Assembly (NCBI GenBank): GCA_963706955.1
Contig: CAVPOC010000008.1
Coordinates: 704,001 to 768,000 of the forward strand
Length of the DNA stretch: 64,000 bases
Direction: 5' to 3'
Source of the DNA: an uncultured Verrucomicrobiae bacterium
GTDB lineage: Bacteria > Verrucomicrobiota > Verrucomicrobiia > Chthoniobacterales > Terrimicrobiaceae
Positions 1 through 64,000 of the stretch are shown here, one piece after another (the first letter of the stretch is position 1; every line of letters starts with the position of its first letter). Both the position numbers and the translations under genes were made by a program. The notes under the pieces are model-generated. The model searched no databases and had not been told where the DNA came from. It saw only the letters and a list, made by a program, of their open reading frames with translations.

Positions 1-648
1 GCCTTAGTGGTGATTTTTCAGCCGGAGCTTCGCAGAGCGTTGACTGATCTCGGCAGCCATCCGTTCTTCACTTCCGCCTTCGAAAAGCGAGAGACGATTG
101 AAGAACTCACGGATACCGCGTTCGAAATCTCCAGCAAAGGTTTTGGCGCGCTGATCGCCGTCGAGCGTGAAATCGCCTTGAAGCCTTTTATCGAGACCGG
201 CGTGATGCTCGATGCCGTTTACTCAAAAGAGCTCGCGCTAACCATCTTCCATCCAAAAACCGTTCTGCACGATGGAGGACTGATCGTTCACAATGATCGT
301 ATGGTCGCCGCTGCCTGTATTTTCCCCCTCACCCAGCGTGAAGATCTCGATCGCAATCTCGGCCTGCGTCACAGGGCAGCCCTGGGCTTATCGGAGGAAT
401 CAGATGCCGTCGCCATCGTCGTTTCTGAGGAGACAGGCCAAGTTTCGATTTGCCACAATGGCATTCTTGAACGCAATCTGAGTGTCGACAAATTCCGGCG
501 GCGCCTGAGCCAGCTTCTTCTTCATCATGAGCCTCATCAAAGAGATACTGACGAACGACTGGAGACCGAAGGTCACCTGCCTGATTCTCGCCTGCGCCCT
601 GTGGTATCTCATCAGCAAGAACGTGGACAAAAATCCGCCGCAGTTTGA
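1..648 (+). CDS. cdaA: Diadenylate cyclase CdaA (DisA_N domain), 5'-truncated by window edge
   Basis: IFQPELRRAL, GALI, LHDGGLI, AACIFPL, LGLRHRAALG and IVVSEETG motifs of DAC domains; lies upstream of glmM. Confidence 0.92.
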   Translation, partial: ALVVIFQPELRRALTDLGSHPFFTSAFEKRETIEELTDTAFEISSKGFGALIAVEREIALKPFIETGVMLDAVYSKELALTIFHPKTVLHDGGLIVHNDRMVAAACIFPLTQREDLDRNLGLRHRAALGLSEESDAVAIVVSEETGQVSICHNGILERNLSVDKFRRRLSQLLLHHEPHQRDTDERLETEGHLPDSRLRPVVSHQQERGQKSAAV

Positions 649-691
649 GCAAGGAGCGCCTCCTTCGAGGCTCTCAAAACCAAAAACATGA
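527..691 (+). CDS. 54-aa CdaR/YbbR-like membrane anchor peptide (not in ORF track, <60 aa)
   Basis: My translation is MSLIKEILTNDWRPKVTCLILACALWYLISKNVDKNPPQFEQGAPPSRLSKPKT. It resembles the CdaR N-terminal pattern (NxxxKxxxLxxAxxLW), sits in the cdaR slot between cdaA and glmM, and its TGA overlaps the glmM ATG (ATGA). Confidence 0.7.
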   Translation: MSLIKEILTNDWRPKVTCLILACALWYLISKNVDKNPPQFEQGAPPSRLSKPKT

Positions 692-2070
692 GTTCCCAGA
701 GAAGGCTCTTCGGCACAGATGGTGTTCGGGGTATCGCCAATATCGAACCAGTCACCTCCGAAACCGCCTTGAAATTGGGGCGCGCTGCCGCGCATGTCTT
801 TGGAACCGCCGGCGGCAACTCGCACCACTCGGCAGACCGGCGTAAAATCGTCATCGGGAAAGACACCCGGCTCTCCGGCTATATGCTTGAGAACGCCATG
901 GTCGCCGGGATCACTTCACTCGGAGTGGACGTCCTCATCATTGGGCCCCTGCCGACTCCAGGAATTGCCTACATCACACGCTCGCTCCGCGCCGATGCGG
1001 GCATCGTCCTTTCCGCCTCTCACAATCCCTATGAGGATAATGGCATCAAGTTCTTCCGCCATGATGGCTACAAGCTCGATGACGATGTCGAGAAGCGCAT
1101 CGAAGACATCGTCTTCAGCGGTGAGATCGAGAACATTCGTCCAACGGCCACAAGGATCGGGAAGGCCTTCCGCATCGACGATGCCCTCGGCCGCTACGTC
1201 GAGTTTGCCAAGCAAAGCTTCCCACGTGGCTTTACTCTGGATGCCCTGCGCATCGCGGTGGACTGCGCAAATGGCGCCGCCTACAAATCCACTCCCTGCA
1301 TCTTGCGCGAGCTGGGCGCGGACCTTCAGGTCGTCAACAACGTTCCGAACGGGACGAATATCAACGCGAACTGCGGGAGCACTTATCCGGCGGAGATTCA
1401 AAGGGCCGTCAAGGAAACCCAGGCCGACATCGGTATCACCCATGATGGGGATGCCGACCGGGTGCTGCTTTGCGACGAGCGCGGTGAATTGGTCGATGGC
1501 GACGAAATCATGGCGATCGCCGCATTGGATCTCCTCAAAAAGGGTCGCCTGGCCGCGAATACCCTCGTCGCCACCGTCATGAGCAATTTCGGTCTCGATG
1601 AGACCCTCGCCTCAGCGTCGGGAAAGGTCCTCCGCACCAAGGTCGGCGACCGCTACGTCATCGAGACGATGTTGCGAGAAGGATTGAATGTGGGTGGTGA
1701 ACAAAGCGGCCACATGATCTTCCGGGACTATGCCACCACCGGTGACGGAATCGTCAGCGCCTTGCAAATCTTGCGCATCATGATCGAAACCGGCCGCCCA
1801 TTGAGCGAACTCAAGAAGGTCCTGAGAAAGTATCCTCAAGCGCAGCGAAACCTCAAGGTCCGCGAAAAACCTGCTCTCGAGACGCTCGGACCGGTGCAGC
1901 GGCTTCTCCGGGAAACTGAGCAAACTCTCGACGGCAAGGGACGCGTCCTCTTGCGCTATTCTGGAACTGAACCAAAAATCCGTCTCCTGGTGGAGGGACG
2001 CGACGAATCGCTCATCAACGGTCACGCCGACCGCATCGCGTCCGCGATTCAGGAATCGATCGGCGCCTGA
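688..2070 (+). CDS. glmM: Phosphoglucosamine mutase
   Basis: LFGTDGVRG, SASHNPYEDNGIK, DGDADR, GGEQSGH and RYSGTEP motifs. Confidence 0.97.
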   Translation: MSSQRRLFGTDGVRGIANIEPVTSETALKLGRAAAHVFGTAGGNSHHSADRRKIVIGKDTRLSGYMLENAMVAGITSLGVDVLIIGPLPTPGIAYITRSLRADAGIVLSASHNPYEDNGIKFFRHDGYKLDDDVEKRIEDIVFSGEIENIRPTATRIGKAFRIDDALGRYVEFAKQSFPRGFTLDALRIAVDCANGAAYKSTPCILRELGADLQVVNNVPNGTNINANCGSTYPAEIQRAVKETQADIGITHDGDADRVLLCDERGELVDGDEIMAIAALDLLKKGRLAANTLVATVMSNFGLDETLASASGKVLRTKVGDRYVIETMLREGLNVGGEQSGHMIFRDYATTGDGIVSALQILRIMIETGRPLSELKKVLRKYPQAQRNLKVREKPALETLGPVQRLLRETEQTLDGKGRVLLRYSGTEPKIRLLVEGRDESLINGHADRIASAIQESIGA

Positions 2071-2163
2071 CCGGAGCGCCGGCCGAATCAACAGGCGCTT
2101 GGCACCAGCGTCGCTACACAGTTTCCGAGTTTATCGTAGCGGGAACGTATAGCTTGATTCGCC

Positions 2164-4386
2164 TCAAAGCTCTGTCGCAGTCTGCTGAGCAGGCGGCACC
2201 AGCTTGAATGCCGAAACGGACAACGGCGGCAGATCGATAACTATGGAATATGGCCTATCTTGCCACTGCCAGTGTTCTGCGTAGCGTCCGCCCCAATTTC
2301 CGAGATTGCTGCCGCCGTAGGTCGCGGCATCGGTATTGAGAATTTCCTCGTAGAATCCTGGGGCGCTTACCCCGACGCGGTAGCCACCGCGAGGAATTGG
2401 CGTTGCATTGACGATAACGACGACCGTCTGCTCGCGCCCCTTGCGCATGAATGACCAGACGCTATTATCGGCGTCGTTGAAATCGATCCATTCGAACCCT
2501 TCGTAGCTAGCATCGAGTTCGTAAAAGGCTGGTTCGTTCGCATAAAGCCAGTTGAGATGCTGAACCAGGCGGCGCAGCCCGTCGTGCATCGGACTCAGCG
2601 TCAGATGCCAATCCAGACTCTGCGCGTGATTCCACTCTTTCCATTGGCCGAATTCTATGCCTTGGAAGATCAGTTTCTTTCCCGGGTGCGCCCACATCCA
2701 GGCGAGGAACATGCGGACATTGGCAAACTTCTGCCAGGCGTCGCCAGGCATCTTCTCGAGCAATGAACCCTTGCCATGGACAACCTCGTCATGACTAAGC
2801 ACCAGGACAAAGTGTTCCTGAAAAGCATAGACCATCGAAAAGGTGATCATGCCCTGATGATAGCGCCGATAGATCGGCTCTTTGCTAATGTATCGAAGAC
2901 TGTCGTTCATCCACCCCATGTTCCACTTGAAGCCAAACCCGAGCCCTCCCGTGTAGGTCGGCCGTGAAACTCCTGGCCACGACGTCGATTCCTCAGCGAT
3001 GGTGGAGATGCCGGGGAAGCGCTCATAGCAGACTTCGTTGCAGCGCTTCATGAAAGCGATCGCATCAAGATTCTCACGACCGCCAAATATATTAGGCACC
3101 CATTCTCCCGGTTTGCGTGAGTAATCGAGGTAGAGCATGGAGGCGACGGCATCCACACGAAGCCCGTCGATGTGGTATTCGTCCAACCAGAAGAGCGCAT
3201 TGCCGATGAGGAAGTTTTTCACCTCGTTGCGGCCGTAGTTGAAGATCAGGGTTCCCCAGTCCATATGTTCGCCAAGGCGGGGGTCCTCATGCTCATAGAG
3301 GCAGGTCCCATCGTATCGCGCCAAGCCGTGAGCATCCTTGGGAAAATGCCCGGGCACCCAGTCCAGAATTACGCCAATACCCTCCTGATGGCAGCGATCG
3401 ACGAAATTGCGGAACTCATCCGGATTTCCGTGCCGGCTGGTCGGGGCATAGAAGTTGACGACTTGATAGCCCCAGGAGCCATCAAAGGGATGTTCCATCA
3501 CGGGCAGCAACTCGATGTGCGTGAAGCCCAGTTCCTTTACATAAGGGATGAGACGATCACCAAGTTCGATGTAGCTGAGGTAGCGATTCCCTTCCTCCGG
3601 ATTTCGCTGCCATGAGCCGAGATGCACCTCATAGATGCTCATGGGCGAGTTGTATTGATCGTGGTGCTTCCGCCGCTCCATCCAGGTTGAGTCGTTCCAA
3701 TGGTAGCGATCGATGTCGAAGACCATGCAGCCGGTTTGCGTGCCATGCTGCGCAAACAATGCAAACGGGTCGGTCTTAAGCATGACGTCCCCATGCGGAC
3801 CACGAACCTCGATCTTGTAATGTGCCCCCTCCTTCACATGCGGAATGAAGATTTCCCAGATTCCGGAAGGAATCATCTTCCGCATCGCATGAACACGCCC
3901 ATCCCAATGGTTAAAGTCACCGACCACCGAGACTCGTTGGGCATTCGGCGCCCAGACGGCGAAATGGGTCCCAGAGACCCCGCCGATCTCCATCATGTGG
4001 GCGCCCAGCTTCTTGTAGATCTGGTAGTGGGTGCCCTCATTGAAGAGGTAAATGTCCATCTCTCCGAGCACGGGTCCAAAAGAGTAGGCATCCTTCTCGA
4101 TCCAGGTCTCGCCGAGATGGCTTTTCATCTCGAGCACGTAGTCGAAGGGTTGGTCGGCCCCACGCAAAACCCCTTCAAAGAGGCCCTCAGCATGAACCCT
4201 GTTCAGCGGAAAGCGACGGTCATCATCGGAGGCATCAACGACCGCCACCTCGGCGGCGTCCGGACGCAATACCCGAGCGAACTGGCTACCTTGAAATTCT
4301 CGGACCCCCAAAAGCTTGAATGGATCGAAATGCCTCGCTTCGATCAGGGGATAAAAGTCATCGTCGGAAAGCGCGGAGGGATTCAC
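2164..4386 (-). CDS. glgB: 1,4-alpha-glucan branching enzyme
   Basis: WAPNAQRVSVVGDFN, YEVHLGSW, EHPFDGSWGYQ, DGLRVDAVASM and LSHDEVVHGK motifs. Confidence 0.97.
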   Translation of the reverse strand: MNPSALSDDDFYPLIEARHFDPFKLLGVREFQGSQFARVLRPDAAEVAVVDASDDDRRFPLNRVHAEGLFEGVLRGADQPFDYVLEMKSHLGETWIEKDAYSFGPVLGEMDIYLFNEGTHYQIYKKLGAHMMEIGGVSGTHFAVWAPNAQRVSVVGDFNHWDGRVHAMRKMIPSGIWEIFIPHVKEGAHYKIEVRGPHGDVMLKTDPFALFAQHGTQTGCMVFDIDRYHWNDSTWMERRKHHDQYNSPMSIYEVHLGSWQRNPEEGNRYLSYIELGDRLIPYVKELGFTHIELLPVMEHPFDGSWGYQVVNFYAPTSRHGNPDEFRNFVDRCHQEGIGVILDWVPGHFPKDAHGLARYDGTCLYEHEDPRLGEHMDWGTLIFNYGRNEVKNFLIGNALFWLDEYHIDGLRVDAVASMLYLDYSRKPGEWVPNIFGGRENLDAIAFMKRCNEVCYERFPGISTIAEESTSWPGVSRPTYTGGLGFGFKWNMGWMNDSLRYISKEPIYRRYHQGMITFSMVYAFQEHFVLVLSHDEVVHGKGSLLEKMPGDAWQKFANVRMFLAWMWAHPGKKLIFQGIEFGQWKEWNHAQSLDWHLTLSPMHDGLRRLVQHLNWLYANEPAFYELDASYEGFEWIDFNDADNSVWSFMRKGREQTVVVIVNATPIPRGGYRVGVSAPGFYEEILNTDAATYGGSNLGNWGGRYAEHWQWQDRPYSIVIDLPPLSVSAFKLVPPAQQTATEL

Positions 4387-4467
4387 AAATCCAGTCTAGC
4401 GCCCAGGAGACCAAACTCCAAGACGAAAACGAAAATTCCTAGCCGACAGACGCCCCGATTGGGCGCG

Positions 4468-5598
4468 CTAGCGTTCGTCGATCGGGACAAACTTCTTTCC
4501 CACGGGCGGCCCGACGTAGGCGCTCAGCGGACGATAGAGCCGGTTGTCGGCGAGTTGTTCGAGCACGTGAGCAGTCCATCCGCTGGTTCTCGCGATGGCA
4601 AAGATCGGAGTAAACATGTCCGTGGGAATGCCAAGCGAATAATAGACGGTGGCCGAGTAGAAATCGACGTTGGCATTGAGACCCTTTTTCTGCTTCATGA
4701 TCTCGGCGATTCGTTCGCTCATCCGGATCCATTTAGGTTCACCAAGTTCATCACTCAGTTTCGCAGCCATGGAGCGCAGATGCGGAGCCCGAGGATCCAA
4801 GACTTTGTAAACGCGGTGACCAATGCCCATGATCTTCTTCTTCTGCGCAAGCTGTTCTTCGATCCACGCATCCACCTTGTTCTCGCTGCCGATCTCGAGC
4901 AACATATGGATGACACCCTCATTCGCGCCGCCGTGAAGGGGGCCCTTGAGCGTTCCGATTGCGGAAGTGATCGCCGAATAGATATCGCTGAGAGTGGCGA
5001 TGGTCACGCGGGCACTGAACGTCGAGGCATTCATGCCATGGTCGGCGTGCAACACGTAGGCCACATCAAGCGTTTTTTCCGCCTCCGGTGAGGGCTCGGT
5101 CCCATTCAGCAGGTAGAGAAAATGCGCCGCCTCGCCGAGGTCGTCCCGAACCTTGGGGAGCTCTAATCCCTGTCTCGCGCGGTGAAAGTAGGCGGCAATA
5201 ACTCCGATCTTGGCGGTGATGCTGATGGCACGGCGATGGTCCGCGTCCTGCCGAGAATCTTCATCGCTTAGGCCGCTATCATAGAGCCCAAGCATGGAAA
5301 CGGCCGTGCGCATCACGTCCATGGGGTTGGCGTCGTGAGGAGTCGACTTGATAAAATCCACGACGCCGCGGGGAAGCTCACGCTCATTCCTTAACTTTGC
5401 TTTCAGCTCGTCTAATTCGGCGCGGTTGGGCAGCGCACCATGCCAAAGCAGGTAAACGATCTCCTCGTAGGTGGCCTTGCCGGCGAGTTCGTTAATATCG
5501 TAGCCGGCATAAATGAGAACTCCCTCTTTCCCGAGCACATCGCTCAAACTGGTTGAATTGGCGATGATTCCTTCAAGTCCTTTGGCGATAACGGGCAT
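4468..5598 (-). CDS. Citrate synthase (short type I / 2-methylcitrate synthase family)
   Basis: KGLEGI, HADHGMNAST, GPLHGGANE, MGIGHRVYK, DPRA and NVDFYS motifs. Confidence 0.92.
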   Translation of the reverse strand: MPVIAKGLEGIIANSTSLSDVLGKEGVLIYAGYDINELAGKATYEEIVYLLWHGALPNRAELDELKAKLRNERELPRGVVDFIKSTPHDANPMDVMRTAVSMLGLYDSGLSDEDSRQDADHRRAISITAKIGVIAAYFHRARQGLELPKVRDDLGEAAHFLYLLNGTEPSPEAEKTLDVAYVLHADHGMNASTFSARVTIATLSDIYSAITSAIGTLKGPLHGGANEGVIHMLLEIGSENKVDAWIEEQLAQKKKIMGIGHRVYKVLDPRAPHLRSMAAKLSDELGEPKWIRMSERIAEIMKQKKGLNANVDFYSATVYYSLGIPTDMFTPIFAIARTSGWTAHVLEQLADNRLYRPLSAYVGPPVGKKFVPIDER

Positions 5599-5812
5599 AA
5601 GTTAAAACGGGTTGCCTGAGACTATGATGCCCCAATTGCCTTCGCCAATCAAAACCTGTCGTCGCCCGCGCAAAAAAAGGCGAAACCGAAACTGCTCGTC
5701 GAGACAAGGCGATACCTGCTCGCCTCGAGCTGATTCGTTTGCCGGAGAGAATACGAACGCCCGCCAAGAGTGAACCTGGCGGGCGATCCTTGCGGGGAGG
5801 GAAACTCGAACT

Positions 5813-6707
5813 CTATCCCAGTCGCGATATCAACGTATCCGCCATGTCGGCAGGAGTGGGAGCAACCGCAATACCGGCATCTTTCAGGGCAGCTATTTTC
5901 GCTGCGGCGGTGCCTTTGCCGCCGCTGACGATGGCGCCGGCATGACCCATGCGGCGTCCGGGGGGCGCGGTTGCGCCTGCAATGAAAGCGGCGATCGGTT
6001 TTTTGCAATTATCTTTTACCCACGCGGCCGCTTCCTCTTCGGCCGTCCCGCCGATCTCACCAATCATGATGATGGCTTCGGTATCCGGATCCTCGTTGAA
6101 CATCTTGAGAACATCCATGATGGGAAGTGCCGTTAACCGGATCGCCACCGATTCCGACGCAGGTGCTTTGCCCATAGCCGCGGGTGGTCAACTGCCAAAC
6201 GGCCTCGTAAGTCAACGTGCCCGAGCGCGAGACCACACCAACGTTGCCTTTCTTGTGGATGTAGCCCGGCGCAATCCCGATCCGACAGCCACCGTGAGAA
6301 TTCGGGCCCTCGCCGGGGGTGACAACTCCCGGACAGTTCGGTCCGATCAGACGCGTTTTCGAATCGCGCATGGCATCTTTCACCTTGACCATGTCATTGA
6401 CGGGAATCCCTTCGGTGATGCAAACAACCAAATCGAGACCTGCTTCCACGCCCTCGAGGATTGCGTCTGCGGCAAAAGGGGGCGGAACAAAAATAACCGA
6501 GACCGTTGCGCCCGTGTCCTTCACGGCCTGCCCAATGGTATCGAAAATCGGGACGTAATCCGCAAAAAGCTGGCCGCCTTTGCCCGGGGTGACACCGGCC
6601 ACGATATTGGTTCCGTAATCAAGGCTTAGCTGCGCGTGCCGGGCGCCAAAACTTCCGGTGATGCCCTGCACGACAATGCTGGTTTGGGGAGTGACAAGAA
6701 TAGCCAT
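5813..6707 (-). CDS. sucD: Succinyl-CoA synthetase alpha subunit (one apparent +1 frameshift near 6120)
   Basis: Joins ORFs 6057..6761 ([32 protein letters not shown]) and 5813..6175 (MIGEIGG, RMGHAGA). Confidence 0.93.
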
Positions 6708-6815
6708 AATCAGGAAGACAATTTGCGTTGGTGGATCGTGAACGAGTCGCCACCGGGCCACGCCTGGGCACGATCCACGCCCGGGACGCCAATGGACGTG
6801 TTCTCAGGGATCATC

Positions 6816-8006
6816 TCAGGCGTTCTTCTTGACGGCCGCGACAACTTTCTGCGCAGCATCAAGAATATTTTCGGCGGTGATCAGCGTGAGGCCGCTTTCG
6901 GCCAGCGTCTTTTTCCCGGCTTCGACGTTGTTGCCCTCCAGCCGAACGACCAGAGGAATGCCCAGGTGGGTCTCGCGCGCGGCGTCCACGATGCCATGGG
7001 CGATGACGTTACAATCCATGATGCCACCGAAAATATTCACCAGAATGCCTTCGACGTTCTTGTCGGTGAGGATAATTCGAAAGGCGGCGGCGACCTGTTC
7101 TTTGCTGGCTCCGCCCCCTACATCCAGGAAGTTAGCCGGTTTGCCGCCCGCATACTGAATGATGTCCATGGTGGCCATGGCCAGACCGGCGCCGTTCACC
7201 AGGCAGGCGATATTTCCATCTAGTCCAATGTAGTTAAGGCCGTGCTCGGAAGCCGCTACTTCACGCGGATCTTCCTCGGTCACGTCTCGCATCGCCACAA
7301 TCTCGGGCTGACGGAAGAGCGCGTTGTCGTCGAAATTGAACTTGGCGTCGAGCGCGAGCAACTCACCTTTGGCGGTCACCACCAGCGGATTGATTTCCAC
7401 CATCGAACAATCCCTCTGGATGAAAAGCTTGTAGAGATTGGCAAAGAGCTTCGAGGCCTGGTTCATCAATTTGCCCGTCAAGCCCAGTGCCGCCGCGATC
7501 TTGCGCGTCTGGTAAGGCATTAGCCCCAGCGCCGGATTCACGTTTATGCGGATAATTTTTTCCGGGGTCTTCTCCGCAACCGATTCGATGTCCACTCCGC
7601 CTTCGGTGCTGGCGATGACGATGGGCGCCGAGGTGGCCCGATCAAGGAGGATGGCAATGTATAGCTCTTTGGCGATGTCGACGGCTTCGCCGACAAAAAC
7701 CTTCCCGACTTCTCTGCCTTCCGGCCCTGTCTGATGGGTAACCAGGACCTTCCCAAGCATCTTTGCGGCGAGGTCGTGCGCCTGCAAGGGGGTATCGCAG
7801 AGGTGCACGCCCCCTTTAAAACCAGTCGTGAAGGTTCCCTTGCCACGTCCTCCTGCATGAATCTGGGCTTTCACCACCAGCTTGCCCCCGCCCAAGCTTG
7901 AAGCGACTCGTTCCGCCTCCTCGGGCGTGGATGCGACGCCTCCAGGCTGAGTGGCGACCGCAAACTTACCGAAAAGCTCCCTGGCTTGGTATTCGTGAAT
8001 GTTCAT
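6816..8006 (-). CDS. sucC: Succinyl-CoA synthetase beta subunit
   Basis: [35 protein letters not shown] and NFLDVGGG motifs. Confidence 0.97.
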
Positions 8007-8039
8007 CGGGAAAAAGAGAGGTGGATGGTTATTAGCGGC

Positions 8040-11007
8040 TTAGGGTTGACTTGCCAACGGAATATTGTTTTTTTTGCACCATTCAATGGCCGTGCGATTG
8101 CCGCCCTGAGCAGCGCGGATATACCAGGTGCGAGCCGCTTTCCGATCCTTTTCCACTCCTACGCCCCCTTCGAAACACATCGCGTAGAAAAACATACATA
8201 AGGGGTTCCCCTTCTCTGCCCCATCCTGAAAAAGCGCGAATGCCTTGCTCTCATCTTTGGAAACTCCCTGGCCGTAAATGTAGAGCACACCAAGATTGCC
8301 TTGCGCATCGAGAAAACCGAGTTCTTGTGACCGGGAGAACAGCTTTACGGATTCGCTAAAATTCGGTTCGATTACGCCCGGCACACCCTTTCGATACACA
8401 TCGCCCAATAGATTCATCGCTCTGGGATTATTCAGAGCGGAAGCGGCCGTCAAAAGTTCAACCGCGCGCCGCGGGTCTTTTGGAACGCCTTTTCCAAACA
8501 GATGGCATTCGGCAAGGGCATACATACCTGCCGAATCTCCCTGCTCGGCAGCTTTGGAAAACCACATCGCGGCCTCGGTCAAGTCCGGAGCATGAACGCC
8601 GCGCCCGCTGGCCAGCATCTGACCAACGGTGACCATCGCTTCGGTCTGGCCATGATTTCCCGCCGCGATAAACCACTTGAGCGCATCGCCCGAATCGCTT
8701 TGCCGAAGCATTTCTCCCAGCAACATCTGCGCTGAGACGACATCCAGGACGGCAGCCTTCTCCAATGGCTCGCGCAAAGTGGCCCACTCCGAGGAGGATA
8801 GTTTCGAGGCTCGTGTGCGCAGACTTGCCGCTATCATCTCCAAGGTGTTCCGAGGCTGTTCCTCGTTGGGAAAGTTCGTGACGATATCCGTGTAGGCTGC
8901 GATGGCGCCGGCAAGGTCATCCTTGAGCCGCAACTCTTCGGCAACAGCCATAGCCTGCTCGTATGGCGAGGGCGTAGGCGCGAGCGAGGGTGTCGGAACC
9001 GGGGTGGCAACAGGGCTCGGCATTGGGGTGCTAGCCAGGAGCGGAGTAGAAGTTGCCACCGGCTCTGGCGTCGGACTGACTGCCTCAATTCGAGGCGCCT
9101 GCGCGATGCGCAATCGCTGCGCAAAGCGAAGTCCCTGCCATAAAACGATGCCACCGATGACCAAAAGAATGGCCACCACGGTCCACAGCCATCCCCATGA
9201 CATTGCCCGTGGCTTCTCGACAGGCAGCGGCGATGGTTTTGGGTCCGACGCGCGCGGGGCAGGCTGCATCGGAGTAACGACCTCCTCCGGCATACTCTCG
9301 ACAAAGGCTCGCGCACTCTCATAGTGATGGCCCGGTGTGAGAGCGCGCCTCAGAACCGCATTGCCCTGCTCAGAGAGGCCAGGTATGGGCACATATCTCG
9401 CGGAAGCTCCCTCCGCTTTGACTCCGCCAAGCATTTCATAGGCAAGCGCCGCCACAGCGTAGACATACGCCCTGGCGGGATCACTGGCGAACGCCCCCTT
9501 CGCGCGCATCAGCGCGAACGACGAGGCCACCATGGTCGCATCGGGAGATGCGGAACTCGATCCGGCCGTCGCCAGCGGCAGAAATTTCGGCTGGCACAAT
9601 CGCCATTGCGAAACGGGCTGCGCGACATCGGCACCCGGAAGAAAAACTTCATGCGCGCCGATGTCAGGACACATCAGATCGGCTGTCTTCAGCTCGTCGA
9701 ACGCATCGGCCAAGGGCAAGAGCAACAGTCGGGCCTCACTTCCGGAAAGCGCGCGTCGACTTCGAAGCAAATCGAGGAGCACCGGACCCTCCACCCATTC
9801 CAGCACCAGAAAGGTGCAGCTGCTCGTCGTTTCCAGTAGAAGAATTCGCTGGAACGCTGGGCTGTCCAAGCGCTGCAAACTGTGCACCTCCTGCTCGAGG
9901 CGCGTGAAGGTTTCCGACTTCCCGATGAGGCTGGATTCAACGATGAGAATCGCGACGGTTGTTCCATCCTCCAGACGCTCGGCCCGGAACATCCGTCCGT
10001 GATCTGATGCGGTCACCTCATCACCAAGACGATATCTGCCGGCGAGCACTGTGCCCGATGCCGTGCTCTCTTGAGGCGACTGAGAGGGCAAAGAGGACGG
10101 TGCAATCGCTGGCGAAGACTGCCGGCGGCTCTCGATCCTCAACTTCCTCAATGATCTTCTCGATCTCCTGTCGCAGCTGGGCCGGAGTTTGCAGACGATC
10201 ATCCGGATTCTTGGCCATCATCCGTCGAAGAAGATTGATAACCGAAGGTGATTGGTCGTGAAGATCGTCAAACGGAGGTTCGCGATGCAGGTGTTGACTC
10301 ATCACCTGGGCAGTCGATCCGCTGAAAGGCGTGTCGCCTTGCAACATGTACCAGAGAGTCACACCCAATGAATAGATGTCGGCCCGCACATCAGTCTCCC
10401 GTTCCTCGAGCTGCTCAGGGCTAGCAAAATGTGGGGTGCCAAGGAAGCCGCCGGCCGTGAGGGTGGCCGGATCCTCGTTTTCGGCGCGCGAGTTCTTCGC
10501 CAGGCCGAAATCAATTACTTTCACGGTGAAATCACCGCCATCCTCGCGAACGAACATGATATTCGACGGCTTGATGTCGCGATGGACCAAGCCTTGCTTC
10601 TGCGCTGCACTCAGGGCACGAGCCACCTGCGCAGCAATCCTCAGCGCCATCAAGAGGGGAACGGCGCCTTCGCGTTTGATGTAGGCCTCGACGGTCTCTC
10701 CATCGACGAATTCCATCGCATAGAAATAGTCATCGCCCTCTCTTCCGAGATGGAAAACGGTCGCGACATTTGGATGGCGGAGCGCCGCAGCAGCGCGCGC
10801 CTCGCGCAAAAACCGCTGCTGGGCAGTTTCGCTGTTCAGATAGGCTGAATTGATGACCTTGAGGGCCACGTGGCAGCGCAGATTCGTATCGAATGCCTTG
10901 TAGGTGATGCCCATGGCGCCTCGCCCCAGTTCGTGCAAGGAACCGTCCTCGCGACGCGAAAGTTCAAAATGCTGAAACCGAACCATCTCCGCCATGTCGC
11001 GCCTCAT
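8040..11007 (-). CDS. Ser/Thr protein kinase + degenerate second kinase domain + TM + Sel1 repeats (frameshift near 10120)
   Basis: 10021..11007 has LGRGAMG, VALK, HRDIKPSN, DFG and ASPEQ. 8040..10202 has RYRLG/LVLEWVEG kinase-like lobe, a hydrophobic segment (WLWTVVAILLVIGGIVLW), a Pro-rich linker and SLR repeats (AQGNLGVLYIYGQGV..KA). Confidence 0.85.
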
Positions 11008-11072
11008 CTAAGTGACCGTTGTGAAAATGACAACTCTCGGCCCTCTCCCCTTCAAGTGGAAAAAAGCGACGC

Positions 11073-11693
11073 TCACCGCCTTACGAGCAAGCGTAGGAGC
11101 TCTCTTCCTTCGCGGCCCGGGTAGGTCGGCAAGCCGTTTCGTTCGCTGACGAGCTCGAAAGTTGGCGAGAATAAGGCATCCAGCTCATCCACCTGGCAAC
11201 CATAGGGCGGGCCTTCCTCGTTATGATCTGGATTGAGAAAGAAGATCGCCAGGAAGCCACCGCCTGGTTCGAGCAGCGCCGCGACGCGCGCAGCATATTC
11301 TCCACGGCGATCGAGTTGGATCGCGCAAAAACAAGTGTGCTCAAAAACCCAATCGAACTTCCCGCGCACTGCGCCCGGGTCGAAGAGGTCGGCGAGAATG
11401 TACGATTCGTGGCCGCAGCGAGGAAACGCTCGCGCCGCTGCGATAGCAAAGGGTGCAATGTCGATCCCAAGCACCTCGGCGCCCGCGGCGGCCAGCGCTC
11501 GGACGTCGTGGCCGAAGCCGCAGCCTGGCACTAGCACACGTCCCCTTAAAGGATTCTCGTTGATCCATTCGATCAGCGCCGGATGAGGCGCTCCCTTTTC
11601 CCAGGGAGTTTCGCCCTGTCGGTAGAACTGGTCCCAATCAACGTCTGACCCAGCGGCCACCGAGCGCGACTCCATATTGAAATTTTCGCTCAT
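11073..11693 (-). CDS. Thiopurine S-methyltransferase (TPMT)-family SAM methyltransferase
   Basis: WDQFY..GETPW, RVLVPGCGFGHD, FDWVFEHTCFCAI and GPPY motifs; exact start uncertain. Confidence 0.85.
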   Translation of the reverse strand: MSENFNMESRSVAAGSDVDWDQFYRQGETPWEKGAPHPALIEWINENPLRGRVLVPGCGFGHDVRALAAAGAEVLGIDIAPFAIAAARAFPRCGHESYILADLFDPGAVRGKFDWVFEHTCFCAIQLDRRGEYAARVAALLEPGGGFLAIFFLNPDHNEEGPPYGCQVDELDALFSPTFELVSERNGLPTYPGREGRELLRLLVRR

Positions 11694-12390
11694 GTTCGCG
11701 AATCAAAAAGGGTAAATCTTTGGCGACTTGCAGTTCGAAATCGCGTCCAAGAATTTCGTGCAACACGTCAAATGATCGGACGCCATCTCTCTTTCGACCC
11801 CCCAGCCAGTTTGAAGGCGAAGTAAAGTTCTCCAGCCAGGTAAACGGTGTGGTCATCAGCAGTTGGCCGCCCGGAGTGACCAGCGCGGGCAACTGCTGAA
11901 GAAACCGGGCAGGCTCTGCCAATCGGCAGATGAGATTCGCTGCGAGGACCACGTCGAAGGTCCCCAAATCCCCAGGCAGGTTCGTGGCATCGCCGACTTC
12001 GAAGTGGGCACGCCGTCGATCAAGGTTGGCAGGGACCCGCGCCCGCGCCAACTCGCAGATTTCCCCCTCCACCACCATCTCAAAGGAAAATTCGCCTCGG
12101 TCTTTCAGCTCGCGGGCGGCTTGGATGAATGAGTGCGAGAAGTCTATGCCAATCACCGTCGGGCAAAACGCGCACAATTCGAAACTCGAGCGACCAACGG
12201 CGCATCCGACGTCCAGCGCTCGGGCGGCAGCAGGCACTCGTCCACGATCGACGAGTTCATGGACGCATCGGACCGGAAAATCGAGGGCTTCGCGTGGTCC
12301 AGGACGCTCTCTCAGAATTTGCTCTTCCGAGCCGTAGTGAAAGAGGAGATATTCGGCGAGCAGCCTGGACGATTCATAAGGATTTGACAC
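11638..12390 (-). CDS. Stand-alone OvoA C-terminal-like (putative mercaptohistidine N-) methyltransferase
   Basis: NPYES..LLAEYLLFHYG, ALDVGCAVGRSSFEL, ANLICRL, PFTWLE and PFLIREHERKFQY resemble the OvoA MT domain. Confidence 0.75.
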   Translation of the reverse strand: MSNPYESSRLLAEYLLFHYGSEEQILRERPGPREALDFPVRCVHELVDRGRVPAAARALDVGCAVGRSSFELCAFCPTVIGIDFSHSFIQAARELKDRGEFSFEMVVEGEICELARARVPANLDRRRAHFEVGDATNLPGDLGTFDVVLAANLICRLAEPARFLQQLPALVTPGGQLLMTTPFTWLENFTSPSNWLGGRKRDGVRSFDVLHEILGRDFELQVAKDLPFLIREHERKFQYGVALGGRWVRR

Positions 12391-12440
12391 GTTTCCGCGC
12401 GAAAGTTGTCGCGCAAGTTACAGCCCAGGCACGCGTTCCC

Positions 12441-13598
12441 TTAGCGCAAGAGCGAGTTCAGATATTGGGAAGGCTCGTAGTTCTCGATCAGCACCGTTAC
12501 CTTGCCGTCGCGGAGCATCCGCGCCTGCTTCAGGCCGATCTCCGGAGTCTTATGGGGAGCAAAGAGAATGTCATCGTGCGTTGCGTTTTCGCGATTGGCA
12601 AACTTATCGGGAGTCAAGGCGCCGCCTAAATGATCGCTCCGCCCGGTAGCCACATGGATGGTCCCGCGAATCTTCTCGTCCTGAATGTCGCGTCCGGAAA
12701 ACGGCAAAATCTGGGTCCCGAAGCCCAACTCGCCGAGTTCCCCCGTGACAGGATCCTCCGCGAGCTTGTGGTTGTGAGCATCAATCGTTTCCTGATTCCC
12801 CTTGAGCAATTCCGCTTTTCGAATGCGCCCTTCGGAAACATGCATCAGCCCAATGGTCCCGTCCTCGTACTTCATTGGGAAGACTCCACTCGCCCCGGTA
12901 GGAACGAAGTAGACCTCACCTGCGGGAAGGTTGGCGACGTCAGGCTTATCTCCCAGACAGAGTCCGTGGCTCTTTTGGGCCTCCTGTTTGCCAAGATCGA
13001 GGCGAAGCGTGAGAACGCGGCCCGCGTATTCGAAATCGATCTCCACCCAGTCTGCACGTGTTATACCCAGCCGCAGTTTTTCCGCCTCCGCGCTGACCTC
13101 GCGATAGTCAACCGCCAGCCCACTGCTCAGGATCGTCTGATTCAAGCCGTGGAGAGTCGCTCCGCGAAAGCCGAACTTTTTTGCCTTCTCGGTCAGTGGA
13201 GCCGTTGCTGAATAAGTCGAAATGCACAGGACGATGTCGTAGGCCGGGTAAACATCGCGTTCCAGACTGATCTCCTTCCCCTCGGGAGTGACGGCGCGAT
13301 CCGGCAAGTCGAGATTGCTTCCGCCGGTGACCTCGTAGGCAAAAATCTCTCCCCCCACCAGGTTGAGCTCCTCTATCGCTTCGTTCTTCAGTCCATGATA
13401 GAAATACGTCACCGCATTTCGCTGGATCGAAAGGTCGGGATTCTTCAAAAACTTGAAGTTGACGATGTCACTGGGATTCTCAAGATCAATGAGGATGCAG
13501 ATTCTCTGGCCTGCCTTGGGTTCGAAAGTAGTCTTGAGGAGCCGTGTGAGGCTAAAGGGCGGAAATATACGGGCCGAAACTTGCTCGGATATACTCAT
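12441..13598 (-). CDS. Thermophilic metalloprotease (M29)/aminopeptidase-like protein
   Basis: NLPAGEVY, GELGFG, QDEKIRGTIHVATG and HDDI metal-ligand-like motifs. Confidence 0.6.
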   Translation of the reverse strand: MSISEQVSARIFPPFSLTRLLKTTFEPKAGQRICILIDLENPSDIVNFKFLKNPDLSIQRNAVTYFYHGLKNEAIEELNLVGGEIFAYEVTGGSNLDLPDRAVTPEGKEISLERDVYPAYDIVLCISTYSATAPLTEKAKKFGFRGATLHGLNQTILSSGLAVDYREVSAEAEKLRLGITRADWVEIDFEYAGRVLTLRLDLGKQEAQKSHGLCLGDKPDVANLPAGEVYFVPTGASGVFPMKYEDGTIGLMHVSEGRIRKAELLKGNQETIDAHNHKLAEDPVTGELGELGFGTQILPFSGRDIQDEKIRGTIHVATGRSDHLGGALTPDKFANRENATHDDILFAPHKTPEIGLKQARMLRDGKVTVLIENYEPSQYLNSLLR

Positions 13599-13641
13599 AA
13601 CAATTAAAATCTAAACTGATACGTCACTCGGGGCAACGTCG

Positions 13642-15501
13642 ATGCAGTTTCTTGGTAGATGGTCGCCTCGCAAGACTGATTTCTGGGTTCGGCTTGAATC
13701 CGCGCTGAAATCCTGGGGCGCCCTGGTGGTCGCCGTCTTTGCGATCATCTACTACCTGCTCTACTTCCGCAGCGGACTCAACTTCAGCGGCGAAGGAGGA
13801 ACAGTGGCCCTCGTCGCGCTCAGGTTGCTCGAAGGACAGAGGCCGATCGTCGACACTTTTCTCGGTTATAACGTGATGTGGTTTTATCCGGTCACCTGGC
13901 TCTTTCAATTGGTCGGACCTGACTATACCGCTTTACGCGTCTACTTTTTCGGCCTCTGCGCGATCACGGGCGTGCTGGCATTTTTTATTGTGCGCCGCGT
14001 CACTGGCTCGGGTTGGTTTTCGATTCTGGCCGCATTGGGCCCGGTCCTGATTCCGGGAATGATCTTTCGCAACTACATGGCCTTTCTGGCGACGCTGAAC
14101 ATGCTGGTGCTACTGCAGGCCTACGTCTTTGAGCAACCTTCGAAACTTCGGCAAATTCTCTGGATGGTCGCGGCGGGAATTTCCCTGGGGTTGACCTTTC
14201 TCATGCGCATCGATCTGGGCGCGTTCTTTACAGTGATAACCGCAGGATTGATCGTCCTGTTCCCTTTCGGCCGGCGGCAAGGATTCGGACCGAGTCTGGC
14301 ACTCGCTGCAAGCGGAGCATTCCTCGCCCTGATGATGTTCTGCCTCACCCACGCGCCATTCTATCTAGATGCGGTGAAGCGGGGCTACGCTGAGGCGTTT
14401 ACGACACAATATACAAACTGGTTTGCGATGGTCCGCTTCCTGGCGACGCAGCAACTAACAAAACGCGCACCGCCGGCTCCACCTCCGACGCAACCCACCA
14501 TCGCCAGCACAACGGCAGAACCGCCGACCCCCCCTTTTCCGACGCAAACTGCCACCGCCAAGACAACGCCAGAACCGCCACCTCCGGCGCCAAACAAAGC
14601 AAAAGGCGACGTGGACAGTGACGGCTACTTGCAAAAACGGGCCTTGAGTGACGTGATTGAAGCGCGGACTTTTTATGATCGCACCTTCGCCCTCGCAACG
14701 TATCTGCCCGTCTTAGTGGCTCTTCTTATCATCCTTCCCGCGGTTGCCTTGCTCGGGCTGGCGCTCGCCCGCGCGGATTTCGCGCTCAAGACAAGCGCTT
14801 TAATCCTGTTGGTCACAGCGGGTTCGGCCATGACCCTCTTTCCACAATATTTCTTTTTCAGGCCTGATACGCCGCACCTCTCGGAATTTATGGCGCCGTT
14901 TGTCGTGGCGATCGCCTGTGCCATATGGGTCGCCTTTCAATGGCGAAAGCAGAGCACCGCTGCGGCCATCTATTCTAGTCTCGTCATCATCGTCGGTGTG
15001 TTCAACGTGGCAGTTTTTTTTCTCCATGCGTTTCCAAAGGAGTCATCGGGGTCGATCGCCGCTCGCAAGATGCGCAAATACAAGTTCGTCGCGGAGAATG
15101 GCGTCAGTGTGTGGTTGAAGCAAAAGGAACGGGAGGAGATCGCCAAAATGTTCGAAGTGCTGCAGACGCACACCAAACCCTCCGATTACATCGTCTGCTA
15201 TCCATACGCGCCGACGATAAACTTCATGACGAATCGGCCATCGTACGAATACAATCTTTACGTCGACAACGCGCACAACGTTTCTGGGTTCTTCCGGGAA
15301 ACGCTCGAAGAAGTAAAAAAATACCGACCGGGGGCGATCCTCATCGACAATCGTGCTCTCAATCAAACCGAGGAGTCGCGGTTCCGAAACTGGGCACCCG
15401 ATACCTACGAGTGGATCAAGAGCAACTATGCTTACGCTGGCACATTCCGCCGCCAAGAGATCTACTTGCGTCCAGACCTTTATCATGAACAAGGCCAATG
15501 A
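13642..15501 (+). CDS. Polytopic membrane protein, probable GT-C (ArnT/PMT-like) glycosyltransferase
   Basis: Many TM helices; N-terminal [20 protein letters not shown] pattern; soluble C-terminal domain; Pro/Thr-rich loop; adjacent to rfbA. Confidence 0.55.
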
Positions 15502-15532
15502 GTCGACGCAGTCCGGGAGCTCGACGCTGAAG

Positions 15533-16435
15533 ATGCGCAAGGGAATCATTCTCGCGGGCGGTTCCGGCACGCGCCTTGATCCGCTGACGCGCATCGTCTG
15601 CAAGCAACTCCTTCCGATTTACGACAAGCCGATGATTTATTATCCGCTGTCGGTTCTGATGCTCGGAGGAGTTCGTGAGATCCTGATCATCTCGACTCCG
15701 AAGGATCTGCCGGTATTTCGCTCGTTGTTTGGGGACGGCTCAGCGCTCGGCCTCAAAATTGAGTACGCCGAGCAAGCGAGGCCCGAAGGAATCGCCCATG
15801 CCTTTGTCATCGGCGACTCCTTCATGGATGAACACGGCGTCGTCCTGATCTTGGGCGACAATATCTTTCACGGCAAACTTGACTTGGTGCGGACCGCCCT
15901 GGCGAGGGCAGACGGCGCGACCATCTTCGCATGCCCGGTCATTGACCCAAGCCGTTATGGTATTGTGGAATTTGACGAATTCGGTCGCGCGATTTCCATC
16001 GAGGAGAAGCCGACCGAACCCAAGAGCAATCACGCGGTTCCTGGCCTTTACATCTACGACGGGCAGATCCACGAAATAGCCCGCTCTCTCAAACCGTCGC
16101 CACGCGGCGAGCTCGAGATCACTGACGTGAATCGCGAGTATTTGCGGCGGGGCAGCCTCTTTGTCGAGCCGCTCGGCCGCGGTGTCGCCTGGCTCGACAC
16201 CGGCACTCCCGAAAGCTTGATGGAAGCGAGCACCTACATCGCTACCCTCCAGCACCGACAAGGAGTGAAGATCGCCTGCCTGGAGGAAATTGCCTATTAC
16301 ATGGATTTCATTAGCTTCCAAGAAGTCCAAGCATTGGCCGCAAAGCTACCTCGCAAGAACAGCTATCGCGCCTATCTCGAATCTTTGCCTCCCTCCATGC
16401 CCCGTTTCAAGGACCGCTTCTTCCACCCCTCTTGA
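15533..16435 (+). CDS. rfbA: Glucose-1-phosphate thymidylyltransferase
   Basis: [40 protein letters not shown] and GVAWLDTGT motifs (alternative ATG at 15485). Confidence 0.95.
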
Positions 16436-17550
16436 GTCTATTCGCTTCGAGAATGCTCTCGTAGGTCGACACGGTTTTCTCGATATCGAATTGGACTGCT
16501 TTTTCGCGGGACGCGCGGCGCATGGCGTTCAGCAACGTCGGCGTCGCCAACAACTCCCGAAGCCTTTCCGCGAAGCTCGCTGCGGCCAGATCACAAAGAA
16601 ATCCGTTCTTACCCTCTTCGACAATATCATGCATGCCTGCTATCCGGCTGCTGACGATTGCCAAGCCCCATTGGAGCGCCTCGATCGCGACCATCGGAGA
16701 TCCCTCCTGCAATGATGTCAGCAACAGAATGTCACTCGCCGCCATTCGTGCGGCTACGTGGGCTTCCGAAAGCCAACCGTGGACCGTCACGCGGTCGTCG
16801 ACGCCTTCGCGTCGGGCGAGCGCTTCCATTTCAGCCCGCAGCGGTCCGTCGCCAATCACATCGAGCGACCAGTCAATTTCGCGGATCAGTGCCAAAGCCT
16901 GAATCGCAAGCAGGGGATTTTTTTGGATGCTTAAGCGACCAGCCATAAGAATGCGAGTGCGTGAATGGATCGGCACAGTAGACGCCGCGACCAGACGGAC
17001 TCCGTTTGGAACGACGACCGGTTCGACACCATACGCTTTGGACGCCAATCCGGCGACGAAGCGACTTACCGCTGTGACCACTTTGGCACGATGCCAGACC
17101 GGTGAGACCAACGGTCCAATAAGACGGAAAAGATGATCTGTTTGTTCCGGCACGCCGCCGGGCACGTCTCCCAAGTGGACCGTCAAGACATAGGGAATCC
17201 CTGTGACGAGGCTCGCAGACCAACGCGACCGGTCCGGTGGGAACCGCAAAGTGGGCGTGCACGATGTCGGGACGCCACTGACGGGCCTCTCTGACAGCCG
17301 TCCAGAGGTTCGTCAAGACATAGAGGGCCATTTCAGGCACCGTGCAGGTGTCTTCACGCCGGCGAAATGACGCCGCGCGCAAGATCTCGACTTTCTCACG
17401 CACCTCGCGCTGGGGAAGATGGCGCATCCCTGCAGTGACGACGCGGACCTGATGACCACGGGAGACCAGTCTCGCCGCGACCTGTGCTGCTACTCTTCCT
17501 CCTCCACCGCCAATCGGCGGATACTCATAGCAGAGGAGTAGAATTTTCAC
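16407..17550 (-). CDS. GT4-family glycosyltransferase (frameshift near 17220)
   Basis: Joins [25 protein letters not shown] (16873 frame) with GRL..QKN and [10 protein letters not shown] (16407 frame); GTG start overlaps the asnB stop. Confidence 0.85.
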
Positions 17551-19400
17551 CTCGTCACATCCGCAAGCCCCAGTCTTGTCAGCCACTCGCCGTAGCAGAG
17601 TTGGCACCAGAGGTAGAGCCGCTCATCCGCAACCCCCGACCGATGAGCAGCCAGCTTCTCCTCAAGGAACTTGCCTCCGTGCGGCCGGAGTCGCTCGGAA
17701 CGGAACCATGATCCCACCGGGGTGCCAAATCCCTTCTTCCGCCGGTAGATGATGTCGAGTGGAAGAAACGGCTCCAGCGCTTTTTTGAGAAGATATTTCG
17801 TAATCCCTCCACGGATCTTCAACTCGTGCGGCAACCTGCGAGCAAAGTTGGCCACCTCCAAATCGAGAAAAGGGCTTCGCGCTTCCAAGCCGTGCAGCAT
17901 GCTCGCGCGATCAACCTTCGCCAAGATTCCATCTTGCAAGTAGAGCTCTGTATAGAATTGCAGGGTGCGATCCACGAGATTCTTTTGCCGGCAGGAATCC
18001 CAAGCCTCCACCGCCTCGGAGTAGAGTTCCTCGATCTCGACCGGCTTGCCAAAAAGCCGTCCAATGTCATCCGGTTCCAGCGCCCCAAGCCAGAGAGCAT
18101 TCCAATAGCGCGCTTGATGACTCGCACCACGCATGCCGCGCTTAATCTTGAAATCCATGCTTAGATTCGCATGGGACACGGGAAGGCGTCCCGCCAAGGC
18201 GCGCAATGCGCCGTGCAGCGGCCGCGGAACGACGCGCGCATACCACGAGGCCATTCCCAAACCGCGAAACGTGTCGTATCCGGCAAACAACTCATCGCCG
18301 CCATCTCCTCCTAAGGCCACAGTCACATGCTGTCTGGTGAACCGGCTGAGGAGCCAGGTCGGGAGCAAGGAATTGTCACCCTGTGGCTCATCCATCTGGC
18401 GAAGTATTCCCGGCAGGACATCGCATGCCTTCTCAAGATCCAGGATCTCGCATCGATGATCAGTCCCCAGAAACTTCGCCGCTCGCCTCGCATAGGCAGA
18501 CTCGTCGAAGCTTGGTTCGGTAAATCCAATACAAAAGGTGCGGAGCCGATCGGCGCCAACATGCTTGGCGGCCAAGGCCGCCACCGCGGTAGAGTCGATT
18601 CCCCCGCTGAGAAAAACCCCCAAAGGAACATCTGCCATCAACCGGCGCTTCACTGCACGCTCCAGTGTTTCGACGAGTTCTTCGCCAAGTTCAGTCCGGG
18701 ACCGGCGCATCATCCTGTCATCGGGCTCGATCTCAAAGCGCCAGTAGCGTTTTGTCACCGGCGCGTCTCCAACATCGAAAATCAAGTTGTGGCCGCCGGG
18801 CAACTTCCAGACACCTTCGATCAACGAGCAGGGTGCCGGCACGAGGGCATAGGCGAAAAATTTCTGCAGGGCTTTCGGCGAGACGCTCCGCGGGCAATGC
18901 GGATGCTCGAGCAATGCCGTCAATTCAGATGCAAACACAAAGGTTCCTCGAGAGTTGAACCAAAAGAGCGGCTTCTTGCCGAAGCGGTCGCGGCTGATGA
19001 ACAATCGCTTCTTCTCGGCGTCCCAGAGCGCAAAGGCCCACATTCCATTTAACATCGGGACGATCTTCTCTCCCCAGAGGCGGTAGCCATGCAGGAGGAC
19101 TTCAGTATCCGAATGGTCGCTCTGAAAAACGCAACCGAGCGACTCCAACTGAGCTCGCAGCTCGAGGTGATTATAGATCTCGCCGTTGAAGATGACGACG
19201 TAACGTCCGTTCCCGAGAGACATTGGCTGCGCGCCGCCGGCGAGATCGATTATCGAAAGCCGACGATGACCGAGATAAACTCCCTGGGTCTGCTCAACAT
19301 AAAATCCCTCAGCGTCCGGGCCCCGGTGGGCCAAACAGCGGGTCATGCGTTCGAGATCGCCCTGATTCCCTTCGCCGATGAATCCGGCGATGCCGCACAT
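17547..19400 (-). CDS. asnB: Asparagine synthase (glutamine-hydrolysing)-family amidotransferase
   Basis: MCGIAG, HRGPD, HRRLSIID, FNGEIYN, RDRFGKKPL, LSGGIDS, GDGGDELF and KKGF motifs. Confidence 0.93.
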   Translation of the reverse strand: MCGIAGFIGEGNQGDLERMTRCLAHRGPDAEGFYVEQTQGVYLGHRRLSIIDLAGGAQPMSLGNGRYVVIFNGEIYNHLELRAQLESLGCVFQSDHSDTEVLLHGYRLWGEKIVPMLNGMWAFALWDAEKKRLFISRDRFGKKPLFWFNSRGTFVFASELTALLEHPHCPRSVSPKALQKFFAYALVPAPCSLIEGVWKLPGGHNLIFDVGDAPVTKRYWRFEIEPDDRMMRRSRTELGEELVETLERAVKRRLMADVPLGVFLSGGIDSTAVAALAAKHVGADRLRTFCIGFTEPSFDESAYARRAAKFLGTDHRCEILDLEKACDVLPGILRQMDEPQGDNSLLPTWLLSRFTRQHVTVALGGDGGDELFAGYDTFRGLGMASWYARVVPRPLHGALRALAGRLPVSHANLSMDFKIKRGMRGASHQARYWNALWLGALEPDDIGRLFGKPVEIEELYSEAVEAWDSCRQKNLVDRTLQFYTELYLQDGILAKVDRASMLHGLEARSPFLDLEVANFARRLPHELKIRGGITKYLLKKALEPFLPLDIIYRRKKGFGTPVGSWFRSERLRPHGGKFLEEKLAAHRSGVADERLYLWCQLCYGEWLTRLGLADVTR

Positions 19401-20357
19401 TCAAGCCGCCTTCGGGAACGATGTTATGTTGCGGGTCTTGCGAACGAGATAGATCGACTTGTGCTGAGACTCGTAGAACGTGCGCGTGATCATTTCCGCG
19501 AGTAAGCCCATCAGAATACAGATTACTCCGGTCATGAAGGAAAAGACCGCCATCATCGGGAGCGGCGTGGCCGTAAAGAAGTATCCCTTGGTGCGCATGT
19601 AGAGCGTCCACACGCTGAAGCCAAATGCCGCCGCAAAAAACAACACTCCCCAAAGTCCGAACAGGTACATCGGCTTAAGCATGAACTTGTCCATGAACTT
19701 CACAGTGACCAGATCCATCAACACCTTCAATACTCGCTCGAGACCGTACTTCGATGATCCCGTGCAGCGCGCGTGGTGATTAACCGGGATCTCCGCGATC
19801 CGAGCTCCGTGCCACTTCGCATAAATCGGGAGAAAGCGGTGCATTTCCCCGTAAAGCCGGATGCCTTCGAGCACCTCGGCACGATAGGCTTTCAAGGAAC
19901 ATCCAAAATCATGGAGACGCACGCCGGAAACCGCCGAGATCAGCTGGTTGGCCAGGATGCTCGGGATATTTCGCTGAATGGCATTGTCCTGCCGGTCTCG
20001 CCGCCAACCCGAACAAACATCGTAGCCCTCTTCGATCTTGGCGAGCATGCGCGGAATGTCTTCGGGATCGTTCTGCCCGTCACCGTCCATCGGGATGATC
20101 ACGTCACCCGAGGCAAAATCAAAGCCGGCCATCATCGCTGCCGTTTGGCCGAAGTTGCGCCGGAAATGGACCACTTTCACTTCGGAATGCAGGGTCGCCA
20201 AGCGATCCAGAATTTCCTCGCTTCGGTCCAGGCTGCCGTCGTTGACAAAGATGATTTCCCACGGAGTTCCATGCCGGTTCATCACCTTGCGCACTTTCTC
20301 GAAGAGTTCCTCGATCGACCCCTCCTCGTTGTAGACCGGTACAGACAGCGAAATCAT
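19401..20357 (-). CDS. GT2 (DPM1/ArnC-like) polyprenol-phosphate glycosyltransferase
   Basis: VPVYNEE, VNDGSLD, RRNFGQTAA, DGDGQNDP and EMHRFLP motifs; two C-terminal TMs. Confidence 0.9.
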   Translation of the reverse strand: MISLSVPVYNEEGSIEELFEKVRKVMNRHGTPWEIIFVNDGSLDRSEEILDRLATLHSEVKVVHFRRNFGQTAAMMAGFDFASGDVIIPMDGDGQNDPEDIPRMLAKIEEGYDVCSGWRRDRQDNAIQRNIPSILANQLISAVSGVRLHDFGCSLKAYRAEVLEGIRLYGEMHRFLPIYAKWHGARIAEIPVNHHARCTGSSKYGLERVLKVLMDLVTVKFMDKFMLKPMYLFGLWGVLFFAAAFGFSVWTLYMRTKGYFFTATPLPMMAVFSFMTGVICILMGLLAEMITRTFYESQHKSIYLVRKTRNITSFPKAA

Positions 20358-20404
20358 GATCCCTTATGCAGAACCACTGATTCCACACAAGAAAGCCGGC
20401 GCTG

Positions 20405-21169
20405 TCACTTAAAATTGTCGGGCAATAGGAAATCCCGGTATGTAAGTCGAGAGGGCTCCACCGCGACAGCCAAGGCTCCACTGTAACCATCGGCGGGCGA
20501 AAATGCCGTCAAATGCCAGCGCGCACCATGAATCTTACCGGCATCCTCCACGGCAAGGATACGCAAAGGCGTTAACGCGATTTCCAGTTTCGAGAGTTCG
20601 AGCGACAAGCCGAGCGCGGTGGCTTTCAACACAGCTTCTTTCGCCGTCCAGAACTGGAAGAACATGCGGAGACCATCCTCTTTACCCTTCCGGGCAATTT
20701 CGTCCCTTTCTCTTTCGCAAAAGAACCTTTCGGCGATCTCCAGCGCATGGAACTTTGGATCTTCTTTTTCGATGTCCACGCCAAGCGGCCATTCCCGGCA
20801 AATGGCCGCAACCATTAGATCATGAGAGTGCGAGACATTGAACTCGATGTGGCGATGCGGCTCGGCCACGAAGGGCTTCCCGTGAGAACTGTAGGAAAAC
20901 GGCACTCGCTCCGGCTCAGTGGAGAGATAGTCCGCAAGAATTACCCGCAGAGCGCCACGCCCTGCGACGAATCGCCGGCGGAGATGGGAAAATCGAAAGC
21001 GATCAGCACGTGCGAGTTCTTTCTCAGAAAGCGTTTCGCGAAATCTGCGTAACACAAGATCGGACACGCTCAGATCGAAACGCCACACGTGCACCTCTCC
21101 CTCGGCAAGCATGCCTTGCGGTAGGGAAGATTGCCACGGCTGATCCAGGTGAGATTTCTCGGTCTTCAT
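20405..21169 (-). CDS. Sfp-type 4'-phosphopantetheinyl transferase
   Basis: LSEKELARADRF, GKP, FNVSHS, GVDIE and FWTAKEAVLKA motifs; start uncertain (ORF extends to 21253). Confidence 0.92.
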   Translation of the reverse strand: MKTEKSHLDQPWQSSLPQGMLAEGEVHVWRFDLSVSDLVLRRFRETLSEKELARADRFRFSHLRRRFVAGRGALRVILADYLSTEPERVPFSYSSHGKPFVAEPHRHIEFNVSHSHDLMVAAICREWPLGVDIEKEDPKFHALEIAERFFCERERDEIARKGKEDGLRMFFQFWTAKEAVLKATALGLSLELSKLEIALTPLRILAVEDAGKIHGARWHLTAFSPADGYSGALAVAVEPSRLTYRDFLLPDNFK

Positions 21170-21239
21170 CCTGCAATCGGAAGACTGCCGTCGTGTCGTC
21201 TGCGCCGATTTCGCCATCCACCAGCAGTCTGCGGCTGAG

Positions 21240-24200
21240 TTACCGACTTCCAAGTTGTTCTTCCACCTCAGAGAGCCGCGCTGCGGGGTTCGCGATCACA
21301 CCTTCCAGGAGCCTCACGTAGTTGCGCACCATTCTGCGAACGAGGGCAGGATCATGGAGACGTGCATCGAACTTGGCACGGCCCACGAAGATGCGGCCTC
21401 CGTCATGCACCCCCATTTGAAAATTCCATGGCATCATCGTCTTCGTGTTGCCACCGGGAAAGAATTTCATCTCGAGGTTTCCCAGCCGATAAGACTTCGT
21501 CGAGGACGTCCCCACCATGAAGATGGCGCGAACTTCCGGCCACCCGTAGCCGCGCTTTTGCATCTCACTTCCGAGCACCTCAAACGGCATGTCCTCATGA
21601 GCGTGAGCATTCAAAACCGTTTCCCGAACTCTTCGCAGGACCTCCAAAAAGCTCAGATCGCTTGAAAGGGTCGTCCGGAGCAAGCCGATGTCGCAAAAAT
21701 AACCCATCATGTTTTCCGAACCCGACGCGCTTCGGTTGGCCATATATGTTCCCAACATCAATTCATTCTGCCCGGTGAGCAGATTGATCAAGGCCTTCAG
21801 GGCCGCGAGAAGTGTCATAAATAAGCTAGCGCCTTCCTGCCTGGAGAGCTCTTTAATACCTGCCGAAAGCTGCTCGGACATCTCAAAGCGAGCGAGCACA
21901 TCGTCAATCGACGCCGTTTTCAGCGGTTTGGGACGCTCGCAGGGCAGCCTGAGACTTGGGTTCCCAGAAAGCTGCTTTAGCCAAAATGCAAGGTGCGCCT
22001 GGTAGGTGGTCGAATGAGGATCCAGATAATTTCTTTGCCAAACTGCAAAGTCCGCCTGCTGCACGCCTAATGCATGCAACGGTGAGGTATGACCGGCGCT
22101 AAGTGCCGCATAGAGCGCATGCAGCTCATTGAAGAAAATCGGCAAAGACCAAACGTCATACGCCATGTGGTGAAGCGTAAGGACAAATTTATGGTGATCG
22201 CGCGCCCAACAGAGCACTGAGACGCGCATCAAGGGTCCTTTCTCAAGATTGATTCCAGAAGTCTTTTCGGCCAGTAGAAGTCGCACTGTTTCCGCTTCGG
22301 TATCCGGAACTTCACTGAGATCAAGAAAGGCGAGCTGAAAGTCGCTCTCGGGACTCGACTCGCTGAACTGGCAGTCCGTCGACAATATGAAAGGTCGACC
22401 GAAAAACCTCATGGCGGCGCGCCAACTCTTGAAGACTCCGCTCCAGACTGGACAGATCGAGTGGCCCTTCGATCGTGAATACCATCACATTTAGATTACT
22501 GGAATCCGTGCCAGCACGCTCATTCCGCCAGAGCCGCTGCTGGGCAAAAGAAAGGGGCAGCGGCTGGTCACGGGAAACCCGCTCGATGGGCGGGCGCACC
22601 GTCGCCAGATTCTGGGCGACTCTCTCTTCGATGTAGCGGCTGAAATCCGAGATGGTGACATGCTCAAACAACGCGGTCACCGGGATCTCGACATGCATGA
22701 TGTTCCGCAGGGTCATCACGACTTGAATCGCCAGGAGCGAGTGGCCACCGTGCTCAAAGAAGTTTCCCTGCACACCAAGATCCGGCACACCGAGAACCTT
22801 CGCCCAGACCCCGCGCACGATCTCCTCGGTCGGAGTAAGCTTCGCGTCCGGATCCGCCGTGGACTGCGCTTGAGGCTTGGGCAACGCCCGCCGGTCGAGC
22901 TTGCCGTTGGCCGTTAGCGGCAGGGCTTCCAGCTCCACAAACGCCGTCGGGATCATGTAGGAGGGCAGCTTCCCCTTGAGAAAGCCGCGCCAATCGTTGG
23001 CGCGCCCTTTGGCTCGCTGCACCAGATAGGCCACCAACTGCCGCTCGCCAGGCGCATCCTCGCGCACCACGACAACCGCATTCTCTACCTCGGGGTGCCG
23101 ATTCAAGACGACTTCGACTTCGCCCGGCTCGATGCGAAAGCCCCGAATCTTAACCTGATTATCCACCCGGCCGATGAATTCGATGTTCCCATCGGCTAGA
23201 TACTTCACAATGTCGCCCGTCCGATAGAGTCGCTGGGTCTCATCGGCGGCAAACGGGTCGGCGACGAAACGCTCGGCCGTCAATTCCGGTTGGTTAAGAT
23301 AACCCTGCGCCACGCCGGGCCCGCCCAGGTAGAGCTCACCGGGAACTCCGATGGGCAGGGGAACGCCGTACTTGTCGAGGACGTAAGCGGTGGTGTTGGC
23401 AATCGGCCGGCCGATCGGGATAGTCGTGGCATTCTTTTCCACATCGGTCACCAGATAGAAAATGGCAAAGGTGGTGCACTCGGTGGGACCGTATGCGTTA
23501 AGAAGCCGGCGGGGAGGGCCGCCGCTTTCCAGCGAACGGCGGACTGACTGGGGATTGACGGCCTCACCGCCAACAAGCACCTGCTTGACACTCTGAAAAA
23601 TCCGGTCGTTGGCAGCCACCAGTTCATTAAACAGAGCAGTGGTCACAAAGAGTGTGCTTACCTTCCACCGTTCGAGTTCCGTGCCGAAACGATGAGCGTC
23701 CAGAGCGACGGCCTTGGGCACTACGACAACGCTGGCCCCATTCAGCAAGGCGCCCCAAATCTCAAACGTCGCGGCGTCAAAGCACACATTGGAAATGTGG
23801 GCGATGCGATCTGTCGAACCCAACTCGACGTAATTAGTGTTGAGCACCAGCCGCATGATCGCGCAGTGCGGCACGGCCACCCCCTTGGGAACTCCCGTCG
23901 ATCCGGAGGTGAAAATGACGTAGGCGAGATCCCTCGAGGTCGGTTCCGAGACAGCCTCGTTCTTCCCCGGAATCTGCACCTCGCCGCCCTCGGTTTGCGC
24001 CCGGTCTCGATCCAGGCAAAAGACCCTGGCTCCGGTCGGCGGAAGCGATGCCTCCGACTCGGCGACGGTTAGAATCACGGGTGCGGCAACCTCTTTCAAA
24101 ATAAGGGCCAGTCGCTCGGCCGGATACTCCGGATCCAACGGGACGTAAACGCCGCCAGCCTTGAGAATTGCTAGCATACCGATGATCATCTCCGTGGAAC

Positions 24201-27200
24201 GATCCACGCACAGGGCCACTCGCGACCCCACCGCCACGCCTTCACTTCGCAAAAGCTCGGCAAGGCGTTCAGAGCGATCGTTCAATTCCCCGTAGGTTAG
24301 CGTTGTTCCCCCTTTGCCAACCACAGCAACGGCATCCGGCTGCAGCGCAGCCTGGCGCTCAAATTCCTGATGAACGCACCGCTCGGCCGGATACGGCGTT
24401 GCGGTCCGATTCCACTCGACAACGACTTGGTCGATCTCTTGTTCATTAAGCAACGGCAACTTCGAAAGCCGTCGATCTGCATCCCTGGCAGCGCCCTCCA
24501 AGAGTCGGCAGTAATGTCCGATCATTCTGACGATTCTATCGGCCTCGAATCGATCCGGGTTATAGACGATCTGCCCGGTCAGCCCTTCCTCAGTTTCCCA
24601 TAGATGCATCTCCAGCTCAAAGCGACTCGTAAAAACCTTCGACCCCGTCAGGCTCATCTTTATGCCGGCTGTCTCTATGACGCGCTGCAACGGGAGATTT
24701 TGCAGCGACAGCATCACCTGGATAAACGGGTTCTGTCCCCAACTACGCTCAGGCGCGAGATCCTCTACGAGTTTCTCAAAAGGCATGTCTTGAAACTGAT
24801 ACGCCTTCAGGGTCACCTCCCGCGTTCGACGCAAAACCTCCCGAAAAGTCGGATCCCCAGAAAGATCGGTGCGCAAGACCAGCGCGTTGACAAAAAATCC
24901 CAGAAGTCCCTCAACCTCGCTGCGATCGCGATTGGCAATCGGCGAACCTATGACGATATCCTCCTGCCCAGTATAGCGGTGTAAAAGGGTTTGCAGCCCG
25001 GCAAGCAGCGTCATGAACAACGTCGCTCCCTCTTGGATCGCCAACCGTTTCAATTCGGAAACAACCTCCTTGCTTATCGAGATGCGCTCGCCAACTCCGC
25101 GAAACCCGCCCTCCGCAGACGGCGGCCTGTCCGCGGGGACTTCAAGCTTTGAGGCTCCCGCAAGCTGCTCCCTCCAGTAATCCAGCTGCTTCTGCAAAAC
25201 CTCTCCAGAGAGCCAGTCTCGCTGCCAGGCCGCAAAGTCAGCGTATTGAATGCTCAGAGGCCTTAGCGATTCGCGTCGCCCGTCCACGGCGTTTTCATAA
25301 AGCTCCGCCAGTTCCCGATACATCACCGTGAGTGACCACCCGTCAGTGATGATATGATGCAATCCCGCCCAGAGTATGTGCTGCGTGTTATTAAGCTTAT
25401 AAAGCCGCCAGCGGACCAGAGGACCTTTGGCTAAGTCATACGGACGCTCGCCTTCGGTCGCCGCATCCTGCAACGCTTCAGCTTCACGTTCTTCGAGAGG
25501 AATGCCCCTCTGGCTCAAATCGATTACTTGCAGCTCTGGCTCCCAATCATCAACGATCTCTTGCACCTGTCTATCGTCTTGCGTTGGGAATCTCGTTCGC
25601 AACGATTCATGTCGGCGCACAAGCTCAACAAGCGCCACGCGCAATGCGGAGATCGACAAGGCTCCCTCGAGACGTATCTGCAAATTAACATGATATCCCG
25701 ACCGCCCTGGATTCATCTGCTCAGTCATCCAGAGCCGCTGCTGGGCAAAAGAAAGGGGCAGCGGCTGGTCACGGGAAACCCGCTCGATGGGCGGGCGCAC
25801 CGTCGCCAGATTCTGGGCGACTCTCTCTTCGATGTAGCGGCTGAAATCCGAGATGGTGACATGCTCAAACAACGCGGTCACCGGGATCTCGACATGCATG
25901 ATGTTCCGCAGGGTCATCACGACTTGAATCGCCAGGAGCGAGTGGCCACCGTGCTCAAAGAAGTTTCCCTGCACACCAAGATCCGGCACACCGAGAACCT
26001 TCGCCCAGACCCCGCGCACGATCTCCTCGGTCGGAGTAAGCTTCGCGTCCGGATCCGCCGTGGACTGCGCTTGAGGCTTGGGCAACGCCCGCCGGTCGAG
26101 CTTGCCGTTGGCCGTTAGCGGCAGGGCTTCCAGCTCCACAAACGCCGTCGGGATCATGTAGGAGGGCAGCTTCCCCTTGAGAAAGCCGCGCCAATCGTTG
26201 GCGCGCCCTTTGGCTCGCTGCACCAGATAGGCCACCAACTGCCGCTCGCCAGGCGCATCCTCGCGCACCACGACAACCGCATTCTCTACCTCGGGGTGCC
26301 GATTCAAGACGACTTCGACTTCGCCCGGCTCGATGCGAAAGCCCCGAATCTTAACCTGATTATCCACCCGGCCGATGAATTCGATGTTCCCATCGGCTAG
26401 ATACTTCACAATGTCGCCCGTCCGATAGAGTCTGCCTCCTTCGACAAAGGGATCAGCCACAAATTTCTCGGCCATCAGTTGCGGCTGATTCAAATAGCCT
26501 TGAGCCACTCCGGCGCCGCCTAGATAGAGTTCTCCCGGCACGCCTATGGGCACGGGATTGCGATACCGGTCAAGCACGTAGGCCCGAGTGTTCGCAATCG
26601 GCCGACCAATGGGGATTGTGGACGCACCCTCCAGCACATCATTAATGGGATAAAAGGTCGCTACGGTGGTGCACTCCGTCGGTCCATAGAGATTGATCAG
26701 ATGGCGCGGTGCCCCGCCGCCCTCGAGCACGCGGCGCACCCGTTGAGCATTGGCCGCTTCGCCTCCAAAAAAAACTTGCGCGACCCCTTCGAAGACCCGT
26801 GAGTTGGCACGCGCTAGTTCATTCAATAGCGCGGTCGTCACCAGCAAGGCGCTTATCCTCTGACGCTTAATCTCCTCAGCCAAAAGTCGCGGATCAAGGG
26901 CCACCGCCTTCGAAATCACTACCAACCGGGCACCGTTGAGCAAGGCTCCCCAGATCTCAAAAGTCGTCGCGTCAAAGCACACGTTGGAAAGGTGGGCCAT
27001 GCGATCGTCCGGACTCAGATGGACATAGTTCGTATTGCACACCAGATGCACAACCCCTTGATGCAGCACCCCCACACCTTTTGGCGTGCCGGTCGAACCC
27101 GAAGTGTAGAGGACGCAGGCAACAGTTTTGCTTGGCTGCAGCGGCTCGATCGTGGGCTGCATGCCGGCCTGCTTCACCAAGGGCCAATCGCGATCCAGGC

Positions 27201-29187
27201 AAACAATTTCCGCGCCGGTTTTCGCGATAACCTCATCAAAGGGTTCGTCCGTTATCACGATCTTGGCCTCGGCGTCTCTGACCATGAAGTTCAGCCGTTC
27301 AAAGGGATAGCTCGGATCGAGCGGTAGATAAGCCGCTCCGGTCTTCACTATGCCCAAGATGGAAACGATCATCTCCGGCGAACGTTCCATGCAAATTCCC
27401 ACCTGTGATCCAAAACCGGCCCCACGCGTTTGCAGATAGCCGGCTAATTTGTCGGCTCGTTCTTTAAGTTCGCCGAAAGTAAGAACCTCATCCCCGCTAA
27501 CCACCGCGATCGACTGCGGTTGACGCTCAGCCCATGCATCAAATACCTCGTGAAGACATTCTGGCGACGGATTCGGATTTGTCGTCGGATTCCACTCCAC
27601 AAGAAGCTGGTCGGCTTCTTCTTCGCTGAGCAGCGGCAATTCCGAAAGCGGTTGATCTGACTTACTCGCAGCCTCCTCCAAAAGGCGGCCAAAATGCCCA
27701 ATCATCCTGATCACCCTGTCGGCGTCGAAGCGATCCGGATTGTATACCACCTGCCCAGTTAGCCCCTCATCAGTCTCCCAAAGGTGCATCTCCAACTCAA
27801 AGCGAGTGGTTAGAGCCTTGGAATCCAAAAGGCTCACCTTGAGGCCCGCCGCATCAAAGCTCCTGCGCAAGGGAAGATTTTGTAACGAGAGCATCACCTG
27901 GATGAATGGGCTTTGCCCCCAACTGCGCTCAGGCATCAAGTCTTCTACGAGCTTCTCAAAGGGCGTATCTTGGAACTCATAAGCTCGTAACGTCACCTCC
28001 CGGGCTCGGCGTAAAGTCTCTCGAAAAGAAGGGTTGCCGGAGAGGTCGCCGCGCAGGATCAAGGCGTTGACGAAGAATCCCACAACGCCCTCGACCTCGA
28101 TCCGATTGCGATTAGCGATTGGTGACCCTACTACGATGTCGTCCTGCCCGGTGTAGCGATGCAAAAGAACCTGAAGCCCCGCAAGCAACGTCATGAAGAG
28201 GGTGGCGCCTTCCTCACTGGCCAACCGCTTGAGCCCTGAGACAACCTCGTGACTTATGAAAAAGCGCTCGCCAGCTCCACGAAACATGAGCTCAGGTAGA
28301 GGTGCCCGGTCCGCCGGAAATTCGAGTTTGGCAGCTCCATCCAATTGTCTCCGCCAGTAATCGAGCTGCTTCTGGAGGACCGCTCCAGAAAGCCAACTCC
28401 GCTGCCAGACCGCAAAGTCCGCGTACTGAAGGCCCAATGGACTAAGAGCTGGCTGCCGCTGCGTCACGGCGGCCTCATACAACTCTGCCAATTCACGACA
28501 GATTATCGTGAGGGACCAACCGTCGGTGACGATATGATGCATTCCCACCCACAAGAGATGTCGCGTGCTGTCAAGCCGATAAAGCCGCCAGCGCACCAGT
28601 GGTCCTACTGCCAAGTCGTAGGCGCGCTGGCCTTCCCGAGCGGCATCAAGCAGCGCCTCGGCTTCGGCCCTCTCCAAAGATCCTTTTTCGCTAAAATCGA
28701 TTTCGTCGAGCGACGGTTCCCAGTCCGTGGCTATCTCTTGAACGGGTCCATCGTCTCCCATCGGGAATCTCGTCCGCAACGATTCATGTCGGCGAACCAG
28801 CTCCACGATGGCCCAGCGCAAGGCAGAAAGGGACAAAGTTCCCTCGAGTCGCAAGCGCAAGCCCACATGATATCCCGATCTCCCGGGATTCATCTGCTCA
28901 ACCATCCAGAGACGCTGCTGCGCAAAGGAGAGCGGTAGCGGTTGACCACGAGGAACTGGGCGTAACAGTGGACCGTCCTCTCCATTGAAAACGCGCGACT
29001 CGCGAAGAAAATCCAAAATCTCCGCTTTTCGTGCCGTCAACTCTTCGCGAAGCTCAGCGGTCAGAACGCCTGATGGAGCGCTGACGCGCAATCGTCCCTC
29101 CTCGTTCGAAACTCGCAGATCCAGTTTCTGCAGCTCGGCAAGAAATTTCCATACTGGCTGCGAAGCCTCCCTGTGCGCCTTTTCCAT
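21240..29187 (-). CDS. NRPS 7: TubC-type docking domain-C-A-T-C-A-T-C(terminal); frameshift near 22354
   Basis: N-term FLAELQKLDLRVSNEEGRLRVSAP; HHIVTDG and HHIITDG; two A domains (manual codes DAFLFGLTVK, DAFFLGATFK); two GGHS T domains; final C with HHMAYD in ORF 21240..22412. Confidence 0.9.
22528..23231. repeat. 704-bp direct repeat, copy 1 (A-subdomain + T + start of C); partner 25729..26432
   Basis: Sequence appears identical by eye at offset 3201; identical shadow ORFs 22754..22993 and 25955..26194. Confidence 0.92.
25729..26432. repeat. 704-bp direct repeat, copy 2
   Basis: Matches 22528..23231. Confidence 0.92.
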
Positions 29188-29423
29188 TATTCGTTCAGAG
29201 CGATGATTTGGGGAACTGGAGGTGATCACAAGACTAGATCTTCGTGGTCGACGGCGAGAGGAGCAAAAGAGGTCTTGGCACCGCTGCACCGCGCGCCGTC
29301 GATATATTCCGCAAGAGCAGCGACGGTGGCATTCTCAAAGAAGACGCGCAGCGGAATATCCAGACCGGACGCACTTCGCAGCCGGGAAATAACGCGCATG
29401 GCCAATAAGGAATGGCCGCCAAG
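29149..29423. repeat. Junction repeat copy 1 (T-domain end + DHE[D/E]LVL tail + intergenic + MEKAxREASQPVW start)
   Basis: Homologous to ~40578..40851 and ~44027..44301. Confidence 0.9.
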
Positions 29424-32400
29424 GTCAAAGAAATCCTCATGAACTCCGACGCGTTCCGCGTCGATCACTGCGGACCATGCCTCGGCAACCATCTGCTCTG
29501 TCGCGTTACGAGGATGTATCGGTTCAATCGTGTCGTTTTCAAAAGTTGGAGCCGGCAGCGCGCCGCGGTCGATTTTGCCCGTAGAGGTGAGAGGAAGTTT
29601 TTTAAGAAGCACAAAGGTGCCCGGCACCATGTAGTCGGGGAGTTTGCTGCGCAGAAACTCTCGCCAGTCTTGAGGAAGATTGCCATTCCGAGGCACGATG
29701 TATGCCACTAGCTGGCGTTCTCCCAGGTCGCTTTCGCGCGCCACGACGATGACAGCCTCGACATCAGGATGGCGGCCCAGAGCAACCTCGACCTCACCCG
29801 GTTCGATCCGAAAACCACGGATCTTAACCTGATGATCCAACCGCCCGATAAACTCGATGTTTCCGTCGGGCAGATACCTTACGATATCGCCAGTCTTGTA
29901 GAGGCGTTCACCCTTCTCGGTTCCGAAAGGATTGGGCACAAACTTTTCTAGCGTCAACTCCGGGCGGTTGAGATAGCCGTGAGCTAAACCAGGGCCACCG
30001 AGATAAAGCTCGCCGGGCACGCCGATGGGCACCTGCTTGCCATGCTGGTCCAGCACGTAGGCGGTGGTATTGGAGATCGGGCGGCCGATGGGAATGGTTG
30101 CGGCGTCCTTCTCCACGCGAGTCACCGGATAGAAGATGGCAAAGGTAGTGCACTCGGTGGGGCCGTAAACATGAAGCAGTCGACGGGGAGGACCGCCGCT
30201 TACCAGCACACGGCGAACGGGTTCAGGATTGACGGCTTCACCGCCAAAAAGCACTTGCTTGACACCCTGAAAGATCCGGTCGTTGACCGTGACGAGTTCG
30301 TTGAAGAGAGCGGTGGTGAGAAAGAGGGTGCTAACTTTGTGCCGTTCGAGTTCGGTGACAAAACGCTCGGAATCCAGAGCAACGTCCTGGGGAATGAGCA
30401 CAACGCTGGCACCGTTGAGCAGGGCACCCCAGATTTCGAAGGTGGCGGCATCAAAGCAGACGTTGGAGAGGTGTGCTATGCGATCCTGCGGCCCCAGCTC
30501 CAGATAATTGGTATTGAGCACGAGGCGGATAATTGCGCAGTGCGGCACGGCTACCCCCTTGGGGGTGCCTGTCGATCCCGAAGTGAAAATCACATGGGCC
30601 AGATCCGTTGATCTCGCCTCCGAGGCAGCTCCGGTTGAAATCGGCATCCGCGTCCCTTCGATTAACGGCCAGTCCCTGTCCAGGCAGATCACCTTTGCGC
30701 CGGTTGGAGGAAGGGCTGCCTGCGCCTCGGCCACCGTCAGAATTACTGGCGCGGCAACTTCATTCAAAAGAAAGGTAAGCCGCTCAGCCGGATAAGCCGG
30801 ATCCAGCGGCACATAGACTCCGCCAGCTTTGAGAATACCCAGCATCCCAACAATCATTTCCAGAGAACGGTCCACACACAAAGCCACATGAAATCCGCGC
30901 TGGATGCCGCAAATTCGCAAATAGGCAGCGAGGTGATCGGCCCGCGAGCTCAGCTCCCGATAGCTCAATGTTTTCTCTCCCAAAATTAGAGCCGTCGCTT
31001 GTGGAGATTGCGCAACTTGTGCGTCGAAGAGTTGTTGCAGCGTCACCTCGGGCAGAGGCTGCGCGGTGTCGTTAAAATCCTTGAGTAGTCTTTGCCTCTC
31101 CTCGGAAGAAAGCAGGTCCAATCGATTGAGAGGCATATCCGGAGTCGCCACGGCTTGATCGAGCAAGCGCAGCAAGAGCGCTGCGATAGTTTCGGACCTT
31201 GCCTGCTCAATTCGCGTCGGGTCGTAGTCCATGCGGAGCCGCAGCCGCTCCCGGGGAACCACCTTCAAGGATAGCGGATAGTGTGTCACGTCCCGTGCCT
31301 GAATACCGGCTAGACGCAAACCATCCACCGGTTGGGTCAGCGCAGCGTTGTCCAGCGGATAGTTCTCGAATACCATGATCGTGTCGAAAAGCTCTCCGCA
31401 TTTCGTTTGCTGCTTGATCTCCGCAAGGCTCACGTGCTGGAAGGGTAAAAGTCGTGCCTGGCTCTCCTGAATGCCAGTAAGCAGCGTTGCCAGAGATGCC
31501 TCGGAATCCAGCCGTACGCGCAAAGGCAGGGTATTGATTAAAAGTCCGAGCATTTGCTCTACGCCCGGTAGCTCCGCTGGCCGACCGGATACCGTCACTC
31601 CGAAAACCACATCGTCGCGGCCGGTGAGCCGGCCGAGAAGCAATGCCCACAGCCCCTGCATGATTGTATTCACGGTGAGGCCTCGCTCTCGCGCCAGTCT
31701 CTGCAATGCATGGCAAAGATGCTCTGGCAGTTCGCTCTGCAAGAATTGGGGGGCAGTGGATGAGGCGTCTCGGTGCGAGGGAGACGCGAGGAGCGTCGGA
31801 CCATCGAGATCGGCCAAGTAGTCCCGCCACGATGCCAAGGCCGCTTCGCTATCCTGTTTGGCAAGCCAGGCCAAATACTCCGAATATGGACGCACTCGCG
31901 GCAATGCCGCCGGACTTCCATCGTCGCGATATAGCGCAAAGAACTCGCCGAGAAGGACCGGAAACGACCATCCGTCCAGCAGCAGGTGATGGTTGGTGAA
32001 GACCAATACGTGTTTCTTCGGACCAACACGCAGCAAGGTAAAGCGCAGAAGTGGCGCCTCTGAAGGCTCGAAGCGTTGCGCCAACTCGGCAGCGAGCAAT
32101 TCCATCCTGCGCGTTTCTTGCCTCTCGCCATCCAGCGCCGAGAGGTCCTCCTCTTGCCACGGCACCTCGACATCACGAACGATCACCTGCACAGGGCGCT
32201 GGAGCCCCTCATTACGAAAAGCCGACCGCAGATTCGCGTGCCGGAGGATTAGCGCGTTGAGAGCACGCTTTAGGCGCGCCACGTCCTGCAAACCCTCAAA
32301 CTCCATGCAAATCTGCACGCTGTAGGGATCCACTACGCTCCGATCAAAGAGCGCGTGAAAGAGTAGACCCTCTTGCAGGGGTGACAGGGGGAGGATCTCT

Positions 32401-35400
32401 TCCAGATCCGGATAGGCCACCTCCAATTGTTCCACTTGTTCGGCTGAGACGACTACCAGCGGGAAGTCTGAGGGAGTGTGTCCGCCTGCACCGGGCTGTT
32501 GGATATGGCGAATCAAGGCCTCAAGCGCTCGCCGCCATCCCTCGGCCAGCGATCGAACCTCAGATTCGGCCAACAGCGCACTTGCCCACCTCCAGGTCGC
32601 GGAAAGGCAAGGTCCATCCGCAGTGTCCAGCGCCAAAGCATTGATATTGATTAAATGACTCAGAGGCGTCGTCGGATCCGCTCCGCCATCGATGCCGCCT
32701 CCCTGAGCTAATGACCACTCTTTGGACTCCTCGATGGTAAAGCGTCCCAGATAGTTGAAGCCGATCTGCGGTTCGCACCGTCCAGCTAGGCGCGTCCTTG
32801 ACTCAGGATTCAGATAACGCAGCAGGCCGTAACCCAAGCCTTGGCCGGGCACCGCTCGCAACTGCTCTTTGATCCGCTTGATCGCGCGACCCATAGACGG
32901 GCCGCCAGCCATTGCTTCATCGATATCCATTAGGCCAGGGTCCAAACCCACCGGAAACAGGCTGGTGAACCAGCCGACAGTGCGCGAGAGGTCGATGCCA
33001 CCGGCCATGGGTTCGCGCCCATGTCCTTCAACGTCGACAAGTATTGGCCCATCGTTTCCGTGTCCGCGTGCATTCCGCCACTCGGCTATGGCCACTGCGA
33101 GCGCTCCCAAGAGCACGTCGTTAACCTTTGCATGAAAAGCCGCTGCTACTTCGGTCAGAAGCGCGGAGGTTATATTCGCCGGCAGTTCAATCCGCAAGAG
33201 CCCGGCGCTTGAAAGCGTATCGCGAATGGGGTCGAGAACAACGCCCGAAACAAGCGCCTTGTCACCCTCGAGAATGGCTTCCCAAGTCCGAAGCTCCGCC
33301 AGCACCGCCGGAGTCCGAGCCACTTCGGCCAAATGCTGTGTCCATAGCCTAAAGGGTGTGCCCACCGGCTCAATCTGCGGAATCTCGCCGCGGACTAACG
33401 ATCTCCAAGCCGTCGCCAAATCCGAAACCAGAATTCGCCATGAGACCCCATCCACTGCTAGGTGATGGATAATCAAGGACAGCATCCCAGGCTCGGCACC
33501 GCGGAACCAAACGGCTTGGATCATCCGGCCAGCCTGTGGGTCAAGCCGGCTTTCGGCCTCCCGCACTGCCGTCTGAGTGCTCTCCTCTCTCGCTGGCTTC
33601 TCGAGCCCGGCAAGGTTTACCTGGCTAAGACAGGCCTCGGCTTGGACGGCACCTCGTGGGGCGATCTGGAGCTCCCAATCACCCTCGGTATTGCGCTCCA
33701 GTTGCAAGCGTAGCATGTCATGGCCATCAATGATCGTCTGGAGCAGCGTTGCCAGGTTCTGCTCAGTCAGCTCTGCTGGCACTTCTAACAGGACCGACTG
33801 GCAGAAGCGCTCGATGGGCCCTCCCCGCTCCTGCAACCAGCGCATGATCGGCGTCGCAACTATCTTGCCGATTGCGTCTGCCGCGTGGAACTGAGATCCA
33901 TCATTCAACTTCGGGATCCTTGCCGCAGCCGCTAAGGCCTCCACCGTTCGCAGCTCAAAAACCTCGCGGGGCGTGAGCTCAAGTCCCCGACGGCGAACCC
34001 TGCTTACGAGCGCGATCGAAAGGATACTGTCGCCTCCAAGTGCAAAGAAATTGTCATTGATGCCCACCCGCTCCAGCCCGAGCAGCTCGGCATAAATCCC
34101 GCACAAAATCTCCTCTCGCGAGGTCCGAGGCGCGCGGTAGCCTTCGGTCTGCCGTTGCCGGGAAGGAGCCGGCAGCGCTCGGCGATCGATCTTGCCATTG
34201 GGCGTTAAGGGCAGCTTGTCAAGAATGACAAAAGCTGAAGGCACCATGTAGTCGGGCAGCTTCTGCTTTACAAAGGCGCTCAGCTCTTCGGTGATCCTAC
34301 CCGTGTTCTGCCCATCGGCCAAAACCACGTATGATACCAGTTGCTTGTCCTTCTCGGCCCGGCCGCTCTCGCGCACGCACACCACGGCCTGCCGCACCCC
34401 GGGGTGGCCGGCAAGAACAGTCTCGATCTCGCCCGGCTCGATGCGGAAGCCCCGGATCTTCACCTGGTCGTCGCCCCGGCCAAGGAACTCGATGTTGCCA
34501 TCGGAAAGGAACCGGCCCAGGTCGCCCGTGCGGTAAAGCCTTTCGCCGGTGGCAAAGGGCGAGGGAATAAAACGCTCGGCCGTCAGCTCCAGCCGGTTGA
34601 GATACCCCTTGGCCACTCCCGCTCCGCCTATGCAAATCTCGCCAGCCACCCCGACGGGCACCGCATTAAGATGGCGATCCAAAATATACACCTGTGTATT
34701 GGCGATCGGTCGGCCAATGGGAATCCTGCCCTCCCAACTCCGCTGCCCGGACCACACCTCATACCAGGTAGCAAAGGTGGTCGTCTCGGTAGGCCCATAG
34801 ACATGCAGAAGTCGTTGCGGCGGGCCATCACCTTCCATGACCTTTTTCACTGCCCCCGCATCGCACTCCTCTCCTCCGAAGAGCACATTGCGTAGCTTGC
34901 TGAATATGTCCGCCCGCTCATGCACTAGCTCGTTGAAAAGCGCCGTGGTTACAAACAGCGTCGTCACCCCATGCCGGGAAAGCTCCCCGGAAAAGCTCTC
35001 CGCGGACAATACATCTTCCCGCTGGATGCCCACCAGTCGGCTCCCGTTCAACAGCGCTCCCCAGATCTCAAAGGTGGCCGCATCGAAACAGCAGTTCGCT
35101 ATCTGCGCCACCACGTCCCCGCTCCCAAGCCGCACGTAGTCGCTATTGATGACAAGCCGGTTGACTGCCCGGTGTGGCACCATTACCCCCTTGGGCATCC
35201 CTGTCGATCCAGAGGTGTACATCACATAGGCTACCTCCTCAGGCCCTGCCATATACGCGTCTTGCTTAGCTCTGCTGCCGCCAAGCCTCCTTATCGACTC
35301 CCAATCCCCATCCAGGCACACGCTTCGAACCGGCCTGCCGGAAAACCGCCAGGTCAGCCCTTGGCTGGTCAGCACAACCCCGGCCCCGCTGTCCTCCAGC

Positions 35401-38400
35401 ATCAAGGCGATCCTTTCTTCGGGATATCTTGGATCAATGGGCACATAGGCCCCACCCGCCTTCAGTATCCCCAAAAGCCCAACGACCATCTCTATCGATG
35501 GCTCCAGACAGACCGCTACTCGTTCTCCTGGCCCTACCCCCAAGCTGCTCAGAAAGCCGGCAAGCTGCCCGGAGCGGACCTTTAATTCCTCGTAGCTCAG
35601 CTCTTGCTCTCCGAAAACCACCGCCACCGCTTGCGGATGGCGCCTCGCCTGCTCTTCAAACACTTGGTGAATTGCGCGATTTTTCGGATAGTCTCGCCTC
35701 GTCGTATTCCATTCGATAACAATCCGCTCCCGCTCGACCTCCGGCAGCAGCGGCACAAGACTCACCGCCCGCTCAGGCTCTGCCAACATCCCCTCCAGCA
35801 GCGCCACATAGTGGCGCACCATCCCTGCGATGGTCGCCTCCTCGAAAAGATCCCGACTGTAAACCAATGAACCGCTCCAGCCGTCCCCCTGCGCGCCCAA
35901 GTGCAGCTCAAGGTCGAATCGGCTCGCTGCCGATGGCAATAGCTGCCGGGATACCTCCAAGCCAGGCAACTCGAGCGCCTCGCGAGGCGCATTCTGCAGG
36001 GCGAACATCACCTGAAAGAGAGGATGCCGGCTCATGTCCCTTTCCGGGTTGAGCTCCTCAACAAGCTTCTCAAAGGGTAAGTCCTGGTGCTGATAGGCAT
36101 CCAGTGCCGCCCGACGCACGCGACTCACGAGCGCCCGGAACGACGGCTCACTAGCCAGATCCGCCCGCATCACGAGGCTGTTGACAAAGAATCCGATCAA
36201 CCCCTCAAGCTCTACGCTCCCTCGGTTGGCCACCGGCGTCCCCACCATGAAATCCCCCTGCCCGCTATAGCGATGAAGCAAACCCTCAAACGCCGCCAAA
36301 AGGCTCATAAAGGGCGTCACCTCCTCACGACGGTTGAACTCGGCAAGCCGTCCGCGATAATTCCACTCCCAGCGTGAAGTCGCAGCGCCCTCCCGAATAG
36401 CTCGGCCTTGGCGGTCGCGGCCGATCCGCCGGCAATTCCAAGATCGCCGCACCAGCTAGCTGGCCTCTCCAATACTCCAGCAGGCCCTCCAGCACCTCGC
36501 CCTGCATCCAGTTCCGCTGCCAGAGCGCATAGTCGGCATACTGAACCGGAAGAGGCTCGAGCGGATTGTTGCCGGCTTTGCGGAAGGCTTTATACGCAAG
36601 CCACAGATCTCGATGGAACACCGCGATCGACCACCCATCCGAACTGACGTGGTGACAGCTCCAAACAAGAATGTGGTCGAACGCTCCCAACCTGAGAAGT
36701 CGCACGCGCAGCAGCGGACCTTGCCTGAGGTCAAAGGGCTCCTCAGCTTCACGCCGCAGTGCGGACTCGATGGCTTCCTGCCGGTCGCCGTCGCCCAAAG
36801 TGCTCAAGTCTTGCACGCGTAAAGGGATTAGTATTTTCGGCTCGATAACCTGAAAAGGTTCGCCCTCATGTTCGTCGAAGCGTGTGCGCAGAATCTCATG
36901 GCACCCGATCAAAGCGCTCATAGCATGCTCGAGGGCACTAACGTCCAGCTCACCTCGAAGCCGCAGCGCCGCTCGGCATGTTGTATTCGCAGCCAGAGTT
37001 CTCGAGCTGGTTAAGAAACCAAAGACGCTGCTGGGCGAATGACAGGGGCAGCCGTTCGGGGCGTTCTTGGCGCACCAGCGGCGGGCCCGCCTTTCGTGCC
37101 TCAGCCAAACGAGTGACCAATTGAGCCACTGTCGGCGCTTCAAAGATTGCCCGCACTGGAAACTCCAGTGCCAAAGCCCTTCGCACCCGGCTGACAACCT
37201 GCATGGCAAGCAACGAGTGTCCTCCAAGTGCAAAGAAATTGTCATTGATGCCCACCCGCTCCAGCCCGAGCAGCTCGGCATAAATCCCGCACAAAATCTC
37301 TTCTTGCGGGGTCCGAGGCGCGCGGTAGCCTTCGGCCTGCCGTTGCCGGGAAGGAGCCGGCAGCGCTCGGCGATCGATCTTGCCATTGGGCGTTAAGGGC
37401 AGCTTGTCAAGGATGACAAAAGCTGAAGGCACCATGTAGTCGGGCAGCTTCTCTTTTACAAAGGCGCTCAGCTCCTCGGTGATCCTGCCCGTGTTCTGCC
37501 CATCGGCCAAAACCACGTATGATACCAGTTGCTTGTCCTTCTCGGCCCGGCCGCTTTCGCGCACGCACACCAAGGCCTGCCGCACCCCGGGGTGGCCGGC
37601 AAGAAGAGCCTCGATCTCGCCAGGCTCGATGCGGAAGCCCCGGATCTTGACTTGTTGGTCGACCCGCCCAAGAAACTCGATGTTGCCATCGGGCAGAAAA
37701 CGCCCCGGTCTCCCGTGCGATAAAGCCTCCCGCCGTGCACAAAGGGCGAAGCAATAAAACGCTCGGCCGTCAGTTCCGTCGTGCAGATATCCGTGGGCCA
37801 CACCCTCGCCCCCAATCCAAATCTCGCCTGCCACCCCAATGGGAACCGCTTCCAGGTGCTCGTCCAAAATGTAAACCTGGGTGTTGCCAATAGGCCGCCC
37901 AACCGGAACCCTCCAGGGGTAGTTCTCCGGGGGGCCCTTAATCTCAAACCAGGTGGCAAAGGTGGTCGTCTCGGTCGGCCCATACATGTGTAAGAGTCGT
38001 TGCGGAGGAGCGCTACTGCAGCACGCGCCGCACCGCCCCCACATCGCACTCCTCCCCGCCAAAGAGCACCGTGCGTATCGACCCGAAAATCCCTGCCCGC
38101 TCATGCACCACCTCGTTGAAGAGCGCCGTGGTCACAAAGAGCGTCGTCACTCCCTGGCTCTCCAGCTGCGCGGCAAACCTCTGCGTCGACAAGATATCCT
38201 CCCGCCCAAAACCCACTAAGCGACACCCATTGAGCAACGCTCCCCATATCTCAAACACCGCCGCATCAAAACAGCAGTGGGAAATTTGCGCCACCACGTC
38301 CTCCGACCCGAGCTCCACATAGTCGCTCTTGACCACCAGATTGATCACCGCCCGGTGCGGCACGCACACCCCCTTCGGCTTGCCCGTCGAGCCGGAAGTA

Positions 38401-40355
38401 AAGATCACATAGGCCTCGTCCTCTCCGCTGAGCCCTTCTACCGGCGGCTTTCGCTCACTCCCGGCCATCGGAAAGCTCTGCCAGATCTCCTCTAACTTCA
38501 GTGTCCGGATCTCCGCGCTCACATCAACGGAACCTCCTGTTAGCAGCACCGCTGCTTCCGCCTCCCCGAGCATCAGCTTCACCCTCTCCTCCGGATACTC
38601 AGGATCGATCGGCACATAGGCCGCTCCCGCCTTCAAGATCCCCAGTAGTCCCACCACCATCGCCACCGAGCCCTCCAGACAAAGGCCTACCCTGCATCCT
38701 CGTGTCACTCCTACCTCGCGCAAACATTCCGCCACCGACTCCGAGCGCAAATCCAACTCCTCGTAGCTGAGCTCCCGCCCTCCAAAACTTACCGCCACTA
38801 CTTGGCCCCGCAGCCGCGCCTGCTCGCGGAAAACATCATGAATGCAGCCTTCACGCCGATACTCCCTTTGCGTCGTATTCCAATCCTCTAAAATCCGGTC
38901 CCGCTCAGCTTCAGCTAGCATTGGGAGACGGGATATCGGGCGCAGCGGATCTTCGGTGATCGCTTCGAGCAGGATCCTGTAACTCTCCAGCAAGCGTACC
39001 GGCGTCGAATGCTCGAAGAGATCGGTACTGTACTCGACGGTGGTTACTAACCCGCCTCCGGTCTCCACGATGACGAGACTCAAATCAAACTTTGAGGTTC
39101 CGTTGTCGATTCGCAACAATTCGACCTCGACGTCTGGGGCATGCACTGTGAGCGACGGCAGATTTTGAAAGCTAAAGCTGACATCAAAGAACGGATTGCG
39201 GTTTAGTTGCCGCTCCGGCCTAAGTTCCTCGACCAGTTTTTCGAAGGGAACCTCCTGCGAGTCATAGGCATTCAGCGTCACTTCGCGAATTTTGGCCAGA
39301 AGGTGCACAAACGAGGGGTCCCCCGAGAGATCGGTGCGCAGCGCCATTGTATTGGCGAAAAAACCGATCAGGCTCTCGAACTCACTGCGTTCGCGGTTGG
39401 CGATAGGCGATCCGACAATCACGTCAGTTTCACCGGAATAACGCGACAAGAGCACTTTGAATGCCCCCAATAAGACCATGAACAGCGTGGCCCCTTCCCG
39501 GCGAGCCAGCTGCTGCAAAGACTCCGTTAGTTCCGCCGGGAAACGGGAGAATACGCGTGCCCCCTGGAAAGTGGGATCGCCAGGACGCGGCTTATCCAGC
39601 GGGATTAGTTGCGCGCTGGCAACTCCCTCCAAACGCTCCCTCCAAATCTGAACCTGCCGTTGCAGCTTCGCGCCCGCAAGTTCCTGCCGTTGCCACACGG
39701 CGTAATCGGCATATTGAACGGGAAGCGGGGGCGAGGGAGAGGTGTCGCCGCGCGAGAAGCGTTCATAGCCGGAAAACAATTCACGAACGAGCACACCGAT
39801 GGACCACCCGTCGCAAATGATATGGTGCAGGACCATTACAAAGATGTGCTCGTGCTCGGAACAACGAAGAAGCTTGGCGCGCCACAACGGTCCGTGGACC
39901 AAATTGAGCGGGCGCCGTGCCTCATGGACGGCCTCTTCCCGCGCAGCTTCCATGCGCGCCGATGGCGGAATATTGTCGAAGCTTATCGTCGACAACTTCG
40001 TCGGTCGAAATGAAGTCTCATACTGCGCCGGATCACCATCGTGCATTTCGAACTTGGCACGGAGCAGATCATGACGCAGCAGGATCTGATTTAAGCTCCA
40101 TTCCAAGGCTTCCCTGTTTAGGGAGCCAACAAATCGAACCGCAATCGGCGAGTTGTAAGCCACGTTTTCCGGATAGAGTTGATCCAGAAACCAAACGCCC
40201 CGCTGCGTATAGGAAAGAGGCGCGGGAACATGTCGATCTCGCACAGGAACTCGCCCCCGCTCGAGAGCAGGACGTCCGGATGCTGAAAGGCGAGCAGCAA
40301 GCAACGCCCTTTTCTCGGGCGGAAGTGAAGCGATTCGAGCAGCGATTTCACTCAT
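29226..40355 (-). CDS. NRPS 6: C-A-T-C-A-T-E-C-A-T (several frameshifts between 36340 and 38020)
   Basis: Joins ORFs 38013..40355, 36950..38104, 36325..37386 and 29226..36452. Motifs: HHIICDG, GGHS, HHVSSDG, GGDSI followed by E domain HHLAVDGVSW, DCL-type HHLLLDGWS, GGHS. Manual codes DAFFLGMTFK, DAFFLGVTFK, DAFFLGVTFK. Confidence 0.85.
34033..34460. repeat. ~430-bp near-identical repeat, copy 1 (A-subdomain + first half of T); partner ~37221..37648
   Basis: Offset 3188; RESGRAEKDKQLVSYVVLADGQNTGRITEELSAF occurs in both. Confidence 0.88.
37221..37648. repeat. ~430-bp near-identical repeat, copy 2
   Basis: Matches 34033..34460. Confidence 0.88.
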
Positions 40356-40362
40356 GCGAGGA

Positions 40363-40616
40363 TCAAAAGCGAGCAGACGCGAGCGACTTTGGGCAAGCGG
40401 CGACCCTGATCAGATCGGCCAACTCCGCAAGATATTTTAGAAAGTCCAAGATCTCCGCCTTGCGTGCGGCCAACTCATCGCGAAGCTCAGCGTCAAAACG
40501 CCTGGCGGAGCGCTGACGCGAGCGTCCCCCCTCATCCGAGACTCGCAGATCAAGTTTCCGCAGGCGGCAAGAAATCTCCATACCGGCTGCGAGGCCTCTC
40601 TTTGCGCCTTTTCCAT
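40363..40616 (-). other. Chimeric mini-gene (~85 aa if 3 small deletions are corrected): TubC-type docking domain fused to copy of PKS C-terminal tail; small CDS or pseudogene
   Basis: 5' part aligns codon-by-codon to the start of the 29187 gene; 3' part LKYLAELADLIRVAACPKSLASARF aligns to the PKS end LKHLAGLADLLRAAGRPKPAVPARL. Confidence 0.75.
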
Positions 40617-40851
40617 TATCCGTTCGGAGTCATGATTTGAAGAACCGGAGGTGATCACAAGACCAGCTCTTCGTGATCGATGGCCCGAGGAGCAAAAGGC
40701 GTCTTGGCGCCAGTGCACCGAGCGCTGTCGATATATTCAGCAAGTGCGGCTACGGTGGCATTCTCAAAGAAGACGCGCAGCGGAATATCCAGGCCGAAAC
40801 ACTTCGCAGGCGGGAAATAACTCGCATGGCCAATAAGGAGTGTCCGCCAAG
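40578..40851. repeat. Junction repeat copy 2
   Basis: Homologous to 29149..29423; homology to copy 1 extends further into the docking domain. Confidence 0.9.
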
Positions 40852-43800
40852 CTGAAAAAAATTTTCATAGACTCCGATGCTTTCGCAATCGATGAGTGCG
40901 GACCAGGCTTGGGCGACCATTTTCTCGGTCTCGTTCCGTGGGGCGACAAGGCCAGGCCTTCGGTAGTCCAAAACCGGTGCAGGAAGAGCGTGCCGGTCGA
41001 TCTTGCCTGTCGGAGACAAAGGAAACTTTTCGAGGATGACAAACGCCGAGGGCACCATGTAGTCGGGAAGCTTCTCTTTGAGGAAAGCACTCAGCCTTTC
41101 ATTAAGTCCTGTAAAGCCGCCGCCATCGGCGGGAACAACATAAGCCACCAATCGACGCGTCTTCACGGCTCCCTCATCCTCTCGAACACAGACAACCGCC
41201 TGTCGGACTGCGGGGTGGGCGTTAAGCGCAGCCTCGACCTCCCCCAACTCGATGCGAAACCCTCGGATCTTCACTTGATGATCCATCCGGCCAAGAAATA
41301 CGATGTTCCCGTCCGGGAGAAATCGGCCCAAGTCCCCGGTGCGAAACAGTCTTTCACCTGGAACGAACGGCGAGTCGATGAAACGCTCTGCAGTCAATTC
41401 GGGGCGTCGCAGATAGCTGTGGGCCACCCCGTCTCCGCCAATCCAGATTTCTCCAGTCACTCCAATTGGCGCCGGCTCGCGATGAGAGTCCAAGATATAG
41501 ACTTGGGTGTTCGCGATCGGCCGACCAATCGGGATTCTGTCGGCACAGGTCCTATCGGCGGCAGTAAGGAGGTAGGTGGTCGCGAACGTGGTCGCCTCCG
41601 TAGGTCCGTAAACGTTCAGTAACCGCTGCGGCGGTCCGCTGATCAACACCTTCCTGACGGCTTCAGAATCGCATTCTTCCCCTCCAAAGAGCACGTTGCG
41701 CAAGTTGCGCAGGAGAGCCGGCCGCTCGTGTGCCAGGGCATTAAAGACCGCCGTGGTGAGAAGAAGAGTTGTAACGCCGTGCCGAGTCAACTCGGCAGAG
41801 AAGCGCTCGGGCGACAAAACGTCGTCCTGCGAAATCCCCACAAGTCTGCCGCCGTTCAACAGAGCGCCCCAGATTTCAAAAGTCGCCGCATCAAAGCAAC
41901 AATTCGAAACCTGCGCGATCACCTCCTGCGGGCCGAGTTGGACGTAGTCGCAGTTCACGACCAGTCGAGTCACGCCACGATGGGGAACACAGACCCCTTT
42001 GGGTGTGCCTGTCGATCCCGATGTAAAGAGCACGTAGGCGATCGCATCCGGACTGACCAGCTCCAAGGACTTTTCAGTCGGCGATGGGACACTTTCCCAA
42101 TCCGCATCCAGACAGATCGCCCGAAGACCTGTATTCCGAAACTGCGATTCGAGCGTTTTCTGAGTCAGAATAACCCGCGCCTCGACATCCGCGACGATAA
42201 AGGCCATCCGCTGGTGAGGATAGTTGGGATCGATGGGGACATACGCCGCCCCGGCCTTCAAAATTCCCAAAAGTCCGACGATCATTTCCGTGGACGGCTC
42301 GAGGCAGAACGCCACCTTCGAGCCAACGCGCACGCCAAGGCTCTTCAAATGGTGTGCAAGGCGGCTGGATTGATCGTCCAGCTCACCGTAAAGCACCTCC
42401 TGCTTTCCATACACCGCCGCCACGGCGTGCGGAGTGCACTTGGCTTGCTCCTGAAACAACTCGTGGATGCAGCGATCGCGGGGATAGTCCACTCTCGTTG
42501 CATTCCACTCTCTGGCAATCTGCGCCCGCTCCGTTTCCGTCAGGAGCTCATATTGCGAAATTTTTCGCCGCGGATTCTCTGCCACGCCCTCCAGCAAATT
42601 GACGTAGTGCCGAAGCAGGCGCTCCGCCGTGGACGCATCAAAGAGATCGGTGCTGTATTCGAAGGTTGTGGCGAATCCCCCTTGGCTCTCCATCATCACA
42701 ACGCTGAGATCAAATTTGGAAGTCCCGTTGTCGATGCGCAGCAATTCGAGGCCGACGTCGTGGATATTGACCGAGGGCATCGGAAAATTTTGCAGGCTAA
42801 AGCTGATATCGAAAAACGGATTGCGGTTAAGTTGTCGCTCCGGCTTAAGCTCCTCCACGAGTTTCTCGAAAGGAATTTCCCGGGAATCATACGCGCTCAA
42901 GGTGACTTCCTTGACCCTCGCGAGCAACTCGACGAATGTCGGGTCGCCGGAAAGGTCTGTCCGCAGCGCCAAAGTATTCGCGAAGAATCCGATCAGGCCC
43001 TCATACTCGCGGCGCTCTCGATTGGCGATCGGAGATCCCACCACTATGTCGCTTTGGCCGCTATATCGAGCCAGCAGCACTTTAAACGCCCCCAGAAACA
43101 CCATGAAGGGGGTCGCGCGCTCTGCATGAGCAAGGCGCCGGAGAGGTTCCACCAATTCGGGCCGCAGATGGGTTACGACCCTGGCCCCCCGAAAGCTCGA
43201 CTCCGCCGGGCGCGGTCTGTCCGAGGGGATTTGCACGGCCTCAGTGAAACCGGCAAGACGTTTGCGCCACGTTTCCACCTGGCGCCCAAAATTCGGGTTG
43301 GCAAGCTGCTGCGGCTGAGCGGCGGCAAAGTGCGCATACTGGATGGTCGGTCGAGGCAAAGGCGCACTGTGCCCACTTACGAATGCCTCATAACCCGTCA
43401 CCAGTTCGCGGATCAGAACGCCGATCGACCAACCGTCGCAAATGATGTGATGCAAAATCACCACAAAAATATGCTCTCGTTCGGAGCAGGTGAGGAGCTG
43501 CACCCGCCAGGGCGATCCGCTCGCCAGATCGATCGCTTGTTGCGCCTCGCGGACGGCTTGCCGGCACGCCGCTTCCATCCGCTCGGATTCTGGAAGATCA
43601 AAGAAATCCACCTTGCGCAGAGTGCCTGGGCGAAACGAGGTCGCGTATTGCACAGGCTCGCCGTTGCGCATCTCGAAAACAGTGCGCAGAAGATCGTGGC
43701 GCCGCACAACCTGGTTCCAACTCCATTCCAAGGCCTCTGCGTTGAATCGCCCGGAAAACCGGAGAGCCATCGGTGAGTTGTAGGCCACGTTGCCTGGATA

Positions 43801-43980
43801 GAGTTGATCCAAAAACCAGACGCCCCGTTGAGTATAGGCGAGGGGCGCCATCAGCCTCTCCGCCGCGGATTGGTCCCTTCCCAGAGGGCGATTCTCGCGC
43901 TCGACTCTGGCCAGTCGCGCGGCGAGCAGCGCCCGCTTCTCCGGCGGAAGAGAAGCGATCCTCCCAGCGAGGTCACTCAT
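40655..43980 (-). CDS. NRPS 5: monomodular C-A-T (frameshift near 40795 restores DHEELVL tail)
   Basis: MSDLAGRIASLPPEKRALL, HHIICDG, FTSGSTG, manual code DAFLLGVTFK, LGGHSLL. Confidence 0.88.
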
Positions 43981-44065
43981 GGCGAGGAGACCACGCGCGG
44001 ACTATCCGACACGCTACGCGATTGATCCATACCGGCTGTGAAGCCTCTCTTTGCGCCTTTTCCAT
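43973..44065 (-). pseudogene. Truncated remnant of the same docking mini-gene (MEKAQREASQPVW...)
   Basis: First 13 codons match the starts at 40616 and 29187, then the sequence collapses into ~50 nt loosely similar to the tail at 40363. Confidence 0.6.
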
Positions 44066-44301
44066 TATCCGTTCGGAGCCATGATTCGAGGAACTAGAGG
44101 TGATCACAGGACCAGCTCTTCGTGATCGACGGCCAGAGGAGCCAAAGGTGTCTTGGCGCCACTGCACCGCGCGCCGTCGATATATTCAGCAAGTGCAGCT
44201 ACGGTGGCATTCTCAAAGAAGACGCGCAGCGGAATATCCAGACCGGAAGCACTTCGCAGCCGGGAAATAACGCGCATGGCCAACAATGAGTGCCCGCCAA
44301 G
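44027..44301. repeat. Junction repeat copy 3
   Basis: Homologous to 29149..29423 and 40578..40851. Confidence 0.9.
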
Positions 44302-47300
44302 TTCGAAGAAGGTGTCGGCGATTCCCACGCGCTCCAGGCCGAGAAGATCCGCAAAAATCTCGCATAAAATCCCCTCTTCCGGTGTCCTTGGTGGACGGTA
44401 ACAATCCGCGGCGTGCTCTGGCGCGGGAAGGGCGCTGCGATCCAACTTGCCGTTGGCATTTAACGGGAGCGTCTCCAACAACACAAAAGCAGAGGGAACC
44501 ATGTAGTCCGGCAGCCTCCGCTGAAGGAAGGTCCGCAGATTGGCCGTCGACAATGAGGAGGCGCCGAGATCCGGCAACGACGGGATGTGCGCAGTCTCTC
44601 GTGATTCTCTAAGTATTCTTCGCTCCGACGATGGTCGGATCGCGTAAACATAGTAGAGTTGCGTGTTTTCAAGCAGAACGTCTTGATCTATGGAAAGATC
44701 ATAGCCATGTCCCTTAAGAAGGATGGTAATCGCTTGTAAGTTATCCTTGGTGTCAGTCTCTAAGACGATCTGCTTGATCTTTGCCCAATCGGCTTCCTCG
44801 ATGCCGCTGAGAACATCCAGCTCGCTCTTCTCCACGTTGATCTTGAGAAGATCTATGCTTTCAAGGCCCTCCTCCTGGATAATCTCGGAGAGAGCCCGCA
44901 GTGGTGCCTCAAATGTCCGGGACGAAAGTCGCAGGTCGAGGAGATCGTCACTGTCCGCGATCAGATCGGCCATTTCAGCAGCGCCCGCCTTCTGCTGGTT
45001 CGCCATATAAGTTTTTACCAGTTCTTTCTCGGCTAAGGGATCGGCATAGAAACCGGAAAAAAGGGAAAATCCGGGGAAGAAGGTGAGCGTGGCAGTCTTC
45101 GATTTGTTGGATAGCCCGCAGGGAAAAATCTTTGCGTTGGGCGCGTAGAGGGAGGCGTTGGCCGTTAAGATTTCACATGCGGAGGGATTCGGTTCGAACG
45201 CGTAGATTTTCGGCTGCCGGCAAATCTGATTGGCAAACAGCGTGAACAACCCGATGTTGGCGCCCACGTCAAAGACACAGTCTCCGTCTTTGAGCGTGAT
45301 TCCATGCCTCAAGTATGCTTGGCGCTTAAAGATCTCGTCGTAGAGATAGTCGGTCTCATGCCTGTTGAGATGAGACACGGCCATGCCATTCGGGAGGACG
45401 TAACGTCGCTTGGCATCAATCATTCGGCCCGGTTCTTTAGGAACGACATAGGCCACGAGGCGGTTCTCACCAAACTGATCCCTTGCCGCGAGGGCCGCGA
45501 CTTGCATGATCCCGGGATGCTGCTCCAAGGCGGCCTCGATTTCGCGCGGTTCGACTCTGAACCCGCGAACCTTGACTTGATCATCAACGCGACCCAAAAA
45601 CTCGATATTGCCGTCAGGCAAGTAACGGGCTAGATCCCCGCTCTTGTAGAGACGCGCTCCGGCCTCCTGGCTAAACGGATTAGGAATAAATCTTTCGGCG
45701 GTGAGCTCCGGATGATTGAGGTAACCTCGGGCCAGGCAAAGTCCGCCAATATGCAGTTCACCCGCCACACCCACGGGAACGGGCTTGAGATGCTTATCCA
45801 GCAGGTAAATCTTGGTGTTGAAAACAGGACGTCCCAAGGGGAGATTTTTCAGTTCTGTGAAGACCGCACTAGCCTCTACTCGGTAGGTCAGAACTCCCAC
45901 GGTGGCCTCGGTTGGACCATAGTGGTTCATAACGACACACCCGGGATTGAGCGACCGGAGACTCTCTATCCAGTCGAGCCGGGAAGCTTCACCGCCGAGA
46001 ATGAGAAGCTTGCGCGGCAGCACTTGCGCCGAGCGCGTGCCATTTTGCAAGGCGGCGAGGTGCGAGGGAACAATCTTTAGACAGTCAATGGCGTGCTGGC
46101 TGAAGTAATCGTCCAAAGCGTCTGCATCGCCACTCCTCTCTTCCGAGATCACGTGAAGAGCTCCCCCGCCACACAGCGAGGTAAAGACAACCGTGTTCCC
46201 CAAATCGGCTGCGATGGTTGAGACTGTTGCAAAGCTTGCGTTACGCGGCAGTTTCAACAGTTCCAAGATGCCATGGAGGTAGTTTGTTACCTGGCGATGT
46301 TCGACGGCGACTCCCTTGGGTTGCCCCGTGGATCCCGACGTATACACCACATAGACCAGGTTCATAGGCTTGGTCGCACGATGGGGGTTTCCCGCGCTCT
46401 CCCGCGCGATGGCGTGCCAATCCCGATCTACTACAATAACCGATGCTGGGGTCTCGATGACTTTCGATACCGTCCGCTCCTGAGCAATGAGCAGCGAAAC
46501 CTTGGCGTCCTCCAACATAAACGCCAGGCGAGCGGCTGGATAGCTGGGGTCCAGGGGCACATAGGCGCCTCCGGCTTTAAGAATGCCTAGCATTGCTACG
46601 ATCATTTCCAGAGAGCGCTCCACCATAACGCCCACCAGCACCTCCGGCCCTACTCCTAATCTTTGTAGGTAATGCGCGAGTTGATTGGCCCGACGGTTGA
46701 GCTCCTGGTAGCTCAGCTGCTGATCCTCGAACACCACCGAGACGGCTTCAGGCGTCTGTTCCACCTGGGCCTCAAACAATTCCTGGATGCACTGATCTCT
46801 CGGAAAATCCCTGTCCGTGTCATTCCACTCAACTACGATTCGATTTCGCTCGGAAGGCGTTATCAACGGCAATTGCGAAATCTTCCTCCGAGGTTCTTCG
46901 GCAATCGCCTCGAGCAAGACTTTATAACTTTCCAGCAGGCGCACTGGCGTCGAAGCATCGAAGAGATCGGTGCTATACTCGACAGTTGTTATGAGCCGGT
47001 CACCCGCTTCCACCACGACAACGCTCAAATCAAATTTCGAGGTTCCATTGTCGATTCGCAGCAACTCGACATCGAGGTCTGGAGCATCGACGTCGAGCAG
47101 CGGAAGATTTTGAAAGCTAAAGCTGAGGTCGAAGAACGGATTGCGGTTTAATTGCCGCTCCGGCCTAAGCTCCTCGACCAGTTTTTCGAAAGGAACTTCC
47201 TGGGAATCATACGCACTCAGCGTCACTTCGCGAACTTTGACCAGAAGTTGCACGAACGAGGGATCGCCCGAAAGATCGGTTCGAAGCGCCATCGTGTTGG

Positions 47301-48300
47301 CAAAAAATCCGATGAGGCTCTCAAGCTCACTGCGTTCACGGTTAGCGATCGGCGATCCGACGATCACATCAGTCTCACCAGAATAACGCGACAACAGGAC
47401 CTTGAACGCCGCTAACAATACCATGAACAGAGTTGCCCCTTCCCTGCGGGCCAGCTGCTGCAAAGACTCTGTCAGTTCCGGTGGGAGGTGAGTGAACACG
47501 CGTGCACCCCGGAAAGTCGGCTCCGCGGGGCGTCGCTTATCCAGCGGGATCAGTTGAGCGGCGCCGACCCCCTCCAAACGCTTTCTCCAGACCTCCACCT
47601 GGCGCCGCAGCGTTGCACCGGCAAGCTCCTGCCGCTGCCAGGCAGCATAGTCGCCATATTGGATCGGAAGCGGGGGCGACGGAGAAGTGTCACCGCGCAA
47701 AAATCGCTCGTAGCCCGAGAACAATTCTCGGACCAGCACGCCAATCGACCAGCCGTCGCAGATGATGTGATGCAGGACCATCACAAAGATGTGCTCGCGC
47801 TCGGAGCAACGAAGAAGCTTGGCACGCCACAACGGCCCCTTGGTAAGATTCAGAGGATGGCGTGCCTCGCGGACTGCTTCGGAGCGCGCCGTTTTCAGGC
47901 GCTGGGATTCAGGGAGTCGTTCCAAACTGATCGTCGACAATTTCGTTGGTCGGAATGGGGCTTCATATTGAACCGGATCGCCATTGCGCTGTTCAAACCT
48001 GGCGCGGAGTAACTCATGCCGGCGAAGAATCTCATTTAAGCTCCTTTCCAAGGCGTTGGTATCCAGTCGACCAAGAAAGCGAACTGCAATCGGTGCGTTG
48101 TAGGCCACATTCTCGGGATAAAGTTGATCCAGAAACCAAACGCCTCGCTGCGTGTAGGATAGTGGAGCGGGAACACTTCGATCTCGAGAAGGGATTCGCC
48201 CGCGGCCAGTAGTCGGACGCCCGAAAGCCGACAGGCGAGCAGCCAGCAATGCCCTCTTTTCAGGCGAAAGCGAGGTAATCCTAGCAGCGATGTCACTCAT
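44104..48300 (-). CDS. NRPS 4: C-A(Asp-like)-[FkbM-type O-methyltransferase]-T
   Basis: HHIICDG; manual code DLTKIGHVGK; MT insert FDVGANIGLF, FEPNP, IDLLKINVEKSE inside the A subdomain; LGGHSLL; DHEELVL tail. Confidence 0.9.
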   Translation of the reverse strand: MSDIAARITSLSPEKRALLAARLSAFGRPTTGRGRIPSRDRSVPAPLSYTQRGVWFLDQLYPENVAYNAPIAVRFLGRLDTNALERSLNEILRRHELLRARFEQRNGDPVQYEAPFRPTKLSTISLERLPESQRLKTARSEAVREARHPLNLTKGPLWRAKLLRCSEREHIFVMVLHHIICDGWSIGVLVRELFSGYERFLRGDTSPSPPLPIQYGDYAAWQRQELAGATLRRQVEVWRKRLEGVGAAQLIPLDKRRPAEPTFRGARVFTHLPPELTESLQQLARREGATLFMVLLAAFKVLLSRYSGETDVIVGSPIANRERSELESLIGFFANTMALRTDLSGDPSFVQLLVKVREVTLSAYDSQEVPFEKLVEELRPERQLNRNPFFDLSFSFQNLPLLDVDAPDLDVELLRIDNGTSKFDLSVVVVEAGDRLITTVEYSTDLFDASTPVRLLESYKVLLEAIAEEPRRKISQLPLITPSERNRIVVEWNDTDRDFPRDQCIQELFEAQVEQTPEAVSVVFEDQQLSYQELNRRANQLAHYLQRLGVGPEVLVGVMVERSLEMIVAMLGILKAGGAYVPLDPSYPAARLAFMLEDAKVSLLIAQERTVSKVIETPASVIVVDRDWHAIARESAGNPHRATKPMNLVYVVYTSGSTGQPKGVAVEHRQVTNYLHGILELLKLPRNASFATVSTIAADLGNTVVFTSLCGGGALHVISEERSGDADALDDYFSQHAIDCLKIVPSHLAALQNGTRSAQVLPRKLLILGGEASRLDWIESLRSLNPGCVVMNHYGPTEATVGVLTYRVEASAVFTELKNLPLGRPVFNTKIYLLDKHLKPVPVGVAGELHIGGLCLARGYLNHPELTAERFIPNPFSQEAGARLYKSGDLARYLPDGNIEFLGRVDDQVKVRGFRVEPREIEAALEQHPGIMQVAALAARDQFGENRLVAYVVPKEPGRMIDAKRRYVLPNGMAVSHLNRHETDYLYDEIFKRQAYLRHGITLKDGDCVFDVGANIGLFTLFANQICRQPKIYAFEPNPSACEILTANASLYAPNAKIFPCGLSNKSKTATLTFFPGFSLFSGFYADPLAEKELVKTYMANQQKAGAAEMADLIADSDDLLDLRLSSRTFEAPLRALSEIIQEEGLESIDLLKINVEKSELDVLSGIEEADWAKIKQIVLETDTKDNLQAITILLKGHGYDLSIDQDVLLENTQLYYVYAIRPSSERRILRESRETAHIPSLPDLGASSLSTANLRTFLQRRLPDYMVPSAFVLLETLPLNANGKLDRSALPAPEHAADCYRPPRTPEEGILCEIFADLLGLERVGIADTFFELGGHSLLAMRVISRLRSASGLDIPLRVFFENATVAALAEYIDGARCSGAKTPLAPLAVDHEELVL

Positions 48301-48307
48301 TCGAGGA

Positions 48308-51300
48308 TCAAAGGCGAGCCGGCACCGCTGGCTTGGGACGGCCGGCGGCCCTAAGTAGATCGGCCAGGCCCGCGAGGTGCTTCAAACCATCCATGGTCGT
48401 GTCGTAATCGATACCGAAATCGATCAGACAGGCAATTTCATCAACGCCGATCGCGGCAAACTTCTCAACCGTGCTCAGGCAGGATTCGGCAGTTCCAAAA
48501 AGCGAACCGTGTTCGTAGAAGCGATCAAAGGCGAGCGATAAAAGAGTCTCTTCTTCGGAAGACGAAAGTGGTCGACCTGTCGACGACAGAAAATCGAGAT
48601 GGGACTTGAGATACTCTCGAAATGGTCCACTCACAATTCGTCGCACTTCATCGGCGTTCGAACCGACAAACGCATGCAGCATTAGAGTGACCTTTCCAGC
48701 GGCTGGATCGTGGCCATGCTCGGACCGCGCCTGCCGGTAAGCGGCAATTTTTTCCGCCATTTCCTCCGCGTTGATTCGAAGGACCGCGGTCAACACATTG
48801 GCTCCGATGCGGCCAGCCTGGATGAACGTCTCGGTTGACCGCGTCGCAGTCAACCATACCGGCAGTTCCGGCTGGATCGGCCTTGGAAAAAGCACTCGCT
48901 CGGCCTGCTCACCGGTCCCGGTTTTTCCTCGGACCGGCTCCCCACGCCAGTAGCGCCGCACCGCCTCGACAACTTCGATCGTTAAGTTCGATCGTTCGCT
49001 GAACTTCTCGGGAGAGAGCATGAAATCAACGGGATGAAAGCCTGTAGCGAAAGCGATAGCAACCCGACCACGAGAAAGGTTGTCAACCAACGCCCATTCC
49101 TCAGCGATCCGAACCGGACTCTGCAGCGGCGCAATCACGCTGCCGGCGCGTATCCTAATTGTTTTCGTGATGGCCGCAAGGGCTGCCCCTAACACTGCAG
49201 GATTCGGGTAAAGCCCACCGAAACGATGAAAGTGGCGCTCAGGCGTCCAGACCGCAGAGAAGCCTCGATTGTCTGCGAACCGTGTCGCGTCAATCACGAG
49301 CTGATATTTGTCATTGGGAAACGCTGACTCATCACCGGAAAAGAAGAAGAGACTCAACTCTACCGAGGACGGCTCGGCACTGGATTCTGTCGGTGCCAGG
49401 GGGTCATTTGCGCGATTCGGCTCGCGATTCGGCTCCTTTGCGAGCAGCGCCGCGGCTTCATCAACCCGAAGAGCCTCGATCTCGGAGAGCAAATCTTCGA
49501 GACCAGGCACTTCGCTGGCTTGGGCTTGAGCAAGCGCGATCGACTCCGCCATGGCCAGGACGGTGGGAGTTCTCAAAAACTCGCCGACGGGGACGTCTAT
49601 CTCGAACCGATCTCTCACACGTGAAATTAGTTGGACGGCCATGAGCGAATTCCCGCCCAACTCGAGAAAGCTCTCACGGATGTCAAAGTCTCCAGTGCCC
49701 AACACTTGCTGCCATAGATCGGCCACTTGCCTTTCAAGCGGGTTACGGGGAGCAAGGATTTGTCGAACGTGACTTCCTCGCGGTTCCGCCGGCAATTTCT
49801 CTCCGTCGGAAGGCGCACTGGTCCAATCCTTCAAAACGAGCTTTTTCGACGTGCCGGTCGTTTCCTCCTTTTTGCGTTCGATCCAATAGCGCTGCCGCTC
49901 GAAGGGATATCCGGGCAACGCCACCCGCGCAGGCGGCTCCCCTCTATAAACATTTGCCCAGTTGACCGGCTGCCCCGCCAGCCAAAGCCTGCCCAAAGTC
50001 CAGAGTGCAAAGCCGTCTTCCGAAATCGTCTGGTTCGAACTTTGGCACGAGGAGAGAACGACGTGCTTCTTCGAAACCGCCGGATGGGACCTTGCCAGCT
50101 TCGAGAGGAGTTGGCCTGGCCCGACCTCAAGGAAGATTCTTCCTTCCGTCCGGGCCAATGCCTCGAGGGCAGGCGAGAAACGAATCGTTTCGCGCGCTTC
50201 GCGGGCCCAATAGACCGGATCCGTGAGGTCCTCTGCGGTTGCGCGTGTCCCCGAAAGAGTTGAGAAGAAGTTGGTCTCAGGCGCCCGGAAACTTATACTG
50301 GCCGCCACTCGCCGGTAGGGCTCGACGATCGGTTCCATCATCCGCGAATGGTAGCCATGCGGGACAACAATCGTTTTGTAAGCGACGCGTTGCTTGTCGA
50401 GTCTTCGCTTGAAATCCTCCATGGCCTCGTGGGGACCAGCAACGGTTGTGTGATTTGGACCGTTGATGGCGCCGATGTCCAGCGCTTCTCCCAGTAGAGG
50501 CGTGACGCCTTCTTCGCTGAGGGCCACCGCCAGCATCGCCCCGGGAGGCAATTGCTGCATCATGCGGGACCGCTCCCCCGTGATGCGGACCGCGTCTGGC
50601 AAGGAGATCACCCCGGCGACCGTGCCGGCAACAATCTCTCCAATGCTATAACCGAGGACGGATTCTGGCTCAACTCCCCAGCTTTTCCACAGCATCGCCA
50701 GAGCGTAGGAAGTCATGAAGAGAGCGGACTGGATATAAAACGCGCGTTGAAGGCAGACGCGGGCATTTTCTTGCCCCTGGGCGGTCGGGAAGATGATTTC
50801 ACGAAGATCGACATCGAAGCCCGCCTTAAACAATTCGCTGCACTCGTCGATGCTCCGACGCACGACAGGTTCGGTCTCATAGAGTCCGCGCGTCATATTC
50901 ACCTCGTGTGAACCGTGCCCGGGAAATAGGAATGTCACCGGGGGAGGCGGCCCTTCGAGGAGGCCGCTCGCGACACGCGACGAGTCATCGGATTCAATCG
51001 CCGCAACGGCCTCGGCAGTCGACCGACAAAGAACTATGCGACGCCAGGCAAATTCCGCACGCCCGGCCTGCAGAGTGAAAGCGACGCTCGCAAGATCGAT
51101 ACCGGGATTCTCTTGCAGGAATCGCGACAGATTTTGCGTCGAAGTCGCCAACGCGCTCTCCGACTTCGCGGAGATCACCAGGAGGTGCCAAGTGCGCAAA
51201 AGGTCTTCCTTTCTTGTCGATGGAGCCTCTTCGACGATCACGTGTGCGTTTGTTCCGCCGAACCCGAGCGAAGTAACCCCAGCGCGGCGAGGCCGGCTGC

Positions 51301-52541
51301 CCCGTCTCCATCGCCTCAATTCGGCATTGACAAAGAACGGACCGTCGCCAAGGCCGCACGCGGGATTTGGCTCCAGAAAGTTGACGGTGGGGGGAAGTGC
51401 TTCATGCTCCAGCGCGAGGACCGTTTTGATAAGTCCGGCTACTCCCGAGGCCGCGTCCGCGTGCCCGATGTTGCCTTTGACCGAGCCAATCGCGCACCGT
51501 TCATCGAGATCTCGCCCGGCCCCTAGAGCCAATCTGATCGCCTCGATTTCAACCGGGTCGCCTTTTTGCGTGCCCGTTCCGTGCGCCTCGATGTAGTCGA
51601 TCTCATTTGCCTCCAGACCCGCCACGGCTAGCGCCTTGCTGATGGCGGCTGCCTGCCTCGGAGCGCTGGGGGCCGTGAACCCTGATTTTGATGCGCCGTC
51701 GTTATTTACTGCCGAACCTCTGATAACTGCACGGATCGGATCGCCGTCGGCCAGAGCATTCCGTAGCGGCTTGAGAACGACCACTCCGATGCCCGAACCA
51801 AAAACCGTCCCTCGACGCGCGCGCATCGAAAGGACGCGTGTGTCCGTCCGGAGAATAGATTCCGCTTTCCTTATGAATGTAACCGGCCTTCTGCGGAACT
51901 CGGACGGAAACACCGCCCGCCACGGCCATGTCGCATTCCCGGTTTAGAAGACTCTGACACGCCACGTGCACGGCCACCAGTGACGTAGAACATGCCGTCT
52001 GGACGGTGATGGCTGGTCCCCGCAGATCTAATTTGAAGGCGACACGCGTCGCCAGGTAGTCGTTATCGCTGCCGATCACGATTTGATAGTCGTCCAGAGC
52101 CTCCTGGAGCATTTCGTCCCGGCTAACGTTTCGCACGAAGTAGGAGTTCCTGGCCGCCCCCGCGAAAACGCCTATTTCACCCTGAAACCTATACGGGTCG
52201 CATCCCGCATTCTCCAAGGCATGCCAGGCGCATTCCAAAAAGAGTCGGTGCTGCGGGTCGGTAATCTGAGCGTCGCGGGCGGACATATCGAAGAACGAGG
52301 CATCAAAGAGATCAACGCCCTCGAGCACTGCCGCGGCTCTCACATAGCGTGCGTCGAGACCTCGTCGGGAAGCCACGCCCGCGGCGTCAAGCTCTGCATC
52401 GGATAGAACCGAAATCGCTTCGAGCCCATCGCGTAGGTTCCTCCAAAAATCTTCAAGGCATCCTGCCCCGGGGAAGCGACCTGACATTCCCAGGATCGCA
52501 ATACCCGAACTCTCCGATGCTAAGCTCCCAATCACCGCCAT
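48308..52541 (-). CDS. PKS: KS-AT-ACP-luciferase-like monooxygenase (frameshift near 51815)
   Basis: KS VQTACSTS, EAHGTGT, NIGH; AT FPGHGS, GYSIGE; ACP LGGNSL; LLM LSLFFFS, WTPERHFHRFGGLYPNP, RIAEEWALVDNLS, GVDEIACLIDFG; no KR/DH. Confidence 0.92.
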
Positions 52542-52620
52542 GGCCGCGACAAAACGTGCACTTCCACGCAGAATGTTTCTTCGTCAGGATCGGGCATAGA
52601 TGGTGTGAAATGAAAGATTC

Positions 52621-55600
52621 TCAAAGTAAGGCTTCTTCTCGAAAAACGTCCTTGGGCGGCTCGGAACGATTGCTCTCCTCCTCTCGAGACCTCGCAATAA
52701 AGCGACCCATCTCGGCAAGAGTCGGATGGTCGAAGACGGCGCGCAGAGGGATCTCGACTCCAAAACGACTCCGCAATTGGGAAACAACTCTGGTGGCCAA
52801 AAGGGAGTGCCCGCCCAGTTCAAAAAAACTTTCATGCGGCGCGATCGCCTCCACCTCGAGCACCTCCGACCACACCGAGGCGGTCATCTCTTCGAACGGA
52901 CTCAGCGCTGCTGAATCGTGTTGGATCTGCCTTTCGGGCTTAGGGAGTGCCAGACGATCTATCTTACCGCTCGGCGTCGTGGGCAGCTCCTCCACTCGGA
53001 CTATCCGTGAAGGAATCATGTAGAAGGGCAGCTTCTCCTCCAGGTAAGTCCTCCAACTGCTAAGGATGTTATCATCCCGGGTAACCACGTAGCCGACCAG
53101 CTGCCGCTGGCCAGTTTTCTCCTCTCGAGCGACAACAACCGCATTTTCCACTTCCGGGTGAGCCTTCAAGACAGCCTCGATCTCGCCCGGTTCAATCCGA
53201 AAACCGCGAATCTTGGTCTGTGAGTCCGCTCGCCCGATGAACTCGATGTTGCCATCAGGAAGGTATTTAACAATGTCTCCGGTGCGATAAAGCCGCTCGG
53301 CCTGGTCCCCACCAAAACGCTCGGAAACGAAGCGCTCACGCGTCAGTTCAGGCTGGTTGAGATAGCCCTCGGCCACGCCAGCTCCCCCAAGATAAAGCTC
53401 GCCTGGAACTCCCGCGGGCAAAGGATTTCCATACTTGTCGAGAACGTAGGCCGTCGTGTTGGAGATCGGCCGTCCGATCGGAACGGTCGTCGCATTCTCT
53501 TCTACATGGGTCACCGGATAGAACGTGGCAAACGTCGTGCACTCGGTCGGACCGTAAACGTGCAGCAACCGACGCGGAGGACCGCCACTTTCCAAAACTT
53601 GGCGAACCGACCTGGGGTTAACGGCCTCACCGCCAAAGAGCACCTGCTTGACGCCCTGGAAAATTCCGGCGTTTTCAGCGACCATTTCGTTGAACAAGGC
53701 GGTCGTCAAAAACACTGTGGTCACTTTCCCACGCTTGAGCTCAGCGCCTAAACGATGGGGGTCGAGGGCCACGCTTTTCGGAATCAGCACGATACACCCA
53801 CCCGTGAGCAAGGCGCCCCAAATCTCGAACGTTGCGGCATCAAAGCAAACATGAGAAAGATGTGCGATGCGATCTTGCGGGCCCAACTCCACGTAATTGG
53901 TGTTGAGCACAAGGCGCATGATGGCGCGATGCGACACGACGACCCCCTTCGGCGTCCCCGTCGATCCCGAGGTGAAAATCACGTAAGCGGGATCCCGCGA
54001 TGTCACTTCAGGTCGGGCGTTCTCTGTGGACGAGGTTCTTGCCTTGTCGCCCCCAATCAGCGACCATTCCCCGTCTAAATAGATCACCTTCGCGTTGAAC
54101 GCGGGAAGAGAGGTCGCCGCCTCCGGGATGGTCAGAATGACCGGTGTGGCAACGTCATTCAGAATGAAGGCCTGACGCTCGGCCGGATAAGCCGGATCCA
54201 GTGGGACGTAAGCGCCACCGGCTTTCAGGATTCCCAGCATCCCAATAATCATCTCGATGGATCGATCCATGCACAATGCGACACGTGATCCTGCAACGAT
54301 CCCCTGACTCCGGAGATAATCCGCGAGTCTATCGGAGCGTTCGTTCAATTCCCGGTAATTCAGGGATGCGCCTTCGCCCGCGACTGCAAGCGCTTCCGGC
54401 CGAAGGCGGGCGAGCCATTCGAATTCCTCATGGACGCATCGATCGGCGGGGTACGGCGCGGCGGTCCGATTCCAATTAACGACGATTTGCTCAGTTTCGT
54501 CTTTCGTGAGCAAGGACAACTGGCCGATGCGGATGTCGGGATGGTTCACTATCCCCTCGAGCAGTATCTCGAAATGTCGGGCCATGCGCTCGATGGTCGT
54601 CGCTTGAAAAAGATCCGTGCTGTATTCAAGCAAACCGGACAGCTGCTCCTCTTGATTTCGAAATTCCAGGAGAAGGTCAAAGCGCGTCATGCCAAAGTCG
54701 ATGGGCAACCGCTGAACCTCTAGACCGTCGAGCTTTAAGCCCTGGTCGTCCCCACGCTGGTGGAGGACGAAAGACACCTGAAACAGCGGATTCCGCAAGT
54801 GGAGACGTTCGGGACGCAATTGCTCGACCAGCACCTCGAACGGCATGTCCTGGTGGTCCCATGCTTCGATCACATTCCCATGCACGAGGCGCAGGAGTTG
54901 GCGAAAGGTTGGATTGTCGTTGCATTGTGTTCGCAGCACCAGTGTGTTGGCAAAGCAGCCGACGACAGTCTGAGTCTCGGCCATGCAGCGGTCGGACACG
55001 GCCGTCCCCACAGTGATGTCGTTCTGCCCGGAGTATCGGTGCAACAAAGTCTTAAATGCTGCCAGAAGGGTCGTGAACAGCGTGACACCCTCCCGCCGGC
55101 TCAACAGCTTGAGAGCTTGCGACAGGTCGGACGGAAGATTGAAGCGATGCGTCGCACCTCGACCGGAAGGCGAACCGCTCACGGGTCGATCCGTGGGCAG
55201 ATTCAGCTCCGCGGCACCGGCAAGCTTTCCTTTCCAATAGCCCAGCAACTCCTCGAGCATCTGGCCATTAAGACGTTCCCGCTGCCACTTCGCGTAATCG
55301 CAATACCGGCTCGTAAGCGTTTCGAGGGAGGGACGTCGACCGTTGGAATTCGCATCATAAAGAGCCGAAAGATCCCGCAGCATGACGTTGACCGACCACC
55401 CATCGACCACAAAGTGATGCGTGGTGAGCAGAAGCGCGTAGCGATCCTCCGCAAGCTGGAAGAGCGTCGCGTGCAAAAGAGGCGAGCGATCCAATGCAAA
55501 GGGTCGCCTTGCTTCGAGGGCGATCAAGCTTTGCAACTCGCGCTCTCGCTTGGGCTCTGGAATAGTCCGCAGATCGACGATTTCCAGAGGCATGCTGGTC

Positions 55601-56046
55601 CCCTCGGCGGGCACAATGATTTGGATGGGCTGAACATCGTTGACTGCGCACGTGGTCCGAAACGCTTCGTGACGTTTGATCAGTTCGCCTAGACCGCGTT
55701 CCAGTGCCGGAACGTCTAATGGGCCATTGAGGGAAAAACCCAACGCAACGTTCAGAGCGCAACTGCCCGGCTCGAGTTGTTGGAGGAACCACATCCGCTG
55801 CTGCGCAAACGAAAGCGGATAAACTTCCGGCGAGTCCGATGGCGGCGGCCTCCAGGCTTGAAACCATGGTCTGGCAACCGAGCGGTTCTGAAGGAGTTGA
55901 ATAATCTCTTGCTTGCGAGCGGCCAGGGCTTCGATTATCCCCACCGAAAGCGATCCTTTCGGAGCGCGATATCGCAACTCGTCTCCCTCCCGCCAAAGTT
56001 GAACGCCCTCCTCTTGGAGAGAGCGAAGAAGCTCCGATGCGTTCAT
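52621..56046 (-). CDS. NRPS 2: TubC-type docking domain-C-A(Ile-like)-T
   Basis: LLRSLQEEGVQLWREGDELRYRAPKG; HHFVVDG; manual code DAFFLGVTFK; LGGHSLL; ATG overlaps the upstream TGA. Confidence 0.92.
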   Translation of the reverse strand: MNASELLRSLQEEGVQLWREGDELRYRAPKGSLSVGIIEALAARKQEIIQLLQNRSVARPWFQAWRPPPSDSPEVYPLSFAQQRMWFLQQLEPGSCALNVALGFSLNGPLDVPALERGLGELIKRHEAFRTTCAVNDVQPIQIIVPAEGTSMPLEIVDLRTIPEPKRERELQSLIALEARRPFALDRSPLLHATLFQLAEDRYALLLTTHHFVVDGWSVNVMLRDLSALYDANSNGRRPSLETLTSRYCDYAKWQRERLNGQMLEELLGYWKGKLAGAAELNLPTDRPVSGSPSGRGATHRFNLPSDLSQALKLLSRREGVTLFTTLLAAFKTLLHRYSGQNDITVGTAVSDRCMAETQTVVGCFANTLVLRTQCNDNPTFRQLLRLVHGNVIEAWDHQDMPFEVLVEQLRPERLHLRNPLFQVSFVLHQRGDDQGLKLDGLEVQRLPIDFGMTRFDLLLEFRNQEEQLSGLLEYSTDLFQATTIERMARHFEILLEGIVNHPDIRIGQLSLLTKDETEQIVVNWNRTAAPYPADRCVHEEFEWLARLRPEALAVAGEGASLNYRELNERSDRLADYLRSQGIVAGSRVALCMDRSIEMIIGMLGILKAGGAYVPLDPAYPAERQAFILNDVATPVILTIPEAATSLPAFNAKVIYLDGEWSLIGGDKARTSSTENARPEVTSRDPAYVIFTSGSTGTPKGVVVSHRAIMRLVLNTNYVELGPQDRIAHLSHVCFDAATFEIWGALLTGGCIVLIPKSVALDPHRLGAELKRGKVTTVFLTTALFNEMVAENAGIFQGVKQVLFGGEAVNPRSVRQVLESGGPPRRLLHVYGPTECTTFATFYPVTHVEENATTVPIGRPISNTTAYVLDKYGNPLPAGVPGELYLGGAGVAEGYLNQPELTRERFVSERFGGDQAERLYRTGDIVKYLPDGNIEFIGRADSQTKIRGFRIEPGEIEAVLKAHPEVENAVVVAREEKTGQRQLVGYVVTRDDNILSSWRTYLEEKLPFYMIPSRIVRVEELPTTPSGKIDRLALPKPERQIQHDSAALSPFEEMTASVWSEVLEVEAIAPHESFFELGGHSLLATRVVSQLRSRFGVEIPLRAVFDHPTLAEMGRFIARSREEESNRSEPPKDVFREEALL

Positions 56047-59000
56047 ATTTTTCCCTCCATCCATTCGCCGGTTGGGTCTTTCCCATGCGCTTCCGTGATG
56101 AGCCCTCCAGCGAGCGAGTGAAGAGGGACGTGATCGGATCCGAGAGCCAGAGGCCCGCGCAACCGCGCAGGATCGAGCCCCCCTATCTGGCAGAGGCCAA
56201 TTCCGTAGGATGACGCGGCCATCTCGAGCAACTGCGTCATCAGACCGGCCTCGATCGTGGCAAAAGAAAGGGATAAATCCCCGTAGAGCGGCTCGATGGC
56301 ATCAAGCTGGGCGACAAGAAAAATTGAGAAAGCGGCCGAATCGAACACGGGTCGATTGATCAAAAAATCATAGATCTCCGGATCGATACAGGCCCCTCCG
56401 GAGATCAGGACAAGTCTGCGACCAGCGGGATCGAAGTAGTAGGCCCCGGCGGGCAGTGATTCGACCCGCCGGGGCTTTGCATAAAAGTAGGTTTGCACGG
56501 GATATGAGCTGCCCGCCGAACCGAAGAGATATTTCGGCTGGCCGTCAACCGTCATCGAGCCGAGCCTTCCGAGGAGCCCCCTCAGCTTTGCGAAGGGAAC
56601 GGGAGCCTGCAGGAATTCTCTGTAGCTGCGACGTTTGCGATACAGCGAGATCGCGTCTTCATCCTGCATCGCGCCGAGTGCGTATGCAGGAACATTTTCG
56701 TCAAAACGGCGAAGGCCTGATCGCTCGCGCTTAAAGGACTCCCGCTCGACAGGATCGGTAAGAACCGTGGACCTGCTTCTCCTTTGCTCGTGCGCATGGG
56801 GCCCCCGCAAGGGCGCAGCGCCCTCATTTTCGCGGGTCTTGCTTTGATAACCGCGAAGCAAGCCAATGATCGTCGGGCTGCGATAGAAGTCACCGATCCT
56901 GGGGCGATAACCAAGCGTTTCGTCAAGACGATTGACAATTCGAATCATGTCAATGGAAGTCGCCCCGTATTCGAGAAGACTGACTTCGGGATCGATGTCT
57001 TTAAGGCGGAGAACGCTTACCACCAGCTCGCGGATCTGCTCGAGGCTGGCCAGATGCGGGGATGGCGAATGCCCGGCAGAAGCAGCGGCCTCCGGCGGCT
57101 CGGGAAGTGCCTGGCGATCGACCTTCCCATTGGCCGTTAATGGAAGGGCATCGAGAAAGAGATAGGTTGCCGGCACCATGTAATTGGGCAATTTCTGCGC
57201 AAGGAATGCCTGCAAATCTGCGGATGCGGGGCCAGCCGCTTGATCGCCCACGGCGTAACCGACAAGCCGCTTGGGGCCGTCCCGGGGACCGTTGGCCACC
57301 ACGGCAGCGGCCGAAATTCCTGGGTGCTCTGCCATCGCCGCTTCGATCTCCCCTAACTCGACGCGGTATCCCTGTATCTTGACCTGAAAGTCCTCCCTGC
57401 CTAGGAACTCGATGTTGCCGTCAGGCAAATAGCGGCCGAGATCTCCCGTCTTGTACAACCGACTTCCGGTTCGGGGGTGATAGACGAAGTTGGCCCGGCT
57501 CTTTTCCTCGTCCCGCCAATAGCCTTTGGCCAATCCAATTCCCCCGATGTAGAGCTGCCCAGCGACCCAGAACGGACGGGGATTCAGAGCGTCGTCGAGC
57601 ACATGGAAACTCTGGTTCATCATCGGTCTCCCGTAAGGGATGCTCTTCCAGCTGGGATCCGCCGTCTCGATCGGATAGAGAACCGACCAAATAGACGCCT
57701 CCGTGGCGCCCCCGAGACTGATCACCTGGACATCTTTGCCTAGAGCCTTAATCCGATCCGGCAAGCTTACCGGGACCCAGTCCCCGCTCAGAAGCACCAG
57801 ACGAAGAGAATGCAGCGAGAATTCGGGTCGACCGGACAGATACTCGACCAGTAACTCCATCAGGGCCGGCACGGAGTTCCATACGGTCACCTTTTCCTGA
57901 GCGACGATTTGCGCCCAATGTGCCGGGTCTCGCATCCCAGAGACATCAGGAATAATGATCGTTCCCCCGGCGGCCAGTGTGCCAAAGATGTCGTAGACCG
58001 ACAGATCGAAGCTTAAGGCAGAGAGAGCCAGCACCCGGTCTGCGGCGGCCACGCCGAAACGCCGATTGATGTCGAGGATTGTATTAACCGCTCCGCGATG
58101 GTCGATCATCACGCCCTTTGGCTCGCCTGTGGAGCCCGACGTGTATATCACATAAGCCAGATCTTCGGCTCGCTGCACTTGATCCAAAGGTGTTTTTTCC
58201 AGGCCTTCCAAGGACACATCACTGACAGACAACCGCTGGATATCCCGTGGCCATTCTACGATCTTATCGATGGGAGGTTGAGTTAAGACCAATTCAATTT
58301 GGCCGTTGTCCAGCAGATGCCACAGGCGCTCCTTAGGAAGATTCGGGTCGATAGGAAGATAGGCAGCGCCGGAGCAAAGAACCCCAAGAACGGCCACCAC
58401 CTGCTCCCAGCCTTTTTCCATCACCACTGCCACGAGGCGGTTGGGGCTGCTACCACGGCGGCGCAGCCAGTGAGCCACCTGCAGTGACCGCTGGGACAGT
58501 TCGGTGTACGTAAGACGACCAGATGGCGAGATGATGGCTGGATGGTCGGCCCTCCGGGATACCTGCTCCGAAAACAATGTATGCAACAATCCGGTCGAGG
58601 GCTGCGCCTGTGTAGCGTTGGCAGAAGCTTGCAGTTTGAGGTGGGCAGGGGGAATTAGCTTTAGCACTGTATCCGACCGGCTCTCTTGCCAACTCCTCGC
58701 GTCATCCGCCAAGCGACGCAGAAAATGTAAGTAAGATCCAAACATCTCCTCTACCATGCCGCTTGGAAACAGCTCCTCCACGACGTCCCAATCGAGCACG
58801 AGCGATCCCCTTTGTTCGTTGATCTGATGGTCAATGAACACTTGCGGAGTTTGGGTAATGGTGTAGACGACCTCGCCGAGCCAATCCATCGGGCTAGAAT
58901 CCCGGAATTGGAGATCGGCCGAGAGAAGGCTCGTGAAGACGACCGGCATGATCGCCCGAAAGCCACTGTCTTGACGCTTGGCAAGCTGCCGAATGACTTG

Positions 59001-60081
59001 AACCCCGCTCATGGAGCTATGTTTCAGATCCTCGTCGAGCTGCTGCTGAACATGGAGGGCCCGAGTCTCAAAGGTGGGCTGGCTCTCGTTATCGATCCCA
59101 AGGAGGGAAGAAGAAGTGAAGTCGCCCACTACGCCCTTTAACCGAGGGTCACGGGCCATTCGATTAAACAATGTTACGTTGATGGTTATCCGAGGGGACT
59201 TACTCCACACCTTGAGGACTTCAGAGAAAGCAGCCAGCAAGAGCAGTGTAGGCCTGAGTCTTCGGCTGGACGCCTGGTCCTTCAGTTGGGACCATATTTC
59301 CGCATCAAGTCGGGCATGGAAGCGCTTAAACCGGGAGCGAGGAAGGTCGCTAGGATTTTTTGCAAGTGGCAGCTCCGGCGCGGGCGGCAAAGAGGTCAGT
59401 CGGTTGTGCCAATAGTCCTCGGCTCGTCGGTATACATCGCTATCCCGCAGGGAAGTCTCTGCCATGACATAGTCTCGAAATGAAAGCTCTAGCGCAGGTA
59501 AATGAGTGGCGGAATCTTGGTAAAATTGCGACCACTCGGCAAAGAGCAGATTCCTGCTTCTTGCATCCACCACGAGCGCATCGAAACTCAAATGCAGTCG
59601 GAATCGCTGGTCATCCAGAAGGCTAGCGCGAACCTCGAACAACGGCCACTGATCGCTGGGCAGCACTTGGTGCGACATACTCTCGCGAACCGCATTCAGA
59701 CCGGACTGGACCGTGTCGGGATCAGCCCTCCTCAGGTCGAAGGTTTTGATTTTATAATGAGGAACCGTCTTTAAAATGCGCTGGCGCCCATCGGACGACA
59801 CGATCGCCCGCAGCATATCGTGACGATCAATCAATTGCTGCCAGGCAAGGTTGAGGCGCTCCAGATCCAGGCCTTCACAGTCAATTTCGAAGTAGCGGTG
59901 AGTCGTTACACCCCCCAGCTCAACGCCTTCCAGCCGACCGGCCCAGGTACGCCTGCTGGATATCGGTTAGAGGAAAAGGTAGATGCCGCTCCTCTGCCAC
60001 GGCAACAATCGTAGGCAGCTGGCGCAGAAAACCCTGACTCTGTGAACTACTATCTTCCGGCTTCGCGACCGCGGGGATCAT
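56043..60081 (-). CDS. NRPS 1: Cy-A(Cys)-T-Ox (thiazole-forming); frameshift near 59947
   Basis: Removing one base from TACCTGG gives FPLTDIQQAYWAGR in frame with ORF 56043..59834. Cy motif DALVVDARS, PVVFTS, TQTPQV; code DLYNLSLIWK; T GATSID; SagB-like oxidase RRSYREF, KYLFGSAGSSYPVQTY. Confidence 0.9.
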
Positions 60082-60794
60082 CTTTTTTCGGAGCGTCGAA
60101 ATTGAACTTTTCCGCCGAGCCAGGCGGAAATTCCGTATCGCGCGGTAAGATGGCGTTTCGCCGCGATTTCCTTGAATCTAGTTTCGCTTCCGGGCCTGCG
60201 ATACTCGGGGGATCTTGCGAACGAAAAGCGTAGATCGGGGCTCATCACATTCATTCCATGTCTGAAAGCTCCAGATAACCAGGAATCGTGCGTCCGCTCA
60301 GAAAAGCGAAGCTGCTTTGAAATCACGCAAAAGGGTTGGCAAGCAGAGGGGCGTTGCACGACGCAGTCTCATCCTCGCGGCGATCTGCCTGGAGGGTCTC
60401 GAGGAGCGCGCACGAGCATCCGTCATTACAGGCGAGTGGTAGGAAACGAAGCGAAAGATTCTGTCAATGCTGACCTGACCCTAAAAGGATGAGGCAATCG
60501 GATAAGTCTGAAAGAAACTGAACATGAAAGATGTGTGGCGCAAAATGTCAGTGAGCCCGCAGCCACAGCGCCGAAGCCAATTCTCCGTTGCATTAATCCG
60601 CCGCCACCTCTTTGTCAATTCTGCGAACAACCAGCCTTTCTGCTCGTATCAGCTCGAATTCTTTCAAAGACGGGGTCTTTCTGCCCGACGACAAACGTCA
60701 GATCGTTGCAAACTCTTAATGGACAGCAGTAAATGACGCTTGCACGTAGACTGTTCATCTAGCGCTATCGTGCCCCCTTTACTAGGAGCGCGCC

Positions 60795-60823
60795 ATTTCA
60801 GTCGCTTCATTTTTTCTTGAAAT
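60795..60823. promoter_or_regulatory. Candidate operator for the adjacent GbsR-like regulator
   Basis: Inverted repeat ATTTCA(60795)..TGAAAT(60823) containing TTCA-N8-TGAA (60806-60821), AT-rich, just upstream of the regulator. Confidence 0.3.
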
Positions 60824-60910
60824 CCGCTCACCGCATCGCCATTTTCGCGCGTCCATGGTGCAGCCGATGCCTGATAACGGCCAAAGAACTACCTCCAAAC
60901 CCTCACGGAA

Positions 60911-61369
60911 TTGGAGGTTGAAGCCATTGAGATGTTCATCAATTTTCTCAAATTGATCGGCTTGCCAAAATCGGTCGGCGAAATCTATGGATTGCTCTTC
61001 GTCTCTCCGCGACCGCTGACCATGGACGAGATTGTCACCCGACTGGGAATTAGCCTTGGGGCGGCCAGCCAAGGCTTGAAGCTGCTTCGCAGTCTGGGAG
61101 CGGCCAAGGCGGTCTACCTGCCTGGCACTCGAAGAGATTATTTTACGGCCGACCTTGAATTGAGCAAGTTCGCGACCGTTTTCATTAAGGAGGAGCTCCG
61201 GCCCCGCATCGAACGAGCCCTTGAGCGTATTCACCACCTGGAGTCGTTGCTCCCCGAGCTACCTCATGAGGACCGGCAGATCACCAGGCAACGACTGGAT
61301 CGTCTTAGGCACTGGCTTGAAAAGGGAGAAAAGATGCTGCCATGGACGCTCAGGTTTTTAATGAAGTGA
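60911..61369 (+). CDS. GbsR/MarR-family winged-helix transcriptional regulator
   Basis: GLPKSVGEIYGLL, PLTMDEI..LGISLGAASQGLKLL and RRDYF motifs; true start may be ATG 60855 with a 1-nt deletion in CCC near 60901. Confidence 0.85.
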   Translation: MEVEAIEMFINFLKLIGLPKSVGEIYGLLFVSPRPLTMDEIVTRLGISLGAASQGLKLLRSLGAAKAVYLPGTRRDYFTADLELSKFATVFIKEELRPRIERALERIHHLESLLPELPHEDRQITRQRLDRLRHWLEKGEKMLPWTLRFLMK

Positions 61370-61604
61370 AAAGTTGAAGCGAGGCGGGAAAGACAAGGTC
61401 CTCGCCACATGCGCAAATCTCCGCCGTCTGACTCGTTCAGAGACGGAATTGATTGAGCAAAAAGGTCATCCCAACGAGCAAGGGAATTTCGACCAAGGGC
61501 GGCAGCTTGCCCTGGCCGGGAACTTGCGCTGAGACGATCGACAACCTTCCATCGCAGATCCGAGAATCTGCCGTCACATGCCTGCATCCCCTGATTCAAA
61601 TCCC

Positions 61605-62489
61605 ATGGCCACGATCGAGCAAGAGCCTCAGAGGATACCACCACCTACCCAGGCCGATTGGATCTCGGAGATTACGACCCAGAAGCCGCTGCTTCACCTT
61701 CCTCTTGCCGAAATTTGGCGTTATCGAGATTTGATTTTTTTGACCGTCTGGCGCGACTTTATCTCAGTCTACAAGCAGACGATTTTCGGGCCGCTCTGGT
61801 ATTTTGCCCAGCCACTTGTCAGCACGGTGGTCTACCAGATCATTTTTGGAAAGATCGCGCAATTGCCGACCAACAACATTCCGCCATTCCTCTTTTACAT
61901 GTCGGGAATCGTCATTTGGTACTATTTTTCCGGGTGTCTCAGCCGCACTTCTACGACGTTCTCGTCCAACGCGGCGCTCTTCACGAAGGTGTATTTCCCC
62001 CGTCTCACCATCCCGATCGCGCAGTGCATCAGCAATATCTGGCAGTTCTTGATCCAGTTGGTCATCTTTCTCGCTTTCTACCTCTATTTTCTAGCGAAAG
62101 GCGCGCCGATCCATCCGAGCTACCGGATCGTGATCATACCTTTCCTGGTCTTGCAGACTGCCCTTCTCGGCTTAGGAGTGGGATGCCTCATTTCTGCCCT
62201 GAGCACGCGTTTTCGTGATCTGCAGGTGGCTGTCGCTCCCGCTATTCAACTCTGGATGTACGCAAGCTGCATTTTTTATCCCCGCTCGATAGTCCCTGAA
62301 AATTTGCAGTGGCTAATGACCATTAATCCCATTGTTCCGATCATTGAAGGTTTTCGTTTCGCTCTGATGGGACAAGGCCAGGTGGAGATTTACCAATGGT
62401 TGGCGAGCTTGGCGGTAACCGCAATCCTGCTCATCATTGGCCTGGTGGAGTTTGGACGCGCGGAGAAAACTTTTGCTGACACGATCTAA
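61605..62489 (+). CDS. wzm: Polysaccharide ABC exporter permease (Wzm/RfbA type)
   Basis: EIWRYRDLI, YKQTIFGPLW, KVYFPRL, RFRDL and NPIVPIIEGFR motifs. Confidence 0.9.
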   Translation: MATIEQEPQRIPPPTQADWISEITTQKPLLHLPLAEIWRYRDLIFLTVWRDFISVYKQTIFGPLWYFAQPLVSTVVYQIIFGKIAQLPTNNIPPFLFYMSGIVIWYYFSGCLSRTSTTFSSNAALFTKVYFPRLTIPIAQCISNIWQFLIQLVIFLAFYLYFLAKGAPIHPSYRIVIIPFLVLQTALLGLGVGCLISALSTRFRDLQVAVAPAIQLWMYASCIFYPRSIVPENLQWLMTINPIVPIIEGFRFALMGQGQVEIYQWLASLAVTAILLIIGLVEFGRAEKTFADTI

Positions 62490-62608
62490 AAATTCAAGCG
62501 GTCCTTTGCCCGGATATCGTGCCGGGCGTGAAGTTTGGGCGCAAGCAAGGCGATGCCACGCCGATCGTCTCGTCGGTCACATCCCTCATCGCCGTCCCAG
62601 GATCGCGT

Positions 62609-62645
62609 CATCGTCCGCACGACCGCCTCATCCGTGCGGACGATG
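62609..62645. repeat. Perfect 13-bp inverted repeat (hairpin) in wzm-wzt spacer
   Basis: CATCGTCCGCACG (62609-62621) / CGTGCGGACGATG (62633-62645), 11-nt loop. Confidence 0.75.
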
Positions 62646-62744
62646 CTAGTGACGGGCAAGTTGGTCGATTTTACACGGGTCCAGCGGAAACATCGTCCTT
62701 GACGGAGCGAGTTTTCGTTCGAGTCTCTGGCGGCTGAGAAAGCC

Positions 62745-64000
62745 ATGTCGATTGTCATCTCAGTTGAAAATGTCTCCAAGCGATATCGGTTGGGAGAGAC
62801 GAAACGCCACCAACTCGTTATCGGATTTCCGGCGCTGGTGGACGAAACTCAAGCTCTCCCGAGAATCCCAGCGAAACGCACAGGCGGAAGCAGAACCGGT
62901 GGAGGAAGGCGACTTTTGGGCGCTCAAAGATGTCTCCTTCGAGGTTAAGGCGGGAAGTGCCATGGCCCTGGTCGGAGTCAATGGAGCAGGAAAGTCCACC
63001 CTTTTGAAGATCATCTCTCGAATCACCGCACCAACAAAGGGAAAAGTGCGGTTCAAAGGGCGCATTGGCAGTCTGCTCGAAATCGGCACGGGGTTTCACC
63101 CTGAGCTGACAGGGCGCGACAACGTTTTTCTTAATGGAGCCATTCTGGGAATGAGTCGTGCCGAAGTTAAGAGCAGGTTCGACGCAGATCGTCGACTTTG
63201 CCGAAATCGATGAGTTTATCAATACGCCAGTAAAGCGCTATTCGAGCGGCATGTATGTCCGTCTCGCCTTCGCGGTCTCCGCATTTCTTGAACCGGAAAT
63301 TCTGATTCTGGACGAGGTTCTTGCCGTCGGCGACATCAAGTTTCGAACTAAATGCCTCAAACGCCTCGAACAACTGATAAATCGCCGGCACACCATTCTG
63401 TTTGTGGCTCATGATGCCGGCTTAATAACCAAATACTGCGACACCGCCCTCTGGCTCGAGCGAGGCTCGATCAGGGCCTACGGCTCGGCGGAAACCGTTG
63501 CGGAAGAGTATGAGTCGGCCAATCGGCCGGCCGAGCAAGTTACTGCACAAAACGTGCATGGAGGCACAGGCGAAGTTGTTGTCACTGCCATCGAACTCCT
63601 CGATGAGGATGGGCAGCCACAGCAATCACTCGCGTGCGGAGACCGGTGCTTTGTCGCGCTCGCATTGCGAGCGACGCGTCGCCTCCAAAAAGGATAGCGG
63701 CCAAGCAGTCGCGCGCATTGGCATTTTACGACGAATTCGGTGCACGAATGTTTACATTGTCCAGCCTCTATGGCGAACGGCAATTGGCGGCTCTCGACGA
63801 TCGGACAAGGATTGTTTGTGAGATACCGAAGCTCCCCCTCTTGCCCGGAAACTATCGGCTCAATTATGATCTGTCGCTCGATGGGGAATGCGTCGACGCG
63901 CAGGTTTCGGCCCGCAACGTCGAAGTTGTGCCGGGAGAATTCTATGGAACCTCTCGCGCTGCCGGCTCGATCGAGCACTCAGATTTGCGTGGATTGCAAG
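62745..64000 (+). CDS. wzt: Polysaccharide ABC exporter ATPase with C-terminal Wzt_C-like domain (several frameshifts; runs to window edge)
   Basis: ISVENVSKRYRLG; FWALKDVSF, GVNGAGKST, GTGFHPELTGRDN; PVKRYSSGMYVRLAF, LILDEVLAVGD; IPKLPLLPGNY near 63825. Confidence 0.88.

What the first reader, a model, noticed from the sequence alone, without database searches (positions are those of the whole stretch)
29187..48400. Three NRPS genes with the same entry and exit docking elements: a possible branched, combinatorial assembly line
Seen: the genes starting at 48300, 43980 and 40355 all begin MS[DE][IL]A[AG]RIxSLxPEKRALLAARL and carry closely paralogous first C domains (YTQRGVWFLDQLYPxNVAYN, HHIICDGWSIGVL, RIDNGTSKFDLS). 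All three end in the same tail, DHE[ED]LVL. Their payloads differ: Asp+O-MT; one aliphatic residue; three aliphatic residues with an epimerase. Known: short acidic/hydrophobic C-terminal motifs (SLiMs) dock with TubC-type beta-hairpin domains, and downstream of the PKS the only intact one is on the last NRPS (29187). Duplicated docking domains produce branched products in the vatiamide pathway. Inference: the three may be alternative cassettes between the PKS and the last NRPS, giving a product family of different lengths instead of one colinear 10-module product.
Basis: partly seen in the sequence, partly recalled or inferred. Interest (0 to 1): 0.9.

Follow-up and report, generated by a model that had tools for sequence, protein, structure and literature searches.

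The report
Three interchangeable cassettes in one peptide factory
A soil bacterium's peptide-polyketide gene cluster holds three enzyme genes with the same entry connector and the same exit connector, so they probably act as alternative middle sections that give a family of products, though no product has been observed.

Summary
Genes starting at 48300, 43980 and 40355 (minus strand) share a 23-residue N-terminal head, a distinct first condensation domain and a tail ending DHE[ED]LVL. Their payloads differ: Asp-like plus FkbM methyltransferase; one aliphatic module; three aliphatic modules plus an epimerase.

The window breaks genes 2 and 3 with single-base indels. Short-read contigs from other soil metagenomes lack most of them, and gene 3 then reads as one 3,708-residue frame.

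The head fits the type 2 helical docking pattern. Its only partner-type element in the genome lies just after the carrier domain of the PKS (polyketide synthase). The tail is a short linear motif (SLiM). The only intact beta-hairpin docking domain (bHD, Pfam TubC_N) downstream of the PKS is on the last NRPS; decayed copies lie at both other junctions.

The heads are old and under purifying selection. The tails are recent copies. Entry and exit connectors belong to orthogonal docking classes, so a branched, reconverging line is the best reading (about 0.5). It is not proven, and serial use remains possible.

Branching through duplicated subunits that keep the same docking ends is already known (vatiamides, wollamides). 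This would be a new variant. The scan also holds earlier first-reader notes on this same stretch.

The parts
56043..59834 (-). NRPS Cy-A-T-Ox (heterocyclisation, adenylation, carrier, nitroreductase-type oxidase). The open frame extends to 59966.
   Evidence: Pfam Condensation, AMP-binding, PP-binding and Nitroreductase; ORF list.
52621..56064 (-). NRPS bHD(TubC_N)-C-A-T with a SLiM-like tail ...KDVFREEALL
   Evidence: Pfam TubC_N E 6.7e-15 plus C, A and T; tail read.
48308..52541 (-). PKS KS-AT-ACP-(helical docking element)-luciferase-like monooxygenase. The KS is split by a frameshift near 51824 in the window.
   Evidence: Pfam; frames; intact 1,450-1,451-residue orthologues in G001 and G002.
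49433..49504 (-). Type 2-like C-terminal docking element GLEDLLSEIEALRVDEAAALLAKE. It follows the ACP directly and is internal, because the monooxygenase domain comes after it.
   Evidence: Alignment A2: E98, I99, L102, A/V107, L111. The same motif closes the upstream gene in 10 of 11 out-of-genus loci. Pattern taken from PMC11221535 passages.
44104..48300 (-). Gene 1: head-C-A(FkbM methyltransferase insert)-T-SLiM, 1,398 residues. Head 48232-48300; tail VDHEELVL 44107-44130.
44027..44065 (-). Remnant of the first 13 codons of the bHD gene (MEKAQREASQPVW) between gene 1 and gene 2
   Evidence: the 78 nt after the stop are 68-71 of 78 identical to the other two junctions.
40655..43980 (-). Gene 2: head-C-A-T-SLiM. 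The window has one frame-breaking indel near 40792. Head 43912-43980.
   Evidence: Three of 4 laid runs carry an extra A behind 40792, which restores a 1,107-residue frame ending IDHEELVL.
40363..40654 (-). Fossil junction: spacer, decayed bHD (40435-40616, at least 3 frame changes), then a copy of the last ~22 codons of the PKS gene (about 40366-40434) just before gene 3's start
   Evidence: Contigs of runs X5 and X6 agree with the window at 40491, so that break is real.
29226..40355 (-). Gene 3: head-C-A-T-C-A-T-E-C-A-T-SLiM. The window has five frame-breaking indels between 36355 and 38017. Head 40287-40355; tail VDHEDLVL.
   Evidence: With the five indels seen in other metagenomes it reads as one 3,708-residue frame.
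29148..29432 (-). Copied exit unit: second half of the T domain, SLiM, stop, spacer and the first 13 codons of the next gene. Further copies lie at 40577-40851 and 44026-44310.
   Evidence: blastn 89.5% and 91.3%; repeat family D1; alignment.
21240..29187 (-). Gene 4: bHD-C-A-T-C-A-T-terminal C. The window has a frameshift near 22400. bHD about 28963-29187.
   Evidence: Pfam TubC_N E 2.9e-16; PDB AerJ 8aqq E 3.5e-05 and TubC 2jug E 0.001; terminal-C clade.
20405..21253 (-). 4'-phosphopantetheinyl transferase
   Evidence: Pfam ACPS.

Best explanation
This is a hybrid NRPS-PKS assembly line in which duplication by recombination has produced three middle cassettes (genes 1, 2 and 3). Each cassette keeps the same entry end: a type 2-like helical N-terminal docking head plus a C domain of the clade that follows the PKS. 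Each also keeps the same exit end: the second half of the T domain plus a SLiM tail. Inferred mechanism: the three heads compete for the single helical docking element that follows the carrier domain of the PKS. Whichever cassette engages adds one residue (gene 1, Asp-like, methylated), one residue (gene 2, aliphatic) or three residues (gene 3, aliphatic, one epimerised). It then docks through its SLiM onto the beta-hairpin domain of gene 4, which adds two residues and releases the chain through its terminal C domain. The result would be three related products of different length, not one colinear product. What is shown: the domain anatomy, the docking-class assignments by sequence pattern, the duplication scars, selection on the heads, and intact frames in other strains. 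What is inferred: who binds whom, and the products.
For: (1) All eight head-bearing C domains from five genomes form one clade (100/100) with one internal C domain of G004. In each of the 5 genomes the gene directly after the PKS belongs to this clade. (2) The head has invariant I8, L11, L19 and R22. This matches the spacing of the aliphatic residues (i, i+3, i+11) and the basic residue (i+14) reported for CurH, Bamb_5924 and PaxB/PaxC N-terminal docking domains (PMC11221535 passages). (3) The PKS has E98-I99, L102, A/V107 and L111 directly after its ACP. This is the acidic i-1 plus hydrophobic i, i+3, i+8, i+12 pattern of type 2 C-terminal docking domains (same paper). (4) Pairing by adjacency: outside the genus, 10 of 11 head-bearing genes with about 10 kb of upstream sequence follow a gene that ends in a carrier plus this acidic helical motif. 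Inside the genus the figure is 7 of 10 junctions where a carrier was found. The three exceptions are gene 2, gene 3 and G001 hB, all duplicates that follow a SLiM tail. (5) Genome-wide there are three heads and one such helical element, and this is the only NRPS/PKS cluster. (6) The heads are 19-20 of 23 residues identical among genes 1-3, yet 9-11 of those conserved codons differ synonymously. That proportion equals the one in their C domains (0.43-0.56), so each head has been kept by selection, not by recent copying. The internal C domain of the same clade in G004 has no head, so the head is not needed for the C domain itself. (7) Gene 4's N-terminus is a bHD. The tails match the SLiM description of a short C-terminal motif with charged and hydrophobic residues (PMC9113145 passages). 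Tail, spacer and bHD start were copied as one unit. (8) At both extra junctions a cognate bHD acceptor was destroyed and replaced by a head. That would break serial docking but creates a parallel entry. (9) A relative repeats the pattern: G001 has two PEKRALL heads after one PKS, three REE-type SLiM tails for one bHD gene, and a 437-nt tail-plus-flank duplication at 98.4% identity. (10) The genes are intact in other strains. (11) There is precedent: a PKS cassette serving three NRPS partners in the vatiamides (PMC8341276 passage), and duplicated subunits giving a proven bifurcation in the wollamides/desotamides (PMC9205934 abstract, sections 6 and 10).
Against: No chemistry, expression or binding data exist. 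The gene order is exactly what a colinear 10-module line would show. G004 uses a C domain of the same clade as an ordinary internal domain after a T domain, so this C type can accept from an NRPS carrier. The tails are young: only 10-24% of conserved codons differ synonymously, and the non-coding 78 nt behind them are 86-91% identical. Their sameness may therefore be recency, not selection. The NRPS upstream of the PKS also ends in a SLiM-like tail (FREEALL), although the PKS has no bHD. Adjacency and docking class thus already disagree once in this cluster. [quoted passage not shown] In the window's own strain some breaks may be real. At 40792 one of 4 runs, and at 38017 one of 2 covering runs, agree with the window. 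The listed rows do not resolve the KS frameshift. The docking-class assignments rest on residue patterns, not on structures.
Confidence: 0.5

Rival explanations
1. Serial, colinear line: PKS, gene 1, gene 2, gene 3, gene 4 act in gene order and make one 10-unit product. The shared heads and tails are leftovers of module duplication. The mismatched tail-to-head junctions work through direct T-domain/C-domain contacts.
For: All genes lie on the same strand, tightly spaced, in colinear order. G004 has a C domain of the same clade as an internal second module behind an ordinary T-C linker. The tails are recent copies, so there has been little time to diverge. Module duplication is a recognised route to longer lines (PMC9205934, section 10).
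Against: The heads are as old as their C domains yet stay more conserved: 83-87% identity against 63-81%. No helical donor element exists on genes 1 or 2. At both junctions a cognate bHD was lost, not kept. Docking classes are described as orthogonal (PMC11221535 passage).
Confidence: 0.25
2. Mixed use: weak cross-docking lets the cassettes work both in parallel and in series (skipping or stuttering), giving a wider product mixture than three compounds.
For: SLiM-bHD interfaces are reported as promiscuous, and the rhabdopeptide system makes many products in this way (PMC9113145 passages). Both arguments above hold in part.
Against: There is no direct evidence. In the rhabdopeptide system the same docking class sits at both ends of a subunit, which is not so for genes 1-3.
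Confidence: 0.15
3. Decaying or silent cluster: the frameshifts are real, the line is dead in this strain, and the repeated ends are only recombination debris.
For: The window shows at least eight frame-breaking indels across the KS, gene 2, gene 3 and gene 4. One run shares the gene 2 break and one shares the 38017 site.
Against: At 36355/6, 36975 and 37778 every covering run lacks the window's break (3 of 3, 4 of 4, 3 of 3). With five indels gene 3 becomes one open frame. Flanking housekeeping genes are also split: the GT4 gene at 16407-17607, and a kinase-Sel1 gene that is a single 987-residue frame in G004. That points to assembly indel errors. The heads show purifying selection.
Confidence: 0.08

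Closest known systems
Vatiamide pathway (Moorea producens; Moss et al. 2019, seen only through PMC8341276 and PMC10127204 passages)
   Same: One upstream PKS cassette is described as interacting with three separate NRPS partners in a non-colinear, combinatorial system. Here one PKS is followed by three NRPS genes with the same N-terminal docking head.
   Different: As far as I recall (not from a call), the three vatiamide partners lead to separate ends. Here all three cassettes also share an exit connector aimed at one common terminal NRPS, so the branches would reconverge. The primary paper was not held, so I could not compare its docking sequences.
Wollamide/desotamide bifurcated NRPS (WolH to WolG1 or WolG2; PMC9205934 abstract, sections 6 and 10 read)
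   Same: Whole-gene duplication with retained docking domains, followed by intragenomic recombination, gives alternative subunits fed by the same upstream subunit. That case is experimentally proven.
   Different: In the wollamide case the duplicates are the terminal subunit and have equal length. Here the alternatives are mid-line cassettes of one, one and three modules with both ends shared, and the recombination scars (a decayed bHD and a PKS 3' end) are still visible.
Rhabdopeptide/xenortide NRPS (Kj12ABC; PMC9113145 passages)
   Same: SLiM tails and bHD domains dock promiscuously, so one set of subunits gives products of different length.
   Different: In that system each subunit carries the same docking class at both ends and is used iteratively. 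Genes 1-3 here have a helical head, not a bHD, at the N-terminus.
[quoted passage not shown]
   Same: The residue spacing matches on both sides. The head has I8, L11, L19, R22. The donor has E(i-1), I, L(+3), A/V(+8), L(+12) directly after a carrier domain.
   Different: The donor element is not at the protein's C-terminus; a luciferase-like monooxygenase domain follows it. There is no sequence match to any solved docking domain and no structure.

Membership tests
Type 3 docking (SLiM with beta-hairpin docking domain) | A structured N-terminal bHD (alpha-beta-beta-alpha-alpha, Pfam TubC_N) on the accepting subunit | tested here: met
   Gene 4: TubC_N E 2.9e-16; AerJ 8aqq E 3.5e-05 and TubC 2jug E 0.001.
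Type 3 docking (SLiM with beta-hairpin docking domain) | A short motif (under 15 residues) at the extreme C-terminus of the donor, behind a carrier domain, with charged residues followed by hydrophobic ones | tested here: met
   ...AVDHEELVL...AIDHEELVL and ...AVDHEDLVL end genes 1-3, about 65 residues after the GGHS motif. Relatives have DREEFVL, EREEIVI and NREEVAI. Definition from PMC9113145 passages.
Type 3 docking (SLiM with beta-hairpin docking domain) | Physical binding of the tail to the bHD | not tested
ITC, NMR or pull-down is needed.
Type 2(-related) helical docking domains | N-terminal element with aliphatic residues at i, i+3 (in the turn) and i+11, and a basic residue at i+14 | tested here: met
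   I8, L11 (before P13), L19 and R22 are invariant in 7 of 7 sequences. Spacing as for CurH I18/L21/L29/K32 (PMC11221535 passages).
Type 2(-related) helical docking domains | Donor element after the carrier with an acidic residue at i-1 and hydrophobic residues at i, i+3, i+8, i+12 | tested here: met
   E98, I99, L102, A/V107 and L111 in 4 of 4 PKS orthologues. Spacing as for PaxB L3304/3307/3312/3316 with E3303 (PMC11221535 passages).
Type 2(-related) helical docking domains | Donor element lies at the C-terminal end of its subunit | tested here: not met
   A luciferase-like monooxygenase domain of about 330 residues follows it. The same layout (carrier, helical element, extra domain) occurs at three other junctions in the genus.
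Type 2(-related) helical docking domains | Helical bundle formed by the two elements | not testable with these tools
   This needs a solved or confidently predicted complex; see Tried and rejected.
Branched (bifurcated) assembly line of the vatiamide/wollamide kind | Two or more paralogous subunits with the same entry docking element but only one cognate donor | tested here: met
   Three heads and one helical donor element in the whole 4.16-Mb genome.
Branched (bifurcated) assembly line of the vatiamide/wollamide kind | The alternatives carry different payloads | tested here: met
   Domain sets. Specificity residues are DLTKIGHVGK in gene 1 against DAF[FL]LG[VM]TFK in genes 2 and 3. The substrate names are recalled, not computed.
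Branched (bifurcated) assembly line of the vatiamide/wollamide kind | Congeners corresponding to each branch are produced | not testable with these tools
   The organism is uncultured and no metabolite data are available.
Rhabdopeptide-type iterative NRPS | The same subunit carries a bHD at its N-terminus and a SLiM at its C-terminus | tested here: not met
   Genes 1-3 start with the helical head; Pfam finds no TubC_N in them. Only the upstream NRPS (52621-56064) has both.

The most novel reading that the evidence does not exclude
Gene 4 is a common terminal hub of a diverge-and-reconverge assembly line. The PKS acts as a starter, as its position suggests in three relatives: it is the first gene of its operon in G001, follows only a terminal-C gene and a PPTase gene in G002, and follows a gene ending in a terminal C domain in G004. 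The PKS feeds three alternative cassettes. The thiazole-Ile line (Cy-A-T-Ox plus bHD-C-A-T with tail FREEALL) is a fourth feeder. All four dock by SLiM onto the one bHD of gene 4. New feeders arise by a recombination that copies both docking ends together with the cassette.
Probability: 0.2. Interest if true: 0.8.

Novelty: new variant of a known kind. Interest (0 to 1): 0.6.

Why it matters
If the reading holds, this is a natural case of plug-in cassettes that use one orthogonal connector for entry and another for exit. One gene cluster would then make a small library of peptides by swapping its middle section. Engineers try to build this design with grafted docking domains. Here the recombination scars (a decayed bHD and a copied PKS 3' end) show how evolution arrived at it. 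The case is directly testable by heterologous expression with single-gene deletions and by peptide-binding assays. Near-identical DNA occurs in soil and rhizosphere metagenomes of 8 studies.

Tried and rejected
(1) Complex prediction of the PKS ACP-docking fragment (alignment A2) with gene 2's head (alignment A3) gave no verdict: score 0.26 against a mark of 0.32, and controls were not run. It says nothing either way.

(2) Structure predictions of A2 (mean pLDDT 46.7) and of the head plus C domain, A1 (mean pLDDT 32.5), were too poor to use, because the alignments hold only 4 and 7 rows.

(3) A search of solved structures with the 45-residue head found only chance-level hits (E 0.71 and 1.1).

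(4) A scan of JGI metagenome contigs for the chimeric fossil found 598 pattern matches but no relative. A first try was rejected because the query was too short.

(5) Stand-alone adaptor idea for the mini-ORF at 40363-40658 (bHD plus PKS-like end). I reject it for window-like strains. The window needs at least 3 frame changes there. Contigs of runs X5 and X6 agree with the window at 40491, and X5 and X9 agree at 40642. The PKS piece it copies is the extreme C-terminus, not the element I assign as the head's partner. With run X1's three listed indels one frame break still remains. X1's contig has a fourth gap that was not shown, so an intact copy in that strain cannot be excluded.

(6) Assembly chimera: rejected, because independent contigs bridge the junctions.

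(7) Taxonomy: the Atlas lookup of SucC was ambiguous between Verrucomicrobiota, Pseudomonadota and Acidobacteriota. I did not name the organism.

(8) The vatiamide primary paper is not held.

(9) A word search of earlier scan findings returned nothing.

Full report
**Layout.** The minus strand from 59834 to 20405 holds one hybrid NRPS-PKS cluster. In gene order it reads:
- Cy-A-T-Ox (59834-56043).
- bHD-C-A-T with tail FREEALL (56064-52621). bHD is the beta-hairpin docking domain, Pfam TubC_N.
- a PKS, KS-AT-ACP-luciferase-like monooxygenase (52541-48308).
- gene 1, C-A(FkbM methyltransferase insert)-T (48300-44104).
- gene 2, C-A-T (43980 to about 40655).
- gene 3, C-A-T-C-A-T-E-C-A-T (40355-29226).
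- gene 4, bHD-C-A-T-C-A-T-terminal C (29187-21240).
- a phosphopantetheinyl transferase (21253-20405).

The window is G000:C8:704001-768000 of a 4.16-Mb, 15-contig genome.

Genes 1, 2 and 3 begin MS[DE][IL]A[AG]RI[TA]SL[SP]PEKRALLAARL and carry the quoted C-domain motifs. All three end in DHE[ED]LVL. Two details need correcting. In the window, gene 2's tail is in a different frame from its body. Gene 3 is cut by five indels. The specificity-conferring residues, read by motif anchors, are DLTKIGHVGK for gene 1. From memory that is close to the Asp code. Genes 2 and 3 have DAF[FL]LG[VM]TFK, which from memory is Ile/Val-like.

**Are the genes broken?** Twenty of 23 listed public runs, from 8 studies of soil and rhizosphere, hold part of this stretch. 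I laid contigs of four runs from four studies on 35800-52600. They differ from the window by single-base indels at the frame breaks:

| Place | Runs that differ from the window | Runs that agree with it |
|---|---|---|
| 36355/6 | 3 of 3 covering runs | none |
| 36975 | 4 of 4 | none |
| 37692 or 37705 | 2 runs | a third covering run shows neither |
| 37778 | 3 of 3 | none |
| 38017 | 1 run | 1 run |
| 40792 | 3 of 4 | 1 run |

Applying five of these indels makes gene 3 one open frame of 3,708 residues. One of them makes gene 2 a 1,107-residue frame ending IDHEELVL. Flanking housekeeping genes are split too: a GT4 gene, and a kinase-Sel1 gene that is a single frame in relative G004. Most breaks are therefore assembly errors or private lesions, and other strains carry intact genes. 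The listed rows do not resolve the KS frameshift near 51824 or the gene 4 frameshift near 22400. Contigs from other samples bridge all three head junctions, so the arrangement is real.

**What the exit end is.** The last 45 codons, the stop, the spacer and the first 13 codons of the next gene form one copied unit. It is present three times at 89-91% nucleotide identity. Only 10-24% of the conserved tail codons differ synonymously, and the 78 non-coding bases behind the stop are 67-71 of 78 identical. This unit was therefore copied recently.
- After gene 3 the unit runs into the intact bHD of gene 4 (Pfam TubC_N E 2.9e-16; AerJ and TubC in the PDB).
- After gene 1 only 13 codons of the bHD survive.
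- After gene 2 about 60 decayed codons survive, fused to a copy of the last ~22 codons of the PKS gene just before gene 3's start.

So the ancestral junction was SLiM tail next to bHD. In two copies the bHD was overwritten by a segment made of the PKS 3' end plus a head-C domain. The tail fits the published description of SLiM donors for bHD domains (PMC9113145 passages).

**What the entry end is.**
- *C-domain tree.* In a tree of 28 C domains from this cluster and four same-genus relatives, the eight head-bearing C domains plus one internal domain of G004 form a clade with 100/100 support. Genes 1 and 3 are sisters (100/99). Gene 2 is an older branch.
- *Position after the PKS.* In all five genomes the gene directly after the PKS belongs to this clade and overlaps the PKS stop.
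- *Partner element.* Outside the genus, 15 of 79 fetched loci have a similar head by my pattern. One of them (L045, with the head 176 nt from the locus end) was left out, and the other 14 were examined. Of the 11 with about 10 kb of upstream sequence, 10 follow a gene that ends in a carrier and an acidic helical motif such as LLSEIENLSPAEV. One has no such ORF. Of the three with shorter upstream sequence, one (a Lyngbya MAG, L046) follows a gene with the same monooxygenase-type end as here, and two were not informative.
- *The PKS carries that element.* The window's PKS has this motif, GLEDLLSEIEALRVDEAAALLAKE, directly after its ACP. E98, I99, L102, A/V107 and L111 are conserved in 4 of 4 orthologues. 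This is the acidic i-1 and hydrophobic i, i+3, i+8, i+12 pattern of type 2 donor elements (PMC11221535 passages). It is internal, because the monooxygenase domain follows it.
- *Pairing inside the genus.* I examined 15 head junctions. In 9 a carrier was found upstream: 6 carry the helical element and 3 (gene 2, gene 3, G001 hB) carry a SLiM tail. One search adds G001 hA to the helical group. Five had no carrier within the sequence held.
- *Genome-wide count.* This is the only NRPS/PKS cluster in the genome, with three heads and one helical donor element.

**Selection.** Among genes 1-3 the heads are 19-20 of 23 residues identical, although 9-11 of the conserved codons differ synonymously. The C domains show the same synonymous proportion (0.43-0.56) but only 63-81% residue identity. 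The linker behind the head is not conserved. Each head has therefore been kept by purifying selection since the duplications. The internal C domain of the same clade in G004 has an ordinary T-C linker and no head, so the head serves an inter-subunit role.

**Reading.** The entry end (type 2-like helix) and the exit end (SLiM for a bHD) belong to docking types that are described as intrinsically orthogonal (PMC11221535 passage). Each cassette is matched to the PKS on one side and to gene 4 on the other. No cassette carries a donor for another cassette's head. This predicts three parallel routes from the PKS to gene 4.

Relative G001 repeats the logic. It has two PEKRALL heads after one PKS. Three REE-type SLiM tails serve one bHD gene in the operon, and a divergent NRPS gene ends in a further SLiM-like tail, GEEMVF. 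It also has a 437-nt tail-plus-flank duplication at 98.4% identity.

I put this reading at about 0.5. Against it:
- The gene order is colinear.
- G004 uses the C-domain clade serially.
- The tails are young.
- The upstream NRPS ends in a SLiM-like tail (FREEALL) next to a PKS that has no bHD.
- There is no product or binding data.

That last sequence anomaly, together with the position of the PKS in relatives, allows a bolder reading. The PKS is the first gene of its operon in G001. It follows only a terminal-C gene and a PPTase gene in G002. It follows a gene ending in a terminal C domain in G004. In this reading the PKS is a starter and gene 4 is a hub fed by four SLiM-tailed lines (about 0.2).

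**Comparison with known systems.** Branching through duplicated subunits that keep their docking ends is known. In the vatiamides one PKS cassette has three NRPS partners (PMC8341276 passage; the primary paper is not held). The wollamide/desotamide bifurcation is proven, and whole-gene duplication followed by recombination was proposed there as a general route (PMC9205934 abstract, sections 6 and 10). Promiscuous SLiM-bHD docking underlies the rhabdopeptide libraries (PMC9113145 passages). New here would be mid-line cassettes of unequal length with both connectors shared, so that the branches reconverge on one terminal subunit, plus the visible scars of how each cassette was inserted. I class this as a new variant of a known kind.

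**Limits.**
- The docking assignments rest on residue patterns.
- Substrate names are recalled.
- The supplements of the docking papers (alignment figures) were not opened.

Noticed in passing
window 22518-23210 and 25719-26411: Gene 4 holds an internal tract of about 690 nt that is 100% identical in six consecutive 100-nt windows. It covers the end of the A domain, the T domain and the start of the next C domain. This is either a very recent gene conversion or an assembly artefact. The gene 4 frameshift near 22400 lies just beside it.
   Followed up: partly
window 52621-56064: The single-module NRPS upstream of the PKS has a bHD at its N-terminus and a SLiM-like tail (FREEALL) at its C-terminus. 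That is the layout of the iteratively used rhabdopeptide subunits. The PKS that follows has only about 12 residues before its KS and no docking domain.
   Followed up: partly
window 33994-34293 and 37182-37481: A 300-nt tract is 92% identical between modules 1 and 2 of gene 3. The five frame-breaking indels of gene 3 (36355-38017) cluster around the 37182-37481 copy.
   Followed up: no
window 16407-17607; 8040-11007; 62752-63697: Genes outside the cluster are also split by apparent frameshifts. A GT4 glycosyltransferase has its N- and C-halves in two overlapping ORFs. A Ser/Thr kinase-Sel1 protein is one 987-residue frame in relative G004. An ABC ATPase may be split too. This points to indel errors across the assembly.
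   Followed up: partly
L020 (G002:C93) 11834-13408: One relative encodes a stand-alone 525-residue protein made only of a bHD and the terminal-type C domain. A fragment of a T domain and SLiM lies just upstream, and the PPTase and PKS genes follow.
   Followed up: no
L018 (G001:C34) 116141-116640 and 108300-108734: A 437-nt stretch (T-domain end, tail NREEVAI, spacer and the start of the next gene) is duplicated at 98.4% identity on either side of the second PEKRALL-head gene of G001. This is the same kind of scar as in the window.
   Followed up: partly
L046 (uncultured Lyngbya MAG contig) about 1-1150: A cyanobacterial contig shows the same pairing: a gene ending in a luciferase-like monooxygenase-type C-terminus, directly followed by an NRPS that starts with an LSPEKR-type head.
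   Followed up: no
window 48326: Two of the laid runs (X6, X9) carry an in-frame GAA insertion near the 3' end of the PKS gene, in the stretch that overlaps the region upstream of gene 1's start.
   Followed up: no
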